In this document: piece after piece, positions 1 to 60,796 of the stretch
Position numbering within the stretch: position 1 is the stretch's first letter
Layout: the number at the start of each line of letters is the position of its first letter
Virus record (IMG/VR): IMGVR_UViG_3300037963_000751
Location: 1 to 60,796 of that record
DNA from: a virus
Taxonomy: Duplodnaviria; Caudoviricetes
DNA: 60,796 nt
Direction: 5' to 3' (one strand)
Translations under genes and position numbers: made by a program
Notes under the pieces: model-generated
Databases searched by the model: none
Told to the model about the DNA's origin: nothing
Seen by the model: the letters and a program-made list of their open reading frames with translations, nothing else

Positions 1-1
1 C

Positions 2-99
2 AAACTATATAAAAGCATCTAATCAATATGATGCTGATGAAAAAAAATATTATAAAGAATTAGCTGCATACACTCGAATGACACCTGAGCAAAAGGATT
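2..99. repeat. Terminal direct repeat (assembly overlap), identical to 60699..60796
   Basis: 98-bp identity between the window start and end (base 1 differs); the reading frame continues across the junction. Confidence 0.95.
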
Positions 100-3000
100 C
101 AGAACAAGGGGTGCTTTTAAGAGAAAGTTTAATTTCTCAAAAGAAAAATGTAGCTAAAGCAAAACAAAAGTTAGAGTTAGATAAAAAAAATATTGCTTCT
201 CGTAAAGAAGATATATATTATTTAGCAGGAAAATATGCCGAGTATCTTGACGACCCTAATAGAGGGAACTTGTCGGGTTCTTTATGGAATGCTTTTGCTC
301 AGTCATGGTCAAGCATGACAGCAGGTACAGTAGACTTGGCTTTATGGGGAGCAGAAAAAGTTTTTGGAAAGGATGAATTAGCTCCCGAACAAACAGACAT
401 ATATCATAGTAGTCAAATAAGAGAAACCCTTGACCCTTATTGGAAGAAAAAGTATGGGTATACATGGACAGACCAACTAAATAAAAATGCAGACAAAGGT
501 AATTATGATTACACTGCGGAACAAAAGGAGGAGGCTGACCAAATAATGCAAGAGTTCTCTCCCTTTAGTTATAGTTTAGTTCAGAAAGCTAATTTAGATA
601 AAGATGGCAGAGCTATCATAAGAGAAGTAAGAAAGGGTAGTAAGTTATGGGAAGGTCCTACCTCTGATAAGTGGACAGAAACATTTAAAGAAGAACAGCC
701 TTGGTATCTTGGTGGAGGTGGATGGCTACATGGTGTAGTAGAAACTTTACCGGCTATGCCTATGATGGCTACAGGATACAAGCAAGGTGGTAGTCTTTTT
801 ATGAAGGGAGCAAGGACTTTATTTTCATATAAGTCCATGCCTATGATTGCAATGAGTTATGATAGGAACATGCAAGAGATGGAAAAAAATCCTGCATTTA
901 AAAACGTATCATTAGATGAGAAGAGAGGTATCTCTACTCTTCTTGCTGTACCTGAAGCAGCACTTGAAAAAATAACTTGGGGCTCGGGACTATTAAATGC
1001 TAAGCCACAGATAGGAGCATGGATAGCAAAAAAAGCATTAGCAAAGAAAGGCTCTACCCTTGGAACAAAAGCTTATCAGAAAGCAGTAGTGGATGTTATT
1101 GAAAATAATTTAGCACGAGGTATTGTTAGAACATTAAGCACAGGAGCAGCAGAATTTGAAACAGGTTTAGCTCAAGAGATTACTTCAATGAGTATTAAAA
1201 ACTTTTATGATGATGCCAAAGGAAAGAAGATGTTTGATAACCCTCAGTTTTTTGGAGGGGATATGTTGGAGTTTACTAAGCAAGCTTTAAAGGGTGGATT
1301 CTATGAAATGTTAGGTGGTATAGTAATGGGTGTTCCTGCAGGAGTATCTACTTCTATGAACAAAAAAGATTTCTCTAAGATGGATGATGCTACGTGGGGA
1401 ATATTTAAACAGATAAAAGATAACCCACAGCTTTTAAAACTAACAGACCAAAAGTTTATACAAGAAATTTCTCTCGGTCAAATGACTCCTCGTCAAGCTT
1501 TAATGATTAAAGAAAATTATAAAGAAGCTACTAATCTTTATAATGAAATACCTGACGCTGAAAAATATACAGGAGACCAACAAAGAGAAATCATGGGATT
1601 GCTTTTAAGAAAGCATGAACTACAAAGAAGAATAGATAAAAAAGACAAAGCTTTATCGTCAAAAGATAAAGCAGAAATAGAAACTATTAATCAGAAGTTA
1701 GTTAACATTTCAGAAAGAGCAGGAGATATTAACTACACACTTGAAAAAATAGATGATGTTTATAAGAATGTTAAGGATGATGCGGAAGTAGAATTAGCAG
1801 CAGAAACATTAGAGGAAATCCCTGACATATACAAAGATAGAGCTGTAGAAAAAGACACAGGGGATATGGGAGAGGTTGAGATAGGGTCAACTATTACAGG
1901 ACTATCTATTGGAAAACAGAAGACTCCTTACACAGGAACATATTATACATATAAATTAACCGGTAAAGAATTAAACAATGCCATTCAAGAGCAAAGCACA
2001 GATTTCGTGGATGCGAATCAATCAGCCCCAAATGTACAAGAGATGGAGGGCGGAACATCCGAGACAGGACCTGAAGTCACTACCCCAAAAGAAGGGGAGC
2101 AAGTTAGCGAAGAGCAACAGGTCCAAAAGGAAAAGTTAAATAACCTTGGGTTTACTGATGAGGTAATAGAGATGATGACACCTGAAGATATTGAGGTGGC
2201 TCAAACATATACCGAACCTTCTCAAGCCACAGAGATGGTGGAGCGTTACCAAAAAGACATGGAAGCGGCTCAATCATTAGCGGCTGAAGATACAACCACA
2301 GAAGATAAACCATTAACTGCAGAAGATGTAGAGACAGTAGGTGTAGCAGGTCAAGTTACTCAACAGAATAGAGGAAACTTAGATGTTAATCCTGTACAGA
2401 AAAAAATTATTAGACAGGCAGAGAAAGCAGTGCAGTCTTTAAAAAAGATTATGCCTAATCTTCGCATCATTACTTATGCTACTGAAGCTGAATATGCAGC
2501 CGCAGTACCCAAATCAAAGATAGGAGAGCGAGGAGAAATATCTAATGATGGTAATACCATACGTATAAATCTTGCTGCGGCTGACGAGACTACAGTAAGT
2601 CATGAAATATTCCATGCTATTATTACAAGTAAGTTTAATATCAACAGCAAGAAGATAGCTACTGCAGTTAACAATGACTTGATAAAGAAGCTACTTAAAG
2701 TTCTTCCAAAGGATAAGTACAGAATGAATGTTGTTGATAAGATAACTAAGGAGAGAAAACAAATCTCTTTACATGAATACTTGGAGGAGTATGTGAAAGA
2801 ATATAAAGATACCGAAACACACAGTGAAGAAAAGCTTGCTCAGATATTTGGTTTTTTAGGTGCAAACTATAGTACCTTAACATACCAAGAGCAAAGTGTA
2901 ATTAAAAAGTTTATAAATAAAATTAAATCTTTGGTTGGTAGACAAGTAAAAGATGCAGGGTTTACAAAAGATGATGCTCGTGTTATTGACTTATTAAACT

Positions 3001-6000
3001 CATTAGCATACAAAGTAAAAGTAGGAGAGGAAGTACAGGAGGGAGACTTACAACTATTTGATGAGGTAGCAGAAGAGGTACAGGGTCAGCCCACTGAAAC
3101 AACTACTGAAGAGGTAGTAGAGGAGACACCTGCCGAAGAGGTGGTTGAGGAAGTAGTAGATGAAGCACCTGCTGAAACAACTATAGAGGAAATATTAGAA
3201 GAAGTTGAAAGGAATGAGAAGGGTGTGTTCACTGTGTTAAATGACCGAGCAACTACAAGGAAAAGAATTATTAAAAGGCAAAGTAGAGATGAAACTTGGA
3301 GTGAGACTGTCTATGATATATTTTTATATCCACAAGGGACAAAGGAGGATATTAGTAAACACCCTGTTGTTAAGGGAAGAAGAAAGAAAACTTATAATGA
3401 TTATAATAAATATAAGAAAGCATTACAGACTCAGTTGAATAAAAAAACAACTACTGAAGAAGCACCTGCTGAGGAGATGGTAACTGATGAAGAGTTTACG
3501 GAGTTTACAAATACAGGTAAGGTTGCTGATGAGGTGATAGAAAAGATAACTGAAAAAATAAAAAGAGGTGAACAGTTAACTCAAAGGGAGGAAGCTATAA
3601 GACAGGACAAGTCAAATGAAGTTGAGGCTAAGTTAAAAGAAACTACTGAGGAAGCACCTGCTGAGGAAGTAGTAGAGGAAATAGATAAAAAGGCAGAAGA
3701 GGTTTTAAATGAAACTAAAAAATTTATAGAGAGTTCTAAGAAGAGAAAATTAGGTGTGATAACCATTATCAAAAATGGTTCTTTCTATGATTATGATTTA
3801 AGAGATGATATTGAAAACCAACTTAAGAAGCTTACAGAGTTAGCGAGGGAGGTAGATGAAAAATATTATGCGGATATAACACGTGCAGAGATAGAGCTTA
3901 AAAAAGTTTATGTAAAGATGCATCAGGATTATTTAAAACGGCTTCAATCTCCTGCCGGAACGATAGATGACGCAATAACACGTGGAATTATAAACCCGAT
4001 AGAAAAAATTACAAGACAGAAACAACTGACCGCAAATAAATCAGACAATGTTTTTTTTGCAAAGCAAGAAATTAGAGATGTAAAAGAAGAAATAGAGAGT
4101 TTAAACAATCTTATAAAAGAAGTAAGTGAAGAAGCACCCACCTCACGTAAGCAGGTAGCTGCTAAGGAGTCAGTTGCTCCTATGAAAGTCAATGAGGAGT
4201 TCAGTAAGATGACACCTGAACAGAAAAGAAAACAACTTGGTGGTAGGTATGGTATCCTTAGTTTAGAATTAAAAAAGGGTTTGTTTTTTGCTGAACAACA
4301 ATACAAGAAACGAGATGAGTATGACAGGCTATCTAAAAGCAATAAGCTTAAAGACATGGACTTGTTTGCGAAGAAGTTTCAAGGCAATCCACCTATGACT
4401 GAGGCACAAATCTTTCTTAACTCAGGAGGATGGTATCGTGGTATAGATGGTGAGTATAGATATGAGATACCTGATGGCAAGTTAGCTAAAGGTAGCTATA
4501 AAGATTTTACACGAGCGTCTAAAGATGCTGCCACAAGAGAAGCAAGACTTGATGAGGTATATATAGCACCCGAAGTTTACAAAACATACCCATTTCTAAA
4601 AGACATCATGGTGCAGTTTACTGCTATGACTATAGAGAAAGATGAAGAGACTATTCCCAATAGAACTACAGTAGGCAGTTGGAATCCTGCTACTAAAATT
4701 ATAAAATTCAATACCAACTATTCAGAGTTTGCTAAAGCTACTCCTGAAGAACAAAGAAATGAAATCTTTTACACTATTGTTCACGAAGTTCAACATGCTA
4801 TTCAAGATTTTGAAGGTTTTGCTATGGGTGGAACAGATGTTGAAACAAAGGGTGGGCTTGGCAAGAGAGTAACAGAAGAATTTGGTAAAGGTAGAGAAAG
4901 ATTAACTAAAGAAAGAATCTTTGCGTCAGAAGCTCAGAAAGGATTAAAGAAAAAATATGAAAGGTTTAGAATAAACAATGAGTTTATTGACTATTTATCT
5001 GCAGCATTAAACAAACTTAAAAAGTTAGGAGAGAAAGATTTATATAACAAATTGCTGAAGAGTAAAAACAAAGGCAAAGACTTGGTTGACATAGTGCTAC
5101 AATACGAAGCCACTGATGCTACCATGAATAGAATATATAGAGAGATAAAGGAAGACGCAAGGTATTATAATAGAGAGTTAGGATATCCTGAGGTTAAGAT
5201 GACTCAAAAAAATCTTAAAGAGTTCTTTGATAACACCGATTATAACCGCCACATATTAGATGAGTATGGAATAAACAACGCACAGACAGGTTCACAAATA
5301 GATGCTATTCAAAAAAGTTTGCTTAAAAGGTTGAGGATGTATGATGCTTATAAGATGTATGAAAGAACATATGGGGAGATAGAAGCAAGGAATGTAGAGG
5401 AGCGAGCAAAAATAAAAAAAGAATTAGCTCGATATAAATCTGAGCTTGATAAACTTAACAGACTTGGAAAGAAAGAAGTTGCAAATGAAATATTTACAAA
5501 AGAACTATATGATTACCTATCAGAAAATGTCATAGATATAGAAGATGTGATAGGTGAAGGAGTTACATACGAAGATTTTAAAATATTTCTAAAGAACAAG
5601 TCGTACAGTAAAGAGATATACGAATATTTAACAATGAAAGACCCTAACTACTCACGAGATGTTACGTTAGGAGAGTTTCAACGTAATGTGGAGGGGCTTA
5701 CTACGGAAGAAAAAATACGAGAGATAGAAGAACAGTTGTATAAACAACTACCTACTGTTACCGAAGACTCAAAAGGATTAATAGAAGATATAGATAAAAG
5801 CGAGCAAGGTCCATACATAATGAAGTCATATCCTAAAGCAAAGCGTAAGCAAGTGGCTTCTAAACAGAAGGTAGAGATGACTACTCAAGAAGAGAATGCT
5901 AAGGCTAAAGAAAAGCTTGAGGGTATGAATCGTAAGCAACTACCTTCACCCAATGCATCTATGGAAGATGTTATTGCATGGGGTAGAAGCAGAGGTGAGA

Positions 6001-9000
6001 GTGATGCAGTTCTTAGAATGTTCTTGAAGTCAAGAGGTTATGGTACAATAAAAGAAATTAGAGAAGCCATGGCTCAGACTGTACAGATGGCAGCTATGCC
6101 ACCTGACTTAGCCAACATTGAGGGTGGTCTTGAGGTAGCTGAAAAAATGTACGAAGATATAATGACTAAGTTCTATGACGCTACCATGGAAACAAGAGAG
6201 GTCGTAGCTGAAAGTAAAAAGAGAATAGCTAAGGCTAAACGAGTAATGCAAAACAATCCTAAAGAGTATGGTAAAGAAAAGGATGGTGTGTTTACTAAAC
6301 CTAACGGGGATAAAGTTACTCTTGATATAACTAAAGCAAAGCGTGGTGTTAAGATAATAACAGCTACGCAAGTGTTAGGTGCTCCACGTACATCTATGGA
6401 AAGTGTATTCACTAAATCAAAAGCACAGAGACGAGCAATCTTGCAACAAATAATAGAGAGCAATGAAGATTATCAAAACCAAGATGAAATAAACAAAGCT
6501 AACATACAAAGACTTTTAGATAGAGCATTGAACACACGAGCCAACCCTTCAGTTGAGCAACGCATGAGAGATGTAAAGAGAATAGCTAAAGCTGCTGAAC
6601 AAAATGAAAAGAAACTTCAAGAGGTAAGAAATAGATTACGAGCATTGATACGTGAGTCTATACCAAGACATTTAGAAGATTCAACCACTACTAAAAACCT
6701 AAACGCCATGATTAAAAGCTTGGCTAAGGTAAACTCTACTAATGTTTTAGTGGAGACTGATAGGATATTGAAACAGATAGAAAGAATAAACAAAAAAGAA
6801 ATAAATTCTTTAAGAAAGAAAGCTTTAAAAATAATAAAGCAGAAGTCAAGTACTGCTAAGCAAGGAAAAACCACAGGGGTAGATGCAGAAACAAATATGT
6901 TTATGCAGGAGATTAAAAAGATATGGTTAAAAATGGACGAGCTTTTAAAAGAAGAAAATAGTGGTGAACTTATAGATGAATACTTAAATAAAATACAAGA
7001 AGAGTTAGAAGATGGGAAGAAGGTAGCAGACATAGACACCATTATAAAAAAGACTATAGATGGAGAGCCGCTTAATTCACAAGAGAAAAGAAAGCTATAT
7101 AAAAACTTTGCTTATGACATGATGTACACCTATCCATCACTTGACTATGAAGGAATGCAACTATTATACGAAGAGATAGCAGACTTAAAAGCTGAAGGAA
7201 TAGCTAAGTTTAAATCCAATAGAGAAGCAAGGGTTAAAAGAAATGCTAAGCTTGAAGCAGAAGCAGTAGAACAATTAAAACTAAAGTATCCTTTCTTGGT
7301 TAATGAGAATGGAGAATTTATGGATAATGAAGAAGTGCAATTAAAAAAAGCTAAGCTTCTTAATCAATGGAAAAAGACTCGTTCATTTAAAGCCATTAAA
7401 GATTGGAGTCGAATAGTTCTTAATAAAAAGAAACAGAAATCTTCCGAATGGCTTAGAGCTTGGTTAGCAACCAATGAAACTCTTAACAATGCTCTTGATA
7501 TGCAGGGGGTAGGTAAAAGTTTCTTTACAAAAAATGTTTATCAAAGACTTCGAGATATGAGAGATGTCTTTTTAAAAGGGCAACAGTCTGAACAGAAAAA
7601 GATGAACGAGATATTGAATGGTATACCTGCTATTGCAGAGAAAGTAAGCAGAAGAAAAAGTCCTTATGCTGTGCTTGTGGATATGCTTGCAGAAGGAGAC
7701 ATGGTAGATATTCAAGGAAACATATTTACTCCTGACGAAGCACTAAGAATCTATGCCTTATCTAAGAATGAAGTGCAGCGTGAAAAATTACAGATAGGAC
7801 AAGATAAAAAAGGTAGAGGAACATTTATAACAGACGCAGGACTACAAGAACTTGAAGCCCAACTACCCACTGCACTCAAACAGTATGCAGATGCAATGGT
7901 GGATTACCTGAGTAATGATTACTATAACAGCGTGAATGATGTGTACATGGATGTGAATAGTGCATCTCTTCCTTATGTAGAAAATTATTTTCCTACTAAA
8001 ACATACAACACTACAGCAGAAAGAAGTAGCATTGAAGAAAAATTACAAAAAGGAGACGTGAATTTTAATGCTGTGTTTAATGCACAAACAGCTCCTGCTT
8101 TAAACGCAAGAACAAATGTGACAGGAAGAATACCTCTTAAAGGATACACATTTACAGGAGAACTAAGCAATCACTTTGAACAAATGGAAAGGTTTAAAGC
8201 CTATGCTGAGGGAGTTAAAGTTATAAGAGATATTGTAAGTATGGATAGTGTTAACAGCGTTCTTGATGTTACAGGATTAAAACAGGTCTATCTTAGAAAC
8301 CTAATGACTACTATTAATCCTAATGCTTTTCAAGCAAGAGGACCTGAAAGTATTTTTGGAAAGGCTCTTAACAATTTCTCTTCATTTGTTTTAGGTTTTA
8401 AACTATGGCAGATTCCTAAGCAAGCTACCTCTTTTATAAATGCATTTGAAGAGTATGATTCAGGCTTAATAAAAAAAGACGTTGATGGTTTAGGATTAAC
8501 TAAGGGAGCGGCAGACATGGTGATGTTCATGATAGACATGGCAGCAACTACAGGTTCTTTAGCATTTGAGTTAATGCCTAAAGCACTAAGAGAAAGGTTA
8601 GGTATTCCTGATGGTCCTATATCTCAAGCGTACAAAATATCCCCCACCTTTAGAAACAGAATACAAGCAGCTATGGAGGGAGACTTGTGGGGACTTGAAT
8701 CAGGTTCTAAAATAAAATACAATAATGAAGCAAAGTCGGAGGGTATTATTCCTCGTAAACTAAAAATGCTACCGCAGAAAGCAAGAAAGTATGGGTCTTA
8801 TCCTACTATGCTTGGAGATGTTCTTGGAGTAATGGGATACATGATTAACTACAGAAGAGATATAAAAAATGGAATGAGTAAAGAGGAAGCATTAAGAAAG
8901 TTTAACAGATATGAAGCAACTCAGCAGACAAGAAGTGAAACAGAGAAGAATAGATTACAATTAGAAAGTAATGACATGTTAAGAGCGTTCACTATGTTTG

Positions 9001-9629
9001 GAAGCACACCATACTTACAGCAAAATAAAATAGCTCAAGCTTCAGCTAACATGATGCAAGCTATAAGTAGAGGTAAGATGCCACGTAAACAAGATATGCG
9101 TTCATTGATTCTTAACCTTGGTTTTGCTAACGTAGCATTCATCTATATGTCCAACATATTTAAGTATGCCTTTGGAGATGATGAAGATAAAGAAGAAGTA
9201 ATGAGACACATGAAAAAAGTAATGCTTGGCTTTAATTCCTTGACAGCTATACCTTATATTGGACCTACCATAAAAGCAATGGATAATTATTATACAACAG
9301 GCAAGGTGTGGTCTCAAGACTTAGGAGTCAATCCTTTTATGCAAGTGTGGAATAGATTCAGAAAAGCTTATGAAGGTAAGCTTGAATTTAAAAATCTTCC
9401 TAAAGATGTTATTAGTTTAATAGGAATAAACACCGACCCATTTGTAGCATTGTATAATAAGACAATAGGAGAGGGTGACTTCTTTGAAAAGGATGAAGAC
9501 TTCTATGACCTACGAGGTATAAGCAAATCATATAGACCTTCAGAGTCTAAGTATGAAGAAGGCTTTGAACCATTTGAAAAAACAGAAAGCTTTAAAACAT
9601 TTAAAGAGCTTGAGGAGGAAAACAAATAG
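78..9629 (+). CDS. Giant virion/ejection polyvalent protein, 3' part (true start at 59521; ~3601 aa in total); two zincin HExxH motifs and an LPD23-like domain
   Basis: HEIFH at 2601-2615 and HEVQH at 4782-4796; WYRGIDGEYRYEIPD and YERTYGEIEARNVEER motifs resemble LPD23/MPTase; last gene of the structural arm. Confidence 0.75.
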   Translation: MTPEQKDSEQGVLLRESLISQKKNVAKAKQKLELDKKNIASRKEDIYYLAGKYAEYLDDPNRGNLSGSLWNAFAQSWSSMTAGTVDLALWGAEKVFGKDELAPEQTDIYHSSQIRETLDPYWKKKYGYTWTDQLNKNADKGNYDYTAEQKEEADQIMQEFSPFSYSLVQKANLDKDGRAIIREVRKGSKLWEGPTSDKWTETFKEEQPWYLGGGGWLHGVVETLPAMPMMATGYKQGGSLFMKGARTLFSYKSMPMIAMSYDRNMQEMEKNPAFKNVSLDEKRGISTLLAVPEAALEKITWGSGLLNAKPQIGAWIAKKALAKKGSTLGTKAYQKAVVDVIENNLARGIVRTLSTGAAEFETGLAQEITSMSIKNFYDDAKGKKMFDNPQFFGGDMLEFTKQALKGGFYEMLGGIVMGVPAGVSTSMNKKDFSKMDDATWGIFKQIKDNPQLLKLTDQKFIQEISLGQMTPRQALMIKENYKEATNLYNEIPDAEKYTGDQQREIMGLLLRKHELQRRIDKKDKALSSKDKAEIETINQKLVNISERAGDINYTLEKIDDVYKNVKDDAEVELAAETLEEIPDIYKDRAVEKDTGDMGEVEIGSTITGLSIGKQKTPYTGTYYTYKLTGKELNNAIQEQSTDFVDANQSAPNVQEMEGGTSETGPEVTTPKEGEQVSEEQQVQKEKLNNLGFTDEVIEMMTPEDIEVAQTYTEPSQATEMVERYQKDMEAAQSLAAEDTTTEDKPLTAEDVETVGVAGQVTQQNRGNLDVNPVQKKIIRQAEKAVQSLKKIMPNLRIITYATEAEYAAAVPKSKIGERGEISNDGNTIRINLAAADETTVSHEIFHAIITSKFNINSKKIATAVNNDLIKKLLKVLPKDKYRMNVVDKITKERKQISLHEYLEEYVKEYKDTETHSEEKLAQIFGFLGANYSTLTYQEQSVIKKFINKIKSLVGRQVKDAGFTKDDARVIDLLNSLAYKVKVGEEVQEGDLQLFDEVAEEVQGQPTETTTEEVVEETPAEEVVEEVVDEAPAETTIEEILEEVERNEKGVFTVLNDRATTRKRIIKRQSRDETWSETVYDIFLYPQGTKEDISKHPVVKGRRKKTYNDYNKYKKALQTQLNKKTTTEEAPAEEMVTDEEFTEFTNTGKVADEVIEKITEKIKRGEQLTQREEAIRQDKSNEVEAKLKETTEEAPAEEVVEEIDKKAEEVLNETKKFIESSKKRKLGVITIIKNGSFYDYDLRDDIENQLKKLTELAREVDEKYYADITRAEIELKKVYVKMHQDYLKRLQSPAGTIDDAITRGIINPIEKITRQKQLTANKSDNVFFAKQEIRDVKEEIESLNNLIKEVSEEAPTSRKQVAAKESVAPMKVNEEFSKMTPEQKRKQLGGRYGILSLELKKGLFFAEQQYKKRDEYDRLSKSNKLKDMDLFAKKFQGNPPMTEAQIFLNSGGWYRGIDGEYRYEIPDGKLAKGSYKDFTRASKDAATREARLDEVYIAPEVYKTYPFLKDIMVQFTAMTIEKDEETIPNRTTVGSWNPATKIIKFNTNYSEFAKATPEEQRNEIFYTIVHEVQHAIQDFEGFAMGGTDVETKGGLGKRVTEEFGKGRERLTKERIFASEAQKGLKKKYERFRINNEFIDYLSAALNKLKKLGEKDLYNKLLKSKNKGKDLVDIVLQYEATDATMNRIYREIKEDARYYNRELGYPEVKMTQKNLKEFFDNTDYNRHILDEYGINNAQTGSQIDAIQKSLLKRLRMYDAYKMYERTYGEIEARNVEERAKIKKELARYKSELDKLNRLGKKEVANEIFTKELYDYLSENVIDIEDVIGEGVTYEDFKIFLKNKSYSKEIYEYLTMKDPNYSRDVTLGEFQRNVEGLTTEEKIREIEEQLYKQLPTVTEDSKGLIEDIDKSEQGPYIMKSYPKAKRKQVASKQKVEMTTQEENAKAKEKLEGMNRKQLPSPNASMEDVIAWGRSRGESDAVLRMFLKSRGYGTIKEIREAMAQTVQMAAMPPDLANIEGGLEVAEKMYEDIMTKFYDATMETREVVAESKKRIAKAKRVMQNNPKEYGKEKDGVFTKPNGDKVTLDITKAKRGVKIITATQVLGAPRTSMESVFTKSKAQRRAILQQIIESNEDYQNQDEINKANIQRLLDRALNTRANPSVEQRMRDVKRIAKAAEQNEKKLQEVRNRLRALIRESIPRHLEDSTTTKNLNAMIKSLAKVNSTNVLVETDRILKQIERINKKEINSLRKKALKIIKQKSSTAKQGKTTGVDAETNMFMQEIKKIWLKMDELLKEENSGELIDEYLNKIQEELEDGKKVADIDTIIKKTIDGEPLNSQEKRKLYKNFAYDMMYTYPSLDYEGMQLLYEEIADLKAEGIAKFKSNREARVKRNAKLEAEAVEQLKLKYPFLVNENGEFMDNEEVQLKKAKLLNQWKKTRSFKAIKDWSRIVLNKKKQKSSEWLRAWLATNETLNNALDMQGVGKSFFTKNVYQRLRDMRDVFLKGQQSEQKKMNEILNGIPAIAEKVSRRKSPYAVLVDMLAEGDMVDIQGNIFTPDEALRIYALSKNEVQREKLQIGQDKKGRGTFITDAGLQELEAQLPTALKQYADAMVDYLSNDYYNSVNDVYMDVNSASLPYVENYFPTKTYNTTAERSSIEEKLQKGDVNFNAVFNAQTAPALNARTNVTGRIPLKGYTFTGELSNHFEQMERFKAYAEGVKVIRDIVSMDSVNSVLDVTGLKQVYLRNLMTTINPNAFQARGPESIFGKALNNFSSFVLGFKLWQIPKQATSFINAFEEYDSGLIKKDVDGLGLTKGAADMVMFMIDMAATTGSLAFELMPKALRERLGIPDGPISQAYKISPTFRNRIQAAMEGDLWGLESGSKIKYNNEAKSEGIIPRKLKMLPQKARKYGSYPTMLGDVLGVMGYMINYRRDIKNGMSKEEALRKFNRYEATQQTRSETEKNRLQLESNDMLRAFTMFGSTPYLQQNKIAQASANMMQAISRGKMPRKQDMRSLILNLGFANVAFIYMSNIFKYAFGDDEDKEEVMRHMKKVMLGFNSLTAIPYIGPTIKAMDNYYTTGKVWSQDLGVNPFMQVWNRFRKAYEGKLEFKNLPKDVISLIGINTDPFVALYNKTIGEGDFFEKDEDFYDLRGISKSYRPSESKYEEGFEPFEKTESFKTFKELEEENK
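1978..2139 (+). CDS. Nested +1-frame small basic protein, 53 aa (MPFKSKAQISWMRINQPQMYKRWRAEHPRQDLKSLPQKKGSKLAKSNRSKRKS)
   Basis: ATG at 1978 after an AT-rich leader, TAA at 2137-2139; resembles small phage proteins beginning MPFKSxAQ (recalled, not searched). Confidence 0.6.
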   Translation: MPFKSKAQISWMRINQPQMYKRWRAEHPRQDLKSLPQKKGSKLAKSNRSKRKS

Positions 9630-9646
9630 CTCGTTGACGAGCTATT
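9625..9646. repeat. Dyad motif copy AATAGCTCG-TTGA-CGAGCTATT; supplies the TAG stops of both convergent genes
   Basis: Read directly; TAG at 9627-9629 (+) and at 9642-9644 (-). Confidence 0.9.
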
Positions 9647-10073
9647 GATAATACTTAACGTACTTAAACTTCTTAGTGAAAGGAAAGTATGCCATGAGTT
9701 CAGCGTCATTGACTGCTCCTTCTCGGGGTGGTCTACCTCCCCATCTTATTTCTCCGTTGAGTTTATCTACGGGTGAGTAGATGAGTCCATCTTCACATGC
9801 CCATATCATTATTGGATTCAATCTTTTATCTGACAGCTTGACTAACTTACGTACAGCTACAGGTAATGGGAATGCTTTACTCATTGGTCTTAGCCTACCC
9901 TTTACCTCAGCGTAAGCTACGAGTGTACCTTCTTTATTAAATACTTTGTAGTCAATATCATTTTCTCCAAGCTTCTTGAATGAGCCTTGGAATATTCTAA
10001 CAAAAGACTTAATTGCTTTTTGTTCTCTTTGTGTGTCCTCAATAGTTTCAAATCTCATAAGTTCATCATGCAA
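9642..10073 (-). CDS. PD-(D/E)XK-family nuclease-like protein
   Basis: IDY...AEVKGR motif. Confidence 0.6.
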   Translation of the reverse strand: MHDELMRFETIEDTQREQKAIKSFVRIFQGSFKKLGENDIDYKVFNKEGTLVAYAEVKGRLRPMSKAFPLPVAVRKLVKLSDKRLNPIMIWACEDGLIYSPVDKLNGEIRWGGRPPREGAVNDAELMAYFPFTKKFKYVKYYQ

Positions 10074-10765
10074 TTAAAGGCGGTGTGTCCACCTATTACT
10101 ACTCCAACTCCTATCGCCTGCTTCTTAAAGTTCTTTGCGTAAGCAGCAGCGTATGAAGTTCTGTCTATACCACACCCCACTTGCATTCCAAATATCTTTT
10201 CATGTGTGCCTACTGTCCAATCTACATACGCCTGTGTATGTATATGACCCTGACAGGTAGACATCATATCATTCTTTGCACGTGTTCTTGCTGTGCCTCC
10301 TTCTCCATGAACATACTGCACATTGTCATACACTATTCTGTCTTGCCAATTCCACTTAGTACCAAGTACATCATTGTATGATTTAATCCATTGCTTAGGT
10401 ATAGAAGATGAGAAGGCTCGTCTCATTATCATGCGGTCATGGTTGCCAATGATTACGTCTGCTTTCTTAAATGATTCTTTCCATGGCTTTAGTTTCCTGA
10501 TAGCCGCAGTCAGTTCATCTCCTCCACCCATAGCATTAGGGTCTGTCTCATGATAACTTGAGTAGTGGTTATCTATAATGTCACCAATAAATATTGTATG
10601 GTTACAGTTGTATATATTATATATGTGCTGACAGAACTCCAAGTATCCTTCTTGAATAAATGGTGCGTGCAAATCTCCTATCACTAATATTTTTTTTTCT
10701 TTCTTGTTTAGATTTTCAAAGGCTGCTTTTCTTTTCCCCTGTAGTCTTGGTCTAATTGATTTCAT
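10055..10765 (-). CDS. Calcineurin-like metallophosphoesterase
   Basis: GDLH, GDIID, GNHD, HG and GHIH motifs. Confidence 0.9.
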   Translation of the reverse strand: MKSIRPRLQGKRKAAFENLNKKEKKILVIGDLHAPFIQEGYLEFCQHIYNIYNCNHTIFIGDIIDNHYSSYHETDPNAMGGGDELTAAIRKLKPWKESFKKADVIIGNHDRMIMRRAFSSSIPKQWIKSYNDVLGTKWNWQDRIVYDNVQYVHGEGGTARTRAKNDMMSTCQGHIHTQAYVDWTVGTHEKIFGMQVGCGIDRTSYAAAYAKNFKKQAIGVGVVIGGHTAFNCMMNL

Positions 10766-10943
10766 CTTCTAACGAATCTAATAAAACTTTAAGGACATCA
10801 ATCTGTTCTGATATAACAGACTTCAAGTCCTCATATTCTCTGTCTACTAAGTGTTCGTAAATTTGATTATTCTTTTCGTGCAGTTCCCTCATCACAATAT
10901 TAATATGATGTAGTCTCTCTCTTTCTACTGCACTTATTTTCAT
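10752..10943 (-). CDS. Hypothetical protein
   Basis: Tightly packed ORF; TAACTTTA promoter-like element at 10953-10960. Confidence 0.7.
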   Translation of the reverse strand: MKISAVERERLHHINIVMRELHEKNNQIYEHLVDREYEDLKSVISEQIDVLKVLLDSLEDEIN

Positions 10944-10964
10944 GAGTGTTTATAAAGTTACTAA

Positions 10965-11255
10965 TTATTTTTTAACTTTCTTAGAAGGGGATTTAATTTG
11001 GCGGATGTCATGTTGTAAGTCTTTTCGTTTGGTTTGTATTTTATTACTCCATGCTTCCCACCAATGATTAAATATATCCTCCTTTTGTTTTCCTCTATCC
11101 TCTACATGTAATATAATCTCAGGTTTTACTTTTGCTAATGCATCCTCTTCAGTTTCTGCATGAACAATAGTATAATGTGTTGAGTCATATACTTTTTTAG
11201 TAGGGTCAATGTCACTTGGTATTAACTTAGTATGTGTTATCTTGTACGTGTTCAT
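10965..11255 (-). CDS. Hypothetical protein
   Basis: ORF packing in the minus-strand operon. Confidence 0.7.
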   Translation of the reverse strand: MNTYKITHTKLIPSDIDPTKKVYDSTHYTIVHAETEEDALAKVKPEIILHVEDRGKQKEDIFNHWWEAWSNKIQTKRKDLQHDIRQIKSPSKKVKK

Positions 11256-11571
11256 CTTTTAAAATTTGATTTAAGTTTATATTATCAAGGTACTCATCTA
11301 CATCAATCTCTTTGAGACCTGTGCATATAGGAACCTCTCCTTTTTGTTTTAAGTATTCAATCTCAAAGAACATAGGCTCTTCAAGTCTAACTACTCCGGC
11401 TATGTATTGTAGCCATCCATCCTTTTCGGGAAGGGACTCAGCGTTAATATCTAATTGGTGTGCTATCTGTATACCATATGGTCGAGGAAGAGTATCTAAC
11501 GTATATAAGAACTCACTGTCCACTTGAAACTTTGTGAACTCAACCTCGGTATATTTCTGTTCTGCATCCAT
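11227..11571 (-). CDS. Hypothetical acidic protein
   Basis: ORF packing. Confidence 0.7.
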   Translation of the reverse strand: MDAEQKYTEVEFTKFQVDSEFLYTLDTLPRPYGIQIAHQLDINAESLPEKDGWLQYIAGVVRLEEPMFFEIEYLKQKGEVPICTGLKEIDVDEYLDNINLNQILKDEHVQDNTY

Positions 11572-11779
11572 GTTCTTTTAACTCTTTTAATCTATATTCT
11601 TGTAGCTTAGATACCTTTCCTTTTGGTGTCTTGACTTCACTGAACAAGACACCGCTATCTTTTGGTATAGCAATGATGTCAGGTATTCCATTCTTGTTAG
11701 TCTTTACTAACTTGATGACGTAGTACCCTTCATCTTCGAGTTGTTTAATTCTTTTTGATTGGATTTGTTGCTCAGTCAT
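11540..11779 (-). CDS. VRR-NUC domain nuclease (resolvase-like)
   Basis: TEQQIQ...GIPDII...FSEVKTPKGKVSKLQ. Confidence 0.85.
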   Translation of the reverse strand: MTEQQIQSKRIKQLEDEGYYVIKLVKTNKNGIPDIIAIPKDSGVLFSEVKTPKGKVSKLQEYRLKELKEHGCRTEIYRG

Positions 11780-11820
11780 TTAATGTAAAGATACAAAATC
11801 CTTTTTGAAAAAAATTAAAC

Positions 11821-12003
11821 CTATACCCCTACATAAATTTGATTCTCTAATTCTTTAATCTCTTTCTTTAAGTGGTTTAACTTTGCATATGCATGGTTCA
11901 GTGAGTCTGTTAACTCTATCTTTAATTCGATTAAGCTTTTAATTTTTTCTTCTTTCTCTTGTATTACTTCATACATATGTTTTATTTGTTCTTCAGGTGT
12001 CAT
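11821..12003 (-). CDS. Hypothetical coiled-coil protein
   Basis: Overlaps the helicase stop; heptad pattern. Confidence 0.65.
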   Translation of the reverse strand: MTPEEQIKHMYEVIQEKEEKIKSLIELKIELTDSLNHAYAKLNHLKKEIKELENQIYVGV

Positions 12004-13229
12004 ATAAATTGTTTTTTAAAATGGTTAATAGTATAATCTTTCTTCTTCGTTACTGCTTTATATATTTGTTTTTCAATTCCTCCTTTAGAGAATATCCAAT
12101 ACACATTATTGTATAGTCTATCTTTAGTTGTCATCCTATCTCTGCTTTGCCAATAAGACGTAGCACTAAAGTCAATGTTGTAGTACACAAGGGCTTCAGC
12201 TTTTTTCAATGAGATGCCCTCACGCCCACTAACTATTTGTAACGCTATACATTTGTCTGTCTTATTAAACTCATCTAACTCAGTGGTTAGTTTATCTTCA
12301 AAGATTTCTTTTAGTGCAGCAAGTTCTGCTGTAAACTTGTAGAAGATTCCAATCTTCTTACCCTTGAAATGTTTCTTAATAAACTCAGCCTTGCTATAGT
12401 CCATGACCATAGAGTTACCGGATTCAAACTTCACTGTACCTGAGAACATCTGATGTAACTTCATCATTAACTTCACAGGCGTATCAGCAAGTATGGTTTC
12501 TTTCTTTCCTTCAATGACTAAATCTTTTTGTAATCGTTTAGTCATGTCATAAGTATATGGTTTCATGTCTACCTCCAATACATTCTCTGTTGTCTTAACT
12601 TTAAAACCTGCGTTCTCTTGTGAGAAACGTATAGTGTATGGGGTCATCATATCTAAAATAGAATTGAGTCCCTTAGAATAATCGTTAATAAGCATTCCAT
12701 TTATTTTTTTCTGTGTTACATTCACATACTCATGAGCAAACTTGTAAAAGTTTTTGTATTCTTTAAAAGGATTGTTAGGAATACCATACACCTGATGGTA
12801 CATCTGTGAGTACGACTCAGGTGTAGGTGTTCCCGACATAAGAATAACTTTACTACTACATTTCTGTATCAATTCTTTGACTGCCTTTGCTCTCTTGTTT
12901 GGTTTAGCAAATGCACCAAGGCTGTGTGCTTCATCACATATTATTACATCCCACTTAACATCAGGTAGCTTATGCATACTCTCATAGTTAATAGTGAACA
13001 ATATAAAATTAGTAGGGCATAGCATATCAAAGTCAGATGTAATTGAACTGATTGCTTTCTTCTTAGTTAAGAAGAGTACGTGTTCAACATTAAGTTGCTC
13101 ACATATACCAAGACTTGTTAGTGTCTTACCTGTTCTAACTTCCATAGCAAGATATAAGAAGTCGTGAACATTTATTATAGAAGTACCTAACTCTATAATA
13201 GCCAACTGATAATCTCTATACTCTATCAT
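12000..13229 (-). CDS. SF2 (SNF2-like) helicase
   Basis: RTGKT Walker A, DEAH, SGTP, QSRDR. Confidence 0.9.
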   Translation of the reverse strand: MIEYRDYQLAIIELGTSIINVHDFLYLAMEVRTGKTLTSLGICEQLNVEHVLFLTKKKAISSITSDFDMLCPTNFILFTINYESMHKLPDVKWDVIICDEAHSLGAFAKPNKRAKAVKELIQKCSSKVILMSGTPTPESYSQMYHQVYGIPNNPFKEYKNFYKFAHEYVNVTQKKINGMLINDYSKGLNSILDMMTPYTIRFSQENAGFKVKTTENVLEVDMKPYTYDMTKRLQKDLVIEGKKETILADTPVKLMMKLHQMFSGTVKFESGNSMVMDYSKAEFIKKHFKGKKIGIFYKFTAELAALKEIFEDKLTTELDEFNKTDKCIALQIVSGREGISLKKAEALVYYNIDFSATSYWQSRDRMTTKDRLYNNVYWIFSKGGIEKQIYKAVTKKKDYTINHFKKQFI

Positions 13230-15631
13230 AACTCTAACTTTCCGTTCTCCTCAATGTCCTGCATAGTTCTAAACTCTATCCATCTACCACCACCATCTCT
13301 ACCTTCAAGAGGTTCAACGTCATACTTAAATATACCATAGGTCTTTAGCCATCTATAAAACCTTGTTCGACTTAACTTACGTTGGTTGTCAGGATTCTCT
13401 GTTATAAAGTCTAAGTATAAGTCATGCTTGTATATGGTATGATGAGGTATTAATAAATTGTTAGGAGCATGCCCATCAATTAAACCACACCATTCTATAA
13501 ACTCATGTGAGGTAGCAGCCGATAGCTTTCTAACCTTTAGATTTACGAACTGACTTCTTATTAATCCCTTGTTCATGTATAACTGTATACAACTAATCAT
13601 ATAGTTATCAAAGACACACCACTCTTCATCATCCCAATCACCAAACATTAATTTATTAAACTCATCAAGAGGTGTATAATGTTTTGAGTAGTGTTGGTGT
13701 AACTCAAGCTCCCACTTCCTTCTCTCAAAAGAATTACCTGCCCCCTTGATTGCATAGTTAGTAGTGATTGCAATCTTAGGAGACTTAGCAAATGGTATCT
13801 TGATAGCATCCTTGTTCTTCTTCTCAAGTGTTAGTCCCTCAGTTACTACCGAGAACAATCTTTCAAAGTCAAAGTGTTTCTTCACATCATCAAAGCAAAG
13901 TATCTGCGTGTCTGCTGATACAAGTTGGTATGCGAAACTCTTTTCAAATGCAAATGATTTACCATCAATCACTACAACTTTCTTCATCTTCTGTAGTGCA
14001 TTGATAAACAATCCCTTACCTGTACCACCCTCGGGGTTGTCAGATATAACCTCATCATTTAATATTACAGCAGGGCAATAGCTGAGGTTCTTATATCCAT
14101 GCATCATGTATCCAAGTGTAGACTCCATTGACTTTGTTCTACTCTCATCTCTCTTACATATGTTATTAATAAACCTTTGAAAGTCACAGTTGATTATAGA
14201 ACACTTGTTAAAGTTCCTATCTATTACGTGGTCTTTCCATACGTAACCACCCAAGTCTATGTAGTCTATAGGTATCACATCTTCTTTATCTATCTTGACT
14301 GCACAGTTTTTGTAATACAAGTATGAAGTATTCTTAGTGTCCTCTATAAAGTACACATCAATAGATGACAGCAATGTAAGGAACTCATCCTTAAAGAAAC
14401 GTGTGTTGTCTGCAAAGTAATTGTATATACTTATATCATCTAAGTCAATAAGATGATTGAGTATAAAATCTTTTATCTCTTTCTCTGAGGTGTGGTCGAT
14501 TAGGTTATTAGTTACCTTGACAAACACATAGTTCTTACTACCTTCAGGACAATACTTATAGAATCCATTCTCTTCCAAGAACAATTTAAACAATACGTGT
14601 ACTATCTTTATTACTCCCTTGTCATTCTTTGTCCAAAAGGTTTGCTTCTTATTATCTTCTTCAGCTTTATTTAATACTGAATCAATAACATTATCTTCCA
14701 TGTCATTACGACTAAGCTCTTCCCTTATATCTTTCTTAGATACACCACGCTTCAACTTAACCTTAATGCTATTTACTTTCTCTTCATCCTCATAGTATTT
14801 AGTGCCGAAGTTATTGGTGTTTGAATACGCTGAGTCAATCGTTCTTATTATCTCACGTTGATTAAAATCTTTGGTTGCATATTGATTGAGTACATACTTA
14901 GCTAACTCTTTATTAATCCCAAAGTCATTGAACGCTGATGCAAGTACATAACAGTTTTGGTTTCGTTGTCCCTCAGTCATAGGGTATTTCTTTTTCCACC
15001 ACTTAATTAGTATGTCTACTATTTTATTTTCGTCAGTGATGGGTATGGTTGCTACATCTCTATGTCTTACTACCTCTTTGTACTCGGGCTCTTCAATCTT
15101 ATCCCATGTGCTTGCCTTCTCATTGATATGTATCAATGGGTCATAACTTTCATAGCATACTCGTGATACATTCTTACATGTCTTGTCAAAGTATTCTGAA
15201 TTGAAATATGTTTTAAGTGAATTGAAATAGTTGGTATGGTTCTCTTCATCCTTTGGTATCTTAACGAGTACCTTTAGTCCATTGCCTGATGGAGATAAGA
15301 ATACTGAGTACACATAATTGTTCTCACTGAATCCTTGCTTTGCTCCAAGTAAATCTTTCTTCTTAGTGTACCCATCAAAGTCTAAACAAATCAAACCACT
15401 GTGTTCAAGTAGTGATGAATCATTTCTTTTGGTAAACTTCCCGGAGAAACAAATCGCAGGTAGATGTTTCTTTAACTCTTGTCTCTCGGATTTGTTTGAC
15501 TCAAGTCGTATACTTTTAACCAAGTCTCTGCTTGCTCCGTTCTTAATTCTTTCTAATATTTCCTCTACATTTCTATAAAAAGGAGTGCTTGTCTCCTTAA
15601 TAGACCTGAAAATTGTAATGTTGTGTGTCAT
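13226..15631 (-). CDS. Primase-helicase (BT4734/VirE-N-like primase-polymerase domain plus P-loop helicase)
   Basis: LICLDFD and FLSPSGNGLK; EGQRN PriCT-like segment; GGTGKG Walker A and FDD Walker B. Confidence 0.85.
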   Translation of the reverse strand: MTHNITIFRSIKETSTPFYRNVEEILERIKNGASRDLVKSIRLESNKSERQELKKHLPAICFSGKFTKRNDSSLLEHSGLICLDFDGYTKKKDLLGAKQGFSENNYVYSVFLSPSGNGLKVLVKIPKDEENHTNYFNSLKTYFNSEYFDKTCKNVSRVCYESYDPLIHINEKASTWDKIEEPEYKEVVRHRDVATIPITDENKIVDILIKWWKKKYPMTEGQRNQNCYVLASAFNDFGINKELAKYVLNQYATKDFNQREIIRTIDSAYSNTNNFGTKYYEDEEKVNSIKVKLKRGVSKKDIREELSRNDMEDNVIDSVLNKAEEDNKKQTFWTKNDKGVIKIVHVLFKLFLEENGFYKYCPEGSKNYVFVKVTNNLIDHTSEKEIKDFILNHLIDLDDISIYNYFADNTRFFKDEFLTLLSSIDVYFIEDTKNTSYLYYKNCAVKIDKEDVIPIDYIDLGGYVWKDHVIDRNFNKCSIINCDFQRFINNICKRDESRTKSMESTLGYMMHGYKNLSYCPAVILNDEVISDNPEGGTGKGLFINALQKMKKVVVIDGKSFAFEKSFAYQLVSADTQILCFDDVKKHFDFERLFSVVTEGLTLEKKNKDAIKIPFAKSPKIAITTNYAIKGAGNSFERRKWELELHQHYSKHYTPLDEFNKLMFGDWDDEEWCVFDNYMISCIQLYMNKGLIRSQFVNLKVRKLSAATSHEFIEWCGLIDGHAPNNLLIPHHTIYKHDLYLDFITENPDNQRKLSRTRFYRWLKTYGIFKYDVEPLEGRDGGGRWIEFRTMQDIEENGKLEL

Positions 15632-15790
15632 TTTTTTGTCCTTTATGTCGTTCTTATGTCGATTATTTTTTACTAACTAACTGATTATCAGATGTCCTGC
15701 CGATATGTCGATTTTTTTCTTTCATATATGGGAGAATAAAAATAAATATAATAAATTATATATACTATATATGAATAAAAAAACTGTCAT
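15625..15790. other. Origin-like module 1: TGTC(G) iterons plus AT-rich tract
   Basis: Repeated TATGTCG/TGTC, TAACTAACTGATTATCAG and a TATATA-rich tract directly upstream of the primase. Confidence 0.55.
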
Positions 15791-15820
15791 AAGAAAAGGG
15801 GGATAGTTACTTCCCCCTTC
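15791..15820 (-). terminator. Intrinsic terminator after the SSB-like gene
   Basis: AAGGGGGA/TCCCCCTT stem with a U-rich tail on the minus strand. Confidence 0.6.
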
Positions 15821-15842
15821 TCGTAACCAATTAACATACCGA

Positions 15843-16097
15843 TTAGAATGGCAACCCATCCTTCTCAGTTTCTTTTGTGGATGCCTCAGCTTTAGGCTCC
15901 CAAGTATCAAGCTCCATGTAGTAGTTACCACTGCGAGCCTGATTAATATTTAAAGTACACCACCCTTTCTTGTTATTCTTTTTCAAGAAAGCAATAGCGT
16001 CATCTACTTTAACATTAACATTACCAACTACAAAGTCGGGTGCGTTCTCTCTTCTCTTGAAAGAGAATCCATCTGCAAAAATTTTATCTTCTGCCAT
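15843..16097 (-). CDS. Small ssDNA-binding-like protein
   Basis: Acidic tail ending DGLPF; next to the recombination genes. Confidence 0.6.
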   Translation of the reverse strand: MAEDKIFADGFSFKRRENAPDFVVGNVNVKVDDAIAFLKKNNKKGWCTLNINQARSGNYYMELDTWEPKAEASTKETEKDGLPF

Positions 16098-16164
16098 AAT
16101 ATATATTTAATTTGTCTCAATAAAAAAAATAACAAACCACTATCCATTTGAGACGTACGGATAG

Positions 16165-16182
16165 TAGCTCGTTGACGAGCTA
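16165..16182. repeat. Dyad motif copy TAGCTCG-TTGA-CGAGCTA (contains the exonuclease stop)
   Basis: Read directly. Confidence 0.9.
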
Positions 16183-16917
16183 TAGTACCTCGTTAATTAT
16201 AAAAGATTCTATATCTTCTGTTGGATGTTCCCCAAAGAATTTATTATATACCTCGATAGCTTTATCTACCTTTAACATTCCATTGTGTACGAACTCTTCT
16301 GATGGTTCATATACACCAAGCATCTTTGTGTTCTTGTCAATCACATAGAATACTAATGGTCTGCCAAACAACTCTTGGTATATGTAACACTGACTATCGT
16401 AGTTGTACTTACGTGCCGACCACTTGAAGTCGTTGATGTTTGATGTAGTCTTGAGGTCAATGATACAATCCTCGCATAATATATCCGCCTTACCTTTCCA
16501 TTGCATACCTTTAATCGTACCAATAGCAGGCTTCTCATATTCATTTGTCTCCTCTGTCATCTTGTCAAACATAAATATATTTCCCCTGATTGTTTGAACC
16601 AATTCTAATATATTACTACACTCTTTACTTAGTAGTGCTACCTCTACATTGTGTTCAGCTATGAACTCCTTGTATGCTTTTGAATTACGTGATGACACGT
16701 CAACACACAAGGTGTCCTCTGCTTTCTCAGGCTCAAGTAATAACTGATGAAAGTATCTACCCTCAGCAAAGTTTTTGTTGTCGGGTCTGCTTATCCTAAA
16801 CTCTTTAGGGTTAGATAGCAGTGTACCTATGTCTGAGTTGCTGAGGTATTGCTTACCAAAGTCTCCATAGTAATTGCTATCGTCTTCTAACTTCTTTAGT
16901 ATGTCCTGTGTTTTCAT
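16180..16917 (-). CDS. RecE/ExoVIII-like PD-(D/E)XK exonuclease (DUF3799-like)
   Basis: LSNSDI, GRYFHQLLLEP, KGKAD...IIDLKTT, YDSQCYIY. Confidence 0.85.
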   Translation of the reverse strand: MKTQDILKKLEDDSNYYGDFGKQYLSNSDIGTLLSNPKEFRISRPDNKNFAEGRYFHQLLLEPEKAEDTLCVDVSSRNSKAYKEFIAEHNVEVALLSKECSNILELVQTIRGNIFMFDKMTEETNEYEKPAIGTIKGMQWKGKADILCEDCIIDLKTTSNINDFKWSARKYNYDSQCYIYQELFGRPLVFYVIDKNTKMLGVYEPSEEFVHNGMLKVDKAIEVYNKFFGEHPTEDIESFIINEVL

Positions 16918-16918
16918 T

Positions 16919-17446
16919 CTATTTAATTTTGAATTTCTTTTTCAACTCTGTCTTATGCTTAGTCGTTACATCATACTTGCGTTGTAACTCTTTAACTATT
17001 GCAGTCAAACCTTTCTCCTTGTTGGCAGCTACATAGTTAAGAACCTTCTCCCAATTATTACTACCTATCTCAAGTTCAATAGTTGTTTTCTTTGGTGCAG
17101 GTTTCTTATCTTGATTAGCTATGGCATTGCTTACTTCATCTGCTGATGCTACTGATACATCAAGTCCTATCCCAAAGTTAGCCAATGCTCTACCCCAAGC
17201 TGAGGTCTCGCAGTTCTCCACGTAACTTGTCTTGTTGATAAACGTACTACCCTTCTCTTCTTCAGCCAAACCTGTAGCCAATGCTCTACCTGTCTTGTCT
17301 GATATGGTAGCTTTGATTAGTATGCTTGTGTCTGTCTTGTCTAACACCTCACTCACTAACGAGTGGTCTTTATAGTTAGCTCTAAAATGTTTTAGTCTTT
17401 CGTTAACCTCAACATATTCTTTTCCTTTGATATTAATTGTTTTCAT
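16919..17446 (-). CDS. ssDNA-annealing recombinase (Rad52/Sak-like)
   Basis: YVEVNERL...ENCETSAWGRALANFGIG; adjacent to the exonuclease. Confidence 0.7.
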   Translation of the reverse strand: MKTINIKGKEYVEVNERLKHFRANYKDHSLVSEVLDKTDTSILIKATISDKTGRALATGLAEEEKGSTFINKTSYVENCETSAWGRALANFGIGLDVSVASADEVSNAIANQDKKPAPKKTTIELEIGSNNWEKVLNYVAANKEKGLTAIVKELQRKYDVTTKHKTELKKKFKIK

Positions 17447-17841
17447 TTGATTAGATATTTATTTATTTGTTTTGTTATTCTTCTATAGTCTTTCAGTATA
17501 GTTGTCCTTGCTTTCTTCAGTGATTTAATTCTCTTGTCATTCTTCCTTGTGTTAACCTCACTCCTCATCCTCTCTTCTATTACATTTAATTTTCTCTTGT
17601 AGTTGACAAGTGCTAATCTATATACACCTATTACCCATCCATACTCTAAGAAAGTTTGATACTGTTCTGTTGTTATCTCTTTATAGAACACACCAATAGT
17701 TGTGTTGAATATCTGTACGTCATTCCCTTCCCTTGTTATCTTGATTCCTTGTCGGAGACGTGCTTCATATTCTGCACCATCAATGTTGATACTAACCTCA
17801 TCAGTATTTGCCTGATTAAATATGTCATTTAACTTGTACAT
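17443..17841 (-). CDS. Hypothetical protein
   Basis: ORF packing. Confidence 0.7.
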   Translation of the reverse strand: MYKLNDIFNQANTDEVSINIDGAEYEARLRQGIKITREGNDVQIFNTTIGVFYKEITTEQYQTFLEYGWVIGVYRLALVNYKRKLNVIEERMRSEVNTRKNDKRIKSLKKARTTILKDYRRITKQINKYLIK

Positions 17842-18131
17842 TCTTTTCTTATACTCTTTACTATATCTTGTATATCATCATTGGTTTCAGTCAATAGTTT
17901 TATTTTGTTGTAACCATGATAGATAGATGAGTGACTAATCTTATAGTTGTTATCCATCATATACTTTTTTAATTGAGCAAGAGTCATGGGTGCTTCAAGA
18001 GATAGGTAGTATAGCAGGTGTCTTGCATCTGCTAAATCACTACGCTTATCCTTGGCAAACAACTCGCTCTCATCTATGTAGTATGCTTTGCATATCTTAT
18101 CTACATACTTGTTGAAGATTCTTTTTTTCAT
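17829..18131 (-). CDS. Stand-alone DnaA C-terminal (domain IV) HTH-like protein
   Basis: KDKRSDLADARHLLYYL...SHSSIYHGYNKI; start moved to MKKRIF because of the AAATCAAATG leader. Confidence 0.75.
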   Translation of the reverse strand: MKKRIFNKYVDKICKAYYIDESELFAKDKRSDLADARHLLYYLSLEAPMTLAQLKKYMMDNNYKISHSSIYHGYNKIKLLTETNDDIQDIVKSIRKECTS

Positions 18132-18261
18132 TTGATTTAATTTTCTGTTTAACTTCATGGCTCGCTGACGAGCCATCTCTTTCGTATATGTCCTTGTCAT
18201 ATACACCATTGTTTATATCCTCTTGTAACTGTTGGATATAAATATCTTTAGTCCTTCCCAT
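18097..18261 (-). CDS. Small hypothetical protein, 54 aa (MGRTKDIYIQQLQED...), not in the ORF track
   Basis: ATG overlaps the upstream TAA (TAATG coupling). Confidence 0.5.
   Translation of the reverse strand: MGRTKDIYIQQLQEDINNGVYDKDIYERDGSSASHEVKQKIKSNEKKNLQQVCR
18157..18176. repeat. Dyad motif copy ATGGCTCG-CTGA-CGAGCCAT
   Basis: Read directly. Confidence 0.9.
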
Positions 18262-18632
18262 TAGCTTAATGTTTTAAATTTACTAACGTGCTTATCCCAA
18301 TAGAACTCCTCTACATGTTTGATGTCATCTGATTGCACACTATCACTACCTACCTGCACATAAAAGATATTATTCTTTAGTGCTTGGATATACAATCCTC
18401 CTACATATACCACTACATCTGTGCAGTCATCACGTAGTGAATCTTTAAATGCATACGCATGGTGTATGTCCGACATAAATCTTTCTCTTGGTATAAACCT
18501 GCCGAAACTTTGGAAGTCCTCGAGTGTCATCTCGTCTGTCTTATCTACGTAGTTCTGTAACCTTCGTATAAATTTTCTATTGGGTTTTGATTTGAGCTTC
18601 TGAAATAGAATCTCCTTGAATATAATGTTCAT
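18261..18632 (-). CDS. Hypothetical protein
   Basis: First ORF after an early promoter. Confidence 0.7.
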   Translation of the reverse strand: MNIIFKEILFQKLKSKPNRKFIRRLQNYVDKTDEMTLEDFQSFGRFIPRERFMSDIHHAYAFKDSLRDDCTDVVVYVGGLYIQALKNNIFYVQVGSDSVQSDDIKHVEEFYWDKHVSKFKTLS

Positions 18633-18661
18633 CTGTCCTTAATTTATTTATATTAATACTA

Positions 18662-18693
18662 TAAAGATAGTTAAAAGAAACTACAATTCCAAG
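18662..18693 (-). promoter_or_regulatory. Early promoter CTTGGAATTGT-N13-TATCTTTA
   Basis: Bacteroidota-type -33/-7 layout, shared with 23765 and 26699. Confidence 0.7.
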
Positions 18694-18697
18694 TAGT

Positions 18698-18943
18698 TTA
18701 ATCTAAATCTTTTCTTTTACATATGAGTACGTTACCCACTATGCTTTGTCCTGCAAGTTTACTTGCGTGTTCATTGACAGGTAGCCCAAAGATTAATCCT
18801 TCTTCATTGACTATCATAACATCATCATCTGTGAGTCGTACCAATTCAATGTACCCACCCACTGCGTCTTGCATTTGTTTGAGGCTGTTGTCCTTGTCAA
18901 TAGCTACCTCTTCTATTGTTCCGTCTGTTTTAATCCACTGCAT
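18698..18943 (-). CDS. DUF3846-like protein
   Basis: LKQMQDAVGGYIE...IVNEEG...LPVN...IVGNV. Confidence 0.75.
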   Translation of the reverse strand: MQWIKTDGTIEEVAIDKDNSLKQMQDAVGGYIELVRLTDDDVMIVNEEGLIFGLPVNEHASKLAGQSIVGNVLICKRKDLD

Positions 18944-18947
18944 CTTA

Positions 18948-19151
18948 TTAGTTTTGATTGTTATTAATTCTATCGAGACTCATCATAGCTAACAAACGTG
19001 TAGGTAATACATGCTTGTCATTACATTTGTCGCAACATCTATCTCCTTCTTCACCCAAAGGAGCAGGGTTGTGTCCTTTATCCCATCCTGTACGAGGGCA
19101 AGGTTTTATTTCTTGGTTGCACAAACAACACTTTAGTTTTTCTTTCTTCAT
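18948..19151 (-). CDS. Small Zn-finger protein
   Basis: CCLC...GHNPAP...CCDKC. Confidence 0.7.
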   Translation of the reverse strand: MKKEKLKCCLCNQEIKPCPRTGWDKGHNPAPLGEEGDRCCDKCNDKHVLPTRLLAMMSLDRINNNQN

Positions 19152-19522
19152 TCTACTTCATTTAATCCCATGTCAATGGCATATTCATTAATCATTTCAA
19201 AAATTCTCATAGACATCCACTCACTCATAAACACTTTGTCAAGTATCTCCATTGCTTGTTCTTTAGAAGCATCCCAATTCGTTTGTACATCCTCAACACA
19301 CCACATATTACCTGCGTAGTACCCTCGTTCTTCAAGCTCGGTGCGTAAGGCATGAGTTGGTAGGTATATAGGCACAGTATCTCTTTTATCTGACAAACTT
19401 TTTAATTTGTCTGTAACAATATCTAATACCTCTCCGTCTGATAGGTATCCTCTATCTTCACTATCCTCAGCGTGCTTAGGACTCTCAATGAAGTCTATTA
19501 ATTTTTGTATTTCTGTTTTCAT
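19148..19522 (-). CDS. Hypothetical protein
   Basis: ORF with an AT-rich leader. Confidence 0.7.
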   Translation of the reverse strand: MKTEIQKLIDFIESPKHAEDSEDRGYLSDGEVLDIVTDKLKSLSDKRDTVPIYLPTHALRTELEERGYYAGNMWCVEDVQTNWDASKEQAMEILDKVFMSEWMSMRIFEMINEYAIDMGLNEVE

Positions 19523-19607
19523 AATTATCTTAGTTTATAAATTCGTATCTTGTACTTAAATATATTCAATCTGAATATGGTTTTGTATCTGCTCATGGTA
19601 TTTGTTT

Positions 19608-19892
19608 TTATATGTGTCCACCTATCAAGTATGAATCTCCTTCAGGGTCTACTTCGTATCTCACTTCCTGCTCAGATGTTTCATCAGTCCACCCATCATC
19701 TGAATCCATACCATTTCCATGTTCAAACTCTGCTTCGTCAAGTGCTTTCTCTAACTTGTACCCCCATTCAGTTTCTTTCTCAAGGAGATAGTCATGCACA
19801 CTATCGAAGTCATCATGCAATGTACTTGGTACATCTATCTCAATCTCTGCGTACTTGTAGTACACTCTTCTAATTTTAATTACTGTTTTCAT
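19608..19892 (-). CDS. Very acidic hypothetical protein
   Basis: Start placed at MKTVIK after AAACAAATCAAATG; D/E-rich. Confidence 0.7.
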   Translation of the reverse strand: MKTVIKIRRVYYKYAEIEIDVPSTLHDDFDSVHDYLLEKETEWGYKLEKALDEAEFEHGNGMDSDDGWTDETSEQEVRYEVDPEGDSYLIGGHI

Positions 19893-20052
19893 TTGATTTG
19901 TTTTTATTGTATTCATTAATTACTTCTTGTATGGTTTCTTCACTATCATCCATAACACTTACATAACTATCCACCTCCTCATCTATTATTATCTCTACTT
20001 GATATTTAAAATCTCCACTTGGAATCGCGTCATAATTTATATATGCTTTCAT
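19876..20052 (-). CDS. Small acidic protein, 58 aa (MKAYINYDAIPSGDFKYQVEIIIDEE...), not in the ORF track
   Basis: Leader identical to that of 20064..20306; fills the gap between genes. Confidence 0.6.
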   Translation of the reverse strand: MKAYINYDAIPSGDFKYQVEIIIDEEVDSYVSVMDDSEETIQEVINEYNKNKSNENSN

Positions 20053-20327
20053 GCTATTTGTTTTTAGTTAGTTAATAACTCTTCATCCTCTGAATAGTAA
20101 GACTCTATGTTATCCTCTGACACTATCTCCATTCCATCTTGTTCCCATAGGGTAACCCAACATTCCCTAATGGATACGTACTGAGGTTTATCTTTCTTTG
20201 ATTCATTGAAATGTTTCATGGCATCTTCTTGATGCTCATAAAAAGATGGGTAGTCTCTTCCATTACAATCGCTTTCCCATACTGAATATACTTTCTTTGC
20301 TTTCATGCTATTTGTTTTTAGTTAGTT
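20044..20327. repeat. 30-bp direct repeat (20044-20073 and 20298-20327) flanking one small gene
   Basis: TGCTTTCATGCTATTTGTTTTTAGTTAGTT occurs twice. Confidence 0.85.
20064..20306 (-). CDS. Hypothetical acidic protein
   Basis: ORF bounded by direct repeats. Confidence 0.7.
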   Translation of the reverse strand: MKAKKVYSVWESDCNGRDYPSFYEHQEDAMKHFNESKKDKPQYVSIRECWVTLWEQDGMEIVSEDNIESYYSEDEELLTN

Positions 20328-20520
20328 CAAATTCATATATGTTTTCTTTTTCATCTTCACTCATGCACTCATATATATCATCTCTTATATATACTCCCCT
20401 ATCTAAATACTCGACTTCTTCTTTCTTCCATTTTTCTTGTGAGTCAAGTTCAACAAAGTCATACCACTCATCAAACTTGTCAATGTCTTTCACAAAATAT
20501 ATTCTTCCTTTATCTTTCAT
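20308..20520 (-). CDS. Hypothetical acidic protein (70 aa, start MKDKGRI)
   Basis: AAACAAATCAAATG leader; the longer ORF-track start overlaps a terminator and the upstream gene. Confidence 0.65.
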   Translation of the reverse strand: MKDKGRIYFVKDIDKFDEWYDFVELDSQEKWKKEEVEYLDRGVYIRDDIYECMSEDEKENIYEFELTKNK

Positions 20521-20539
20521 TTGATTTGTTTTTAAGATT

Positions 20540-20568
20540 ATAAAATAGGGGAGAGACTTTCCCTCCCC
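20540..20568 (-). terminator. Probable terminator after the GATase-GGCT gene
   Basis: GGGGAG/CTCCCC stem followed by a U-rich tract on the minus strand. Confidence 0.5.
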
Positions 20569-20581
20569 ATCCTTATGTGTG

Positions 20582-20599
20582 TGGCTCGTTGACGAGCCA
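20582..20599. repeat. Dyad motif copy TGGCTCG-TTGA-CGAGCCA abutting a stop codon
   Basis: Read directly. Confidence 0.9.
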
Positions 20600-21808
20600 T
20601 TATGAATAGAGGTTATACTTGTTAACCTCTTCTTCAGTGAACCAACCACCACATGAATTGCAGTAGTACATATTGAACCTATCATGCTCAAGTGTACCCG
20701 AGTAACAATCAATGCAGTGGGGTGTAACAAGCATGTTACTATCTTCACTAATGTCCTTATCTCTATTCTCCCACTCTTCTAAGAACTTGTCTGCGTCCTC
20801 TGTTTGTTTGGGTGTTGAGGTAAAGAAGTTCTCCTCTTGTTTAACGTAGGTCGTGTCCTCCCATGAATCCCATGCAGTATTCTTCTTTGGTGTTGACTTG
20901 TAGCTTGGTGTCCAATTATCCCATGAATCCCATGTGCTCCAACCATAGTTGGATTTTATTTTGGGTTGAACATATGTCTTGTGTAACTGTCTGTTACCTA
21001 CCTTCTCTTGTATGTTGAAGTATACCCAAGCCATTACAATACTACCATCCTCCATCTTCACAGGTATCTTCTCACGTCTGTACCAAGTAGGGTGCGACTC
21101 CAATCCATCAATGTCCTTGAACACTGAGTCACTTACCTTGAACACATCAATCTCTACGTTGTGTCCTCGACCTTTCTCATTGATGAGGTATGGTAATCCA
21201 CTGATGATAAGAGGATACTTGTCTTGTGTCTTACCTGCACCCACATACCTTGACTTATCTAAGTACCAATTGTAATTGTTGTACCCTTTCTTCAGTGTAC
21301 CATACACACCTATCACATTGTCCTGCAACACGTTGGTCTTGGAATACCACACACCATCTTTGAAAGTATACAAGTGTCTGTTGTATATCTGAAAGGTCTT
21401 AGTCTTGGTATTGATACTGACAAACCTACTACTATACTTGGCGAGGTACTTCTTCCATTTCTTACGTGGTATGTCCCCAAGTTTCTCAGCTAACACTCTG
21501 CTATCACACTTGATGAAGTTCCCCATACCTTTGATAGTTCCGTTCATCATTAGCAGTTCATCTTTCTGCTTACCACATACGAACGGATGAGTATTTTCTA
21601 TGTTCACTGCACCCACTGTCGCATATCTGAAGTGAGCAATGTATGGTCGAGTGGTGTCAAGTATCTCCCACTCATTAGACTTGTGATAGGATACATCAAA
21701 GGTATCCAACCATACCACACCCATACCATCAGGGTTTATCATTGCCGAGTTCTCTAAGGTGTCTCGACTAACCTTGTTTTGTTTTTGTTTAATAATAATT
21801 ACACACAT
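20600..21808 (-). CDS. Class II glutamine amidotransferase fused to a gamma-glutamylcyclotransferase (AIG2-like) domain and a C-terminal Zn ribbon
   Basis: N-terminal MC, NPDGMG, HFRYATVG, THPF, NG, DS; VYGTLKKG and LE GGCT motifs; CIDC...CNSC. Confidence 0.85.
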   Translation of the reverse strand: MCVIIIKQKQNKVSRDTLENSAMINPDGMGVVWLDTFDVSYHKSNEWEILDTTRPYIAHFRYATVGAVNIENTHPFVCGKQKDELLMMNGTIKGMGNFIKCDSRVLAEKLGDIPRKKWKKYLAKYSSRFVSINTKTKTFQIYNRHLYTFKDGVWYSKTNVLQDNVIGVYGTLKKGYNNYNWYLDKSRYVGAGKTQDKYPLIISGLPYLINEKGRGHNVEIDVFKVSDSVFKDIDGLESHPTWYRREKIPVKMEDGSIVMAWVYFNIQEKVGNRQLHKTYVQPKIKSNYGWSTWDSWDNWTPSYKSTPKKNTAWDSWEDTTYVKQEENFFTSTPKQTEDADKFLEEWENRDKDISEDSNMLVTPHCIDCYSGTLEHDRFNMYYCNSCGGWFTEEEVNKYNLYS

Positions 21809-21868
21809 AATTGTAAATTTAATTTAATTTGTGGCACGAATAACGTGGTCGTACCTTCCACTTATCTT

Positions 21869-21886
21869 TGGCTCGTTGACGAGCTA
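21869..21886. repeat. Dyad motif copy TGGCTCG-TTGA-CGAGCTA (contains the amidoligase stop)
   Basis: Read directly. Confidence 0.9.
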
Positions 21887-22921
21887 CTTCCAATTGTCTA
21901 TCTTCCAACCATATTCTCTGTTGTCTTGACGCTTGTTGTAGTAGTACAACTCTTTCTCTATTGCACACTGTGTCCACCTACCTGTATTGTGAAAGTCCCC
22001 ATCAAGAAAGGGTAATGCGTTGGCATCTATCCTGCCCTCGTTTAAGAATAAGTCAAAGCTTTTCGCATAATCCAATGCCTCATCTACTTTGCGAGTGTCA
22101 TTGTTATACATCATCATTAAGATGGGACGTATCTTAGCATAGAATACTTTGTGCTGTCGTCTTGGATAGTTCACTGCGGTATCCATTAACTCATAGAACA
22201 ACTCGTACCTCCTCATCATCTGTCGAACGGACGTGAATCTGCTGACAAGTCTAAACTCAACTGTCCCATTTGCTTTGGCTAACACCATGTTGTACCTGCC
22301 GTTCTGTCCATTGTAGGTATAGTTATACTTCCTCATGTTCTTGATTAACCTACTCTCTTCGCTCGTTCTCATGTTGAGGTTACCATTGCAATAGGAGTTT
22401 CCGAGTCTTAGTCTATACAAGTACATCATTATGCCACTATACTTACGTAACTTCTTGAGTAGTTCGCTTGACGTCATGCCGTCACACGCCACTGTGATAT
22501 GTCCACCACAATCTGAATTGCTTGGACTCCATCTGTCATCTATTACTCTCTCTGCTTGGTACATAAGGTTGTAGATTTTCGTTCTCCAACTACAGCGTGG
22601 GAGCAATGGTAGTATGTGAGTAACTGCCTCAGTACCACAACTACTATCTCTCTCAAAGCCACAGAATAATCTGTACTCATAGATAGAACTACGTGATATG
22701 TCCTCCTTCTCCACCTCCATACCGATAGTAAACTTGGTTTCATAATCTCCACCCAAATCAATGAGCGAGTCACGTTGCTCTCGTTTTCTTAGACCTGCAA
22801 TATCTACTTTGTACTTGGTCTTGTTTAGTTTGAGGGGTGGTAGCTTACAATGATAGTCTACTCGTTGCCCTCTTGTTCGTTCGCCCGTTAGTTCGTAGGC
22901 GATTCCATTTTGTTCACACAT
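21884..22921 (-). CDS. Putative amidoligase (COOH-NH2 ligase, Amidoligase_2-like)
   Basis: IGMEVE, ERDSS, EAVT, CGGHITV, RY and TVEFR motifs; adjacent to GATase/GGCT. Confidence 0.8.
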   Translation of the reverse strand: MCEQNGIAYELTGERTRGQRVDYHCKLPPLKLNKTKYKVDIAGLRKREQRDSLIDLGGDYETKFTIGMEVEKEDISRSSIYEYRLFCGFERDSSCGTEAVTHILPLLPRCSWRTKIYNLMYQAERVIDDRWSPSNSDCGGHITVACDGMTSSELLKKLRKYSGIMMYLYRLRLGNSYCNGNLNMRTSEESRLIKNMRKYNYTYNGQNGRYNMVLAKANGTVEFRLVSRFTSVRQMMRRYELFYELMDTAVNYPRRQHKVFYAKIRPILMMMYNNDTRKVDEALDYAKSFDLFLNEGRIDANALPFLDGDFHNTGRWTQCAIEKELYYYNKRQDNREYGWKIDNWK

Positions 22922-22949
22922 AATATTTGATTTTATTTAATTAAACAAT

Positions 22950-22969
22950 ATGGCTCGTTGCCGAGCCAT
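22950..22969. repeat. Dyad motif copy ATGGCTCG-TTGC-CGAGCCAT
   Basis: Read directly. Confidence 0.9.
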
Positions 22970-22974
22970 TACTT

Positions 22975-23469
22975 TTATTCTTCCGTTGCACTATTAGTTT
23001 CTTGAAATTCTGTAGAAGCTTCAGCAGAAGCTCGGTCAAGTTGTTCTTGTGCTGTCTCCTCATCAATGAATGAGAAGTCATCACACATATTGTCCATTAC
23101 TACATCTAATAGTTGGTCTTGAGCCTGCTCAATCTCTCCATACATTTCACTCCCAAAGTGGAATGATAATGGGTTCACGTGTATCTCGTTGCCATCTAAC
23201 TCAAGGTCATAGTCCCAATCCTCTATCCAATTACTTGACTCTTCGTTTGATACGCTCTCACTTATAGATAGCTTGGCAAACAGGTCTGTAACATACGCCT
23301 GAAAGGCTGCCTTAGTCATGTTGATTTTACCCTCATTAGCTTGAGGTTCCTCAATCCTATTCAATAATTTAATCACTTCCTCTCGAGTGAATAATGTTTT
23401 GTGGAACACAGTCCCCATGTTCTCATCAAGTTTTGTTAGCACTTCTGCTATTGTTAATTTGTTTTGCAT
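22975..23469 (-). CDS. Acidic hypothetical protein
   Basis: D/E-rich 164-aa ORF. Confidence 0.75.
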   Translation of the reverse strand: MQNKLTIAEVLTKLDENMGTVFHKTLFTREEVIKLLNRIEEPQANEGKINMTKAAFQAYVTDLFAKLSISESVSNEESSNWIEDWDYDLELDGNEIHVNPLSFHFGSEMYGEIEQAQDQLLDVVMDNMCDDFSFIDEETAQEQLDRASAEASTEFQETNSATEE

Positions 23470-23489
23470 AATACATTTTATTAATTGGT

Positions 23490-23527
23490 TACACTACCAA
23501 AACCCCATGCCGTTGCTGACATGGGGT
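23490..23527 (-). terminator. Hairpin plus TTTTGGTAGTGTA element (copy A)
   Basis: ACCCCATG/CATGGGGT stem; tail shared with 25875. Confidence 0.65.
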
Positions 23528-23534
23528 AAGGTAA

Positions 23535-23554
23535 ATGGCTCGTTGGCGAGCCAT
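23535..23554. repeat. Dyad motif copy ATGGCTCG-TTGG-CGAGCCAT
   Basis: Read directly; abuts the stop of the 31-aa ORF. Confidence 0.9.
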
Positions 23555-23650
23555 CTATATTCCGTAGGCGTATGAATAATAAATACCTACGAATACTAAT
23601 GTGGATATACACACACCCACAAGCGTTAAATTAATAATGGTTGATTTCAT
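23555..23650 (-). CDS. 31-aa single-pass membrane peptide (MKSTIINLTLVGVCISTLVFVGIYYSYAYGI), not in the ORF track
   Basis: First ORF after the promoter at 23765; hydrophobic. Confidence 0.55.
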   Translation of the reverse strand: MKSTIINLTLVGVCISTLVFVGIYYSYAYGI

Positions 23651-23707
23651 TTGTCCTTAATGTTAATCAGTTCTGCTTACTCTGTTCACGATTTTCAGCG
23701 TCCTCGT

Positions 23708-23725
23708 TGGCTCGTTGACGAGCTA
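23708..23725. repeat. Dyad motif copy TGGCTCG-TTGA-CGAGCTA
   Basis: Read directly; ~40 bp downstream of the promoter -7 box. Confidence 0.9.
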
Positions 23726-23764
23726 CCATATACAGTATATATAGTACTCTCGACAACAACAATA

Positions 23765-23796
23765 CAAAAGTACTACAAATAAATGACAATTCCAAG
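23765..23796 (-). promoter_or_regulatory. Early promoter CTTGGAATTGT-N13-TACTTTTG
   Basis: Consensus TAnnTTTG -7 box plus TTG -33 element. Confidence 0.75.
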
Positions 23797-23847
23797 ACAT
23801 TTTAAAAAAGTTATTAACAGGTTTTAATCTTTTATTTTGTTTGACTC

Positions 23848-23867
23848 ATGGCTCGTTGACGAGCTAT
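23848..23867. repeat. Dyad motif copy ATGGCTCG-TTGA-CGAGCTAT (contains a TAG stop)
   Basis: Read directly. Confidence 0.9.
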
Positions 23868-24352
23868 TTAATCCTCCTCCCTTTCTCATTCAGTTGCTTG
23901 AATTTCATTAGCTTTTCCTCGATAGTTTTACATCCCTTGTAATCTCCGTATGAACCCATTGCACTTACTCGTGCAAACCTTAACATCTCTTCATCACTCC
24001 ATGGACTCTCAAAGATTAGTTCACTCCCATCTACTACATACATGAATGGTGTCCACTCAATATACCTCTGATGATTTTTCTCCCACGATTTTAGTAAAAG
24101 ATATTTGTCCTCTTTCAGTCTTGTTGTGTATGCATAGTCCCTCTCATTGAAACTGCTGAAGTTAGTATGGTCTACGTACTTATGGTCTACATAGAACCCA
24201 CTTACTTTCATTACTAACACTTGGTCTCCTGCCTCTATGTTATCTCCGAATTGCGTACCATTGTACGTAGCTTGCCTAAGATTCTCCTCGGCAAATTGTT
24301 TAATGAATTTATTTTTCATCTGTTTTATTTTTAGGTTTAACTTTATTCTCAT
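23864..24352 (-). CDS. Hypothetical protein (start may be the later MKNKF)
   Basis: ORF packing. Confidence 0.7.
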   Translation of the reverse strand: MRIKLNLKIKQMKNKFIKQFAEENLRQATYNGTQFGDNIEAGDQVLVMKVSGFYVDHKYVDHTNFSSFNERDYAYTTRLKEDKYLLLKSWEKNHQRYIEWTPFMYVVDGSELIFESPWSDEEMLRFARVSAMGSYGDYKGCKTIEEKLMKFKQLNEKGRRIK

Positions 24353-24530
24353 TCTCTAATGCATAGACTCGTCCATCTATTCGGTCAACGTACCTATCTA
24401 TTGCGTCTAACTTAGACTCTAAGTGTTGAATCTTTCGTTGGAGCATATACATTTTTGCTGTGATATTACTTACCACTATGCTTACTAAACTACTCGCCAC
24501 TATTGTGGCTACTATCATTGTTGTTGTCAT
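24309..24530 (-). CDS. Small membrane-anchored coiled-coil protein
   Basis: Hydrophobic N-terminus followed by heptads. Confidence 0.65.
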   Translation of the reverse strand: MTTTMIVATIVASSLVSIVVSNITAKMYMLQRKIQHLESKLDAIDRYVDRIDGRVYALENENKVKPKNKTDEK

Positions 24531-24873
24531 GACTTATCTTTTTTTTTAAATAATTATTCCAATGTTCCATGTGAGCCTTAATATCTACTATACTACCATC
24601 ATCCTTTACCATTCTCACAACCTCAACATCACTCCAATTTTCACATTGGGTTATCTCTCTCCAAGTCCTTGCCAACTTGTGTGCTTCACGATTTGTTAAG
24701 TACAAATCATTTACCTCCACGTCCTTCCAAAAGACTGAGTAAAGTTTGAGTGATTCGTAATACTCTTGGTCGTGAGGGTATCTTGCATCCTCTAATTCTT
24801 TTTGCCAATCCAACCACTCTTGGTCAGTCATATCTCGTTCGTCTTTTAAACGTAACACTTCATCATTCTTCAT
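24490..24873 (-). CDS. Hypothetical protein
   Basis: ORF packing. Confidence 0.7.
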   Translation of the reverse strand: MKNDEVLRLKDERDMTDQEWLDWQKELEDARYPHDQEYYESLKLYSVFWKDVEVNDLYLTNREAHKLARTWREITQCENWSDVEVVRMVKDDGSIVDIKAHMEHWNNYLKKKISHDNNNDSSHNSGE

Positions 24874-24876
24874 AAC

Positions 24877-25080
24877 TTATTTGTTTTTATTGATTATATT
24901 AAAGTAAAATCCTAAGCAGGCTGTTGACTGAAAGAGCCACCACACACCTGTCATTATTCTTGTTTTCATTTGCACTTCACGTGCACTAAAGTCTCCCATG
25001 AAACTTAACACTGATGCAATACCCAACATAACTGCAAGGATAAAGCACACATTCTTTAGATAAACATCTTTCTTTTTCAT
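24877..25080 (-). CDS. Small two-TM membrane protein
   Basis: Two hydrophobic segments. Confidence 0.65.
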   Translation of the reverse strand: MKKKDVYLKNVCFILAVMLGIASVLSFMGDFSAREVQMKTRIMTGVWWLFQSTACLGFYFNIINKNK

Positions 25081-25086
25081 CTGTAT

Positions 25087-25314
25087 TTATTTATTTGGTT
25101 TAACATTATGGCTCGCTAACGAGCTGTTTTCTATTTCGTTTAACATCTCAAGGTGATTGTCTAATACATCTAACATTCGTTCGAGATTCTCTACTCTTGT
25201 ATTGGCGTTATTCATTTTAATAAATCCTCGTGCACCCCCAATACATAATATTAGTGCACAAATTGGTATAACAATTAGTCCCATTTTGTTTTCTTTTTTA
25301 AATTTAACTTTCAC
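25087..25314 (-). CDS. Small membrane-anchored protein
   Basis: N-terminal TM segment. Confidence 0.65.
   Translation of the reverse strand: MKVKFKKENKMGLIVIPICALILCIGGARGFIKMNNANTRVENLERMLDVLDNHLEMLNEIENSSLASHNVKPNK
25109..25126. repeat. Dyad motif copy TGGCTCG-CTAA-CGAGCTG (inside a CDS)
   Basis: Read directly. Confidence 0.85.
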
Positions 25315-25681
25315 TTTTTATTTCGTTCCCCTCTATTGTAAACCACTCTCCGTCCCAATCTTCTAATACAATTTCGTTCGTACTCTTTCGCATAATATCC
25401 CACTTAAAATCTTTTTGTCTAATGTGGTATGGTGTTCGTCCAAGTATTCCATTGAGTCGTTCCTTTGTGGTGTTACTCTTACTTAAAAGCGTACTTATGT
25501 TTGACATTTTATAACGTATATACAAACGCCTATTGTTTGCAGTTAAGACTGCTATATTATATCCGAATAAATACATTTCAGCCTCATAGTTAGGCGTAAT
25601 TTTTACGTGTGTATTGCCACGTTTGAACGTCTTATATGCATACATTTTTTGCATAGCGTCCGCAGTTATTTTTCTGCTCAT
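25304..25681 (-). CDS. Hypothetical early protein
   Basis: ORF with an AT-rich leader. Confidence 0.75.
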   Translation of the reverse strand: MSRKITADAMQKMYAYKTFKRGNTHVKITPNYEAEMYLFGYNIAVLTANNRRLYIRYKMSNISTLLSKSNTTKERLNGILGRTPYHIRQKDFKWDIMRKSTNEIVLEDWDGEWFTIEGNEIKSES

Positions 25682-25695
25682 ATAAATAAATATTA

Positions 25696-25746
25696 AATGG
25701 CTCGCTGGCGAGCCATTGATTAAACATTTAGCTCGTTAACGAGCCA
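25696..25746. repeat. Two dyad copies: AATGGCTCG-CTGG-CGAGCCATT (25696-25717) and TAGCTCG-TTAA-CGAGCCA (25729-25746)
   Basis: Read directly. Confidence 0.9.
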
Positions 25747-25874
25747 CTAATAAACATATCAATGAGCCATTTTAAAGCCCTCTAAGAGCGTTTAAATGGT
25801 CAAAGGTATACAGGCACCACAAACAATTAAAAGCCTGCTTAAAAGCAAGGTATTTAAATGAACGGGTAACTTTA

Positions 25875-25912
25875 TACACTACCAAAAGCCCCTGCCAATA
25901 ACGGCAGGGGCT
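25875..25912 (-). terminator. Hairpin plus TTTTGGTAGTGTA element (copy B)
   Basis: AGCCCCTGCC/GGCAGGGGCT 10-bp stem just after 25938..26618. Confidence 0.75.
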
Positions 25913-25937
25913 AAACTTGTTGGTATATTGTTAGGTA

Positions 25938-26618
25938 TTAGCTTAAGTCGACTGCAGTTATGTTAACACCTGCTCCCATTTTAGCTTTTAGCTTTGTATC
26001 CTTAGCCTTTTGTAACGCTGACTCCAAAGCTTTAATAACTTCGTCTATGTCGCAAGGGCTTTTAAAGTTACCTTGTGAATCAATTCGAGCGTGAACTTTG
26101 TTTTCTGACTCGTTACTCGTAAAAGTCATTAAACTTTTTTCTTTGCCCTCGTCTACAGTTACGCCCTCAGAATCTCCGCCATTATTAGCTACTTTTTTAC
26201 AAAACTTATTAAAGCCCTCAATAGATGGATTTTTTTCCGCCTCCGTACTTGCTTTTAAATAAGCCTTTTTTACATTGTTATCTTTTAGGCGGTTGTTTTC
26301 AGCCTGCACTAATTTTTTGCCCCACGAATAAGAACGATTAAAGACCTTTGTATATAAGTCCTCAATAGTCCAAGTCAAGCCCGTTGCTTTTAATACTTCT
26401 TTGCCCTCCGCACTTTTGATAAAGTCCTTAGCTTTAAGCATTAACTTAGCTAACTTAAGCGACGTTTCAAACTCATTTTTGGAAGCCTCAAAACTTGCTT
26501 TACTCAACTCGTTAATTTCAGCGTTTAAGCTGTCAATCTTAGTAGTGTTAATTTGTGTTTTAACTTTAGCGTTATTTAAGAACGCTGTTTCGATAGTGTT
26601 TAATTGTGTGTTATTCAT
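25938..26618 (-). CDS. First early gene; coiled coil plus possible HTH (DUF3102-like) DNA-binding protein
   Basis: LKLAKLMLKAKD...WTIEDLYTKVFNRSYSWGKKLVQ pattern; has its own promoter and terminator. Confidence 0.55.
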   Translation of the reverse strand: MNNTQLNTIETAFLNNAKVKTQINTTKIDSLNAEINELSKASFEASKNEFETSLKLAKLMLKAKDFIKSAEGKEVLKATGLTWTIEDLYTKVFNRSYSWGKKLVQAENNRLKDNNVKKAYLKASTEAEKNPSIEGFNKFCKKVANNGGDSEGVTVDEGKEKSLMTFTSNESENKVHARIDSQGNFKSPCDIDEVIKALESALQKAKDTKLKAKMGAGVNITAVDLS

Positions 26619-26635
26619 AACATTAAATTTTAGTT

Positions 26636-26653
26636 TGGCTCGTTGGCGAGCCG
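26636..26653. repeat. Dyad motif copy TGGCTCG-TTGG-CGAGCCG
   Basis: Read directly; lies between the promoter and the start codon. Confidence 0.9.
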
Positions 26654-26698
26654 TTTATTAAATTAGATTAATTGTATACTGCCAACCGCATACGAGTA

Positions 26699-26730
26699 CA
26701 ATATTAGTCTATAACTATGACAATAGCAAG
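26699..26730 (-). promoter_or_regulatory. Early promoter CTTGCTATTGT-N13-TAATATTG
   Basis: Same spacing and motif as 18662 and 23765. Confidence 0.65.
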
Positions 26731-26900
26731 CGAATTAAGGAAAAAGTTTTCAACAATTTTTTAATCGACCTGTTAATAACTCTGTAACGTGTTGATAGTC
26801 AAGCAGTTACGACAAAAATAATCCTGCAAATAAATTTAAAATATTTTTTTTGGTGCAGTGGTTCCCCTTTTTCTTTATACGTGTAACACGTGAAACGTAG

Positions 26901-27000
26901 CAGGGGCAACGGATACAGGGCGAACGAGGGCAGGGGTACAGGGGTGCAGGGGCGTACGTGTGCGAATAGCTACAATGTAGGCAGGGCAGGGGCTACAGGC
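26901..27000 (+). repeat. G-rich CAGGG(G) repeat cluster in the divergent intergenic region
   Basis: About 8 (C/G)AGGG(G) units in 100 bp of an AT-rich genome. Confidence 0.8.
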
Positions 27001-27140
27001 GAAAAGCAAAACGCCAAAAAATTGGGACGGCACCACAGGAAAACAAAATCGAGGGTAAAAAAATATCGGTTTTGCAGATGGGGGGTCGTTGCGTGAAATA
27101 CCATAGGACCCAATACCTACGGGTATCTAATATTTTTTTG

Positions 27141-27148
27141 TACCTTTG
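27141..27148 (+). promoter_or_regulatory. Bacteroidota -7 promoter box TACCTTTG
   Basis: TAnnTTTG ~25 bp upstream of an ATG. Confidence 0.7.
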
Positions 27149-27170
27149 TATATAATTAAAATAATATACC

Positions 27171-27362
27171 ATGGATGGATTAACAATAAAAGATGGTAGG
27201 TTAATTAATAACCGACCTAATAGTATTACAGGAATAGAGGAGGCTGCTATGCTGAAGAGAGCTGCTAAGAAAGCGAGAAAGGTTGAACAGATTGCGGCAG
27301 GAATGGAGATGGCTGAGTCTATGAAAGAGATGAGAACCATCATGAGTAAGAGAAAATTCTAA
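27171..27362 (+). CDS. Small hypothetical protein
   Basis: Has its own promoter and terminator. Confidence 0.7.
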   Translation: MDGLTIKDGRLINNRPNSITGIEEAAMLKRAAKKARKVEQIAAGMEMAESMKEMRTIMSKRKF

Positions 27363-27386
27363 CAACAAATGTCCTTAATGTTGTTT

Positions 27387-27415
27387 AGGGGATACCTTTA
27401 TGGTGTCCCTTTTTT
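27387..27415 (+). terminator. Intrinsic terminator
   Basis: GGGATACC/GGTGTCCC stem plus T run. Confidence 0.7.
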
Positions 27416-27420
27416 ATTTC

Positions 27421-27610
27421 CCTGTGTCGATAATAATATAGTTAGTGTCGATTCTATGTCGATTTCAAAATAGTTAAGTAGTTGATTTATAGTTAGTTAT
27501 TTTTTTTTATGTCGATATGTCGATTTTAAAGTCTCGTATATAAGAAAGAGTTACGCAGTAGTAATAATATATATATATATATATAGAAAATTTTTTGACA
27601 CATGACATAA
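27421..27610. other. Origin-like module 2: five TGTCGA iterons, (TA)n tract and inverted TGACA sites
   Basis: Same layout as 15625..15790. Confidence 0.55.
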
Positions 27611-27621
27611 GAGATATTTAT

Positions 27622-27629
27622 TATCTTTG
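27622..27629 (+). promoter_or_regulatory. -7 promoter box TATCTTTG for groEL
   Basis: TAnnTTTG consensus. Confidence 0.7.
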
Positions 27630-27651
27630 TGAAAATTAAATTTAATTCAAT

Positions 27652-29265
27652 ATGCAACAACATGGATACAATCCGAAGGAGTTAAACTTCGGAGAGGAAG
27701 GACGAAAGAAGTTAGAAAGCGGAATCACGAAACTCGCTAATGCTGTAAAGAGTACTCTCGGTCCTCGAGGGAACACAGTATTAATTGAATCACCACATCA
27801 CACATCAGGTATCACAGTTACTAAAGATGGTGTCACTGTAGCTAAGTCAATAGACTTGGTAGACCCGGTGGAGAATCTCGCAGTCAAGATAATGAAAGAG
27901 GCTGCGGATAGGACTGCGACTCTTGCAGGAGATGGAACGACTACAGCGATAGTATTAGCTGAAGCTATTATTAATATTGGTAATAAATATATTACTGACA
28001 AACATAATCGTACGGAGGTACTAAGAGAGTTAGTCTCGGCAAAAGATTATGTGGTTGAGATGTTAGCTAAAGATTCTTTGAGTATAACTGACAAGACATT
28101 GAAAGATGTGGCTATAGTATCAGCGAACAATGATACTGAGGTGGGAGAGTTGATAACTGAAACTTATCTTGAGGTAGGCAAGGATGGTCTTGTTACAGTA
28201 GAGAAGGCACAGGGTGCTGAGACTTATTATGAAACCACTAAAGGTTTACAAGTTGATAGAGGTTACATGTCAAACATGTTTGTGAACAATCACAAGAATG
28301 ATGAGTGTATATTAGAAGATGTACATATATTAGTATCTGACTCAGAGATAAGTAGTATCATGCAGATTGATGGTGTATTGAAACCATTGGTAGCTGACCG
28401 ACATAATATAAAGTTATTAATCATTGCACCTTGCTCCAAGGAAATGGAGAATACTCTAACGGCTAATGTAGTAAAGAATGGTTTAAAGATATGTTCTATA
28501 CCACCTCCCAACTTTGGATACAAACAACATGAGTTGATGAGCGACATTGCTGTGTCAGTAGGAGCGACATACTTCAGTGAGAAGACAGGAGATGATTTAA
28601 GTCTTATCGAGTTCAGCGACTTGGGTAAAGCTAAGAAGGTTATAGTGGGTAGGTCAAAGACAGTTATCATTAATAATGATGATGAGGATTTGGTATACAA
28701 GAGAGACCTGAGAGTTGAGGAGCTATGGGTTCAACATAATAATACAAAGAAGAAAGCAGATAGGGATTTTATAAAATCTCGAATTGCCACCCTTACGGGT
28801 GGCGTGGGTGTCATACATGTAGGAGGAGACACTGACATAGAGCAGAAAGAATTATATGATAGAGTTGATGATGCAGTATGTGCTGTTCGAGCTGCACTAA
28901 GTGAAGGGATACTTCCGGGAGGAGGAGTTGCTTTGATGAGATATGCTGATATGTATAATCGCATGGACCACCAAAACAAAAACATAAAGGCAGCTATACA
29001 GATAATGTCTGAAGCGTTAATGGCTCCTGTCATACAGATACTTACTAACGCAGGGAAAAACTTTGAGGATATATATACAGAGATACCAAAGAAGAACCAT
29101 GGCTATGATGTGAAGAATGAAAAGAAAGGGGACTTGATAAAGATGGGAGTAATAGACCCATCCAAAGTAACAAGGTCTGCTCTTATCAATGCTATGTCTG
29201 TAGCGACAACAATACTAAGTACAAATGCAATCGTAACAATGGCGAGAAGTTATGAAACCAATTAA
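27652..29265 (+). CDS. groEL: Chaperonin GroEL (phage-encoded)
   Basis: TLGPRG, VTKDGVTVAK, AGDGTTTA, GGGVAL, GVIDP. Confidence 0.97.
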   Translation: MQQHGYNPKELNFGEEGRKKLESGITKLANAVKSTLGPRGNTVLIESPHHTSGITVTKDGVTVAKSIDLVDPVENLAVKIMKEAADRTATLAGDGTTTAIVLAEAIINIGNKYITDKHNRTEVLRELVSAKDYVVEMLAKDSLSITDKTLKDVAIVSANNDTEVGELITETYLEVGKDGLVTVEKAQGAETYYETTKGLQVDRGYMSNMFVNNHKNDECILEDVHILVSDSEISSIMQIDGVLKPLVADRHNIKLLIIAPCSKEMENTLTANVVKNGLKICSIPPPNFGYKQHELMSDIAVSVGATYFSEKTGDDLSLIEFSDLGKAKKVIVGRSKTVIINNDDEDLVYKRDLRVEELWVQHNNTKKKADRDFIKSRIATLTGGVGVIHVGGDTDIEQKELYDRVDDAVCAVRAALSEGILPGGGVALMRYADMYNRMDHQNKNIKAAIQIMSEALMAPVIQILTNAGKNFEDIYTEIPKKNHGYDVKNEKKGDLIKMGVIDPSKVTRSALINAMSVATTILSTNAIVTMARSYETN

Positions 29266-29509
29266 TAAATATATTATAATAAAACCTATTGATGAGGAAA
29301 TAAAAACCTCATCAGGTCTTTTACTATCTGCACATGATGTAGATAAGTTTAGATATAAGAAAGCAAAAGTAATAAAGCCGGGTACAACAGTTGAGGATAT
29401 AAAGGAGGGAGATGAGATTTACTTTGATAAACGTACAGGCTACTCTATGATGCTTAACAATGAGAAGGTAACTATCATTGTTGAGAGGGACGTTGTTGTT
29501 GTCTTGTAA
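29252..29509 (+). CDS. groES: Co-chaperonin GroES
   Basis: MKPINKYIIIKP...TSSGLLL...IKEGDEIYF...ERDVVVV. Confidence 0.9.
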   Translation: MKPINKYIIIKPIDEEIKTSSGLLLSAHDVDKFRYKKAKVIKPGTTVEDIKEGDEIYFDKRTGYSMMLNNEKVTIIVERDVVVVL

Positions 29510-29915
29510 TCTTATTCATTTTCTTAATCATGTTTCGGTACACCTTGTCGGTGTACTTTACATTCTTGTTGAACATAGGATTAATGTAAGGTTCTTCAGA
29601 TAGTTCCTTACCACTAAGTTGATTATACATATTAGTCATCATACGTTGTGACTTAAAGGATACTTTGTATATTGTTTTGTGAGTGTGATTCTTTTTTTTG
29701 GAGAAGACTTCAATCCATCCGTCACGTAGTAGCTCTTCAAACCTTCTCTCTCTCCAAGGGAGTAGTTCATCAAACTCTTTAAACTTTTGTTTAGTAAAGT
29801 ATTTCTCTGAACGTAAGAAGAGTAGCATCTCAAGTTCCGCAGTCTTAAGCTTATACTTTTGTAAAGTATAGTATCTGATTACCCTCCAATACTTGAGATA
29901 GTCATCTTGAGCCAT
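29475..29915 (-). CDS. Probable winged-helix DNA-binding protein (only antisense gene in the late arm)
   Basis: LEMLLFL...FEELLRDGWIEV...YKVS wHTH-like pattern; own TATATTTG box at 29946-29953. Confidence 0.55.
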   Translation of the reverse strand: MAQDDYLKYWRVIRYYTLQKYKLKTAELEMLLFLRSEKYFTKQKFKEFDELLPWRERRFEELLRDGWIEVFSKKKNHTHKTIYKVSFKSQRMMTNMYNQLSGKELSEEPYINPMFNKNVKYTDKVYRNMIKKMNKITRQQQRPSQQ

Positions 29916-29930
29916 TAAAATAAATTTAAT

Positions 29931-29953
29931 TAAATTTGTACTTTACAAATATA
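29931..29953. promoter_or_regulatory. Opposed -7 boxes: TAAATTTG (+, 29931-29938) and TATATTTG (-, 29946-29953)
   Basis: Both match TAnnTTTG. Confidence 0.55.
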
Positions 29954-29974
29954 TAAATTTAAATTTTTTTTATC

Positions 29975-30511
29975 ATGGCATACAAAAGAGACATGTCTTC
30001 GCCTTTAGCTGTTACTCCTAATCCGGGGGACCCTGAAAAAAGGATGAAGAAAAGAATAGCGAAAGCTAAATTAAAAAACGAGTTGAAGGCTGTTAAAGCA
30101 AAAGGAAAAAACAAACGTAAAGTAAGAAAAGCTACAGCAGATGCGAAAGCAGATGCAATCTTAAAAAAGAAAAAAGATAGTCGAGCAAAAAGAATCTCAT
30201 CAATTGCCAAAAGCGTTAGAACTAAAAGCGTAAACGTAAAAGGAGATAGAAGATTAAAAGGTGATAACGTAACAAAGACAACTAAGATTACGAAAACCAA
30301 AAACGTAAACAAGAACAAGAACACTAACCTAAATAACCAACAGAAGCAAGCTCAAAAATCAAAAGCTGCCGGTGGAGCAGGTGGAGGTGGAGGAATGTCA
30401 CGTTCAAGTGCTAACAAGACTCGAGTTAAAAATGTTTCAAAGAAAAAGCAAAATAACACACGAGTCTATAATGATAACAGAAGAGATAACAGAAGATACG
30501 GAATAAATTAA
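29975..30511 (+). CDS. Very basic K/R-rich protein
   Basis: Composition. Confidence 0.75.
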   Translation: MAYKRDMSSPLAVTPNPGDPEKRMKKRIAKAKLKNELKAVKAKGKNKRKVRKATADAKADAILKKKKDSRAKRISSIAKSVRTKSVNVKGDRRLKGDNVTKTTKITKTKNVNKNKNTNLNNQQKQAQKSKAAGGAGGGGGMSRSSANKTRVKNVSKKKQNNTRVYNDNRRDNRRYGIN

Positions 30512-30615
30512 ATTGTTATCTTTAAAAAGCTAAACCAAATACACGCATTCATATCCTTTCTCAATAGAGAGAGGATGAATGCTATGGTACATTCACACAC
30601 TCCAATATTTTAATC

Positions 30616-30909
30616 ATGGCAATAAAGAACAAAGAGGAAAGGAAAAAAAAATTAGAAGCTTATAAAAAATATCAAAAGGAAGCTGCATCAAGAACAAAGA
30701 TGGCTAAAGAAAAAAGAGATAAGCTAAAGTCTGCGAAGAGAAAGTCCATGGAGAAAAAAAATAAGGAAAAGAAAGAAAGAATGTTGAAGTTTGTAGAAGC
30801 ATCTAAACAACAGAGACAAGAGAATGAGTCTCAAAGAAAAACAAGAAGTTATAACAGAGATACAGGTTCAAGCATTAAAAAGCTTCAGTGGTTAAAGACC
30901 GGAATATAA
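30616..30909 (+). CDS. Basic coiled-coil protein
   Basis: Composition. Confidence 0.7.
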   Translation: MAIKNKEERKKKLEAYKKYQKEAASRTKMAKEKRDKLKSAKRKSMEKKNKEKKERMLKFVEASKQQRQENESQRKTRSYNRDTGSSIKKLQWLKTGI

Positions 30910-30958
30910 AGCATATTAATTTTTATCATTATCTTTGTTTAAATAAAAATTTTTAAAA

Positions 30959-31183
30959 ATGAAAAAGCAAGGTTACAACGCAAGACTTGATGAGTCAATA
31001 GGTGGAAGACACAAAGGAGCTCACAAGCAATCAATGAAAGACAGAAGAGATGAAAGCAAAGCTATGTCTAAAAAAATGTATGGTCATTCATACGGAGCAG
31101 ACAAAGGAATGTCTTATCGTCATTCTCATCCTCAGTGTGTTAACTATGTAAAGAAGCATTTATCAGGCTTAATTAAAAAGTAA
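30959..31183 (+). CDS. Small basic protein (KQGYNARLDESIG motif)
   Basis: TATCTTTG box at 30930-30937. Confidence 0.75.
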   Translation: MKKQGYNARLDESIGGRHKGAHKQSMKDRRDESKAMSKKMYGHSYGADKGMSYRHSHPQCVNYVKKHLSGLIKK

Positions 31184-31338
31184 TGCCACGCATAGGATTT
31201 AAAAAATTAGTTTCTAATTTAGAACGCAAAGGCAAATCAAAAGAATCTGCTCAAAAGATTGCTGCTTTTATTGGTAGAAAAAAATACGGAAAGAGCAAGA
31301 TGTCTAAGATGGCTGCTGCAGGAAGAAGAAAAAGATAA
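31183..31338 (+). CDS. Small basic protein, 51 aa (MPRIGFKKLVSNLERKG...IGRKKYG...), not in the ORF track
   Basis: TAATG translational coupling at both ends. Confidence 0.7.
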   Translation: MPRIGFKKLVSNLERKGKSKESAQKIAAFIGRKKYGKSKMSKMAAAGRRKR

Positions 31339-31505
31339 TGGATAACAACACATCAAAAGGTCTTGGAGACTCGATAGAAAAGTTTACTACTAAGACAGGC
31401 ATTAAGTCTGTAGTAAAGAAAGTAACTAAAGCTATGGGGGTGGAGGATTGTGGTTGTGGTAAAAGACGTGACGCATTAAATAAAGTTGTACCTTATAAAA
31501 AATAA
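31338..31505 (+). CDS. Small protein, 55 aa (SKGLGDSIEK...DCGCGKRRDALN), not in the ORF track
   Basis: TAATG coupling; GLGD...DCGC motif. Confidence 0.75.
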   Translation: MDNNTSKGLGDSIEKFTTKTGIKSVVKKVTKAMGVEDCGCGKRRDALNKVVPYKK

Positions 31506-31508
31506 ACA

Positions 31509-31982
31509 ATGGCATATCAAAAATTACAAGCCGGAGCTGCATTAGCTGTTATAAAAAGTGATGATGTAGACATCCCTAATCCTGCATCATTAATGGTGTC
31601 ATCTACAACAACGTCTGCTACAGCAAGTCAGTTGAATGATACAAATCAAAATTTTAATACATTGGGTGTAAAACCGGGTGATATTATATATGATAGTAGT
31701 AACACTGTTGCTTCAAAAGTAAACTTTGTTGTAAGTGACAATGAGTTAAATGTAACTCCTGCTATAGCAAGTGGTGCAAATTATAAACTATACGCACAAT
31801 CATCACTACCAAGTAACGGGTGTGTATTATACATTGGCTCAGGTGGAGATGTAAGTATTACTACTGTTAGTGGAGACACTGTATTATTTAAAGGATTAGT
31901 AACAGGACAGTTTGTTCCTGTCCAAACCATACGTGTTAATAGCACAGGTACAGCAGCAGCAGACATAGTAGCATTGTGGTAA
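31509..31982 (+). CDS. Probable virion structural protein
   Basis: Beta-rich; LYIGSGGDV...TGTAAADIVALW C-terminus. Confidence 0.6.
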   Translation: MAYQKLQAGAALAVIKSDDVDIPNPASLMVSSTTTSATASQLNDTNQNFNTLGVKPGDIIYDSSNTVASKVNFVVSDNELNVTPAIASGANYKLYAQSSLPSNGCVLYIGSGGDVSITTVSGDTVLFKGLVTGQFVPVQTIRVNSTGTAAADIVALW

Positions 31983-31985
31983 GAG

Positions 31986-32813
31986 ATGAATCTATCAGGA
32001 CTCGCTAACATAATAGGTAACTCCATTGTTGGAGGTGTACCGGGGGGAGGAGGAACACCATCTCAACCTGCGAATGCGTGGTCTATGCAGACAGATGGTG
32101 TTAACCAATTTGCTGAGTCAGTTACTACTCCCTATGATACTCTTGATGGAGCTACTAATTTTTCTATTAGTGTTTGGGTGAAGCCTGATAACTTTACTCA
32201 TGACAGAGTAATAACTCATGTAGCACGAGATTCGAATGTTAATAATTCTCAGTTTTTTTTATGGATAAGAGCTTCTACAGGTTTTTTGAATTTTTCTATG
32301 GAAATTCCGTCTTATTATATAAGGTCAAATGTAGGATTAACTGCAGGTGTTTGGCAACACGTAGCGGTAACAGTAGACTTTTCTCAACCTGACTGTCCGG
32401 GAGGAAATAAAAGTAATCTATATATAAATGGAGTTAATGTTAATGGATTGTGTAACCAAAGAAGTCCGGTGTGGGCAGGTACAAGTCTATCACCTTCTAC
32501 AGGTAGAATAGGTATAGGTCAAGATGTAGTAGCAAGTTCACTTGCTCCTTATTATGGATTTATAGATGAGTTTGCTATATGGAACGGAGTAACACTAAGT
32601 CCTGCAGATGTATTAGGTATTTATAATCAAGCAGGTGCAGGAAAGCCCGGCAACTTAAATCAATTAACTAACCCACCAAACTTGTGGTACAGATTCGGAG
32701 ATAACAATACACCTCCCGGTGGTGGAACTGCTATTCCTAATCAAGGAAGCTCAGGAGCTACAGATAATGGCGTTGCTATTAATGGTGCAAGTTTTGTAAA
32801 TGATACACCTTAA
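31986..32813 (+). CDS. LamG/concanavalin-A-like lectin-domain structural protein
   Basis: FSISVWVK, WQHVAVT, LYING, GFIDEFAIWN. Confidence 0.85.
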   Translation: MNLSGLANIIGNSIVGGVPGGGGTPSQPANAWSMQTDGVNQFAESVTTPYDTLDGATNFSISVWVKPDNFTHDRVITHVARDSNVNNSQFFLWIRASTGFLNFSMEIPSYYIRSNVGLTAGVWQHVAVTVDFSQPDCPGGNKSNLYINGVNVNGLCNQRSPVWAGTSLSPSTGRIGIGQDVVASSLAPYYGFIDEFAIWNGVTLSPADVLGIYNQAGAGKPGNLNQLTNPPNLWYRFGDNNTPPGGGTAIPNQGSSGATDNGVAINGASFVNDTP

Positions 32814-32823
32814 TATATAAACC

Positions 32824-33078
32824 ATGGCACTAAAAAGTATATATGATGTTTACGCAGTAATAAATGTAAGTGACCTTGATAAAATGGATTACTCGCAAAT
32901 ATCAACTACTTCACGAGAAACAGTTATGTACAATATTGCTAATACGGAGTTTATAACTTCATGGGATACTACTCCTACTTTTATTAGTGATGGAAGCGTT
33001 ACTCCTGTTAGCACAATGAATCATGCTGAGGCAGTGGAACTTATTGCTTCTGCTGAGTGGAGTATTCCTATAGAGTAA
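32824..33078 (+). CDS. Small structural/assembly protein
   Basis: Follows the LamG gene. Confidence 0.65.
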   Translation: MALKSIYDVYAVINVSDLDKMDYSQISTTSRETVMYNIANTEFITSWDTTPTFISDGSVTPVSTMNHAEAVELIASAEWSIPIE

Positions 33079-33130
33079 AAAATAATTTTGTATATTTGTG
33101 ACAATGAATTAATAGACACTTTTTTATGTC

Positions 33131-33397
33131 ATGAATCTATCAGAAAAAACTAAAATAACTTTTACTCCTGCTAACTTACTTTCACTTGTAACAACAGTAG
33201 TCGCAGTAACAGGAATATGGTTTCACCTTAATGGTCAAATCGAAGAAGCAAAAGAACTTCCCAAGAATGAAAATGATAAAGTTGTAAGAGAAGCTGTTCT
33301 AAAAATGAACGCAGACATGCAATACATTAAAGATGAGATAACAGAAATTAAATCTCGTCTTGATAAAATGGAAGAAAGGCTTTACCAACTTAAATAA
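33131..33397 (+). CDS. TM plus coiled-coil protein (holin-like)
   Basis: One TM segment; precedes the putative endolysin; TATATTTG box at 33091. Confidence 0.55.
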   Translation: MNLSEKTKITFTPANLLSLVTTVVAVTGIWFHLNGQIEEAKELPKNENDKVVREAVLKMNADMQYIKDEITEIKSRLDKMEERLYQLK

Positions 33398-33400
33398 AAT

Positions 33401-34009
33401 ATGACTCTAATAGAACAAATGACTCTTGCTAAGGTGCAAGAAGTATTCAAAGAAAAGAACTATGCGTTCTTCACTAAAGGAAATTACAACTTAAACATAA
33501 TAGGAGTAAGAAGTCCTAATCAAGTAGCTAATAGCTTTGATGACTATATGCTTGTTATATATAAAAAACTTGACAAGTGGGTTATCAATGAGTTTACTAT
33601 TACTACAGATGCAGGTTTGTATTGGTTACAAAATCCTATGAATAAAAAAGGAACAGCACTACTTGTTCCTAATCAGTATAGAAGTACATACAAACTTGAT
33701 GGTCATGGAAGAACAAGATACGAAGCGTTGTGTCAGAGACTTGCTAACGTAGAAGTATATCGTGATGACAACAAGGATAAGATACTTGACTATGATGACG
33801 CAACGAAGGAGTGGGGGATGTTTGGTATAAACATTCACCGGTCACATCCTTACCATGAGAAAGACACAGTAGATAAATACAGTGCAGGCTGTCAGGTCTT
33901 TCAATCTATATATGAGTATAATGATTTTATAGCATTATGCAAAACCTCATCAAGACTTTACGGAAACAGTTTTACATATACCCTTCTTTTAGAAAGTGAT
34001 TTACTATAA
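33401..34009 (+). CDS. Putative endolysin with an L,D-transpeptidase-like catalytic motif
   Basis: GINIHRS...YSAGCQV (H...SxGC); lysis-gene context. Confidence 0.6.
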   Translation: MTLIEQMTLAKVQEVFKEKNYAFFTKGNYNLNIIGVRSPNQVANSFDDYMLVIYKKLDKWVINEFTITTDAGLYWLQNPMNKKGTALLVPNQYRSTYKLDGHGRTRYEALCQRLANVEVYRDDNKDKILDYDDATKEWGMFGINIHRSHPYHEKDTVDKYSAGCQVFQSIYEYNDFIALCKTSSRLYGNSFTYTLLLESDLL

Positions 34010-34044
34010 TTTTATTTAGTTATCTTTGTATAAAATTAAATACA

Positions 34045-34269
34045 ATGAAATTAACTAAAGAAGAATTAGAAAGAGTTCAGGAATTGAACAATTCGTTTAC
34101 TCAAGCAAAATTAGCTATTGGAGAGTTAGAACTAAAACGCCATGGAATGTTACAGGAAGTGGATAAGTTGAGACAATCTTTTGCTATTGAGGAACAGAAA
34201 TTAATTAGTAAATACGGAGCTGATTCTGTTATCAACTTACAAACAGGAGAGGTGACAGAAAAGAAATAA
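34045..34269 (+). CDS. Small coiled-coil protein (tail-fibre associated)
   Basis: KYG...INLQTGEV ending; TATCTTTG box at 34021. Confidence 0.65.
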   Translation: MKLTKEELERVQELNNSFTQAKLAIGELELKRHGMLQEVDKLRQSFAIEEQKLISKYGADSVINLQTGEVTEKK

Positions 34270-34270
34270 T

Positions 34271-36271
34271 ATGTCAAAGATAAGTAACCAAAGTGCGTAT
34301 CCTGCAGCAGCACCTGCATTAGATGATTATTTAATTGGAACAGATGTTAGTGATAGTAATGCAACCAAGACATTTACTCTTGGAGATATTACAGGTTTAA
34401 CACCTGCAGATACTTTAGAAGAAGTATTAACAGCAGGGAATACAGCAACCAACAATATAATTTTAACAGGTGACGTAAGCTGTACTAATGCAATACTAAC
34501 AGGTGATATAAGTTGTGTCAATGCCACTTTAACAGGTGACGTAAGCTGTACAAACTTAACAGCAACTACAACTATAACAGGAACAACAATAAATGGAACA
34601 TCTATAACAGGAACAGTTGTTGTAGGTAATACTTCAGTTACTACTCCATTAGTTAGACCAACGAACATTGAGGATAGTGCAGGTAGTACAGGAACTGCAG
34701 GGCAATACTTACGTTTTCAACCCGGTGGAATTGTGTGGGAAACAGTAGTACCTGCAATACCTAATTTATCTGATGTACTTACTTCAGGTAACACTGCAAC
34801 CAACAATATTGTATTAACAGGAAACATAAGTTGTACCAATTTAACTGCAACTCAAGATGTTAATGGGGATGTGTTTAATGCAACCACTCAAGTTAGCACT
34901 GCACTACTTGATGCTACAGATATTCAAGATGGTGCAGGTGATACAGGAACCGCAGGACAATATCTTACCGCTACAGGTACAGGTTTACTGTGGCAAACAG
35001 TCAGCCCTACAGCAATCCCTTTAGCGGATGTATTAGCCGCAGGGAATACTGCAACAAACGATATAAATCTTACGGGTGTCATAGATGTTGTTGGAACTAT
35101 AACGGCAGGTGCAATAGCTCTTCATGAACCTTCAGGGTCAATTAACGGAACTTCTTTATCAGTAGGAGAGATATATGATGATATAGGAAGTGCAGGAACA
35201 GCAAACCAAGTGCTTGCAAAAAATTCTTTCAGTAACCTTTTAGAATGGAAAGCGGTTTCAGGTTCTGTACTACCTTTAAATCAATATAAATATTTTGTTG
35301 GGGACGCATCTAATCAAGCAAGTGAATCAACCTTATTAACAGAAACTGCAGGAGGAAGAGTAAACGCTACAAAGTTTACTACTCCTGACTTTGAATGTGT
35401 TGGTGTAGGTTCTACCTTTGTTCAAGAGGGAATGAATCCTGTAGGAACAAATAACCTTTCATTAGGTGAGGATAATTTAATTACAGTAAACCATTCAAAT
35501 ACACTTATTTTGGGTCATGGTAACAATGCATTAAATGTAGGTGGTGCAACCGATAGTGTTATTCTTGGTCAAGGTAACTTGGCTGCTATTACAGGTTCTG
35601 TAGAAGACAACTATATAATTGGACAAGAAGTATTACAAACTGAGACAACAAGTTCTCTAAGCAATATTGCTATTGGAAAGCAAGTAATGACGTTCACTAC
35701 AGGAGCACCTAATTCAAATGTTGTTATTGGTAACTTAGCTGTATCAACAGGAGCAGGAACAGGAGGAGTAGAAGAAAATGTTATTGTTGGAGCAGGTTCT
35801 GCGTTGGGGATAGCCACATTAAATCAGAAGAATGTAGTTCTTGGATTTAGTGCATTAGGAGAAGTAACAGGAACGGCAAGAGACAATGTAGTTATTGGCT
35901 CTAATGCTTTAGAAGGGGGTACATCAAAAACATCTTTAACAGGAAGTATTGTTATTGGTACTGCTGCTGACACCGGTGCAACCACTGCTATTAATAATGC
36001 GATTGTTGTGTCAAGTGGACCTGTAAACCTTCCATACGGACCAACGCAAACAGGAGTACAAGACAATGAAACTTTTATTGGTAACGCCAACACTACTTAC
36101 GCTCAGATTGAAGGAAGAATAAACTTCCCTCTTGTTGGAGCATCAGGTGGAGGGTTTCAAGATGATGCCGCAGCAGGTGCAGCAGGACTGACACGAGGTG
36201 ATGTGTACATGACTAATGGTACAGGAACAGGTCCTTTAGCTGTAGCAGGTATCCTAATGATAAAACAATAA
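34271..36271 (+). CDS. Tail fibre/spike protein with internal repeats
   Basis: 3x LxxVLxAGNTATN and 3x DxxGxxGTAxQxL; NVVIG beta-roll repeats. Confidence 0.8.
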   Translation: MSKISNQSAYPAAAPALDDYLIGTDVSDSNATKTFTLGDITGLTPADTLEEVLTAGNTATNNIILTGDVSCTNAILTGDISCVNATLTGDVSCTNLTATTTITGTTINGTSITGTVVVGNTSVTTPLVRPTNIEDSAGSTGTAGQYLRFQPGGIVWETVVPAIPNLSDVLTSGNTATNNIVLTGNISCTNLTATQDVNGDVFNATTQVSTALLDATDIQDGAGDTGTAGQYLTATGTGLLWQTVSPTAIPLADVLAAGNTATNDINLTGVIDVVGTITAGAIALHEPSGSINGTSLSVGEIYDDIGSAGTANQVLAKNSFSNLLEWKAVSGSVLPLNQYKYFVGDASNQASESTLLTETAGGRVNATKFTTPDFECVGVGSTFVQEGMNPVGTNNLSLGEDNLITVNHSNTLILGHGNNALNVGGATDSVILGQGNLAAITGSVEDNYIIGQEVLQTETTSSLSNIAIGKQVMTFTTGAPNSNVVIGNLAVSTGAGTGGVEENVIVGAGSALGIATLNQKNVVLGFSALGEVTGTARDNVVIGSNALEGGTSKTSLTGSIVIGTAADTGATTAINNAIVVSSGPVNLPYGPTQTGVQDNETFIGNANTTYAQIEGRINFPLVGASGGGFQDDAAAGAAGLTRGDVYMTNGTGTGPLAVAGILMIKQ

Positions 36272-36495
36272 TGGATATTAGAAAGATTTCTGTTGGACCT
36301 GACTATAAGTCGGGAGCTATGCACTACTTAGTTGGTCAAGACGTGCTTAACGGAAGTCACAAGATACATCTTATTCAATTTGATGTAGATAAAAAATCAT
36401 TTAAGATTTGGATTATAAGGTCCAATGAAGTAGTTTTATGGAAAGAGTTTACATCTCAAATCCCTATTTCAATAGAATATAACATAAACTTTTAA
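36271..36495 (+). CDS. Hypothetical protein
   Basis: TAATG coupling. Confidence 0.75.
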   Translation: MDIRKISVGPDYKSGAMHYLVGQDVLNGSHKIHLIQFDVDKKSFKIWIIRSNEVVLWKEFTSQIPISIEYNINF

Positions 36496-36497
36496 TT

Positions 36498-36686
36498 ATG
36501 AAAAATAGATTAATATCAAATTACGTTACTACAATCGTAGGACTTTTAATTATGGCTTTTTGTCTTGTAATGATTTACACAGGTAAGGCTGATAGCACAG
36601 ATATGAGTGGATGGTTAGCAGTATCTTTATTGTTCTTACGCTCTAAAGATTCCTTAATTGCTTTACCAAAGGATGAAGGAAAATAA
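36498..36686 (+). CDS. Small two-TM protein (holin candidate)
   Basis: Two hydrophobic segments. Confidence 0.6.
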   Translation: MKNRLISNYVTTIVGLLIMAFCLVMIYTGKADSTDMSGWLAVSLLFLRSKDSLIALPKDEGK

Positions 36687-37386
36687 AAATGATATAACCA
36701 CTATTAAAAATATTATTATAGCAATACTTATTCTATTGCTATGTATGAGTGGTTGTGCTGTATGGAGTAACTACAAGAAGTTAAAACACTACGAGAGACA
36801 AGTTAGTAAACTAAACATTGAAGGACAGTCCTTTGATACTCTTAGAGATGAAACAGGTAAGCTACTTGCAGAACAAGAACAAATCATTTTAACTCAGAAG
36901 CAAGCGATTGACTATGGGTGGACAGCCTACAGAAAATTAAAAAAACTACAAAGCAATGTAAAAGTAAAAACTGTTACACAGCTTGATAGTATCTTTATTC
37001 CCTATACAAAAGATAGTATTGTAATTAAATATGATACAGTGTATATGGATACTACACAACATTTACATTCTATTACTGTTCCTCGTAAGTTTAGTATCTT
37101 AGATGAATACTATACTATAGGAGGTAGGGTAAAAAAAGATGGGGTGGTAGTAGATAGCTTGAAAATATTTAATACTATGAATGTAAACATAGGTCTTAAA
37201 TCTCAAGGACTATTTAAAAAACCTAAGCCTATTGTTATGGTAGATTATGACAACCCTTATGTTAGTACAATAGGATTGTCTAATATTATTGTAAAAGATG
37301 AAAAGAAATTTTATGACCGAAAGTTATTTTGGTTTGGACTTGGATTAGTGAGTGGCATAACAACTACTGCAATTATACTTAAATAA
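36673..37386 (+). CDS. Spanin-like protein (N-terminal hydrophobic/lipobox-like signal, C-terminal TM)
   Basis: IIIAILILLLCMSGC and FWFGLGLVSGITTTAIIL; start chosen at MKENK. Confidence 0.55.
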   Translation: MKENKNDITTIKNIIIAILILLLCMSGCAVWSNYKKLKHYERQVSKLNIEGQSFDTLRDETGKLLAEQEQIILTQKQAIDYGWTAYRKLKKLQSNVKVKTVTQLDSIFIPYTKDSIVIKYDTVYMDTTQHLHSITVPRKFSILDEYYTIGGRVKKDGVVVDSLKIFNTMNVNIGLKSQGLFKKPKPIVMVDYDNPYVSTIGLSNIIVKDEKKFYDRKLFWFGLGLVSGITTTAIILK

Positions 37387-37392
37387 AATAAA

Positions 37393-37956
37393 ATGCGTTC
37401 ACCTGAAAGGTTTATAGTTCGTCCTTATAATGGGAGGAGGTATGACAATATAAAAAATGTAGAAGGAGTCAATGTAATCATTGGAACTTCAGAAGAAAAC
37501 TATAAAGTTTCTAATAGAGAAGCTGAGGTAATATCTGTACCTTTAAACTATAAAGGAGAGATAGAGCCCGGAGATACTTTGCTTGTTCACCATAATGTCT
37601 TTAAGTTTTATAATGACATTAAAGGTAGAAGGAGAAGTGGTAGAAGTTTTTTTAAAGATGATTTGTTCTTTATTGAGGACGACCAATTTTTTATGTATAA
37701 AAAAAATGGTAAATGGAAGGCTTATGGAAAGAATTGTTTTATAAAACCTTTACCCAAAAAAGATACAGACATATATAAGACAGGGCAATACGAACCTTTA
37801 ATAGGAACTATTAAATATATTAATGAAGATTTAAAAAACTTTGGACTTAAAGAAGGGGATGAAGTAGGGTTTGAACCTGAGAGTGAGTATGAGTTTAGGG
37901 TAGATGGCGAAGTATTGTACAGAATGTTTACTAACAATATAACATTTTTAGTGTAA
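37393..37956 (+). CDS. Tandem GroES-like domain protein
   Basis: IEPGDTLLVHHN and LKEGDEVGF...YEFRVDGEVLYRM halves. Confidence 0.6.
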   Translation: MRSPERFIVRPYNGRRYDNIKNVEGVNVIIGTSEENYKVSNREAEVISVPLNYKGEIEPGDTLLVHHNVFKFYNDIKGRRRSGRSFFKDDLFFIEDDQFFMYKKNGKWKAYGKNCFIKPLPKKDTDIYKTGQYEPLIGTIKYINEDLKNFGLKEGDEVGFEPESEYEFRVDGEVLYRMFTNNITFLV

Positions 37957-38237
37957 TGGAATCAAGTGAACTTAAATTAAAAATAATAGCAGCAGGTAAA
38001 AAAGCTGTAAAGGAGTTAATAAAAGTTGCTCAAGAGGAAATAATAAAGCCTGACCCTGAAGATGAACTTGCTGCAGATAGATTAAAGAACGCTGCAGCTA
38101 CTAAAAAGTTAGCTATCATAGATGCGTTTGACATATTAAAACGTATAGATGAAGAGAAAGAAAGATTAGATTACGAGAGTAAAGGAACAACACGAACAGA
38201 TACAAAACAAGGATTTGCAGAAAGAAGGTCTAAATAA
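37956..38237 (+). CDS. Terminase small subunit (probable)
   Basis: Helical 93-aa ORF directly upstream of TerL. Confidence 0.6.
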   Translation: MESSELKLKIIAAGKKAVKELIKVAQEEIIKPDPEDELAADRLKNAAATKKLAIIDAFDILKRIDEEKERLDYESKGTTRTDTKQGFAERRSK

Positions 38238-40449
38238 TTTATACACTGTAGTTAAAGACTATATTCCATCTTCTCATATTAAGAAACATAATAAGAGAAA
38301 GTCATGGGCTTATGGATATAACAAAGACTTTGATGTTGTAGTTATATCTCGCACCGGACAAATAGGTGAGGTGGTTTGTATTAGTGGATTGCACATTGCT
38401 TTACCTTTAGCACCTCAACAGCTCGTTGACGAGCCATTTAATTATTGGCATAGAAAAGATTATCCTAAAGAGTTAGATAGAATAAATAGTATTTTTCAAT
38501 GGAATGAAATGCCACGAGAGTTTAAAGACAAATGGGTAGACTACATTGAAGAAGAGTTTGACCGCAGAGAAGAAGGGCATTGGTTTATAAACAAGAATAA
38601 ACCTACTTATATTACAGGTGCACACTATATGTATCTTCAATGGACTAAGATTGATGTAGGGTATCCGGATTACCGAGAAGCTAATAGAATATTCTTTATA
38701 TATTGGGAGGCGTGCAAGGCTGACAAGAGATGCTTTGGAATGATATATTTAAAGATAAGACGTTCAGGTTTTTCATTCATGGGTTCAGCAGAAGCAGTTA
38801 ATACCGCAACCATAGCGAGAGACTCAAGGGTAGGCATACTATCTAAGACAGGTTCAGATGCAAAGAAGATGTTTACTGATAAGGTCGTACCTATATCTCA
38901 ACACTTACCATTCTTTTTTAAACCCATTCAAGATGGTATGGACAGACCAAAGACTGAGCTTGCTTATAGAATACCTGCATCTAAAATAACCAAAAAGAAT
39001 ATGCATGAAGTAGGTGATGATGAGATGGAGGGATTGGATACTACAATAGATTGGAAGAACACAGATGATAACTCTTATGATGGTGAGAAGTTGTTACTAC
39101 TTGTGCATGATGAGAGTGGTAAATGGCTAAAGCCAAATGATATATTAAATAATTGGAGGGTAACCAAAACTTGTTTAAGGTTAGGTAGTAAGATAATTGG
39201 TAAGTGCATGATGGGTTCTACATCAAATGCATTAAGCAAGGGAGGAAGTAACTTTAAAAAGTTATACGAAAGTTCTAATGTAATGAAAAGAAACTCCAAT
39301 GGTATGACAAAGAGTGGCATGTATTCTTTGTTTATTCCTATGGAGTGGAACATGGAAGGATTTATAGACAGGTATGGATATCCTGTATTCAGAACACCAA
39401 GCAAAGAGGTTAGAGGAGTGGATGATGAAATGATTGACTTTGGAGCTATAGACTATTGGGAGAATGAAGTTACATCTTTAAAGGGAGACCCTGATGCATT
39501 GAATGAATTTTACAGACAATTTCCAAGAACAGAGTCTCATGCATTTAGAGATGAAAGCAACTCTTCATTGTTTAACTTAACTAAGATATATCAACAGATA
39601 GATTATAATGATTCTTTAATAACACAACATCATTTAACACGAGGTTCTTTTCATTGGCAGAACGGAGAGAAAGATACTAAGGTTGTGTTTAGTCCTGATA
39701 TACGAGGAAGATTCCTTGTTAGTTGGACACCTGAGAAAGCTTTACAAAATAGAGTTGTAGTAAAAAATGGAATTAAATATCCGGGCAATGAACACTTAGG
39801 TGCATTTGGTTGTGACTCTTATGACATCTCCGGTGTAGTAGGTGGAGGTGGTTCTAATGGTGCGTTACATGGTGTAACTAAATTCAATATGGATAATGCT
39901 CCAAGCAATGAGTTTTTTTTACAGTATATTGCACGACCCCAAACTGCAGAGATATTTTTTGAAGAAGTATTAATGGCTTGTGTTTTTTATGGTATGCCAA
40001 TACTTGCAGAGAATAATAAACCAAGATTATTATATCATTTTAAGAATAGAGGATATAGAGGATTCTCTATGAATAGACCTGATAAAGTATATAATAAACT
40101 ATCTAAGACAGAAAGGGAGTTAGGTGGTATACCTAATAGCTCTGAAGATGTGAAACAATCTCACGCTTCAGCAGTAGAGTCATACATTGAAAAGCATGTA
40201 GGGATAGATATGGAAGGAACTTATAGAGATAAGGATGACATGGGGTCTATGTTATTCACAAGAACATTAGAAGATTGGGCAAAGTTTGACATTAATAATA
40301 GAACTCGATATGATGCAACAATAAGCTCCGGCTTAGCTATAATGGCTATACAGAAGCACTTATATCAGCCTCAGAAAAAAGAGTCAAAAATAAGCGTTAA
40401 CTTTGCAAGGTATAATAACAAGGGAAGAATCAGTGAATTAATAAAATAA
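38215..40449 (+). CDS. terL: Terminase large subunit
   Basis: KIRRSGFS Walker A variant, LLVHDESGK Walker B, GCDSYD nuclease motif. Confidence 0.9.
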   Translation: MQKEGLNNLYTVVKDYIPSSHIKKHNKRKSWAYGYNKDFDVVVISRTGQIGEVVCISGLHIALPLAPQQLVDEPFNYWHRKDYPKELDRINSIFQWNEMPREFKDKWVDYIEEEFDRREEGHWFINKNKPTYITGAHYMYLQWTKIDVGYPDYREANRIFFIYWEACKADKRCFGMIYLKIRRSGFSFMGSAEAVNTATIARDSRVGILSKTGSDAKKMFTDKVVPISQHLPFFFKPIQDGMDRPKTELAYRIPASKITKKNMHEVGDDEMEGLDTTIDWKNTDDNSYDGEKLLLLVHDESGKWLKPNDILNNWRVTKTCLRLGSKIIGKCMMGSTSNALSKGGSNFKKLYESSNVMKRNSNGMTKSGMYSLFIPMEWNMEGFIDRYGYPVFRTPSKEVRGVDDEMIDFGAIDYWENEVTSLKGDPDALNEFYRQFPRTESHAFRDESNSSLFNLTKIYQQIDYNDSLITQHHLTRGSFHWQNGEKDTKVVFSPDIRGRFLVSWTPEKALQNRVVVKNGIKYPGNEHLGAFGCDSYDISGVVGGGGSNGALHGVTKFNMDNAPSNEFFLQYIARPQTAEIFFEEVLMACVFYGMPILAENNKPRLLYHFKNRGYRGFSMNRPDKVYNKLSKTERELGGIPNSSEDVKQSHASAVESYIEKHVGIDMEGTYRDKDDMGSMLFTRTLEDWAKFDINNRTRYDATISSGLAIMAIQKHLYQPQKKESKISVNFARYNNKGRISELIK
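38419..38436. repeat. Dyad motif copy CAGCTCG-TTGA-CGAGCCA inside terL
   Basis: Read directly; same orientation as the early-arm copies. Confidence 0.85.
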
Positions 40450-42884
40450 TGGAAGAGGTAAAGATAAATATAAATGACGTAGGTTTTCCAAATCAGTTTG
40501 TATCTGACGCAGAAAAGAAAACTGTTCAATATGGATTACAAATAGGACAAGCAATTCAATATGAGTGGTTTAGGAAAGCAGGTAATCAATGTAGATTTTA
40601 TAATCAATTTGCAAACTTTAATAGACTGCGATTATATGCAAGAGGGGAACAACCTATTGCTAAATACAAAAATGAATTAGCTATTGATGGTGATTTATCT
40701 TATCTAAATCTTGATTGGACTCCCGTTCCTATTATACCAAAGTTTGTAGACATTGTTGTTAACGGAATGTCCGATAGACTATTTCAAGTTCAAGCGTATG
40801 CACAGGATGCATTGTCTCAAGGCAAAAGAAGTAAATACAAAAACTTAATTCGTTCTCAAATGATAGCAAAGCCTATCTTAGAAAACATAGAACAGAATTT
40901 TAAAATAAATCCTTTTACTGTAAACAAAGATGAGCTTCCTAATACAGATGAAGAGTTGTCTTTATATATGCAGCTCAACTATAAACCTGCAATAGAGATA
41001 GCAGAGGAAGAAGCTATTAACACTTTACTTGAAGCAAACCATTACAATGACTTGCGTAAAAGATGTGACTATGACTTAATGGTATTAGGTGTAGCCATGA
41101 CTAAACATGAGTTCCTTATTGGAGATGGAGTTAAAATAAAATATGTAGACCCTGCTAATGTGGTGTATAGTTATACTGAAGACCCACACTTTAAGGATTG
41201 TTTCTATTGGGGTGAGATTAAAACTATTCCTATTAGTGAGTTAATAAAAATAGACCCTACCTTAACTAACGAAGATTTAGAAAAAATTAGTCAGTATAGT
41301 CAGAGTTGGTATAATTATTATAACACAGCACAGTTCTATGAGAACAGCATGTTCTATAAAGATACTTGTACTGTTATGTATTTTAATTACAAGACCACAA
41401 GCAAAATGGTTTACAAAAAGAAAAACCTTGATGGTGGTGGTTCACGTATAATAGAGAAAGACGATACTTTTAATCCACCTGAAGATATGATGGAGGAAGG
41501 TAACTTTGAAAAGTTAGAGAAGACTATTGATGTGTGGTATGATGGCGTAATGGTAATGGGGACTAACATAATGTTAAAGTGGGAGCTTGCTAAAAATATG
41601 GTACGACCTCAGTCAGCAACACAACACGCTTTACCTAACTATGTCGCAGTCGCACCAAGAATGTATAAAGGAGCTATTGAATCTTTAGTAAGACGAATGA
41701 TTCCATTTGCTGATTTAATTCAGATAACACATTTAAAACTACAGCAGGTATTATCACGAGTAGTTCCTGATGGAGTGTTTATAGATGCTGACGGATTAAA
41801 TGAAGTAGACTTAGGCACAGGTAATGCTTATAATCCTGAAGATGCATTAAGACTATACTTTCAAACGGGTAGTGTTATTGGTCGAAGTTATACACAAGAT
41901 GGAGACTTTAATCAAGCACGAGTTCCTATTAGAGAATTAAATTCTTCTTCCGGTGCAAATAAAATGCAGATGTTAATTCAAAACTATAACTACTATTTAA
42001 GTATGATTAGGGATGTAACAGGATTAAATGAAGCAAGAGATGCTTCTACTCCTAACCCTGACTCTTTAGTTGGATTACAAAAGCTTGCGGCATTAAATAG
42101 TAATACCGCTACACGTCATATTCTTGATGGAAGCCTATACCTAATTAAAAGTTTAGGTGAAGCACTAACTTATAGAGTAGCAGATATATTAGAGTATTCT
42201 GATTTTGCAGATGAGTTTGTAAATCAAATTGGAAAGTATAATGTATCTATCCTTCATGAAATAAAAGATTTATATATATATGACTTTGGTATATTTATTG
42301 AGGTAAGTCCTGATGAAGAACAAAAAGCTTTGCTTGAACAAAATATTCAAATGGCTTTATCTAAGAATGATATTAATCTTGAAGATGCTATTGACATTAG
42401 AGAGATTAAAAACATTAAACTTGCAACTCAATTACTAAAAGTTAAGAGAGAACAGAAGGCAGCTAAGGAGCAACAGATGGCTATGCAACAACAAGCTATG
42501 CAACAACAAGCTGCAATGCAAGCACAACAATTAAAAGACCAAGCTGATATACAAAAGATACAATTAGAAACTCAATCTAAAATTCAAATCGAGCAAGCTA
42601 AGATTGCATTTGAAGTAGAAAAGATGCAGGCGGAAGCAGCGTTAAAACGTGAGCTTATGGCTGAAGAGTTTAATTATAATATGGGTCTTCGTGATATTAG
42701 CGAGAAAGCATTGCAGGAGCGTGAAACTCAAAGAGAAGAAGCTAAGTCGGAAAGAATAACTCAGCAAAACAATCAACAATCAAAATTAATTAATCAAAGA
42801 CAAAATAATCTACCACCTCAAACCTTTGAGTCTAATGAGGATAGCTTAGATGGATTTGACTTCGCAGAGTTCAATCCAAGGTAG
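40449..42884 (+). CDS. Portal protein
   Basis: Follows terL; 811 aa, IIPKFVDIVVNG, TGLNEAR, Q-rich C-terminal barrel. Confidence 0.85.
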   Translation: MEEVKININDVGFPNQFVSDAEKKTVQYGLQIGQAIQYEWFRKAGNQCRFYNQFANFNRLRLYARGEQPIAKYKNELAIDGDLSYLNLDWTPVPIIPKFVDIVVNGMSDRLFQVQAYAQDALSQGKRSKYKNLIRSQMIAKPILENIEQNFKINPFTVNKDELPNTDEELSLYMQLNYKPAIEIAEEEAINTLLEANHYNDLRKRCDYDLMVLGVAMTKHEFLIGDGVKIKYVDPANVVYSYTEDPHFKDCFYWGEIKTIPISELIKIDPTLTNEDLEKISQYSQSWYNYYNTAQFYENSMFYKDTCTVMYFNYKTTSKMVYKKKNLDGGGSRIIEKDDTFNPPEDMMEEGNFEKLEKTIDVWYDGVMVMGTNIMLKWELAKNMVRPQSATQHALPNYVAVAPRMYKGAIESLVRRMIPFADLIQITHLKLQQVLSRVVPDGVFIDADGLNEVDLGTGNAYNPEDALRLYFQTGSVIGRSYTQDGDFNQARVPIRELNSSSGANKMQMLIQNYNYYLSMIRDVTGLNEARDASTPNPDSLVGLQKLAALNSNTATRHILDGSLYLIKSLGEALTYRVADILEYSDFADEFVNQIGKYNVSILHEIKDLYIYDFGIFIEVSPDEEQKALLEQNIQMALSKNDINLEDAIDIREIKNIKLATQLLKVKREQKAAKEQQMAMQQQAMQQQAAMQAQQLKDQADIQKIQLETQSKIQIEQAKIAFEVEKMQAEAALKRELMAEEFNYNMGLRDISEKALQERETQREEAKSERITQQNNQQSKLINQRQNNLPPQTFESNEDSLDGFDFAEFNPR

Positions 42885-42934
42885 CTAAAAAATTGTAGTA
42901 TTTTTTATGTAACTTTGTAACAAAATTAAATCAA

Positions 42935-44038
42935 ATGGAAATAAAAGTAAGAGAAATTAGTGGAGGTGAAAGTAAAAGCGTACAAGAAGTAGAAAAGGAA
43001 TTGCTTGAAAAGCATGAAGAAAAAATGCAAGCTGAAGAAGTTAATAACGATTCAGTAAATGTAACGCAAGAAACAGAGACGCAAGAAGCAGAACCAAAAC
43101 AAGAAACATCCTTAACGGATGAAGAAGTTCTTTCATATATTGGAAAAAGATACGGAAAAGATATTAACTCATTTGATGAGTTAATGCAGGAGCGTGAGAC
43201 ATCAGAAGAATTACCTGAAGATGTAGCCGCTTACTTTAAGTATAAAAAAGATACAGGTCGTGGCATGGATGATTATGTTAAGTTACAACGAGACTTTGAC
43301 TCCATGGAAGACGACACTTTGTTAGCTGAGTATTATCTAAGTACAGAAGAAGGTATAGACCGAGATGATGTAAAAGATATGATAGACGAGTATTCATATG
43401 ATGAAGACATTGATGAAGATAAGTTTATTAGGAAACAAAGACTATCAAAGAAAAAAGAAATTGCTAAAGCTCGAAAGTATTTTACTGAGCAGAAGGAGAC
43501 ATATAAACAACCACTTGAGTCAAGTTCGGTTGGGGTGTCTACAGAAACACAGGAACAACTTGATGAGTATAAGCGATACTTAGCGGATGCTAAAAACTAT
43601 GAGGAGGAGACTAAACGTAAATCAGAATGGTTTACTAAGAAAACAAATGATGTCTTTAATAATGAGTTCAAAGGTTTTGAGTTTAATATTAATGATAAAA
43701 ATTTTCAATATTCTCCCGGAGACCGAGAAGAATTAAGAAAGGCTCACTCAACTCCTATGAATTTTTATTCAAAGTTCTTGGATGACAATGGTCTTTTAAA
43801 TGACGCAGAAGGTTATCATAAGTCCTTAGCTATTGCTATGAATCCTGAAAAGTTTGCTAAGTTCTTTTATGAGCAAGGCAAGGCTGAAGCGGTTGATGAT
43901 GTAATGCGTAAACAAAAGAACGTCAGTATGACAACACGCAGAACACCTGAGACAGTCAGTAAAGATGGATTAAAAGTTCGTGCTATAAACTCGGATTCGG
44001 GTAGAGGCTTACGAATTAAAAGTATAAAACGAGGTTAA
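42935..44038 (+). CDS. Capsid scaffolding protein (probable)
   Basis: Acidic and helical; between portal and capsid; TAACTTTG box at 42910. Confidence 0.7.
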   Translation: MEIKVREISGGESKSVQEVEKELLEKHEEKMQAEEVNNDSVNVTQETETQEAEPKQETSLTDEEVLSYIGKRYGKDINSFDELMQERETSEELPEDVAAYFKYKKDTGRGMDDYVKLQRDFDSMEDDTLLAEYYLSTEEGIDRDDVKDMIDEYSYDEDIDEDKFIRKQRLSKKKEIAKARKYFTEQKETYKQPLESSSVGVSTETQEQLDEYKRYLADAKNYEEETKRKSEWFTKKTNDVFNNEFKGFEFNINDKNFQYSPGDREELRKAHSTPMNFYSKFLDDNGLLNDAEGYHKSLAIAMNPEKFAKFFYEQGKAEAVDDVMRKQKNVSMTTRRTPETVSKDGLKVRAINSDSGRGLRIKSIKRG

Positions 44039-44062
44039 ATTAAAAATTAAAAACTAAAAAAA

Positions 44063-45487
44063 ATGTCAGTACAATCAACACCGGGGTTCGATTTACAACC
44101 CTCAGCAGAGCGAGTGGCACTTGAGAGTAACTATCTTGGGGACGCAAGCTTTAATTTTATGAATCAATATCTGCCTGACACATACGAAAGAGAATTTGAA
44201 AGATACGGAAATAGAACTGTAGCTTCTTTCTTACGTATGGTAGGAGCAGAAATGCCATCTAACTCAGACCTTATCAAATGGGCAGAGCAAGGAAGGCTAC
44301 ACACAAAATACACTCAATGTGGTACAACTGCAGGAGCAGGAGATGATACAGCCACATGGCAGGTAAATGATACTTTAGTTCCGGCAGGAGGAAGTATCGC
44401 AATTAGAAAAGGTCAAACAATTTTAGTAGACTTTAATGGTGCTACTACCGCTTCTAACAAAGCAGTTGTTACATCTGTAGATTATGCAGCAGGTACATTT
44501 GACGTAGCTTACTACGAAGGTGCAGGTCAAGGAGCTGCAGGTACAGGTGCAGGTAACAGTGATGCGACAATAATGATTTACGGGTCTGAATTTGTTAAAG
44601 GTAGCGAATCTATGGAAGACTCTTTAGAAGCTAATGATGTTTTCTTTGACAACAAACCAATCATTATTAAAGATAAGTATGCAGTATCAGGTTCTGATAT
44701 GGCACAAATCGGATGGGTTGAAATCACAACTGAGAATGGAGGAACAGGATACCTATGGTATTTAAAGTCTGAGCATGAAACAAGACTACGTTTTGAAGAT
44801 TACTTGGAGACTGCAATGATTGAAACAGTTCCTGCAGAAACAGGTTCGGGAGCAATCGCAGCAGGTGTTTTAGGAAATCCATCAGGTTCAGAAGGTGTAT
44901 TCTACACAGTTAACGATAGAGGTAATGTATGGCAAGGAACAAATCCTGCTACATTAAATGCATGGGATACTATTGTACAACGTCTTGACAAACAAGGTTC
45001 TATTGAAGAGAATGCTCTTTTCTTGAATCGTCAGTTTGGGTTTGATATTGACGATATGTTAGCTCAGCAAAACTCTTATGGGACAAACGGGTCTTCTTAT
45101 GGACTGTTTGACAATGATGAAGAGATGGCTCTTAACTTAGGATTCTCAGGATTCCGAAGAGGTTATGACTTCTACAAGACTGATTGGAAATACTTAAATG
45201 ACCCAACAATGAGAGGAGGATTGACTTCTGATGTTGTTAATGGTCTTTTAGTTCCTGCAGGTTCTACATCTGTATACGACCAAATTCTTGGGAAGAATGC
45301 TAAGCGTCCTTTCTTACACGTTCGTTACAGAGCTTCTGAAACAGAAGATAGAAGATATAAGAATTGGGTTACAGGTTCCGCAGGAGGAGCAAGAACATCA
45401 GGGAAAGATGTAATGGAAGTTCACTTCCTATCTGAAAGATGTGTTTGTGTTCTTGGAGCTAACAACTTCTTTATTTTCAAATCATAA
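44063..45487 (+). CDS. Major capsid protein
   Basis: Position, size, WAEQGRLH motif, strong terminator downstream. Confidence 0.85.
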   Translation: MSVQSTPGFDLQPSAERVALESNYLGDASFNFMNQYLPDTYEREFERYGNRTVASFLRMVGAEMPSNSDLIKWAEQGRLHTKYTQCGTTAGAGDDTATWQVNDTLVPAGGSIAIRKGQTILVDFNGATTASNKAVVTSVDYAAGTFDVAYYEGAGQGAAGTGAGNSDATIMIYGSEFVKGSESMEDSLEANDVFFDNKPIIIKDKYAVSGSDMAQIGWVEITTENGGTGYLWYLKSEHETRLRFEDYLETAMIETVPAETGSGAIAAGVLGNPSGSEGVFYTVNDRGNVWQGTNPATLNAWDTIVQRLDKQGSIEENALFLNRQFGFDIDDMLAQQNSYGTNGSSYGLFDNDEEMALNLGFSGFRRGYDFYKTDWKYLNDPTMRGGLTSDVVNGLLVPAGSTSVYDQILGKNAKRPFLHVRYRASETEDRRYKNWVTGSAGGARTSGKDVMEVHFLSERCVCVLGANNFFIFKS

Positions 45488-45500
45488 CACATAATATATT

Positions 45501-45530
45501 AGGGAGGGTGAATGCCCTCCCTTTTTTTTT
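45501..45530 (+). terminator. Intrinsic terminator after the capsid gene
   Basis: AGGGAGGG/CCCTCCCT stem plus T9. Confidence 0.9.
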
Positions 45531-45548
45531 AATTTTAAATCTAATCAA

Positions 45549-46298
45549 ATGAAAACAAAACAATCACCAAAGACTCGTATCTATAGATTAACAAAAGACC
45601 GAGCACCATTATCATGGACGCTTTCAACCGGAACGTCTAAAAGAACCGCCTTATTATATTTTGACGAAGAAAAACAAGAGAATAGAGTATTAAGATACGC
45701 TTCTAATCAGAGAAGTCCGTTTGAAGATGAACAGGATGGAAACGTAGTTCTTGAGCCTATTGTATTTGAAGATGGTTTTTTAACTGTCCCTACAAATAAA
45801 CCTGTTTTACAAGAGTTTTTATATTATCATCCTAAAAACGGAATAGACTTTGAAGAAATAGATAAGGAACAAGAAGCACAAGAAGATATATCTTTCTTAG
45901 AAGAAGAAGTAAATGCATTGATAAGAGCAAAGTCATTAAGTATAGATGAGCTTGAGCAAGCGTATAGAGTTTTATTTAATGGTGACCCTGACACTGTAAC
46001 TACTGCAGAAATGAAAAGAGATATTCTTGTGTATGCAAGAAGAGAACCACATAACTTTTCTATAATTTTGGATGACCCACAATTACAATTACATAACATA
46101 GTTAGAAAAATATTTGCAGCTAACTTATTAAGTAAAAGAAATAAGGGTCGTGATGTATACTTTAATACACCATCAAATAAGAAGAGAATGCTTGTAGTTC
46201 CTTATGGAGAAGATGCCAATGATATAGTAACTTCTTACTTTCAAACTGAAGAAGGAGTGGAGTCATTGAAGATGCTCGAGAAATTATTAGAGCAATAA
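45549..46298 (+). CDS. Hypothetical protein (post-capsid)
   Basis: Long ORF. Confidence 0.75.
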   Translation: MKTKQSPKTRIYRLTKDRAPLSWTLSTGTSKRTALLYFDEEKQENRVLRYASNQRSPFEDEQDGNVVLEPIVFEDGFLTVPTNKPVLQEFLYYHPKNGIDFEEIDKEQEAQEDISFLEEEVNALIRAKSLSIDELEQAYRVLFNGDPDTVTTAEMKRDILVYARREPHNFSIILDDPQLQLHNIVRKIFAANLLSKRNKGRDVYFNTPSNKKRMLVVPYGEDANDIVTSYFQTEEGVESLKMLEKLLEQ

Positions 46299-46347
46299 AA
46301 ATTAATGACTATCTTTGTAATATTATAAACACATTTATTTTTTAACA

Positions 46348-47022
46348 ATGGCAAAATATTTTAAATTTGTATATGACGCTGATGCAGGGATATCAGAAAA
46401 TCTACTTGTAGATAATCTACAATACATACATCAAGAGGACTCTTCAAAATTAGCATTTATTCCTGCTGATTTTAATGAAGGTGGAGTGGTTAAATTAACT
46501 CTTAATCAAGAAGACCCAAGAAGGAAAATAAAAACTTATCTCGAAGAACAGTGGGAAATATTAATGAGTAGCAATCAAACTTTTGTAGAAATACCTATAA
46601 GAGAATTACCTGCTACAGAATCTGTAGAGTGTAATGATAACACTTGGGGAGAGTGGGTAGTTCAAGTAGGTTTTGACCCAACTGATTGTAATGTAATATT
46701 ATCTGCAACGATTGAGCCGGAAGGTTTAGGTGCTATTACTATTGGTTCATCATTTTCAATAGAAGGTGTTACAGGATGGTATGCTACCGCTACAGGTACA
46801 CCATGTGGTACGCAAGATATAGCGTTTATTACAGGTACGGAATGTGGAGAAGGAGGAACTCCTGTACTACTTGTACCGGGACTTGAAGAATATTTCTTTA
46901 CAGGTGTAGTCGTTTTATGTGAAGGAGAAGAGCCTGTTACATACTGCTTGATAGCTAAGAAAGTATTTAACACTGTAGGTTTTTCAGGAACATTAAGCTT
47001 CAATAAACTTACTGTATTGTAA
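46348..47022 (+). CDS. Structural/decoration-like protein with a Cys-rich region
   Basis: TATCTTTG box at 46310; leader paralogous to the next gene. Confidence 0.65.
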   Translation: MAKYFKFVYDADAGISENLLVDNLQYIHQEDSSKLAFIPADFNEGGVVKLTLNQEDPRRKIKTYLEEQWEILMSSNQTFVEIPIRELPATESVECNDNTWGEWVVQVGFDPTDCNVILSATIEPEGLGAITIGSSFSIEGVTGWYATATGTPCGTQDIAFITGTECGEGGTPVLLVPGLEEYFFTGVVVLCEGEEPVTYCLIAKKVFNTVGFSGTLSFNKLTVL

Positions 47023-47075
47023 TAATATTTTTTAAGTATCTTTGTAGTATTATTAACCCATTAAATTTTTAAACA

Positions 47076-47354
47076 ATGGCAACTAAATATTTATCTTTCA
47101 CTACAGACGTAGGAACGGAATTAGTAAACGCAGGAGCAATTTCTTTTGTTGTACTTCAAAGTGCAACTGAAGTTAGAATGTATGAGCTTACAGGAGCAAA
47201 ACACTTTAAACTAACAACAACAGGTGCAACTCAAGAATTTGTTGATTCAATTAACGCTTCTTTACAACAAGCAGCAGAAACTTCATGGCATAAAGCTGTG
47301 ACTGCGGTAGCAAACACAGGTGTTACAACTATTACAAGCATTACTGTAGTTTAA
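47076..47354 (+). CDS. Small structural/decoration-like protein
   Basis: TATCTTTG box at 47037; terminator downstream. Confidence 0.7.
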   Translation: MATKYLSFTTDVGTELVNAGAISFVVLQSATEVRMYELTGAKHFKLTTTGATQEFVDSINASLQQAAETSWHKAVTAVANTGVTTITSITVV

Positions 47355-47375
47355 TTCCACTTTATTTAAACTTAT

Positions 47376-47414
47376 AAAAGAGAGGGTGTAAAAAAATACA
47401 TCCTCTTTTTTTTT
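47376..47414 (+). terminator. Intrinsic terminator
   Basis: AGAGGGTGTA/TACATCCTCT stem plus T run. Confidence 0.8.
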
Positions 47415-47440
47415 CTTTATCTTTGTATAAACTATAAAAC

Positions 47441-48193
47441 ATGATAGACTCAGTAAGAGAAACAGTTTTATCTATAATAAATAAGAATAACTACGGATAC
47501 ATATCTCCGGAGGATTTTAATCTATTTGCTAAACAAGCACAATTAGATTTGTTTGAAGATTATTTTTATACGTATAACTTTCAAATTAATAAAGAGAATA
47601 CAAGGCAATCGGGTACAGGTTACGCTGATATAAAGAAAGGATTAGCAGAGGTAATTGAATTTTTTTCAGTTAGTGCTGACTTAACTCATATTTCTGCCAA
47701 TACATTTACTGTTCCCACCGCAGCCACAACAGGAAGTGATTACTACCTTATTAATAAAGTATTATTTAATAGTGGTGTAGCTGCTACTCCATTAAGAGAA
47801 ATGGAAAAAGTAAGTCATACTAAAATCACTATGTTGAATAACTCTTTACTTACTGCACCTAATGAAACTTTTCCTGCATACACTTTGGAAGGAGATGTTA
47901 TTACAGCTTATCCTTCTACTATAAATGCAACAGCAGGGCAGAAAGTAAACTGTCAATACTTTAGGTATCCCAAAGACCCTAAGTGGACATACAAAGTTAT
48001 ACCTGTTAATCAAGGTTCTCCTTTGTTTGATTCTACTCAGCCTGATTATCAAGATTTTGAATTACCTTTATCTGACCAACCATATTTAGTGGTTAAGATA
48101 TTAGAGTACGCAGGAATTTCTATTAGGGAAACAGAAGTATATCAGTTTGCTAAGACAGAAGAAACACAAAACATTCAAGAAGAAAGTAGATAA
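47441..48193 (+). CDS. Tail adaptor/ring protein (probable)
   Basis: NKNNYGYISPEDFNLFAKQAQ, YFRYPKDPKW; position. Confidence 0.65.
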   Translation: MIDSVRETVLSIINKNNYGYISPEDFNLFAKQAQLDLFEDYFYTYNFQINKENTRQSGTGYADIKKGLAEVIEFFSVSADLTHISANTFTVPTAATTGSDYYLINKVLFNSGVAATPLREMEKVSHTKITMLNNSLLTAPNETFPAYTLEGDVITAYPSTINATAGQKVNCQYFRYPKDPKWTYKVIPVNQGSPLFDSTQPDYQDFELPLSDQPYLVVKILEYAGISIRETEVYQFAKTEETQNIQEESR

Positions 48194-48195
48194 CC

Positions 48196-49119
48196 ATGGC
48201 ATATTTAACTCAATACCAATATTACGAGAACGGAGGTAACTTACCTGAGAATGCTAATTGGGGTTCATACCAATACGTTAGTTTAGAAGATGTTGTTAAC
48301 AACTTTATGTTAATGTATAATGGGAACCATGAGTTAGTTAATAACGAAGAAAGATATAAGGTTTTATTTCACGCAAAGAGAGCTATACAAGAATTAAACT
48401 ATGATGCGTTTAAAGAAATTAAAACATTAGAGCTTACAGTGTGTGATACATTAAGATTTGTATTGCCTTCTGATTATGTTAATTGGGTTCGTATATCTTT
48501 ATATAAAGACCAAGTACTAAGACCTCTTACTGAGAATATTCAAATCAACGGAGCGACAGCATATCTACAAGACAATGATTGTAGAATATTGTTTGATGCA
48601 AGTGGTAATGCATTATCACCGCAAAACTCTCAACTTGATTACGACAGAATAACAGGGTCAAAGAAAAGCATTTACTTAAATGAGAATAGTCCTTATAATG
48701 GTAGACAAGGATATTGTTGTGATGGTGTGTGGTATTTTGAATATAATATTGGAGCAAGGTTTGGATTAAACACAGAAACCGCTAACTTTAATCCTACGTT
48801 TAGAGTAGATAATAAAGCAGGAGTAATAAACTTTAGCTCAGGTGTAGCAGGAGAAACTATTATTTTAGAATATGTGTCAGATGGTATGGAAGGTGGTATT
48901 GATTCTAATGTTACAGTTAATAAATTATTTGAGGATTACATATATGCATACATTCAATATGCTATTTTAAATAGTAAATTAGGTGTGCAGGAATACATAG
49001 TAAGACGAGCACAGAAAAGTAAATCAGCTTTGCTTCGTAATGCTAAGATTAGAATAAGTAATATTCATCCGGGTAGACTCTTAATGAATCTACGAGGAAG
49101 AGATAAATGGATTAAATAG
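48196..49119 (+). CDS. Tail ring/tubular structural protein (probable)
   Basis: LPSDYVNWVR, ILEYVSDG; position. Confidence 0.65.
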   Translation: MAYLTQYQYYENGGNLPENANWGSYQYVSLEDVVNNFMLMYNGNHELVNNEERYKVLFHAKRAIQELNYDAFKEIKTLELTVCDTLRFVLPSDYVNWVRISLYKDQVLRPLTENIQINGATAYLQDNDCRILFDASGNALSPQNSQLDYDRITGSKKSIYLNENSPYNGRQGYCCDGVWYFEYNIGARFGLNTETANFNPTFRVDNKAGVINFSSGVAGETIILEYVSDGMEGGIDSNVTVNKLFEDYIYAYIQYAILNSKLGVQEYIVRRAQKSKSALLRNAKIRISNIHPGRLLMNLRGRDKWIK

Positions 49120-49120
49120 A

Positions 49121-52100
49121 ATGCCGAACATTCAAAGAAATTTTATAAAAGGTAGAATGAACAAGTCTATTGACGAAAGACTTGTAGCTAACGGAGAATA
49201 CATTGATGCAATGAATGTCCGTCTTGGTTCTACAGAAGATACTGAGATTGGTTCAGTAGAAAACTCTAAAGGTAATACTGCTTTAAGTGATATTACTTAT
49301 AACTCAGTTGCATTAAGTGATGATGCCAAATGTATCGGAGCCTTTGAAGATGGAGCAAGAGAAACAATTTATTGGTTTGTTACTGACCCAAACTTTTCAG
49401 GTAGTACTAACACAGGGAAGTTAGATTTAATTTTATCTTTTAATGTAGCTACAAGTTTATTAACCTATCATGTGATTAGCATTGATGATGGTGGTGGTGT
49501 TAATACAACTTTAAACTTTAATTCTAAATATCTTATTACAGGAGTAGATATGGTAGAGGATTTATTATTCTTTACAGATGATTACAATCCTCCTCGTAAA
49601 ATAAATATTACAAGAAACTATGCAGACCCTAATCCCATAGGAAGTGGAGTAGATGAGTCTACATTAGCAGATGATTTACTTGTAATTAAAGCTCCGCCTG
49701 TAATGGCTCCGAAGTGGAGTTTCCCCGGAGCTAATGCACCTAATCAAGAAAACTATATTAAGGAAAGATTTATTTGTTTTGCGTATAGATACAGATATGC
49801 GGATGGAGAATATAGTGCTACGTCTCAATTCTCAAAGGCAGCATTCTTAGCTTCTAATTATTCTATTGATAGTACAAGTTATTTAAACACAGGAATGACA
49901 AACTTGTATAATCAAGTAGATGTTTCTTTTAATGCAGGAGGTCCTCTTGTAAAAGATATAGAATTGTTATTTAAAGATTCAGATAGTTCTCTTATAAGAG
50001 TTATAGAAAAATTTAATAAAGCAGAAGAAGGGTGGTTAGATAATGTAGATTATACTTATAGGTTTAACAATAGTAAAACCTATACTGTTTTATCAAGCTC
50101 AGAGATATTAAGACTATATGATAACGTGCCACGATTTGCAAAGGCACAAACAATAATGGGTAATAGACTAATGTATGGTAACTATATAGATGGTTATGAT
50201 TTAAAAGATGCTAATGATAATCCTATTAAGTTAAACTATACTACTGAGGTGGTGCAAAGTGCTGTTATAATAGAAGAGTTTGAAGCTAATTTAATTCAAC
50301 TTGTAGATGTAGACTATACAGTGTTTACTCCTGTAACAATAAACAATGCAGGATTTACTATTGATTTAACAGGAAAGCTTTTAAATGAAGGAGCGGTATT
50401 ATCTTTTACCATAAGGTTTAGACATGATTCATTTGCAGGCACATCTCCTCCTACTGAGATTACAGGGAATGTAGATATAGATGTTTCTTTTATTTTACAG
50501 CAAGACTATCCTTCGGTATATGACCTTGCAACAAGCCCTGAGTTTTTAGCAGCAATAGGAACTAATGCTACCATACAACCATTTGCAGACGCATGTCTTG
50601 GGACAACTCTTACAGATGAGATGAATTGTTTGATACCTCAAAACCTTGGGGCATATAGCAAAGTGGATAGTGGTATATCAGCTATAGGACAAGCTATTGA
50701 TATTATTGCTAATCCGGGTAGTAATATTATACAGTTAGATTTAGTTGCAGCTTATTATGTAAATGGTGCGATTAATCTATATGAATATTATGAGATACAA
50801 TTTGTGGATGCGTTTTGGCAAACCACTGACAATCTTAGAAGCCTTCATAGTGATAGAGATTATGAGGTAGGTATTGTATACATGGATAATTTTAATCGAG
50901 CTACTACTGCGTTAGTTAGTGAGTTCAATACTGTGCATGTACCCTGTGGTAACTCAGGAGGAAAGAATCAAATATTTGCAACCCTGCCGGTAGATATGCT
51001 TGCTCCAAAATGGGCAACAAGATACAAGTGGGTAGTTCAAGAAAACGTACACAAGTATGAGACTATATATAGTTTATTCTTTGTAGAAGAAGTAGATACA
51101 AATTCAATATGGTTTTTACTTGAGGGTGAGAATGCAGCTAAAGTAAATAAAGGAGATAGGTTAAAAGTAAAAGCAGATAGTAGTGGTGCAGTCAATGGAT
51201 GTGTATGGACTACAATCCTTGATAAAGAAGCTAAGCCTGCTGACTTTACTTTAGACCCTGCAGACCCTCCTCAGTTTGGGGTTAAGTCTCCATCAGGAGT
51301 ATATGTAAAAGTAAACCCGAACAACTTTGATGCTGTCTATGATAGTAACTCTATAATAGATTTAGGTAAACGTCAATTTGAACAAAAAGATAAAGGAGAA
51401 TATCCTCAACTAAAATATTTTCTTAACTTAAACAATTCCACACAAGACTTTGATATTCCTGTAGGTAGTACAATTAGAATGAACATTGAGTTTAGTAGAG
51501 AGGGTAAGGGTAGTAAATGTGGAAAAGATAGTTACTATTATGACAAGTCTTTTGTTTCATCTCAGAACTATGATAATTTTTATGATTGGTTTGTAGGAGA
51601 TGGAGTGAATTTAACGACAGGTGATTGTGAAGTTAACAACGGGGAGACATGTAACTCTAACATTTTTAATACCAATCCTCCTCCTCCTTCCGGAGCAGGT
51701 ACAGGTACAGGTAATATAACTGCAGAAAACTCTAAAAATTTCTATCAATTTTTTAGAGCGACTCCGACTCACCCAACAAATCCTAATGCTTTGGTATTTA
51801 TGATGTCTTCAGGTACTCCTACTTGTTCAGGTTCAAGCGATAAAAGACACTCATGGATTAAGTGTCAGATAGAAGTATTTAGAGCATCAAGTCAATTTGT
51901 TTTTGAAACAGAACCTGTAGAGACTACACCCGACCTTTACTATGAGGGGAACATGACTTACTTTATAGATGCGAATGGATACCACTTAACAACAAATCCG
52001 GATAGCCCTGATAACCAAGACCAAACTGCAACACAACAAGGAGAAGTTTATCTTGACTTCTTTAATTGTTTTGCTTTTGGAAATGGGGTAGAGAGTTATA

Positions 52101-53734
52101 AGATACAAGACTCAATAACAGGAAGAGCTTTAACTCTTGGAAACAGAGTCGTGTCTGTATCTGCACAAGACTTTAAAGAAGCAGATAGATTTGCAGATAT
52201 AACCTATAGTGGCGTATACAATGATGAATCAAATGTAAATAAGCTAAATGAATTTAACTTAGGTTTATTAAATTTCTTTCCATTAGAAGATTCTTATGGT
52301 GAGTTGCAGATACTACATGGTAGAGCTACTGATATACTTACACTACAAGAAGATAAAATATCTTATGTAACTGTGGGTAAAAATATTTTAACTGATGCTG
52401 TAGGGGGAGGTACAGTAACCTCAGTGCCTGAAGTGTTAGGACAACAAGTAGCACGACAAGATGCTTATGGCATTAGTAATAATCCTGAAAGTTTTGTGGC
52501 GTATGGATACGATAAATACTTTACAGATTCTAAACGTGGAGCAGTATTAAGATTAAAAGGAAGTGCAGGAAGCAATGAACAATTAACTGTAATATCTGAA
52601 GCAGGTCTTAGGTCTTGGTTTAGAAATTTATTTATTGATTATCCTGCCACTCAAAAGCTTGGAGGGTTTGACCCTTACATGAATGAGTTTGTTTTATCTT
52701 CTAATGAAAGACTGTTACCTGCTGAAGAAAAATGTATAGGGTGTGGAGTCTTACAAGACTTATTTATTAAAGCAGGCAAGACATATACTTTTTGTATAGA
52801 GTTAGGTTCAGTAGTAGGCTCCACAAATATTTCTTATAATATTAGCGAGGGTATAGCAGATATATCAGTGGTTTATGATTCAGTTACTACATCCACAGGA
52901 AATGTTTCAGGTGGAGGAGTATTAACTTATAATAAATCTTTACCGGGAGTTACTACGGCAAGCATAACCATTACACCAAATGCAGTAGATACTACACTAA
53001 GTATTCAAGCATTATGTCCCGGAGTAGTTTCATTAACAGTTATTCAAGTATGTGTTACTAACAACTCAGAAGCATTTCAAAGTATACATAATGAGTATAC
53101 TTATACAGATGGAACGTATGTTTCTCCTACTAATTCAACAGGAGTCATCTTTGCTTCAGGAAGTACAAATCCTTTAATAACATCTTATACAAGTTTAACA
53201 GGAGGAATAGGAGATTCTAATTGTCCTACGGATGGAAGTACAGTAACAATGATTTCTAATAAGCTTGGAGCAAACAGCTTTGTGTTTGACCCAACAGGTT
53301 CAGATAAGTTTAGATATTTAAAAACAAATACACTTTATGCGAACAACCCTGCTTCTGTTCAAAGTTTAATTAGTGCGTCTACGCAAGCCACACCTTTAAT
53401 CACTACGTTTGCTCCTAACAGATACTCGGCTGAATTTACTATGCCTTCAGGTGTAAACACATATCTATATTTAATATGGGATTATAGAGATTCAATTCAA
53501 CATGATTTATGTTTTGACTCTGTACTATTAGATTCTTGTTGTGGATGTACACAGCATTGGTATCTAATGAGAAACTCAGCAGATAGTCTTGAAGAGTATC
53601 ACGTTCAATCTCCTGTAGCTTTAACATTAGGAACTTACTATACTCTTATTGGAATGGGAACAAGATGTTTTGAAGTAATAAGCACAACAACAACAATTCC
53701 TACTAAACACATTAACACAACATGCACACCTTAA
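49121..53734 (+). CDS. Tail nozzle/stabilisation protein (P22 gp10-like/muzzle) with a C-terminal Cys-rich extension
   Basis: FIKGRMNKSIDER, FTDDYNPPRKIN, YGISNNPESF, GGFDPY. Confidence 0.75.
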   Translation: MPNIQRNFIKGRMNKSIDERLVANGEYIDAMNVRLGSTEDTEIGSVENSKGNTALSDITYNSVALSDDAKCIGAFEDGARETIYWFVTDPNFSGSTNTGKLDLILSFNVATSLLTYHVISIDDGGGVNTTLNFNSKYLITGVDMVEDLLFFTDDYNPPRKINITRNYADPNPIGSGVDESTLADDLLVIKAPPVMAPKWSFPGANAPNQENYIKERFICFAYRYRYADGEYSATSQFSKAAFLASNYSIDSTSYLNTGMTNLYNQVDVSFNAGGPLVKDIELLFKDSDSSLIRVIEKFNKAEEGWLDNVDYTYRFNNSKTYTVLSSSEILRLYDNVPRFAKAQTIMGNRLMYGNYIDGYDLKDANDNPIKLNYTTEVVQSAVIIEEFEANLIQLVDVDYTVFTPVTINNAGFTIDLTGKLLNEGAVLSFTIRFRHDSFAGTSPPTEITGNVDIDVSFILQQDYPSVYDLATSPEFLAAIGTNATIQPFADACLGTTLTDEMNCLIPQNLGAYSKVDSGISAIGQAIDIIANPGSNIIQLDLVAAYYVNGAINLYEYYEIQFVDAFWQTTDNLRSLHSDRDYEVGIVYMDNFNRATTALVSEFNTVHVPCGNSGGKNQIFATLPVDMLAPKWATRYKWVVQENVHKYETIYSLFFVEEVDTNSIWFLLEGENAAKVNKGDRLKVKADSSGAVNGCVWTTILDKEAKPADFTLDPADPPQFGVKSPSGVYVKVNPNNFDAVYDSNSIIDLGKRQFEQKDKGEYPQLKYFLNLNNSTQDFDIPVGSTIRMNIEFSREGKGSKCGKDSYYYDKSFVSSQNYDNFYDWFVGDGVNLTTGDCEVNNGETCNSNIFNTNPPPPSGAGTGTGNITAENSKNFYQFFRATPTHPTNPNALVFMMSSGTPTCSGSSDKRHSWIKCQIEVFRASSQFVFETEPVETTPDLYYEGNMTYFIDANGYHLTTNPDSPDNQDQTATQQGEVYLDFFNCFAFGNGVESYKIQDSITGRALTLGNRVVSVSAQDFKEADRFADITYSGVYNDESNVNKLNEFNLGLLNFFPLEDSYGELQILHGRATDILTLQEDKISYVTVGKNILTDAVGGGTVTSVPEVLGQQVARQDAYGISNNPESFVAYGYDKYFTDSKRGAVLRLKGSAGSNEQLTVISEAGLRSWFRNLFIDYPATQKLGGFDPYMNEFVLSSNERLLPAEEKCIGCGVLQDLFIKAGKTYTFCIELGSVVGSTNISYNISEGIADISVVYDSVTTSTGNVSGGGVLTYNKSLPGVTTASITITPNAVDTTLSIQALCPGVVSLTVIQVCVTNNSEAFQSIHNEYTYTDGTYVSPTNSTGVIFASGSTNPLITSYTSLTGGIGDSNCPTDGSTVTMISNKLGANSFVFDPTGSDKFRYLKTNTLYANNPASVQSLISASTQATPLITTFAPNRYSAEFTMPSGVNTYLYLIWDYRDSIQHDLCFDSVLLDSCCGCTQHWYLMRNSADSLEEYHVQSPVALTLGTYYTLIGMGTRCFEVISTTTTIPTKHINTTCTP

Positions 53735-53743
53735 TAAAATAAT

Positions 53744-54700
53744 ATGGCATCATTTGGAACATACTACATAGACTCGAATACTTTTGCAGGAGCAACAGGA
53801 GTGTACATAGATGCATCCTTAACTACGGGTGCACCTGATGGATATTATTCGGATGGAATTATAACACGTTTACAAACTGCAGGTGTGTTATCAAGAAGTA
53901 TTTTATGTCCTGAATGTAACCCTCCTTGTTCATCTGCTATAAGCGGTTCAGCATCTACTACAGATGGAGGGGTGTACTATTTAAACTTTGATGCAGGAAA
54001 TAGTTTAGGAGCAATCATTATTACGTTAACACCAACAGGAACTTTTATTCCTGTAGGATTAACTGCAACATATGATAGTGGAGTTTATAATTCTTTTAGT
54101 TCAGTTAATGATGGTTTTCTTGGAGGAACCATGACTAATGCTCCGACTTATGTAGGAGATACTGCGGCAACTTGTAGTCCTTTTGCAGGAGTAATTCACA
54201 CTGAGGATGAATTTGAATATGATGTTTCATCAGGATTGTTTGTTTCTACAGGAACGCAATTAGCCTTTGGAATATCAGCCTCTCAAGTTCAAACAACTAC
54301 AGGAACACCCGGTGCTTGTGTTATGGCTATACCTAAAGTAAACCCATCACCTAACACTGTAGCTTTAGCTATATTTGCTCCCTGCGTAAGCACGACTTTT
54401 TCTATTGATGTTGCGTGTCCTGCATTACTTACTTCTTTTGACAGTACAACTCTACCTGCTGCCACATCAAGTGCGGCTTGTAGTGGAATAGTAGAAGGAT
54501 TATATTATAATGTTCCTGTAACAGGAGTAGCAGGAAGTCCAAACACTCATGATATAATATATACAGATGCTTACGCACAACAAAGATTATCTAATGCGGC
54601 AGGACCGGGATATTATAAATGGGATGATGGCACAGCAAGTGGTGCGTGGTTTGAAATAGATAGTAATAGTGTAATAATTAATAACGGAAGTTGTCCATAA
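53744..54700 (+). CDS. Cys/Thr/Ser-rich structural protein
   Basis: APDGYYSDG; composition. Confidence 0.65.
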   Translation: MASFGTYYIDSNTFAGATGVYIDASLTTGAPDGYYSDGIITRLQTAGVLSRSILCPECNPPCSSAISGSASTTDGGVYYLNFDAGNSLGAIIITLTPTGTFIPVGLTATYDSGVYNSFSSVNDGFLGGTMTNAPTYVGDTAATCSPFAGVIHTEDEFEYDVSSGLFVSTGTQLAFGISASQVQTTTGTPGACVMAIPKVNPSPNTVALAIFAPCVSTTFSIDVACPALLTSFDSTTLPAATSSAACSGIVEGLYYNVPVTGVAGSPNTHDIIYTDAYAQQRLSNAAGPGYYKWDDGTASGAWFEIDSNSVIINNGSCP

Positions 54701-54704
54701 AGAT

Positions 54705-55082
54705 ATGAGTAATTATAATAAACCAAGTTTAAGAAAAAGAATAGTAGCTCAAGTAACCCGAGGAACTAAAGGGGGTAAAGCCGGACAATGGTCTGCTCGT
54801 AAAGCACAGCTTGCAAAAAAAAAATATGAAGCAGCAGGCGGAGGATATAGAGGAGCTAAAACTAAAAAACAAAAAAGTTTATCTGAGTGGACTAAACAGA
54901 AGTGGACTACAGCAAGTGGTAAGCCTTCAAGTAAGACAGGAGAAGTATATGCTCCTAAGAAAACTATAGATAGATTAAGAGGTACAAGTAAGTTAGCTAA
55001 AGCAAATAGAATAAAAAGAAAAGCAACTCGTGCAGGAAAGCAACACGCTAAGCATGGTTTGCATAAAGGTAAAAAAAGATAG
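54705..55082 (+). CDS. Basic protein (DUF5872-like)
   Basis: GTKGGKAGQWSARKAQL...YEAAGGGY...WTKQKW. Confidence 0.7.
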   Translation: MSNYNKPSLRKRIVAQVTRGTKGGKAGQWSARKAQLAKKKYEAAGGGYRGAKTKKQKSLSEWTKQKWTTASGKPSSKTGEVYAPKKTIDRLRGTSKLAKANRIKRKATRAGKQHAKHGLHKGKKR

Positions 55083-55084
55083 TT

Positions 55085-55381
55085 ATGCCAAGTAAATTAA
55101 AAAAAAGAAGCATATTAAAACGTTTAGGATTATCCGGTTATAATAAACCTAAACGAACTCCTGACCACCCAACCAAGTCTCATGTAGTTGCGGCTAAAGA
55201 AGGTTCTAAAGAAAAAGTAATTAGATTTGGTGAGCAAGGTGCAAGTACAGCAGGCAAACCTAAAAGCGGAGAGTCTGCACGAATGAAAGCAAAAAGAAAG
55301 TCTTTTAAGGCAAGACATGCAAGAAACATAAAGAAAGGAAAAATGTCTGCAGCATATTGGGCAGATAAAGTAAAATGGTAA
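55085..55381 (+). CDS. Basic protein
   Basis: GYNKPKRTPDHPTKSHVV...IRFG...SFKARH...SAAYWADKVKW. Confidence 0.75.
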   Translation: MPSKLKKRSILKRLGLSGYNKPKRTPDHPTKSHVVAAKEGSKEKVIRFGEQGASTAGKPKSGESARMKAKRKSFKARHARNIKKGKMSAAYWADKVKW

Positions 55382-55384
55382 ACA

Positions 55385-56194
55385 ATGGCAGAGTACACAC
55401 TAACATATAGCGAGAGTGTTCAAGGGTTTCCCTCGTTCTATTCTTACATTCCTGACATGATGATAGGAATGAATAATTATTTTTATTCGTTTAAAAACGG
55501 AAATCTATGGAGACACAATACTAATGCCAATAGAAATAGTTACTATGGTTTGGCAGCAGAGTCAAGTCCTTCAAGTATAACAAGTGTGTTTAATGAATCT
55601 CCATTAGAAAATAAAATATTTAAAACCATTAACCTTGAATCAGATGACGCTTGGAGTGTCACCTTAAATACAGACTTACAAACAAATGGATATATTGACC
55701 CTCAATGGTTTGAGAAAAAAGAAGCTGCTTGGTTTGCTTTTGTAAGAGCAACCAATACTACACCTGCTCCTGATGCTGAGTACTTGTTGCGTTCAGTTGG
55801 TGGTATAGCTGATTGCACTGCAGTAAGTGGTTCGGGAGGTCCTTCAGCTATCGTGGACTTTGCACTTACTGTTCCTATTGGAAGTATTGTAAGTGTAGGT
55901 GATTACTTTTATTTCGGAGTTTCTCCTACTTACGCACCACAATGGGGAGGAACAATTAGAGAAGTTAATATAGATTTAAAAAACAATATAAACAATATAA
56001 AGGTAGACAACGCTGCTATTGTTGGAGTTAATCCATTACCTGCTGCACCTTTCTATTGTATGTACGTTAAGAACTCTATAGCTGAGTCTCATGGTATGTT
56101 AGGACACTACTGTGAGTTTACATTAACTAATGATAGTGTAACAGCTACAGAGCTTTTTGCAGTAGAGTCTCAAGTAATGAAAAGCTTTCCTTAA
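55385..56194 (+). CDS. Tail structural protein (likely the C-terminal module of the nozzle)
   Basis: TLTYSE...GFPSFYSY, NKIFKTINLES, GMLGHY. Confidence 0.65.
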   Translation: MAEYTLTYSESVQGFPSFYSYIPDMMIGMNNYFYSFKNGNLWRHNTNANRNSYYGLAAESSPSSITSVFNESPLENKIFKTINLESDDAWSVTLNTDLQTNGYIDPQWFEKKEAAWFAFVRATNTTPAPDAEYLLRSVGGIADCTAVSGSGGPSAIVDFALTVPIGSIVSVGDYFYFGVSPTYAPQWGGTIREVNIDLKNNINNIKVDNAAIVGVNPLPAAPFYCMYVKNSIAESHGMLGHYCEFTLTNDSVTATELFAVESQVMKSFP

Positions 56195-56218
56195 AAATTT
56201 CTTATCTTTGTACTTAAC

Positions 56219-56737
56219 ATGGATGTAGTTAAGGCAATAGAAAAGGATTTACCCGAACAAATATTATCTTGCGTACATCAACATAGAGGATTGTTGTGGG
56301 AAAAGATTGAGTCGTTTAGACAGCAATTAGCTGTGGTAAATGGGTCAGTCTCACATCATACTGAAGAGATGGAAGAAGCATTTCCTACTACACACCATAT
56401 TGAAAATGGTTTGTATACTCGGGAAGTATTAATGCCGAAGGGTTCGTTAGTGGTTAGCTTTATACACAAACAAAACCATCCATCATTTTTTCTTTCAGGT
56501 GAGATGTCAATCCTAACAGATGAAGGAGAAATAAAAAGAATTAAAGCACCAATGAAAGTAATGACAGAAGCAGGCACACAAAGAGTAGCTTATATGCACG
56601 AAGACTGTGTGTGGGTTTGTGTTTATAAAACAGATAAAGAAACTGTTGAGGAAGCAGAGAAAGATGTCTATACATTAGACTATAAAGAGTTACCTCAACA
56701 TATAATATTAAACCAAAAACTATTATGTCAGGAGTAG
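56219..56737 (+). CDS. Cupin-fold protein
   Basis: GLYTREVLMPKG...IHKQNH...GTQRVAYMHEDCVW; TATCTTTG box at 56203. Confidence 0.7.
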   Translation: MDVVKAIEKDLPEQILSCVHQHRGLLWEKIESFRQQLAVVNGSVSHHTEEMEEAFPTTHHIENGLYTREVLMPKGSLVVSFIHKQNHPSFFLSGEMSILTDEGEIKRIKAPMKVMTEAGTQRVAYMHEDCVWVCVYKTDKETVEEAEKDVYTLDYKELPQHIILNQKLLCQE

Positions 56738-57750
56738 CATTAGGAATCACAAGTGCAGCCATTAGCTTAGGAGGAGCGACAGCATCTTTTATTCAAGCAG
56801 GTCAAAGAAGTAAAGACATTAGAGAAGCAGAAGCTGCGGCTAATGCCGCAATGGAAGCGGCTCGTAAAAGAACGGAAGTTAATTACATGGAACAGCTTGG
56901 TATACAAAAGGACGCATATCGTCAAGCATATGAAGCGAACTTGGTTACAAGTAAAGCGTTAAGTGATGCTGCCATAGAGGGAGACCAAAGAGGTGGAGGT
57001 GCAGCAGCAAGCAGAATTTTAGCCGGAAGCTTAGACCAAGCTGACAGAGTAAGGGCGGCTCAAGAAGGAGAGATGGTTGCACGTGACCAAGCTATTGCTA
57101 CAGAAAACCAAAGACTAAATGATATTAATATTCAGTTAGACTTAGAAGAAGTAGCAGGAGCACAGCAACAGATAGCTGATGCAGAACTTGCAAAAGGCAT
57201 GGCGATACAAGAAGGTATCAGTGGACTAAGTGATGCTGCTATGGCAGGAGCTGAGACTGTTCCTTTATATATGAAGAAGAGGGGAGCAGGAGATGCAAAA
57301 AACCTTACGCATGGAATGAAAGTTAATAAACTCACCGGAAAAGGAAAGGTAGTTACTCAAGGAAGCAGAAGAGACAAACAAGCATTTAAACAAAATGTTG
57401 CTAAAGGTGAGTTAGACATTGCTTTACAAGCTCAGAAAATGGGATTAAATGACCCCAACCGAAACCCATTTGCTGCCTTAGAATCACCTAAACCAACAGG
57501 GGCTAATGAGAAATATATAAATAAACAACAACCCTTATTTAAAAAAGATTTACCTCAAATGAGTTCTGTTATTACTAATAAAAAACAAGGAGACGCATTT
57601 AGAGAATATGTCGTAAGCAAGCATCCTGAATATGCAAAGAAGATGTATTCAGATGGACTGTCTAAGTCGGGTAGTTTTGATAACAAATATATAAAGAAAG
57701 CATATGATGATTATGGTTTAGAATATTTAAACTTTCAAAGAGGTTATTAA
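56725..57750 (+). CDS. Internal virion/ejection protein
   Basis: Gly/Ala hydrophobic N-terminus, Q/A-rich helices; position. Confidence 0.65.
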   Translation: MSGVALGITSAAISLGGATASFIQAGQRSKDIREAEAAANAAMEAARKRTEVNYMEQLGIQKDAYRQAYEANLVTSKALSDAAIEGDQRGGGAAASRILAGSLDQADRVRAAQEGEMVARDQAIATENQRLNDINIQLDLEEVAGAQQQIADAELAKGMAIQEGISGLSDAAMAGAETVPLYMKKRGAGDAKNLTHGMKVNKLTGKGKVVTQGSRRDKQAFKQNVAKGELDIALQAQKMGLNDPNRNPFAALESPKPTGANEKYINKQQPLFKKDLPQMSSVITNKKQGDAFREYVVSKHPEYAKKMYSDGLSKSGSFDNKYIKKAYDDYGLEYLNFQRGY

Positions 57751-57760
57751 AAGATAAGCA

Positions 57761-59491
57761 ATGGCAAAGACATTTTATAAATACGTACAGAGAGACCAAG
57801 AAGCAAGAGTTAATTGGGCTGATGTTGCAAAGAATTTTTCAGACTCTTTAAAGGAAGAAGCTGAGGATAGACTTCGTAGAAAAGAAGAGTTAAGGTTAGC
57901 TCAGGACGAGTACTTAAAATATGTACAAGAACCTCCTCAAGGAGATAATCAAACTTTAAATTCAAACATACAAGGCTTTGCTAATTCTGCTATGGAACAA
58001 GCAACAGTAATGTATGACCTTCTTACAAGCGGACAGTTAAATCCTCGTGATTATAAAATGAATATGCAAAACCTTGCAGATGATACACAAGGTTTATATG
58101 ATGTGTGGACACAATATAGTGAGGACTATACAAGCATGCTTGAAAGACAGAATGTTCCTGAAGGACAACTATACTCAGAAGGTGCAGAGATTGAAGGATT
58201 TATGTGGCAAAACATGGAGTTCTTTAGTAACTTTGAAAACTTCAAACCAACTATAGACCCTACATCAGGCAGGGTGTATTATGCTAAGGTAGATAAGGAT
58301 GGTAATATTAGTACCAATCCCAATGACAGGGCAAGTATAATGGATTTGCGTTCACGACTTAGAACAAAGTATGACAACGTAGATGTTGATGGCTTAACTA
58401 CAAAAGTAACCGACCAAATTGGAAAATGGGTTTGGGAAAACAGACAAGGTAGAAAGGGGATTGAGGTTTTAGATGACATGCGTGGAGCTGAAGGTACAGA
58501 AAGAAGAAAACAATATGAAGACTATAAAACCAATAGCATTAATGCATTGATGGTTAATAAAATTGACAATGCTACTATACTTACCAACCATGTAGGAACA
58601 GTGGACATAAATGGAAACCAAGAATCTTATACATTTACATGGGACCCTGAAGAAGCTAAGACAAGTGAAAAGTTTATTTTACTTACAAAAGATAAACAGT
58701 CGGGACAACCGCAACCTCAACTTACCGACAAACAAGAACAGACAGTTAGAGATTATTTAGGAACTCGTATTGATATTAAGATAGACCAAGTAAGAAAGTT
58801 TAGAGAGCATTATGATGGATTAAATTATGCCGGATATAATGCTAAGAAAAATTATGAGAGACAACAAGAACCTGATGTAATGGTAATGGACCAATTAGTA
58901 AATTTAGGTCAAGGAACTCTTGAACAGCAAAGAGCAGCTATAGAATATTTACGTAAGAAGAGTGGTGTTGTTGACTTAAAGGTTGTTACTACTTCCGGTA
59001 CAGGAGGAACAGAAAGAATAACTAAAATAAGTTATAAAGATATTAATGGTAATACTGTAACACGAGATGTGTCAGGCTTTAATACTGAGAACTTTGTGGA
59101 TGCTAATATTTTAGATTTTGTATCTCCGGAAGCAAACATAAATCATTTAAAAAGACAATCTGCAAGTTACAATCACTATCAAAACAAAGACCTAAGCGGA
59201 GAATCAATTAGTAATGTTGTGGTAGCAAATGTCGGTAGTGAGCTTCATAAACAATTGAGAAAGAAAATTACAAAAATTAACGCATATGTTAATATGCCAA
59301 AGAAAACTCAATTAAGTAAATTGAAGAGAGCTGACTTGCTAAAAGAAAAAGCAGCTCTTCAAAAATCAAGATTTAATAATGAAAAAGAAGAGGCAATGCG
59401 TAAAAAAGGAATAGAGGACATTGACAAGATATTAGCAGAGATGGATAAAGGAGGAAGCTCAAGTAAGTTTAATAAAAAAACGAACCAATAG
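57761..59491 (+). CDS. Internal virion/ejection protein
   Basis: VNWADVAK N-terminus; precedes the giant gene. Confidence 0.6.
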   Translation: MAKTFYKYVQRDQEARVNWADVAKNFSDSLKEEAEDRLRRKEELRLAQDEYLKYVQEPPQGDNQTLNSNIQGFANSAMEQATVMYDLLTSGQLNPRDYKMNMQNLADDTQGLYDVWTQYSEDYTSMLERQNVPEGQLYSEGAEIEGFMWQNMEFFSNFENFKPTIDPTSGRVYYAKVDKDGNISTNPNDRASIMDLRSRLRTKYDNVDVDGLTTKVTDQIGKWVWENRQGRKGIEVLDDMRGAEGTERRKQYEDYKTNSINALMVNKIDNATILTNHVGTVDINGNQESYTFTWDPEEAKTSEKFILLTKDKQSGQPQPQLTDKQEQTVRDYLGTRIDIKIDQVRKFREHYDGLNYAGYNAKKNYERQQEPDVMVMDQLVNLGQGTLEQQRAAIEYLRKKSGVVDLKVVTTSGTGGTERITKISYKDINGNTVTRDVSGFNTENFVDANILDFVSPEANINHLKRQSASYNHYQNKDLSGESISNVVVANVGSELHKQLRKKITKINAYVNMPKKTQLSKLKRADLLKEKAALQKSRFNNEKEEAMRKKGIEDIDKILAEMDKGGSSSKFNKKTNQ

Positions 59492-59520
59492 TTAAAGAAC
59501 TTAAAGTAAATAAATAAAAA

Positions 59521-60796
59521 ATGAACGAGGAAGCATTACAAAGATTTTATGAGCTGTTTCAAGCAGATGGATATGGAGATTCATTCGAGGACTTCCGACA
59601 ATTAATGTTACAGAATGAGGAAGCTCAAAGAGCTGCTTATGAATTGGCGTTAGGAGATGGGTACGGAGATTACTTTGATGACTTCAAAGTGTTAGTGGGA
59701 GCAAAGGAAAGTGAAGAAGAGTTGCAGCGTACTCGAGATGAGCAAAGAAAGATGGAAGAGCGTGATGCAATGGAAGCATTGTTATTAAAAAAAAAAAGAG
59801 ATGCGGAATCGTCATTGGAAGGTTCTTCTTCGGAATCACCTACGGCTAAAGACTATTATAAATTTATGGGTCCTCAAAGTGAGGAGGATAAATCTGAGAT
59901 AGGCGTACAAAAAGGAGAGGGGGTAATGGATTTACCTACCTCAACAGAAGCTGTTCAAGAAATTTATACAACTGATTCAGGTGTAACTATGCCAAGTAAA
60001 GCTATTGGTATAGGATTTTTGTCTAAAGAATTTCCATTAAGCTTTGAGGGTGCAGATGAGAGAACTCGATTGCTTCTAAGTAAAATGCCAAGAGAAGAGC
60101 TGCATAGATATGAAACTCTTTTAAAGGACAAGAACGAGGCATATCAAAAAATACCTAACGTAAAATATACCGAAGTAACACCTGAATATAAAAACTTTCA
60201 GAAGTTAGATAACTTAACTCGAAAGATAGAAGAAGATTATTTAGAGGCTAAGGTTTATGACTATGGAGAACCTATTAAAAAACAAACACTTACTAAAGAA
60301 GAACAGCAATTTACTTCAGACTTAGCTGCTTATAATAAACAATTAAAGGAAGAAAGTAGAGATTTTTTTGAAGAGTCTGTTGATGAATATATAACTAAAG
60401 ATTTAATAAGTAGTGAAGAAGAGGAAGTCGTTTCCTTTTTAAACAATCAATTTGGTGATGTTGGTTTTGGGTTTGAAGAGACCGGAATAATGGATGCCAT
60501 GATAGTTACTGCTCCCAATGGTGCGACTAAAGAAATAGATTTAGACACCATCATGAGTGATGACGAAGAAAAGGAGAAGCTAAAAACTTTTATGAAGAAC
60601 AATCGTCCGTCTGAAAAGATAGACAAGGTTAAGCTTCAAAGGTATGAAGACCAAGAAGATTTAGATGAAGGACTGTTTGAAATAGAAAACCTAAACAAAA
60701 ACTATATAAAAGCATCTAATCAATATGATGCTGATGAAAAAAAATATTATAAAGAATTAGCTGCATACACTCGAATGACACCTGAGCAAAAGGATT
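59521..60796 (+). CDS. 5' part of the giant protein (MNEEALQRFYELFQADGYGD...), continuing into 78..9629
   Basis: Open frame to the window end; 60775 corresponds to the ATG at 78, in frame (418 codons). Confidence 0.85.
   Translation, partial: MNEEALQRFYELFQADGYGDSFEDFRQLMLQNEEAQRAAYELALGDGYGDYFDDFKVLVGAKESEEELQRTRDEQRKMEERDAMEALLLKKKRDAESSLEGSSSESPTAKDYYKFMGPQSEEDKSEIGVQKGEGVMDLPTSTEAVQEIYTTDSGVTMPSKAIGIGFLSKEFPLSFEGADERTRLLLSKMPREELHRYETLLKDKNEAYQKIPNVKYTEVTPEYKNFQKLDNLTRKIEEDYLEAKVYDYGEPIKKQTLTKEEQQFTSDLAAYNKQLKEESRDFFEESVDEYITKDLISSEEEEVVSFLNNQFGDVGFGFEETGIMDAMIVTAPNGATKEIDLDTIMSDDEEKEKLKTFMKNNRPSEKIDKVKLQRYEDQEDLDEGLFEIENLNKNYIKASNQYDADEKKYYKELAAYTRMTPEQKD
60699..60796. repeat. Terminal direct repeat (assembly overlap) of 2..99
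   Basis: Sequence identity. Confidence 0.95.

Follow-up and report, generated by a model that had tools for sequence, protein, structure and literature searches.

Rickettsia palindromic elements are in-frame insertions that add peptide segments to the proteins of their host genes, and we know of none that carries a conserved gene of its own in another frame. The Rz1-type products of phages are lipoproteins of the outer membrane that carry a signal peptide and a lipobox Cys; their genes are located in the lysis cassette. To our knowledge, nested genes in large double-stranded DNA phages are almost never annotated. The lambda-type Rz1 gene is a small gene on the same strand as Rz, in its +1 frame and wholly within it, and lambda-type embedded spanin genes are missed by standard gene callers (PMC6139136). 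In the overprinted genes of small viruses, one stretch of DNA specifies two proteins in different frames under asymmetric selection (PMC8227390 and PMC3494269). In overprinting of the classical kind, it is the nested frame that arose recently and de novo. Here we describe a locus with the same layout as Rz1 inside Rz, in which a phage gene for a 3601-aa protein very probably contains, at positions 1978-2139 and in its +1 frame, a second genuine protein-coding gene.

The stretch of DNA analysed (the window) is the 60,796-nucleotide virus record IMGVR_UViG_3300037963_000751 (Duplodnaviria; Caudoviricetes). It opens inside a giant gene (3..9629, + strand), which encodes residues 394-3601 of a 3601-aa multi-domain protein with HExxH motifs. 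The 5' part of the gene (residues 1-425) lies at 59521..60795 (+) and overlaps the first window ORF by 32 residues, which shows the contig to be circularly permuted. Against Pfam the giant protein matched only LPD23, a domain of large polyvalent proteins, at 21.4 bits and below the 27-bit cut-off, and precomputed tables assign PF18838 or PF18760 to some of its homologues. It shows mosaic homology to gp18, a “structural protein” of Flavobacterium phage elemoF_6-3D (elemoF), and to the giant protein of MW202828. The label “virion gene” used in the preliminary description is a putative one, derived from the position of the gene and the annotation of a distant homologue.

Within this gene, at about residues 1052-1107 of the giant protein, lies an ORF of 53 codons plus TAA (1978..2139, +; translation MPFKSKAQISWMRINQPQMYKRWRAEHPRQDLKSLPQKKGSKLAKSNRSKRKS), in the +1 frame relative to the giant ORF 3(5' open)/78..9629; coordinates and translation are exactly those first given in the preliminary description. 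Because an in-frame TAA stands at 1972-1974, two codons ahead, the ATG is the sole possible start. The leader (1953..1977, +; AAATTAACCGGTAAAGAATTAAACA), itself part of the host coding sequence, is rich in A, has an A at -3, lacks a Shine-Dalgarno motif and resembles the window's other gene starts, in agreement with the Bacteroidota-style leader proposed earlier. Predicted structure in the 60-nt start context is among the lowest 4.5% of the 269 ATGs in the giant gene (minimum free energy -1.8 kcal/mol, versus a mean of -7.6 for giant-gene ATGs and -3.0 for 21 real + strand starts in the window), and the A content upstream of the ATG is 0.60 versus 0.37. In composition and low predicted structure, the leader matches real gene starts of the phage, and we regard it as a putative initiation site. 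The length of the ORF is by itself not beyond chance, the giant gene containing three off-frame same-strand ORFs of at least 40 aa, one of which is longer (65 aa). It is the sequence of the ORF that is beyond chance.

When 1.84 billion representatives were searched by phmmer, the 53-aa peptide had 52 matches at E<=1e-3. By inspection, 31 of these were proteins of an MPF.S..Q family (best E 7.4e-11), and the remaining 21 were discarded as repeat-translation artefacts. The family consists of small phage proteins with the pattern MPFKSKAQ..WM..N.P.M.K.W..E.P...LP and a basic tail. A profile of 38 free-standing members alone scored the nested ORF at 71.1 bits (E 2.4e-21), and the runner-up among 425 six-frame window ORFs reached only E=2. 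The score was 75.2 bits with a profile made from 19 proteins found by phmmer alone, and residues 13-53 by themselves retained 41-46 bits against free-standing profiles (46.3 with the 19-protein profile). At E<=1e-5 the peptide has 561 homologous clusters, all of them “hypothetical protein” where named. In an alignment of 105 sequences, M1, P2, F3, K4, S5, K6, Q8, P17 and W23 are invariant or at least 90% conserved (Met1-Pro2 in 105/105), and all of these residues, together with a length of 40-70 aa and the basic tail, are present in the nested peptide. Although phrog_1375 was matched by 48 of the 105 aligned members at E<=0.01 and by 13 of 18 free-standing proteins, the nested peptide itself matched no Pfam or PHROG model at E<=1, phrog_1375 included, and its tie to PHROG 1375 is transitive only. 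These comparisons place the nested gene in a family of phage proteins, 40-70 aa in length, that is widespread and overlaps with PHROG 1375. Free-standing MPFKSxAQ..WM..N.P proteins, which the preliminary description had mentioned, do exist, both among the phmmer matches and among loci found by DNA pattern, and the homologues whose absence would have spoken against the gene were found.

By language-model features (Atlas), the nearest Pfam-bearing cluster was DUF3008 (PF11450), with a score of 0.85 that serves as a lead only. DUF3008 proteins are also small viral or bacterial proteins and presumably have a similar MP.KSKAQ-like start. Membership of DUF3008 was not borne out, since at E<=1 it was matched by 0/105 family members and not by the nested peptide. 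In GenBank phages, neither blastn with window positions 1500-2700 nor tblastn with the nested peptide gave a match. A weak tblastn match with P0050 (E 8e-3), to a hypothetical gene beside the holin gene of Streptomyces phage FlowerPower and its kin, was unusable. A full-text literature search that covered few subscription journals returned no description of the family or of the overlap; an earlier mention is possible, for instance in the virion-proteome tables of Cellulophaga or Flavobacterium phages. The lone “MPFKS” match in a phage paper was an unrelated C-terminal string, and a term search of PMC7077304 found neither elemo phages nor overlaps.

The start codon and the open +1 frame are retained in all 16 giant-gene relatives that reach past the motif (a 17th locus, ended by the contig end, was left out), as the preliminary description had anticipated for homologous giant genes, and none of these has a broken frame. 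The nearest relative preserves 49 of the 53 residues. Further loci were gathered by patterns made from this very ORF, which predetermine its first 8-12 codons and are biased towards family members. Among viral contigs with the host-frame motif NAIQEQ[ST]T, the ATG was present in 94/95 and a family ORF in 91/95. MPFKSKAQxxWM was matched 117 times: 50 of the matching ORFs lie within a host of at least 150 codons in its +1 frame and none in the other same-strand frame, 26 stand free, 29 are ambiguous and 12 form the N-terminal domain of a longer protein. Because the sequences are related, these counts are not independent events, and openness alone is weak evidence, because the +1 frame of an E/Q/V/G-rich linker opens more easily than average. 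The small gene is not universal in the lineage, and it was found in 0 of 4 phages checked (Maribacter phage Panino and Cellulophaga phages phi38:1, phi46:3 and Calle_3). A search of viral contigs found no relative of the window's host segment. Codon usage at Phe3 (TTC in 112/113 nested copies; 22 TTC and 17 TTT in non-nested ones) was dropped as independent evidence, since TTT would create a host-frame TAA and the bias therefore follows from the definition of “nested”; Pro2 codon counts, biased by the first search pattern, were also set aside.

The host-frame segment overlapped by the ORF (NAIQEQSTDFVD...QKEKLNN, 56 codons, 1977..2144, +) is net acidic, with 12 D+E versus 3 K+R, and the nested peptide has 16 K+R versus 2 D+E. 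The preliminary description had recognised an acidic linker here, had stated that AIQEQST-type linkers recur in giant phage proteins, and had proposed that the motif is the shadow of a conserved overlapping gene. Such linkers were found in 9 of 29 other giant homologues, and the proposed shadow was borne out by the genetic code, by the residues opposite the start codon and by the better conservation of the small frame. Read one base earlier, MPFKSKAQ gives [NDHY]-A-[ILVF]-Q-x-[QEK]-[SG]-[TPAS] by the genetic code. Among 113 unique nested copies, the host codon holding the AT of the ATG is AAT (N) in 70, GAT (D) in 31 and TAT (Y) in 12, the Met of the nested frame remaining constant while the host residue shifts. 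Whatever the level of nucleotide identity, the small frame exceeds the host frame in amino-acid identity, and the host frame does no better than the third, non-coding frame; both results persist if the host frame is used to guide the alignment.

Substitutions within the overlap tell the same story. They were counted over 61 unique sequences and 60 tree edges, with the first 8 codons excluded because the search patterns fix them. Differences at small-frame codon positions 1/2/3 numbered 271/253/472, and differences by host codon position in the flanks numbered 651/353/1198 downstream and 517/362/715 upstream; the periodicity of substitution thus belongs to the small frame within the overlap and to the host frame in the flanks. 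Changes silent for the small protein but altering the host protein occurred at 2.26x their opportunity, and those silent for the host protein but altering the small one at 0.79x, in line with the suppressed synonymous variation that the preliminary description had suggested looking for. These patterns show that, within the overlap, it is the small frame that is under purifying selection, the host frame being only kept open, and that the acidic NAIQEQST... “linker” is the Lys-rich small gene read one base earlier.

In related phages the small gene occurs in the linker of the giant gene, in the N-terminal linker of a scaffold-position gene, or as a gene of its own immediately downstream of the giant stop codon. 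Across these contexts, homology stops at the small ORF's own start and stop, and the flanks are unrelated. In three syntenic relatives (L172, L173 and L213), which share a phosphoesterase, a helicase and phrog_28855 as neighbours, the small gene is free-standing after the giant gene. The giant homologue in L149 aligns on either side of the linker and has no nested ORF there, and in that phage the small gene immediately follows the giant homologue's stop codon. The window's own scaffold-position gene (42935..44038, +), which lies between the portal and major-capsid-like genes and is an orthologue, at 33-40% identity, of the ~400-aa hosts, contains no nested copy; the ~400-aa host protein of related phages matched no Pfam or PHROG family. 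In the cultured phage elemoF, gp18 contains a nested copy, 42 codons long, that is absent from the GenBank annotation, as was to be expected if annotation pipelines miss such genes, and 132 codons upstream of it lies a second, decayed copy that reads MPFKSKKLMK and then stops. These arrangements show that, within this group of Flavobacteriaceae-type podophages, the small gene is the more ancient element and that it is this gene which changes position.

Could the +1 frame be open merely because an acidic E/Q/V/G-rich linker seldom yields stops, with nothing encoded in it? The presence of three off-frame ORFs of at least 40 aa in the giant gene, one of them of 65 aa, would be compatible with such a chance origin, as would the fact that Lys-rich and Glu-rich frames mirror one another via the genetic code. 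However, the other two off-frame ORFs match nothing, the nested peptide scores 71-75 bits against free-standing proteins and the rest of the 425 window ORFs lie at E>=2, the ATG stands in 16/16 relatives though the host residue switches between N, Y and D, and third-position variation tracks the small frame. The family does not look like a gene-calling artefact on linkers either, since free-standing copies close the host-type frame after 3 codons and members occur in genomes of 58-65% G+C. We find a chance ORF hardly credible. The selected object might instead be a host-frame motif (NAIQEQST...EVGLQEV...) or a DNA or RNA signal, of which the +1 ORF would be the shadow, and the host motif is indeed strikingly recurrent, with the first ~40 nt of the ORF near-identical across many unrelated contigs from the same metagenomes. 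This explanation is very unlikely, given that conservation of the host frame does not exceed that of the third frame, that differences in the overlap concentrate at host codon position 1 (1551, versus 716 and 734 at the others), and that host residues vary where the small frame is fixed (N/D/Y at the Met, I/V, E/K, and G/E/V/A after the conserved Trp). Free-standing copies have no host frame and yet keep the peptide, and a pure nucleotide signal would give no three-base periodicity in the small frame.

Programmed +1 frameshifting would yield the first ~1050 giant residues followed by a basic tail, in place of an independent 53-aa protein. That the nested frame is +1 to the host in 50/50 nested cases, and never the other frame, would fit such a mechanism, and the evidence for internal initiation is indirect. 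The in-frame TAA two codons ahead of the ATG nevertheless argues against it, and in most relatives the upstream open stretch of the nested frame is typically 0-12 codons, so that a frameshift would need to occur right at the ATG. The invariance of Met1-Pro2 across the family, the use of the same Met by free-standing genes, leaders without a slippery motif by eye, and a start context like that of real starts all point to an independent start, and we give frameshifting a very low probability. It is more improbable still that the nested copies are silent passengers, recent insertions in decay of a gene that works only when free-standing. The decayed second copy in elemoF gp18 and the lack of the gene in some related phages are what this explanation would predict, but the purifying selection was measured among the nested copies themselves, the window copy is the sole copy of the small gene in its genome, and 87/91 unique nested peptides match the free-standing profile at E<=1e-3.

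Translation of the nested gene would begin independently at its internal ATG on late mRNA, through an A-rich, unstructured and Shine-Dalgarno-free context typical of Bacteroidota. AlphaFold2 predicts the peptide with a mean pLDDT of 77 (83-92 over the first 30 residues) as a helical hairpin, with helices at 6-15 and 17-26, and a disordered K/R-rich tail. The family architecture comprises the invariant N-terminus MPFKSKAQ, a short hairpin around the conserved W/M/N/P/W, an LP motif and the Lys/Arg tail. Foldseek found nothing in the PDB and only uncharacterised phage proteins in BFVD (E>=0.035), and a PDB profile search returned only spurious repeat matches to designed proteins. A complex prediction with the major-capsid-like protein, the scaffold-position protein and the peptide scored 0.00, which counts neither way. 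From gene position, one may guess at a small, basic protein that takes part in assembly or lies inside the virion and might work alongside the giant or scaffold proteins. Its conserved N-terminal hairpin would then attach to a partner, with the basic tail binding either nucleic acid or acidic linkers.

More tentatively, the small gene may be a self-contained “stowaway” cassette, repeatedly relocated among at least three positions in closely related phages and creating the “AIQEQST” linkers of giant phage proteins as it goes; we hold this to be possible, though on balance doubtful. The cassette would be tolerated inside late genes because its -1 reading is stop-free and yields a harmless acidic spacer, and Bacteroidota-type initiation, which needs no Shine-Dalgarno sequence, would allow its translation from within a host ORF. 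A bolder version of the stowaway proposal would have the basic peptide and the acidic linker, made from the same DNA, as functional partners.

This one family has at least 113 unique nested copies among the loci collected, one of them in a cultured and sequenced phage whose record omits it. Domain models or linker libraries built from giant phage proteins should allow for an out-of-frame origin of the “AIQEQST...” linker. The occurrence of the same gene nested in various hosts or free-standing in close relatives amounts to a natural experiment on the origin of overlaps, and Flavobacterium sp. BAL314 with the elemo phages provides a non-pathogenic culture system. One base change is enough to destroy the nested start while leaving the host protein unaltered.

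The nested gene is most like the free-standing MPFKSKAQ genes, including those of PHROG 1375, with which it shares the N-terminus, the W/M/N/P/W core, the LP motif, the basic tail and the length class; those genes stand alone, whereas the window copy, like at least 113 other unique ones, lies out of frame within a large gene. Despite the common layout, an embedded outer-membrane spanin of the Rz1 type was ruled out: unlike Rz1, the nested peptide lacks a lipobox Cys, and indeed Cys altogether, as well as a hydrophobic stretch at the N-terminus, and it is hosted by a giant gene of the structural module. Rickettsia palindromic elements resemble the nested gene in that a short DNA unit is found in many ORFs, leaves them intact and adds a spacer, but the nested unit, unlike those known to us, carries a conserved gene in another frame. 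With the overprinted genes of small viruses (PMC8227390 and PMC3494269), the nested gene shares dual frames and asymmetric selection. Here, however, overprinting appears reversed, in that the same nested gene, old, widely conserved and constrained, recurs in several unrelated host contexts, and it is the host reading that is derived, barely constrained and a free rider.

The 53-codon ORF reported in the preliminary description is present at positions 1978-2139 of the plus strand, where it runs from ATG to TAA and is read in frame +1 relative to a giant ORF (3..9629, plus strand), and its translation, MPFKSKAQISWMRINQPQMYKRWRAEHPRQDLKSLPQKKGSKLAKSNRSKRKS, is identical to the one quoted there. 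The giant ORF runs off the 5' end of the window, and the N terminus of its product is encoded by the window's last ORF (59521-60795, plus strand); joining the two gives a protein of 3601 residues (P0003). Because these two ORFs share 32 residues of the same protein, the contig, listed as linear and 65% complete, appears to be circularly permuted and is probably a complete genome. A perfect short hairpin, AGCTCGT-TGA-CGAGCT, lies directly 3' of the giant gene's stop codon (9630-9646) and is terminator-like, without a clear T run. Two HExxH-type motifs in the host frame, SHEIFHAI (window ~2640-2670) and VHEVQHAI (~4750-4790), suggest zincin-like domains; the sole match near them is a sub-threshold one to LPD23 at host residues 1449-1468 of P0002.

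The nested ORF covers host residues ~1052-1107, NAIQEQSTDFVD...KEKLNN, which is indeed the acidic linker it had been said to overlap: the host-frame stretch contains 12 D+E versus 3 K+R, and the nested peptide 16 K+R versus 2 D+E. The length of the ORF means little by itself, since the giant gene contains three same-strand off-frame ORFs of at least 40 amino acids, one of them longer than the nested ORF. The further +1-frame ORFs, at 3241-3438 (65 codons) and 4729-4872 (47 codons), both on the plus strand, do not match the profile of the peptide family described below, and their translations resemble frame noise.

The giant protein has one relative of 72% identity, one of 44%, and many distant ones, and the host-frame motif [NDY]AIQ[EK]Q.. 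is present in 9 of 29 other giant homologues, in line with the earlier statement that AIQEQST-type linkers recur in giant phage proteins. Scanning metagenomes with a 200-residue host segment, using two patterns of which one (YTY[KT]LTGK) lies outside the overlap, recovered 17 loci. The preliminary description had proposed looking for a conserved ATG and an open +1 frame in homologous giant genes, and all 16 loci that reach past the site have the ATG at the same place, followed by 43-53 open codons encoding an MPFKSK... peptide; the 17th ends at a contig edge before the site. The closest giant-gene relative keeps 49 of the 53 peptide residues. When viral contigs were searched for the host motif as DNA (NAIQEQ[ST]T), 95 stretches were found, with the ATG in 94 and a family ORF in 91; of the four without one, one is a chance match outside any long frame, one has an ORF of just 14 codons, and two carry copies of the same unrelated ORF of 94 codons. 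The converse scan of viral contigs, for MPFKSKAQxxWM with the host frame left free, gave at least 119 stretches. Among the 117 matches listed, 50 lie within a host frame of 150 codons or more and are read in its +1 frame, none is nested in the other same-strand frame, 26 are free-standing, 12 begin a protein of at least 100 amino acids, and the remaining 29 are ambiguous, the majority being short overlaps by chance or lying at contig edges. All loci collected amount to at least 166 unique DNA copies, at least 113 of them nested. Two marine metagenome runs (X6 and X7) contain several contigs, unrelated in other respects, that match the nested ORF over just its first ~40 nt (window 1964-2018); the ends of these matches are loose on either side and depth spikes to as much as 166, so the 5' end of the gene is nearly identical in DNA across many co-occurring phages.

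Homologues of the 53-residue peptide were found by both protein and profile searches, although the peptide itself has no match in Pfam or PHROGs. Exhaustive searching of 1.84 billion representatives with phmmer returned 52 matches at E<=1e-3, of which 31, by inspection, start with or contain near their start the motif MPF.S..Q..WM..N.P.M.K.W..E.P...LP, followed by a basic tail; the other 21 are translations of the repeat FIPAGAGNT...PRWRGEH and match accidentally. Most of the 31 are 42-85 amino acids long, and a few, of 120-980 amino acids, carry the motif as an N-terminal domain. Examples of family members that form the N-terminal domain of a longer protein are P0109, P0152, P0169, P0084, P0200, and a protein of locus L187; the fusions include 120-amino-acid proteins with DUF5661 (HELEH motif) and others with glycine-zipper or membrane-like C-terminal segments. 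Free-standing small phage proteins of the MPFKSxAQ type, mentioned in the preliminary description, do exist: 13 of 18 tested match phrog_1375 (function unknown), none of the 18 matches Pfam, and a profile of 38 unique free-standing members only scores the window ORF at 71.1 bits (E 2.4e-21); no other of the window's 425 six-frame ORFs does better than E=2. Against a profile of 19 phmmer-found proteins only, the ORF scores 75.2 bits and residues 13-53 still 46.3 bits, so the match goes beyond the N-terminal octapeptide. Profile searching of a 5.8-billion-protein collection gave 561 clusters at E<=1e-5, every named one a "hypothetical protein."

The form of the linker motif follows from the genetic code. 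Read one base earlier, the family start ATG CCN TTY AAR WSN AAR GCN CAR becomes xAT GCC NTT YAA ..., that is, [NDHY]-A-[ILVF]-Q-..., and small-frame Lys codons become Glu, Gln, or Lys codons. TTT is excluded from nested copies because it would create a host-frame TAA; in free-standing copies TTT is frequent and the host-type frame closes after three codons. The host codon containing the AT of the ATG is AAT in 70, GAT in 31, and TAT in 12 of the 113 nested copies collected, so that the host residue varies and Met is constant, and the host frame alternates I/V and E/K where the small frame keeps P and K. Host-frame amino acid identity in the overlap equals that of the third, noncoding frame. 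These observations bear out the proposal that the linker motif is the shadow of a conserved overlapping gene.

Substitutions were counted along the edges of a minimum spanning tree (60 edges) of 61 nested copies, all unique and complete. These copies are mutually related and were mostly collected with motif-based patterns; the first eight codons, fixed by the search pattern, were left out. Differences at codon positions 1/2/3 number 517/362/715 in the host frame of the upstream flank, 271/253/472 in the small frame of the overlap, and 651/353/1198 in the host frame of the downstream flank. Within the overlap, changes silent in the small frame that alter the host protein occur at 2.26 times opportunity versus 0.79 times for host-silent changes that alter the small protein, which is the suppression of host-synonymous variation that the preliminary description had put forward as a check. 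Together, these counts indicate that the frame seen by selection switches inside the overlap. Small-frame amino acid identity exceeds host-frame identity at every level of nucleotide identity (0.53 versus 0.36 at ~60%), and the outcome was the same when the host-frame peptide guided the alignment: pairs of 75-99% identity then show 1551 differences at first, 716 at second, and 734 at third positions of host codons.

The window contains PHROG matches to terminase, portal, a scaffold-position gene, a major-capsid-like "virion structural protein," further structural proteins, a GroEL-like chaperonin (27652-29265; phrog_5725, E 1.7e-125), and a GroES-like co-chaperonin (37393-37956; phrog_13932); past the giant gene come a metallophosphoesterase gene of convergent orientation, a helicase, and a primase-helicase-like gene. 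Its capsid-like protein shares 66% identity with that of the uncultured podovirus MW202828, 49% with that of Maribacter phage Panino, 44% with those of Elemovirus Flavobacterium phages, and 38% with that of Cellulophaga phage phi38:1, identities that place the phage among podophages of Flavobacteriaceae type. The family profile finds one copy (52379-52513) in Flavobacterium phage vB_FspP_elemoF_6-3D (NC_055853.1), inside gp18 (48718-59802; "structural protein"), where, as predicted of annotation pipelines, no small CDS is listed, and another inside a 3859-amino-acid gene of MW202828.1; it finds none in Panino, phi38:1, phi46:3, or Calle_3 (the last three Cellulophaga phages). gp18 also has a second DAVQKQ motif at residue 1089, 132 codons before the intact nested gene; the +1 frame there encodes MPFKSKKLMK before meeting a stop and is apparently the decayed remnant of another copy.

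The gene also changes place. Phages with a capsid-like protein ~50% identical to that of the window carry it not in a giant gene but nested 26-69 codons into a ~400-amino-acid protein encoded between the portal and capsid genes; the homologue of that protein in the window (33-40% identity) is the scaffold-position protein (42935-44038), whose gene has no nested copy. At six loci the small gene is free-standing directly after the giant gene: L172, L173, and L213, where the giant gene is homologous to the C-terminal third of the window's and shares with it the phosphoesterase, helicase, and phrog_28855 neighbors, and L149, L189, and L205. The window has nothing comparable after its giant gene, and the nested copy is the sole one in the genome. 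Hosts of the same peptide subtype have unrelated flanks, homology spanning only ATG to stop, so the small ORF is the conserved unit and the one that moves. In L149, whose giant gene is split, the small gene starts two bases past the stop of the downstream ORF. The L149 homologue aligns to the window protein on either side of the linker (633-1001 and 1191-1413), with just a 46-residue spacer at the linker position, the +1 frame of which is full of stops. Insertion into an existing linker would explain this locus better than fusion of two genes across it.

Window genes start after A/T-rich leaders without Shine-Dalgarno motifs, as is usual in Bacteroidota. The nested leaders resemble them, much as had been noted for the window copy: 63 show 70-100% A at most positions from -13 to -1 and no Shine-Dalgarno motif. 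The nested ATG is the first start to follow an in-frame TAA located two codons before it, and its 60-nt context folds at -1.8 kcal/mol, with only 4.5% of the giant gene's 269 ATGs less structured (means of -7.6 kcal/mol at those ATGs and -3.0 at 21 real plus-strand starts). Ribosomes may thus initiate independently at this A-rich, open context. Such a signal could be written into host Lys/Glu/Asn/Thr codons, which may be why most nested copies sit in Bacteroidota-type phages rich in A+T; of the 50 nested MPFKSKAQxxWM matches listed, 45 are at loci of 30-44% G+C, and three at 62-65% G+C are probably chance open frames. AlphaFold2 (105 sequences) predicts two short helices (residues 6-15 and 17-26; pLDDT 83-92) and a disordered basic tail, with no similar structure among solved or annotated ones. 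The gene is always in late/structural modules, whether within the giant gene or following it, within the scaffold-position gene, or near portal, head, tail-fiber, or sheath genes. From these features and the domain fusions, we would guess at a small assembly or internal-virion protein, whose invariant N-terminal hairpin might dock to a partner and whose tail might bind nucleic acid or acidic segments.

Overall, the analysis confirms the nested ORF and supports the interpretation first placed on it. No description of the family or the overlap was found in the portion of the full-text literature that was searched. Nested phage genes are of a known kind, with spanins embedded one within another and overprinting in small viruses as examples. 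In contrast to these, the nested gene here is the old, constrained partner, recurs in several unrelated host genes and also free-standing in close relatives, and explains a recurrent linker motif of giant phage proteins.

Follow-up and report, generated by a model that had tools for sequence, protein, structure and literature searches.

Scattered identical palindromes through which an element-encoded dimer co-ordinates many operons are known from KorB and KorA of IncP plasmids and from SopB of N15, and ParB/parS, N15 SopB and KorB also exemplify dispersed centromere-like sites. The promoters of the N4 virion RNA polymerase are few, directional hairpins with a stem of 5–7 bp and a 3-nt loop, and they need a T7-like polymerase domain. 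The genomes of Cluster A mycobacteriophages each carry over 20 short, nearly identical sites, the stoperators, in short intergenic spaces, and one phage protein (gp71 of L5, the repressor of TipsytheTRex) binds them and halts transcription, as outlined in PMC9283540. In T4-type phages, the PeSL element is a composite of an early promoter and a terminator-like stem-loop, in the accounts of PMC2839356 and PMC4122927.

The window analysed here, a whole stretch of 60,796 nucleotides, is a complete, circularly permuted podophage genome (~60.7 kb) with a marine Bacteroidetes host. It holds 14 copies of a short palindrome, 13 of them in the minus-strand early arm and one in terL. We propose, at a probability of about 0.55, that these palindromes are double-stranded DNA operator or roadblock sites through which a homodimer of the phage protein p226 controls early transcription. 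Literature searches, with a term search of PMC8776804, turned up no mention of palindromes, hairpins or promoters in these phages.

The palindrome in the window and in related phages

An earlier note on this DNA had listed 14 GCTCG-N4-CGAGC cores, and a scan returns exactly 14 matches, all at the starts it gave, compared with none (mean 0.00) in 100 dinucleotide-preserving shuffles. Its tally of centres is reproduced as well (TTGA seven times, TTGG twice, and CTGA, TTGC, CTAA, CTGG and TTAA once each), as is the clustering of 11 of the 14 cores within 18.1–26.7 kb. The site in the window has the form ATG-GCTCG-TYRA-CGAGC-CAT, a palindrome of 16–20 bp. Arm pairs are found at a spacing of 4 only (14/14) and at none of the other spacings from 0 to 12, and isolated half-sites number 11 and 16 against 18 expected from composition. 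The features are as follows, orthologous places being those of L011, the nearest relative:

9628–9643, unstranded: palindrome A GCTCG TTGA CGAGC T where the giant plus-strand ORF and the last minus-strand early-arm gene converge, giving a base to both convergent TAG stops; without counterpart at the orthologous L011 place
16166–16181, unstranded: palindrome overlapping the stop of the PDDEXK gene (16180–16917, minus), the next minus-strand ATGs lying 19 or 69 nt downstream; absent from the orthologous L011 place
18159–18174, unstranded: palindrome, in full ATGGCTCG-CTGA-CGAGCCAT, with an ATG of the DnaA-C-like gene 28 nt downstream; ortholog of L011 site 9252
20583–20598, unstranded: palindrome 2 nt past the stop of the GGACT-domain gene, followed by a separate hairpin-plus-T-run terminator (20568–20548, minus); ortholog of L011 site 6972
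21870–21885, unstranded: palindrome overlapping the stop of a 345-aa gene, the GGACT gene ATG lying 62 nt beyond it; ortholog of L011 site 5685
22952–22967, unstranded: palindrome 8 nt past a stop and 31 nt before the ATG at 22921; ortholog of L011 site 4603, with flanks conserved and core replaced
23537–23552, unstranded: palindrome in the 23469–23864 gap, 68 nt before the ATG at 23469; ortholog of L011 site 4025
23709–23724, unstranded: palindrome in the 23469–23864 gap, ~42 nt downstream of a TAnnTTTG motif (23772) and adjoining an Rfam DUF805b match
23850–23865, unstranded: palindrome overlapping the stop of a 162-aa gene (23864–24352, minus)
25110–25125, unstranded: palindrome 30 nt before the ATG at 25080; ortholog of L011 site 2571
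25699–25714, unstranded: palindrome 18 nt before the ATG at 25681, in tandem with the next; ortholog of L011 site 2194
25730–25745, unstranded: palindrome with a TTAA centre, ~57 nt downstream of a TAnnTTTG motif at 25808; ortholog of L011 site 2161
25938–26618, minus strand: p226, candidate palindrome-binding protein of an uncharacterised family, with a helix that co-varies with the palindrome arms
26637–26652, unstranded: palindrome, the first in the early arm, 19 nt upstream of the p226 ATG; ortholog of L011 site 1270
38215–40449, plus strand: terL (phrog_6681)
38420–38435, unstranded: palindrome inside terL, in frame and encoding ..QQLVDEPF.., in a short terL stretch that the nearest relative has replaced

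The sites had been described as fused to stop codons. This is true of the giant plus-strand ORF (ending at 9629) and of the minus-strand ORFs with low ends at 9642, 16180, 21884 and 23864, to whose TAG stops an arm supplies a base, and two further copies (cores 20584 and 22953) do abut stops, at 2 and 8 nt; the fusion is, however, part of a general placement in intercistronic gaps of 45–55 nt. Three copies had been assigned to coding sequence, which holds for 38421 in terL and applies to 18160 and 25111 only under the longest ORF start, alternative ATGs lying 28 and 30 nt downstream of these two cores. The palindrome ends 15–25 nt before the next ATG at 110 of 500 sites, compared with 2% of random positions, and the previous stop falls within −10 to 15 nt of it at 158 of 502 sites, compared with 5% of random positions.

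The flanks of the palindrome are nearly symmetric and carry little information. Among 462 unique sites, no conserved promoter element was found within 45 nt upstream or 70 nt downstream, and the sequence logo shows no U-tract (T fraction 0.14–0.48 at +16 to +25, with no T run). Ordinary hairpin-plus-T-run terminators of unrelated sequence occur in the same early arm, and these two observations together bear out the earlier view that the sites are not RNA terminators. Host-type promoters are present in these phages, and three minus-strand TAnnTTTG motifs in the window each lie upstream of palindromes. Among the differences listed for contigs of runs X3, X4, X6 and X7, one touches a site, an A>G change at 25730 in one X7 contig that makes the outer pair of that copy perfect. 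The runs listed as containing 17800–27400 were all of DNA type, with no RNA run among them.

The region at 27652–29265 is GroEL and not terL. The 146-aa ORF at 29478–29915 has a homologue in MW202828 annotated 'repressor protein' but no supporting Pfam match. The giant virion-type ORF (~3,600 aa) was rejected as a polymerase, having no DxDxD motif, no PDB sequence match and no PHROG family; a search for a T7/N4-type polymerase domain (PF00940) gave no match in six frames, and control genomes likewise gave none. The phi14:2 preprint describes virion-polymerase early transcripts without a common upstream motif, and this crAss-like idea was dropped because the phi14:2 group is unrelated to the window phage. 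Neither a HUH transposase or integrase nor a lysogeny module was seen among the ORFs scanned.

Related phages carry the same kind of element with other arms. Four or more copies (4–14) of one GC-containing dyad are present in 76 of 80 related IMG/VR loci, the other four having 2–3, and the clade-wide element is a 16-bp palindrome, G-N5-TYRA-N5'-C, whose arms are uniform inside a genome and different between genomes. Fifteen different dominant arms were seen, GTGTCT being the commonest (54 of 82 records), and the early arm of MW202828 holds all 15 of that phage's copies of GTGTCG-TTAA-CGACAC. The canonical spacing is kept in 574 sites, with one site at −1 and none at +1, and the centre is T-Y-R-A in 566 of 662 clade sites (TCAA 344, TTGA 138, TTAA 62, TCGA 22), a sense-strand TCAA:TTGA excess of 2.5:1. 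Arm positions 2–5 are nearly invariant per genome, with 17 single mismatches versus 472 perfect sites; 56 two-mismatch sites, at about chance level by a rough estimate, are left out of the argument. Five complete relatives have 3–5 palindromes per genome outside the early arm. Phages with the common GTGTCT arms have their first palindrome ~180–210 nt upstream of the p226 promoter, outside the p226 transcript, where it adjoins a region of GC-rich repeats ahead of the early promoter.

At nine orthologous places with conserved flanks the nearest relative carries GACGCC arms, its proteins being 70–97% identical to those of the window despite the different arms. Three window sites, including the terL copy, have no counterpart in its genome, nor does the gene at 25304–25681, which lies between two conserved sites; copies are thus gained and lost between close relatives. 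No dyad of this kind occurs in the outgroup phages elemoB and phi38:1, and a megablast search of the phage collection with 18000–27500 found no close DNA relatives. Scanning IMG/VR with TGGCTCG-N4-CGAGCCA gave one match per contig among the 80 listed of 103 matching stretches, which we judged, without a computed expectation, to be at chance level.

p226 as the candidate binding protein

Candidate binders were screened among proteins encoded within the 10–21 kb loci. The earlier note had named the proteins at 25938 and 17829 as possible partners of the motif, and only the first follows the arms. The conserved residues of the DnaA-C-like protein (17829–18209) are unchanged by arm type, and it was rejected as the binder; its overall identity nonetheless drops between the window and L011. 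In the control proteins PDDEXK, p84 and primase, identity does not fall in a similar way in different-arm pairs.

p226, encoded at 25938, is 43% identical between the window and L011, compared with 70–97% for neighbouring proteins, and all variant-arm lineages have long terminal branches in the p226 tree (0.74–2.06 versus a median of 0.23), including one (L017) nested in a GTGTCT clade; one GTGTCT locus (L069) also has a long branch, of 0.94. The change is concentrated in a short segment. In pairs matched for overall identity (25–50%), residues 89–105 are 0.76–0.79 identical when the arms are the same and 0.43–0.47 when they differ, these statistics using non-independent pairs and the arm switches that are clearly independent, nested among close relatives, numbering about five. 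Of the 13-residue windows, the eight that discriminate best all begin at residues 88–95, and windows sampled along the rest of the protein give a difference of 0.12 or less. A QKS[FY]F-YK..K motif is kept in the 42 GTGTCT phages, the 14 other arm types depart from it at position 96 in 13 cases and at positions 101 and 105 in 11 each, and R98 goes with G-rich arms.

The AlphaFold2 model of p226 is mostly helical and includes a helix (85–92)-turn-helix (97–112) segment. p226 has no Pfam or PHROG match, no PDB profile match below E 0.39 and no PDB Foldseek match with E ≤ 0.001; the term 'helix-turn-helix' therefore rests on predicted secondary structure and sequence pattern. Searches of BFVD returned only four unnamed viral proteins and those of the ESM Atlas only a DUF3102 cluster at rank 29, and the 64 sequence relatives are all hypothetical proteins. 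A homodimer was modelled with a score of 0.77, the best of three controls scoring 0.00, a level that is also attained by 20 of 30 proteins whose solved structure is a pair of one chain, and by 1 of 23 whose solved structure is a single chain. Contacts agree between runs by at least 97% and partner pLDDT is at least 83. The predicted interface is symmetric and comprises residues 4–81 and 161–212, leaving helix 96–112 outside it.

elemoB and phi38:1 have no p226 HMM match, in keeping with their absence of palindromes; one locus (L039) has p226 with only 2–3 recognisable sites. We hold it probable that p226 physically binds the palindromes. The helix that changes with the arms and the symmetric modelled homodimer both favour the earlier proposal of double-stranded DNA sites for a dimeric protein.

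Nature of the ligand and alternative roles

If p226 binds, its ligand is very likely double-stranded DNA rather than RNA, and the rigid spacing of the arms fits a dimer on B-DNA. The main competitor places the function in RNA, the palindromes acting as hairpins in polycistronic early mRNA for processing, stabilisation, translational coupling or antitermination, perhaps recognised by a protein. Sequence-specific hairpin recognition could follow a boxB/N-like or Cas6-like logic. The intercistronic placement and the narrow distance of 15–25 nt to the next ATG would suit an RNA-level role too, and the window sites do fold as RNA hairpins (−6.8 to −15.6 kcal/mol, 9 of 14 at −9.2 or lower); on the sense strand, TCAA moreover prevails over TTGA across the clade (344 versus 138), and the central dinucleotide in the window is CA 11 times, TA three times and TG never. 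Against this, A·C outer pairs on the sense strand leave five of the 14 window sites with no fold beyond a 5-bp core of −6.8 kcal/mol, and the innermost arm positions vary independently, with 121 Watson–Crick pairs versus 123.3 expected (175 sites, 21 loci). Mismatches of the G·U type are not favoured on the sense strand (G·T 63, A·C 52, no strand bias), the fully symmetric TTAA centre occurs in 62 sites, and the helix-turn-helix-like segment and symmetric dimer model of p226 are better suited to B-DNA than to a stem in A form. Genomes also carry several sites each beyond the early arm; in five of these in G003, checked by eye, the centre has no consistent orientation relative to local genes. 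We consider an RNA-level function unlikely.

The orientation of the centres bears on the same question. The earlier note had found a shared orientation in this genome, which is confirmed, YTRN reading on the plus strand in 13 of 14 copies and the remaining one being the palindromic TTAA. Its further claim that the sites are oriented to the chromosome rather than to transcription is not supported: it hinges on the single site at 38421, and the majority centre on the sense strand of L011 is the reverse of that in the window (TTGA 7, TCAA 2), a flip that also counts against a recognised RNA loop. Of the 13 asymmetric window centres, 12 share the early-gene strand, and the 9629 site sits between convergent genes.

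A second alternative, which we likewise hold to be improbable, retains p226 on double-stranded DNA and assigns it a task other than transcription, such as genome organisation or segregation, replication or packaging, the shielding of early DNA or the exclusion of relatives that co-infect. It shares the binding evidence, and the sites outside the early arm in the five complete relatives, the window site in terL and the GC-rich repeats beside the first site of the common type would all accord with it, as would the fast turnover of specificity among close relatives, which inter-phage conflict would give. However, a role linked to transcription would predict the strong preference for stop–start gaps, nothing obliges centromere or origin sites to stay out of coding sequence, and p226 has no ParB, Srx or other known domain.

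The palindromes could also be recombination joints or selfish repeats (PeSL-, REP/RAYT- or attC-like), spread by gene conversion or an element-specific enzyme, with modular shuffling of small early genes as their main service. The gene at 25304–25681 that is missing from L011, the coming and going of copies and the three window sites without L011 counterparts point in this direction, and a centre co-oriented within a genome and flipped in L011 fits copying from a master copy. Among the proteins scanned, though, there was neither a HUH (Y1) transposase, the cognate enzyme of REP/RAYT repeats, nor an integrase, the sites fall outside the definition of PeSL because their flanks carry no promoter motif, and homogenisation by itself leaves the change of the p226 helix with every arm type unexplained, which makes this reading quite improbable. 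Least credible are N4-like hairpin promoters for a virion-borne RNA polymerase or intrinsic terminators for the host enzyme, which the giant virion-type ORF, the GC-rich stems ahead of early genes and the sensible position of the 9629 site at a convergent gene end might recommend, but which sit poorly with the absence of a PF00940 domain (absent in controls too) and of a DxDxD motif or PHROG family in that ORF, with a palindrome so symmetric that it carries almost no direction, with loops of 4 and never 3 nt, with flank logos that have no U-tract, and with the ordinary terminators and host-type promoters already present.

Proposed control of early transcription and known systems

In the p226 operator model that we favour, each palindrome would be bound by a p226 homodimer, with one helix-turn-helix-like recognition helix per half-site and half-site centres 10 bp apart flanking a flexible central pyrimidine–purine step. 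p226 is the first or second early-arm gene, in relatives behind a consensus host-type promoter, and the protein, once made, would occupy the sites in its own 5' leader (in this genome) and in the downstream intercistronic gaps. Bound p226 would then control the traffic of host RNA polymerase through the early arm, the most likely outcome being a stoperator-like roadblock that shuts down early transcription; given binding, we put this repressive outcome at roughly even odds. The earlier suggestion that all early units are shut off together is compatible with such a roadblock. Site and protein specificity would switch together, even between closely related phages.

A symmetric dimer leaves unexplained the co-orientation of the central dinucleotide in each genome and the TCAA excess in the clade. 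The position of the first palindrome outside the p226 transcript in GTGTCT phages is not predicted by a pure roadblock model. A bolder extension, which we regard as doubtful, would have p226, as an immediate-early dimer of putatively new fold docking on intercistronic palindromes, run the whole early programme and silence the early arms of co-infecting relatives with the same arm type. The specificity of p226 and its sites would then be rewritten fast because the system doubles as inter-phage exclusion, a heteroimmunity without lysogeny in a large clade of apparently lytic marine Bacteroidetes podophages of ~60 kb.

If p226 does bind, the at least 15 matched helix/arm pairs would form a natural series for reading the recognition code of a new DNA-binding family, and would offer a first handle on early-gene control in abundant, uncultured marine flavobacterial phages. 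The wholesale rewriting of sites between phages whose remaining proteins share 85–97% identity asks how a multi-site regulon switches without a dead intermediate. Binding would also carry the stoperator principle, the gating of elongation by one protein at many sites between cistrons, beyond temperate actinophages to another lineage, host phylum and site geometry.

Like N4, this podophage with a giant virion protein has short GC-rich inverted repeats upstream of early genes, but their loops are 4 nt throughout (6 when the innermost pair is taken as part of the loop), and unlike in intrinsic terminators no U-tract directly follows the GC-rich hairpin. As with PeSL, repeated stem-loop motifs lie between small variable early genes whose content turns over; here, however, the palindrome has no promoter motif and its sequence-specific arms co-vary with a protein. 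The resemblance to KorB, KorA and SopB lies in identical short palindromes scattered over a genome and in a candidate binder that is a phage-encoded, predicted dimer. KorB and SopB are ParB-family proteins, whereas p226 has no ParB/Srx domain, and their sites lie near promoters or are centromeric, whereas those of the window lie systematically between cistrons.

The stoperator phages offer many near-identical sites in short intergenic spaces, as the window does, and according to Mavrich and Hatfull stoperator consensus and repressor reportedly co-diverge between related phages. A stoperator is an asymmetric 13-mer that is active in one orientation only and is bound by a monomer with two DNA-binding domains, a helix-turn-helix and a Stoperator domain, whereas the present site is a palindrome of 16–20 bp with a predicted homodimer as its candidate partner. 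In the present site the central dinucleotide alone is asymmetric, with sense-strand CA:TG ratios of 11:0 in the window, 344:138 in the clade and 2:7 in L011. Unlike the stoperator repressors, p226 has no detectable sequence or fold match to solved structures, and unlike their phages the window, in the ORFs scanned, shows neither an integrase nor a lysogeny module and belongs to a phage of marine Bacteroidetes. The sites resemble mycobacteriophage stoperators, but in palindromic form and with a candidate protein from an unrelated, uncharacterised family.

Palindromes in a complete, circularly permuted genome

The 14 GCTCG-N4-CGAGC palindromes reported in the earlier note, named here by the position at which each core starts, were all confirmed in place, with 0 matches in 100 shuffles, as was the use of an arm base by five stop codons. 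Their arms, or half-sites, extend to R-GCTCG-N4-CGAGC-Y, mostly ATG...CAT, and in the window they occur at a spacing of 4 only, with lone half-sites at background level. The window's last 98 bases (60699-60796) repeat bases 2-99 and a giant open reading frame (ORF) continues through the junction, so the window represents a genome that is complete and circularly permuted, about 60.7 kb in length, and the CheckV estimate of a 65% fragment, for an IMG/VR virus record labelled linear, was rejected. The large virion proteins are encoded on the plus strand, while the minus strand carries the early arm, which starts near 27.3 kb and descends to 9.6 kb, with small early genes first and then replication genes (a DnaA-C-like helix-turn-helix protein, a PDDEXK nuclease, a primase-helicase and a SNF2 helicase).

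Features of the window referred to in the text
38215-40449, plus strand: terL
40449-42884, plus strand: portal
27652-29265, plus strand: GroEL (Cpn60), E 9e-59
25938-26618, minus strand: p226, a 226-aa early protein and candidate palindrome-binding protein
20600-21808, minus strand: 402-aa early protein with a class-II glutamine amidotransferase-like N-terminus and a GGACT (gamma-glutamyl cyclotransferase-like) domain
17829-18209, minus strand: DnaA domain-IV-like helix-turn-helix protein (Bac_DnaA_C, E 1.5e-6), present in 75 of 82 records

GroEL is followed by a GroES-like ORF (the pair spans 27652-29509, plus strand) and has a host-type promoter, TTTTTG-19-TATCTTTG, immediately 5' of it at 27595-27629. 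The giant ORF (about 3,600 aa, plus strand; 59521-60796 joined to 3-9629) contains long Glu/Lys-rich stretches, two HExxH motifs seen by eye in the DNA and a weak LPD23 match; it matched no PHROG family or PDB entry and has no DxDxD motif, and homologues of 3,694-3,859 aa exist in the phage elemoB and in MW202828. The latter, a circular genome of 60,850 bp, is a relative by terL comparison (74% identity), with Flavobacterium elemo phages and Maribacter, Cellulophaga (phi38:1, Pervagoviridae) and Tenacibaculum phages being more distant.

On the sense (minus) strand of the early arm, six cores lie 18, 19, 19, 28, 30 and 31 nt ahead of the next ATG and five further cores 49-69 nt ahead of it; core 9629 comes after the last early-arm gene and core 38421 lies within terL. 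In place of the terL stretch holding that palindrome (..APQQLVDEPFNY.., 38395-38445, plus strand), the window's nearest relative, L011, has unrelated sequence of similar length between flanks of about 80% identity. TAnnTTTG is the Bacteroidetes -7 type promoter consensus, and one such motif occurs on the minus strand in each of the three long gaps (26820, 25808 and 23772), always upstream of palindromes. Downstream of such a motif, in the 390-nt gap and between palindromes 23710 and 23538, an Rfam match to the DUF805b RNA motif (23674-23708, minus strand; 39 bits, gathering score 35.6, E 1.5e-7) may mark a small structured RNA or leader.

A clade-wide element with variable arms

Relatives were collected with the conserved GGACT-domain protein as the handle, yielding 80 IMG/VR loci, all 80 of which encode it. 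The palindrome extends to these phages as a type of element: one GC-containing dyad is present in 4-14 copies in 76 of the 80 loci, and in 2-3 copies in the remaining 4. The most frequent form is GTGTCT-TYRA-AGACAC, the leading arm in 54 of 82 records when the window and MW202828 are included. Other dominant arms are GTGTCC, GTCTCT, GTCCGT, GAGGGT, GAGAGT, GTCTGT, GGGGGT, GGGTAT, GTGTAC, ATCCGT, GTCTCG, GTGTCG, GACGCC (L011) and GGCTCG (the window). MW202828 lacks the GCTCG dyad and carries 15 copies of GTGTCG-TTAA-CGACAC, all in the early arm and mostly 17-23 nt before an ATG; the outgroup phages elemoB and phi38:1 have no comparable dyad. Five other complete relatives hold 13-17 sites each; most of these belong to the early arm and roughly 3-5, as read from their positions, lie elsewhere.

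The turnover of arms is clearest between the window and L011, a complete genome of 59,105 bp whose early proteins are mostly 70-97% identical to those of the window. Palindromes occur at nine orthologous places with recognisably conserved flanks, yet the L011 cores all read GACGCC-TTGA-GGCGTC where the window has GGCTCG-TCAA-CGAGCC; L011 has no counterpart of sites 38421, 16167 and 9629. A 125-aa gene between conserved palindromes (phrog_554, 25304-25681, minus strand) also lacks a counterpart in L011 while its flanking genes are conserved, which looks like a gene replacement bounded by palindromic repeats. Several relatives (L032, L059, L036, L034 and others) carry markedly GC-rich short repeats (cctgcc, ccgtcc and similar) about 70 nt upstream of the first palindrome, between the divergent arms of otherwise AT-rich genomes; this region could be an origin or packaging region.

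Across the loci, the element ends 15-25 nt before the next ATG at 110 of 500 perfect sites (2% of random positions), another 120 sites forming a further peak at 60-100 nt, and a stop codon precedes it within -10 to 15 nt at 158 of 502 sites (5% of random positions). Together, these distances indicate that the elements fill intercistronic gaps of 45-55 nt, nearer the stop than the start.

The 662 sites collected across the loci comprise 513 perfect, 93 single-mismatch and 56 double-mismatch copies, the last being set aside as their number is near chance level. The centre reads T-Y-R-A in 566 of the 662 (on the sense strand TCAA 344, TTGA 138, TTAA 62, TCGA 22), so that the whole element forms a degenerate palindrome centred on a pyrimidine-purine step. 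Spacing is rigid (574 canonical, 1 shorter by one, 0 longer by one), and arm positions 2-5 are near-invariant within a genome, with 51 of 80 single mismatches falling at the innermost position. There, 121 Watson-Crick pairs were counted where unlinked arms would give 123.3 (21 varying loci, 175 sites), showing that the arms vary independently, and mismatches that would be G·U-type in the sense RNA (63) and A·C-type (52) reveal no strand bias. Beyond a faint symmetric extension, the flanks in a logo built from 462 unique sites carry no promoter-like or U-rich motif, which bears out the earlier argument against RNA terminators; ordinary terminators of unrelated sequence, each a GC-rich hairpin plus a T run, exist separately beside some palindromes.

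Hairpin-plus-T-run terminators in the window
20548-20568, minus strand
27387-27411, plus strand
about 23480-23530, minus strand

Two of these three lie directly downstream of palindromes, and the third (CCCCATG...CATGGGG) is also conserved in L011 and has TTTT after it there.

A terminator or an RNA element maintained only for its structure thus fits poorly, given unlinked innermost arms, no G·U excess, no U-rich flank and separate real terminators. Taken together, centre, spacing, invariance, the lack of a pairing constraint or strand bias, the flanks and the separate terminators fit two half-sites of 5-6 bp, one helical turn apart, that would be read on B-DNA by a symmetric protein dimer. 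Such a dimer leaves unaccounted for the co-orientation of centres within a genome and the 2.5:1 clade-wide bias. The co-orientation described earlier holds in the window (11 CA, 3 TA and 0 TG on the sense strand) but does not carry over in direction to L011, where the majority is reversed (TTGA 7, TCAA 2). Because of this reversal, we infer copying from a master copy or mild mRNA selection rather than a strand-specific mechanism.

p226 as the candidate specificity determinant

In an ORF-by-ORF comparison of the window with L011, p226 stands out at 43% identity, the DnaA-C-like protein less so at 59%. The latter, one of two proteins that the earlier note suggested checking for co-variation with the motif, was rejected as the palindrome binder: nearly all other arm types keep the 35 columns that are conserved among 45 GTGTCT-arm phages, and since its helix residues are highly conserved whatever the arm type, it presumably binds some other conserved site.

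Co-variation was found for the other protein, p226. Of the 82 records, 70 contain it, and in most of the other 12 the locus extends only a short way upstream of the handle gene; both palindrome-free outgroups lack it. Every variant-arm lineage sits on a long terminal branch of the p226 tree (0.74-2.06; median 0.23), as does one GTGTCT phage (L069, 0.94); the long-branched L017, with GGGTAT arms, is nested among short-branched GTGTCT phages with 98/97 support. At matched GGACT-protein identity, p226 identity is lower in different-arm pairs, while the PDDEXK nuclease, p84 and the primase show no drop. The signal is concentrated in residues 89-105, where identity is 0.76-0.79 in same-arm and 0.43-0.47 in different-arm pairs (pairs of 25-50% identity overall). 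All eight of the 13-residue windows that discriminate best begin at 88-95, and windows sampled elsewhere in the protein differ by at most 0.12. In the AF2 model (pLDDT 91.8), the 89-105 segment covers the end of helix 85-92, then a turn, then helix 97-112. Its QKS[FY]F-YK..K pattern is kept by 42 GTGTCT phages, every other arm type having a version of its own; the versions found with the similar arms GAGGGT and GAGAGT resemble each other, and G-rich arms are accompanied by Arg at position 98. In sequence comparisons, p226 therefore behaves as a candidate specificity determinant of the arms.

Modelling also supports a symmetric p226 homodimer. The two-copy model scored 0.77, a mark attained by 20 of 30 proteins whose solved structure is a one-chain pair and by 1 of 23 with a single-chain structure; the best of 3 controls scored 0.00. 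At least 97% of contacts agree between runs, with a partner pLDDT of at least 83. The predicted interface comprises residues 4-81 and 161-212, leaving helix 96-112 outside it. Searches with p226 gave nothing in Pfam or PHROG, nothing in the PDB by sequence or by fold, and only unnamed viral proteins in BFVD. Its 64 relatives, all 'hypothetical', lie on marine contigs of roughly 60 kb, and p226 is outside every described family.

Proposed regulation and known systems

In the common-type (GTGTCT-arm) phages, a textbook TTTG-19-TAnnTTTG promoter precedes p226 by about 40 nt; with a promoter of host type before it, p226 would probably be the first early product, made by host polymerase. Its dimers would then sit on the downstream palindromes between early cistrons and gate the progress of polymerase along the early arm, most likely as roadblocks that end the early phase, although the regulatory direction is a prediction. 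Activation ranks below repression because the 15-25 nt gap to the ATG is too short, and holds too little conserved sequence, for a host-type promoter. The first site in the window and in L011 lies within p226's own leader, which would allow autoregulation. Fitting less well are the first site of the common-type phages, which precedes the p226 promoter by about 180-210 nt and lies beside the GC-rich repeat region, and a few sites in the late arm or in coding sequence.

We found no description of the palindromic element or of p226 in the literature. As outlined in PMC9283540, mycobacteriophage stoperators follow the same logic as that proposed here, but differ in site geometry and protein. The principle of one element-encoded protein with many identical sites is already known. 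New are its palindromic form between cistrons, the protein family, the group of phages and hosts, and the complete switching of arms among near-identical genomes.

Follow-up and report, generated by a model that had tools for sequence, protein, structure and literature searches.

The locus analysed here raises the question of whether a run of eleven adenines (A11) near the start of a very large phage gene diverts part of its expression into another reading frame. A sequence-only reading of this DNA had proposed that -1 ribosomal frameshifting or transcriptional slippage at the run yields, next to the giant protein, a short protein of about 109 aa that shares its N-terminal domain and ends in a hydrophobic tail. 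In the following, the window denotes the whole stretch of DNA that was analysed (60,796 nt).

Genome context and the giant gene

The window represents a circular contig of 60,697 bp, its opening 99 bases recurring at the end with a single mismatch. We found no tRNA gene in the window. Upstream of the giant gene, we identified genes for a terminase, a portal protein, several PHROG families of virion structural proteins, tail-fibre-like proteins, and GroES, with GroEL encoded farther upstream than GroES. For a 1537-aa structural protein, the nearest cultured phages infect Cellulophaga, Flavobacterium (Elemovirus), Tenacibaculum, and Maribacter, with identities of 29–45%. In the excerpts of PMC8776804, the portal, cpn10, and structural proteins are named as core proteins of the Pervagoviridae. 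Based on PHROG families and on the protein matches to cultured phages, the phage is likely Pervagoviridae-like and likely infects marine Flavobacteriia.

The giant gene begins with an ATG at 59521 and encodes 3601 aa in all. This length had already been given from the sequence and was borne out when the terminal overlap of 99 nt in the circular contig was discounted, which makes the frame continuous. Two repeats, likewise described before in the N-terminal part, were recovered at residues 1–30 and 31–60, and this domain would be common to the long and the predicted short product. The features of the region are as follows:

59521..60796, + strand: 5' part of the giant virion-protein gene, which resumes at window positions 100..9629 across the circular junction
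59521..59700, + strand: N-terminal domain (residues 1–60), two repeats of about 30 aa, with G17, Y18, N32, G47, and Y48 invariant in the alignment
59766..59849, + strand: -1-frame ORF overlapping the giant gene, with no start codon of its own, an aromatic/Gly tail, and TAA at 59847-59849
59787-59797, + strand: candidate A11 slip site, TTA AAA AAA AAA AGA, with two in-phase A_AAA_AAA heptamers
59798..59846, + strand: dual-coding stretch, reading R-C-G-I-V-I-G-R-F-F-F-G-I-T-Y-G in the -1 frame and an acidic/Ser linker in frame 0

Neither Pfam nor PHROGs contained a family for the N-terminal 425 aa of the giant protein, and a Pfam LPD domain was not reached (LPD23, 21.4 bits against a gathering cut-off of 27). 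Searches of a phage collection with the 5' part of the gene gave no matches at the DNA or protein level, and a scan of IMG/VR with a single protein led to none of 11 pattern matches being confirmed. A segment of the giant protein, used as a query of 1999 aa, showed 30.6% identity over 11% of its length to a 3694-aa 'structural protein' of Elemovirus.

The A11 run in the window

The run was found at 59787-59797, 89 codons into the 3601-aa gene, and reads TTA AAA AAA AAA AGA as had been reported. With regard to the heptamers claimed for it, A_AAA_AAA stood and is present twice in phase (59787-59793 and 59790-59796), while AAAAAAG exists as a string only, out of phase, the in-phase reading being A_AAA_AGA. 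Contigs from three public sequencing runs cover the site, and all of them (3/3) carry A11 without gaps. Among public RNA sequencing runs, none was listed as containing the stretch. In the window, it is the sole A/T run of at least 11. A run of this length appeared in 32.5% of 200 first-order Markov simulations, so that composition alone is not significant, and the significance of the run therefore comes from comparative data only. The window's other A10 run lies in a gene of 125 aa, for which no homologue was found among the loci of the N-domain search described below.

A small hairpin that had been pointed out at 59821-59840 is present but weak. It begins about 23 nt past the run and gained no support as a stimulator. 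A region of 121 nt in the window folds no better than shuffled sequences (z = +0.63; 146 of 200 shuffles fold at least equally well), and the 60 nt after the run revealed no excess structure in relatives (mean z of -0.45, n = 45, 7% below -2).

Standard decoding would give the 3601-aa protein, and a fraction of expression would enter the -1 frame inside the run and stop 17 codons later. The product predicted for a -1 shift in the run has 109 aa; it would begin with the helical N-domain of two repeats, continue through a junction of Lys and Arg, and lead into the tail x-G-I-x-I-G-R-F-F-F-G, which ends shortly after these residues.

Conservation of the run in relatives

A HMMER search with the first 425 aa of the giant protein resulted in 374 relatives, many of which are 80–130 aa long and comprise the N-domain, KKK, and then either the aromatic/Gly tail or another short reading. 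At the DNA level, a frame-blind degenerate pattern covering the first 18 N-domain codons only was used against IMG/VR and revealed 97 loci. Together with the window, these made up 98 sequences, which clustered at 90% nucleotide identity into 60 lineages. The giant ORF was in frame with the N-domain in all IMG/VR loci (97/97).

The longest A run after the N-domain was A10 in 69 of the 98 sequences and A11 in two, namely in the window and in L086, the relative closest to it. After dereplication, A10 was present in 43 and A11 in two of the 60 lineages. The first A falls on codon position 3, 2, and 1 in 35, 8, and 2 lineages, respectively, all of which have A10 apart from the two with A11. The frame-0 peptide shifts with the codon phase (V/L-KKK-D/E/G, E/Q-KK-N, or KKK-S), while the length of the run is constant. 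Elsewhere in these genes, which amount to 242,901 nt, we detected two A9 runs and no A run of 10 or more; though AAA makes up 62% of the Lys codons there, only one of 72 KKK triplets is all-AAA. Since the run is kept at this site and purged elsewhere in the same genes, it is maintained at the nucleotide level at one place. Synonymous AAG codons, which had been named as a possible objection, do not break it in homologs, where it is kept as A10 or A11 in 45 of 60 lineages. On these comparisons, the run is evidently under selection.

The tail in the -1 frame

In the window, the -1 frame opens at 59766, directly after a TGA at 59763-59765. Among the distinct -1 ORFs of the matches listed, the median opening lies 8 codons upstream of the run. 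Past the run, the -1 frame of the window reads K-R-C-G-I-V-I-G-R-F-F-F-G-I-T-Y-G up to the TAA at 59847-59849, and frame 0 reads the S/E-rich stretch RDAESSLEGSSSESPT, both in agreement with the sequence-only reading. This reading had further suggested that homologs be checked for a -1 peptide resembling GRxFFG with a stop after it. A loose anchor, [WFY][FWIY][FIVL]G at residues 58–130, was indeed found in the -1 frame of 34 of 60 lineages, compared to 1/60 in frame 0 and 0/60 in frame +1. The consensus of the family tail is roughly R-Y-G-I-x-[FI]-G-[RG]-W-F-F-G. The tail of the window departs from it by Cys for Tyr and Phe for Trp, and the run is A11 and not the usual A10; these departures were counted against the recoding account.

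Columns upstream of the anchor, which it does not force, were aromatic in 30, Gly in 29, and Ile or Phe in 31 of the 34 lineages. At the unforced Gly codon, entropies of 0.83, 0.51, and 1.93 bits were obtained for -1-frame positions 1, 2, and 3, respectively. This is the pattern of wobble in the -1 frame, the variable site being the second position in frame 0. The pair L097 and L165, with unrelated N-domains and the same tail, differs by 9 substitutions in 15 codons, all of which are synonymous in the -1 frame (9/9) and alter the frame-0 residue (9/9). A broader codon comparison was performed with 116 distinct 45-nt segments from 150 loci, taken from among the matches listed. Within these 116 segments, 39% of the differing codons were synonymous in the -1 frame versus 14% in frame 0, and 46% of the differences fell on -1-frame third positions. 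Also among the matches listed, the -1 stop followed 4 or 5 codons past the final Gly in 97 of the 150 loci. Ungapped identities after the run were 0.124, 0.163, and 0.100 for frames 0, -1, and +1, a comparison that is uninformative because the spacing varies, so that the anchored and pairwise analyses were used instead. The excess of synonymy in the -1 frame means that the frame-0 motif D/E-G-S-S/L is a shadow of the -1 motif and not the reverse. Such an excess of changes synonymous in the alternative frame points to dual coding, and the -1 tail is, at the codon level, evidently under purifying selection.

Internal initiation of the -1 ORF was considered as well and rejected. Among the matches listed, an ATG precedes the motif in 1 of 131 distinct -1 ORFs, and any of ATG, GTG, or TTG does so in 4 of 131. 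Evidently, the tail would be reachable only via a frame shift at or near the run.

Occurrence in other loci and in cultured phages

In a second frame-blind DNA search, we used A10, an interval of 15–45 nt, and codons for W-F-F-G as a pattern and retrieved at least 120 stretches. Among the matches listed, a long ORF with its upstream part in frame carried the motif in its -1 frame in 66 of 69 new loci; of the other three, one was cut by the end of the locus and two were chance-like matches. The new loci represent many N-domain families without evident mutual similarity, most of them with two tandem repeats, and their tails are near-identical.

Cultured and deposited phages also harbor the arrangement. 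Elemovirus revealed an A10 at nt 169 of the gene, the sole A run of at least 8 in 11 kb, and MW202828 an A11 with an N-domain of the same family. In gp101 of Cellulophaga phage phi38:1, an A10 at nt 98 is accompanied by an aromatic -1 tail. Cellulophaga phage phi46:3 and Maribacter phage Panino possess the N-domain, the large ORF, and the tail as well. Their deposited run is A9, these three parts lie in three frames, and the annotation splits the gene; the A9 may be genuine or may stem from an undercall during sequencing.

Lineages without the run

Fifteen of the 60 lineages lack the run, and seven of these have kept the -1 tail. Within the -1 ORF, six of the seven tail-keeping lineages have a shifty heptamer in phase. 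In another seven of the 15, both the tail and any evident site are missing, so that the system does not extend to all lineages. The sites are distributed as follows:

G_GGA_AAG: L010 and L044 (a cluster of 4 loci), in phase, tail kept
T_TTA_AAA: L009, in phase, tail kept
G_GGT_TTA: L041 and L094, in phase, tail kept
A7: L018, in phase, tail kept
A_AAG only: L069, tail kept
G_GGA_AAG: L056, with a different basic tail

No structure was detected after the heptamers of run-less lineages (z from -1.17 to +0.87).

Probable recoding and alternative explanations

The conserved run, the conserved -1 tail, and the codon-level signature together lend good support to the proposed short isoform that would share the N-domain with the giant protein, and we consider the A11 very probably the slip site of a real, conserved -1 recoding in the giant gene. 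That there is no recoding at all, and that the run encodes a Lys-rich linker with the -1 similarity as a by-product of the frame-0 motif D/E-G-S-S/L, seems highly improbable. Both motifs are mechanically coupled, GAT GGT TCT TTx giving W-F-F when read one base earlier, and the run is not improbable by composition. However, the substitutions are silent in the -1 frame but alter the amino acid of frame 0, where the coupled positions swap between unlike classes, e.g., E/V/A/D/G or S/L/F. Moreover, the run length is held in three phases despite differing frame-0 peptides (VKKKD, EKKN, and KKKS), all-AAA KKK triplets are avoided elsewhere, and the -1 stop is found 4–5 codons past the motif in 97 of the 150 loci among the matches listed. 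Equally, we would give very little weight to a contingency tract at the DNA level, in which slippage during replication would generate subpopulations differing in run length (A10, A11, or A12), genomes with one A more being the source of the short protein. Protein databases do hold short in-frame forms from related contigs, in both -1 and +1 readings, phages phi46:3 and Panino were deposited with A9, and among 60 Elemovirus records listed, 33 are interrupted either at the run or 99 nt ahead of its end. Yet the short in-frame forms make up clusters of one to three sequences, mostly from contigs below 2 kb, which resembles stutter in sequencing or assembly, while the giant ORF is in frame in every one of the 97 IMG/VR loci and in 66 of the 69 loci of the second search (among the matches listed). 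The contigs of three runs give A11 for the phage of the window, and a genome unable to make the giant virion protein could hardly propagate alone.

The main route of the probable recoding could be slippage of RNA polymerase adding one A to the transcript on A10 or A11, a proposal for which we see about even chances. In the excerpts of PMC5009743, transcriptional slippage is described as efficient from 9 A/T onwards and the RNA:DNA hybrid as 9–10 bp long. The polymerase route is favoured because a length of 10 in every phase matches this hybrid, and because a conserved downstream structure is missing and long A runs are purged elsewhere; a homopolymeric A/T run of at least 9, conserved in length regardless of the reading frame, is what we observed. 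A purely ribosomal route, in which tRNA-Lys would slip in tandem by -1 at the in-phase A_AAA_AAA heptamers of faithful transcripts, is rather less probable in our view, though it has points in its favour. An in-phase A_AAA_AAA always lies within the run (two of them in the window), the -1 ORF is accessible by a shift only, and the length of 10 could also arise if both frames required three Lys codons. The tail-keeping lineages without the run use G_GGA_AAG, T_TTA_AAA, G_GGT_TTA, or A7 in phase, and since these heptamers, A7 aside, contain no homopolymer of slippage length, they favour ribosomal shifting for at least some members of the family. G_GGA_AAG is described in the excerpts of PMC5009743 as highly shift-prone in E. 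coli. On the other hand, an in-phase A7 or A8 would suffice for ribosomes, yet 43 of the 45 run-bearing lineages have exactly A10, in three phases; no stimulatory hairpin or pseudoknot was found after the run or after the heptamers, and G_GGT_TTA lies within the tail's own Gly-Phe codons and may be a by-product. Bacteroidota carry a tRNA-Lys dedicated to AAG, and slippage with AAG as the A-site codon would be weaker for that reason. Polymerase and ribosomal routes may also both operate, by analogy with the dnaX family.

A bolder version of the polymerase route, which we consider improbable though worth stating, treats A10 as a tuned stutter site of the host polymerase that would act like RNA editing. 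One gene would then give the giant protein, the form with the -1 tail, and a +1 form; the genome-encoded frame of phi46:3 and Panino would be the short form, and the tail a portable anchoring peptide. If true, the large virion protein of phi46:3 and Panino would be made only from transcripts that have gained an A, as for Ebola GP, and the near-identical tail on unrelated N-domains would represent a mobile peptide that phages exchange and that anchors proteins to a membrane or to the portal.

The predicted short form

To obtain hints on the short product, we used the natural in-frame short form of a relative (P0104, alignment of 11 rows). Its N-domain was modelled as four helices with a pLDDT of about 80, and its tail with a pLDDT below 50. 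Foldseek with this fold revealed nothing at E <=0.001 against the PDB (best E = 3.3), and the best score against the Atlas was 0.86, below the lead level of 0.9. Relatives of nearly the length of the short form fell into 19 small clusters with uninformative names. A prediction of a four-copy complex of the short form scored 0.00, which is evidence neither way.

In the tail, a cluster of Lys and Arg precedes a hydrophobic stretch of aromatic residues spaced by Gly, an arrangement reminiscent of the amphipathic ends that target MinD or FtsA to membranes. As the weakest part of our account, we propose that the short form might serve the giant protein as an adaptor or in assembly, with the tail anchoring this short form to the membrane or to a virion partner; as the tail was modelled with low confidence, its function is a guess.

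Comparison with known recoding systems

The kind of system suggested here, programmed frameshifting or transcriptional slippage, is known; what would be new is that a giant virion protein is truncated and a conserved tail added. The closest likeness is to dnaX, in which tau and gamma arise through a -1 frameshift at A_AAA_AAG in E. coli and through transcriptional slippage at a 9-base run in Thermus thermophilus (PMC5009743, in excerpts). Going by the same excerpts, a long and a short protein share their N-terminus in dnaX, as they would here, the short one being made via another frame with a nearby stop, and homologues use either polymerase slippage or ribosomal frameshifting, comparable to the A10 and G_GGA_AAG lineages here. 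In contrast to dnaX, the gene is that of a giant phage virion protein, the shift would take place about 60–90 codons from the start, no stimulatory element was found, and the new frame would add a conserved tail of 17–45 aa that is better conserved than the N-domain.

With the G/GT tail assembly chaperones, the system would share conserved recoding in a structural module of phages and products with a common N-terminal part. The site of lambda G/GT is also G_GGA_AAG, which is among the sites found here. According to the excerpts of PMC5009743, this heptamer is likewise used in the g-t genes of archaeal viruses. However, the G/GT shift extends the protein, and the shifted product is minor and longer, whereas here 3601 aa would be cut to 109 aa. 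Furthermore, the phages here are podovirus-like and without a tape measure protein, and no sequence similarity was detected using Pfam and PHROGs.

Frameshifting by transcription of poly-A has been described for tssM of Citrobacter rodentium (PMC4256274, in excerpts) and for slippage-dependent IS transposases (PMC5009743, in excerpts). As far as these excerpts go, a coding A/T run of hybrid length yields length variants of one gene there as well. Judged by the excerpts, slippage rescues an interrupted gene in tssM. Here, by contrast, the full-length protein is what the genome itself encodes, with phi46:3 and Panino as possible exceptions, and a conserved peptide lies in the other frame. A shared N-terminus with differing C-termini, produced at a short A run, is also reminiscent of viruses.

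Viral polymerases stutter at A runs in potyvirus P3N-PIPO, Ebola GP, and paramyxovirus P/V, with a set ratio of the products. In contrast, those are RNA-dependent polymerases on A6–A7, while here we deal with a dsDNA phage whose transcription is presumed to rely on the host polymerase, as no RNA polymerase gene was recognised in the window using Pfam and PHROGs.

Significance

Literature searches returned no title or abstract that describes this putative recoding site, and searches for the terms 'frameshift' and 'slippage' gave no occurrence in PMC8776804, PMC12014285, and PMC13288928. The findings should be of interest for specialists in recoding and in phage assembly. They also flag probable mis-annotations, namely gp119/gp120 of phi46:3, CDS0069 of Panino, and short frameshifted ORFs in metagenome protein sets.

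To our knowledge, recoding in phages of Bacteroidota has been little studied. The putative recoding family would be large and deeply conserved, with at least 150 loci and at least three groups of cultured flavobacterial phages. It allows different candidate slip sites (A10/A11, G_GGA_AAG, and T_TTA_AAA) that would lead to the same trans-frame peptide to be compared in a natural setting, and cultured systems are at hand in which the route and the role could be tested, namely Cellulophaga baltica with phage phi38:1 and Flavobacterium sp. BAL314 with Elemovirus. Altogether, our analysis predicts one unannotated protein of about 100 aa for each such genome, whose tail would be the best-conserved piece of the 5' region of the gene.

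Run length at the proposed slip site in deposited relatives

Among the records of Elemovirus, a cultured or deposited relative of the window virus, 33 of the 60 listed (e.g., MT497074.1, loci L212 and L213) begin either at the A10 run of the proposed slip site or exactly 99 nt before the end of this run, and these starts look like breaks in the assembly graph due to run-length heterogeneity among the reads. Metagenome protein sets also hold short ORFs in which the two-repeat N-terminal domain of the giant virion protein is joined in frame to the +1 or −1 reading of the related loci (database proteins P0070, P0099, P0117, and P0149, as well as P0090, P0104, and P0115). In the contigs behind them, the run is shorter or longer by a single A, and the clusters formed by these ORFs have one to three members each.

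In two phages, an A9 run occupies the position of the A10 run of the relatives, and each of the three parts, namely the ORF for the N-terminal domain, the large ORF, and the aromatic tail, has a reading frame of its own:

L103, 21104-25743: region of Cellulophaga phage phi46:3
L104, about 22500-28186: region of Maribacter phage Panino

The gene is annotated in phi46:3 as gp119, a 102-aa 'structural protein', and gp120. The Panino annotation starts the large ORF at an internal GTG and places a minus-strand ORF, which is probably spurious, over the N-terminal domain. Furthermore, the tail motif is present twice in some lineages, namely as two W-F-[FI]-G units in the −1 reading of Panino (L104, 22650-22800) and as two E-D-G-S-L-E-S units in frame 0 of the related locus L009.

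Other long A runs in the window

Two further A runs of the window are located within ORFs:

54815-54824: A10 run in ORF 54705..55082, phase GCA AAA AAA AAA TAT
30643-30651: A9 run, the third among the window's A runs by length, in ORF 30616..30909 (97 aa, function unknown)

ORF 54705..55082 encodes a very basic protein of 125 aa, whose PHROG matches divide at the A10 run, one family covering residues 3-49 and another residues 51-117. The −1 frame meets a stop immediately. This run may represent a second slippage site; no homologue of the 125-aa protein was found among the related loci compared.

Record topology and chaperonin genes

Positions 1-99 and 60698-60796 of the window are identical apart from one mismatch, which falls at nt 1. 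Although classified as 'linear', the record represents a circular contig of 60,697 bp. Annotation revealed two chaperonin genes:

27652..29265: GroEL (Cpn60_TCP1, E = 9e-59)
37393..37956: GroES-like co-chaperonin

As regards Pervagoviridae, to which the genome has been likened, PMC8776804 includes cpn10 among the core genes of the family.
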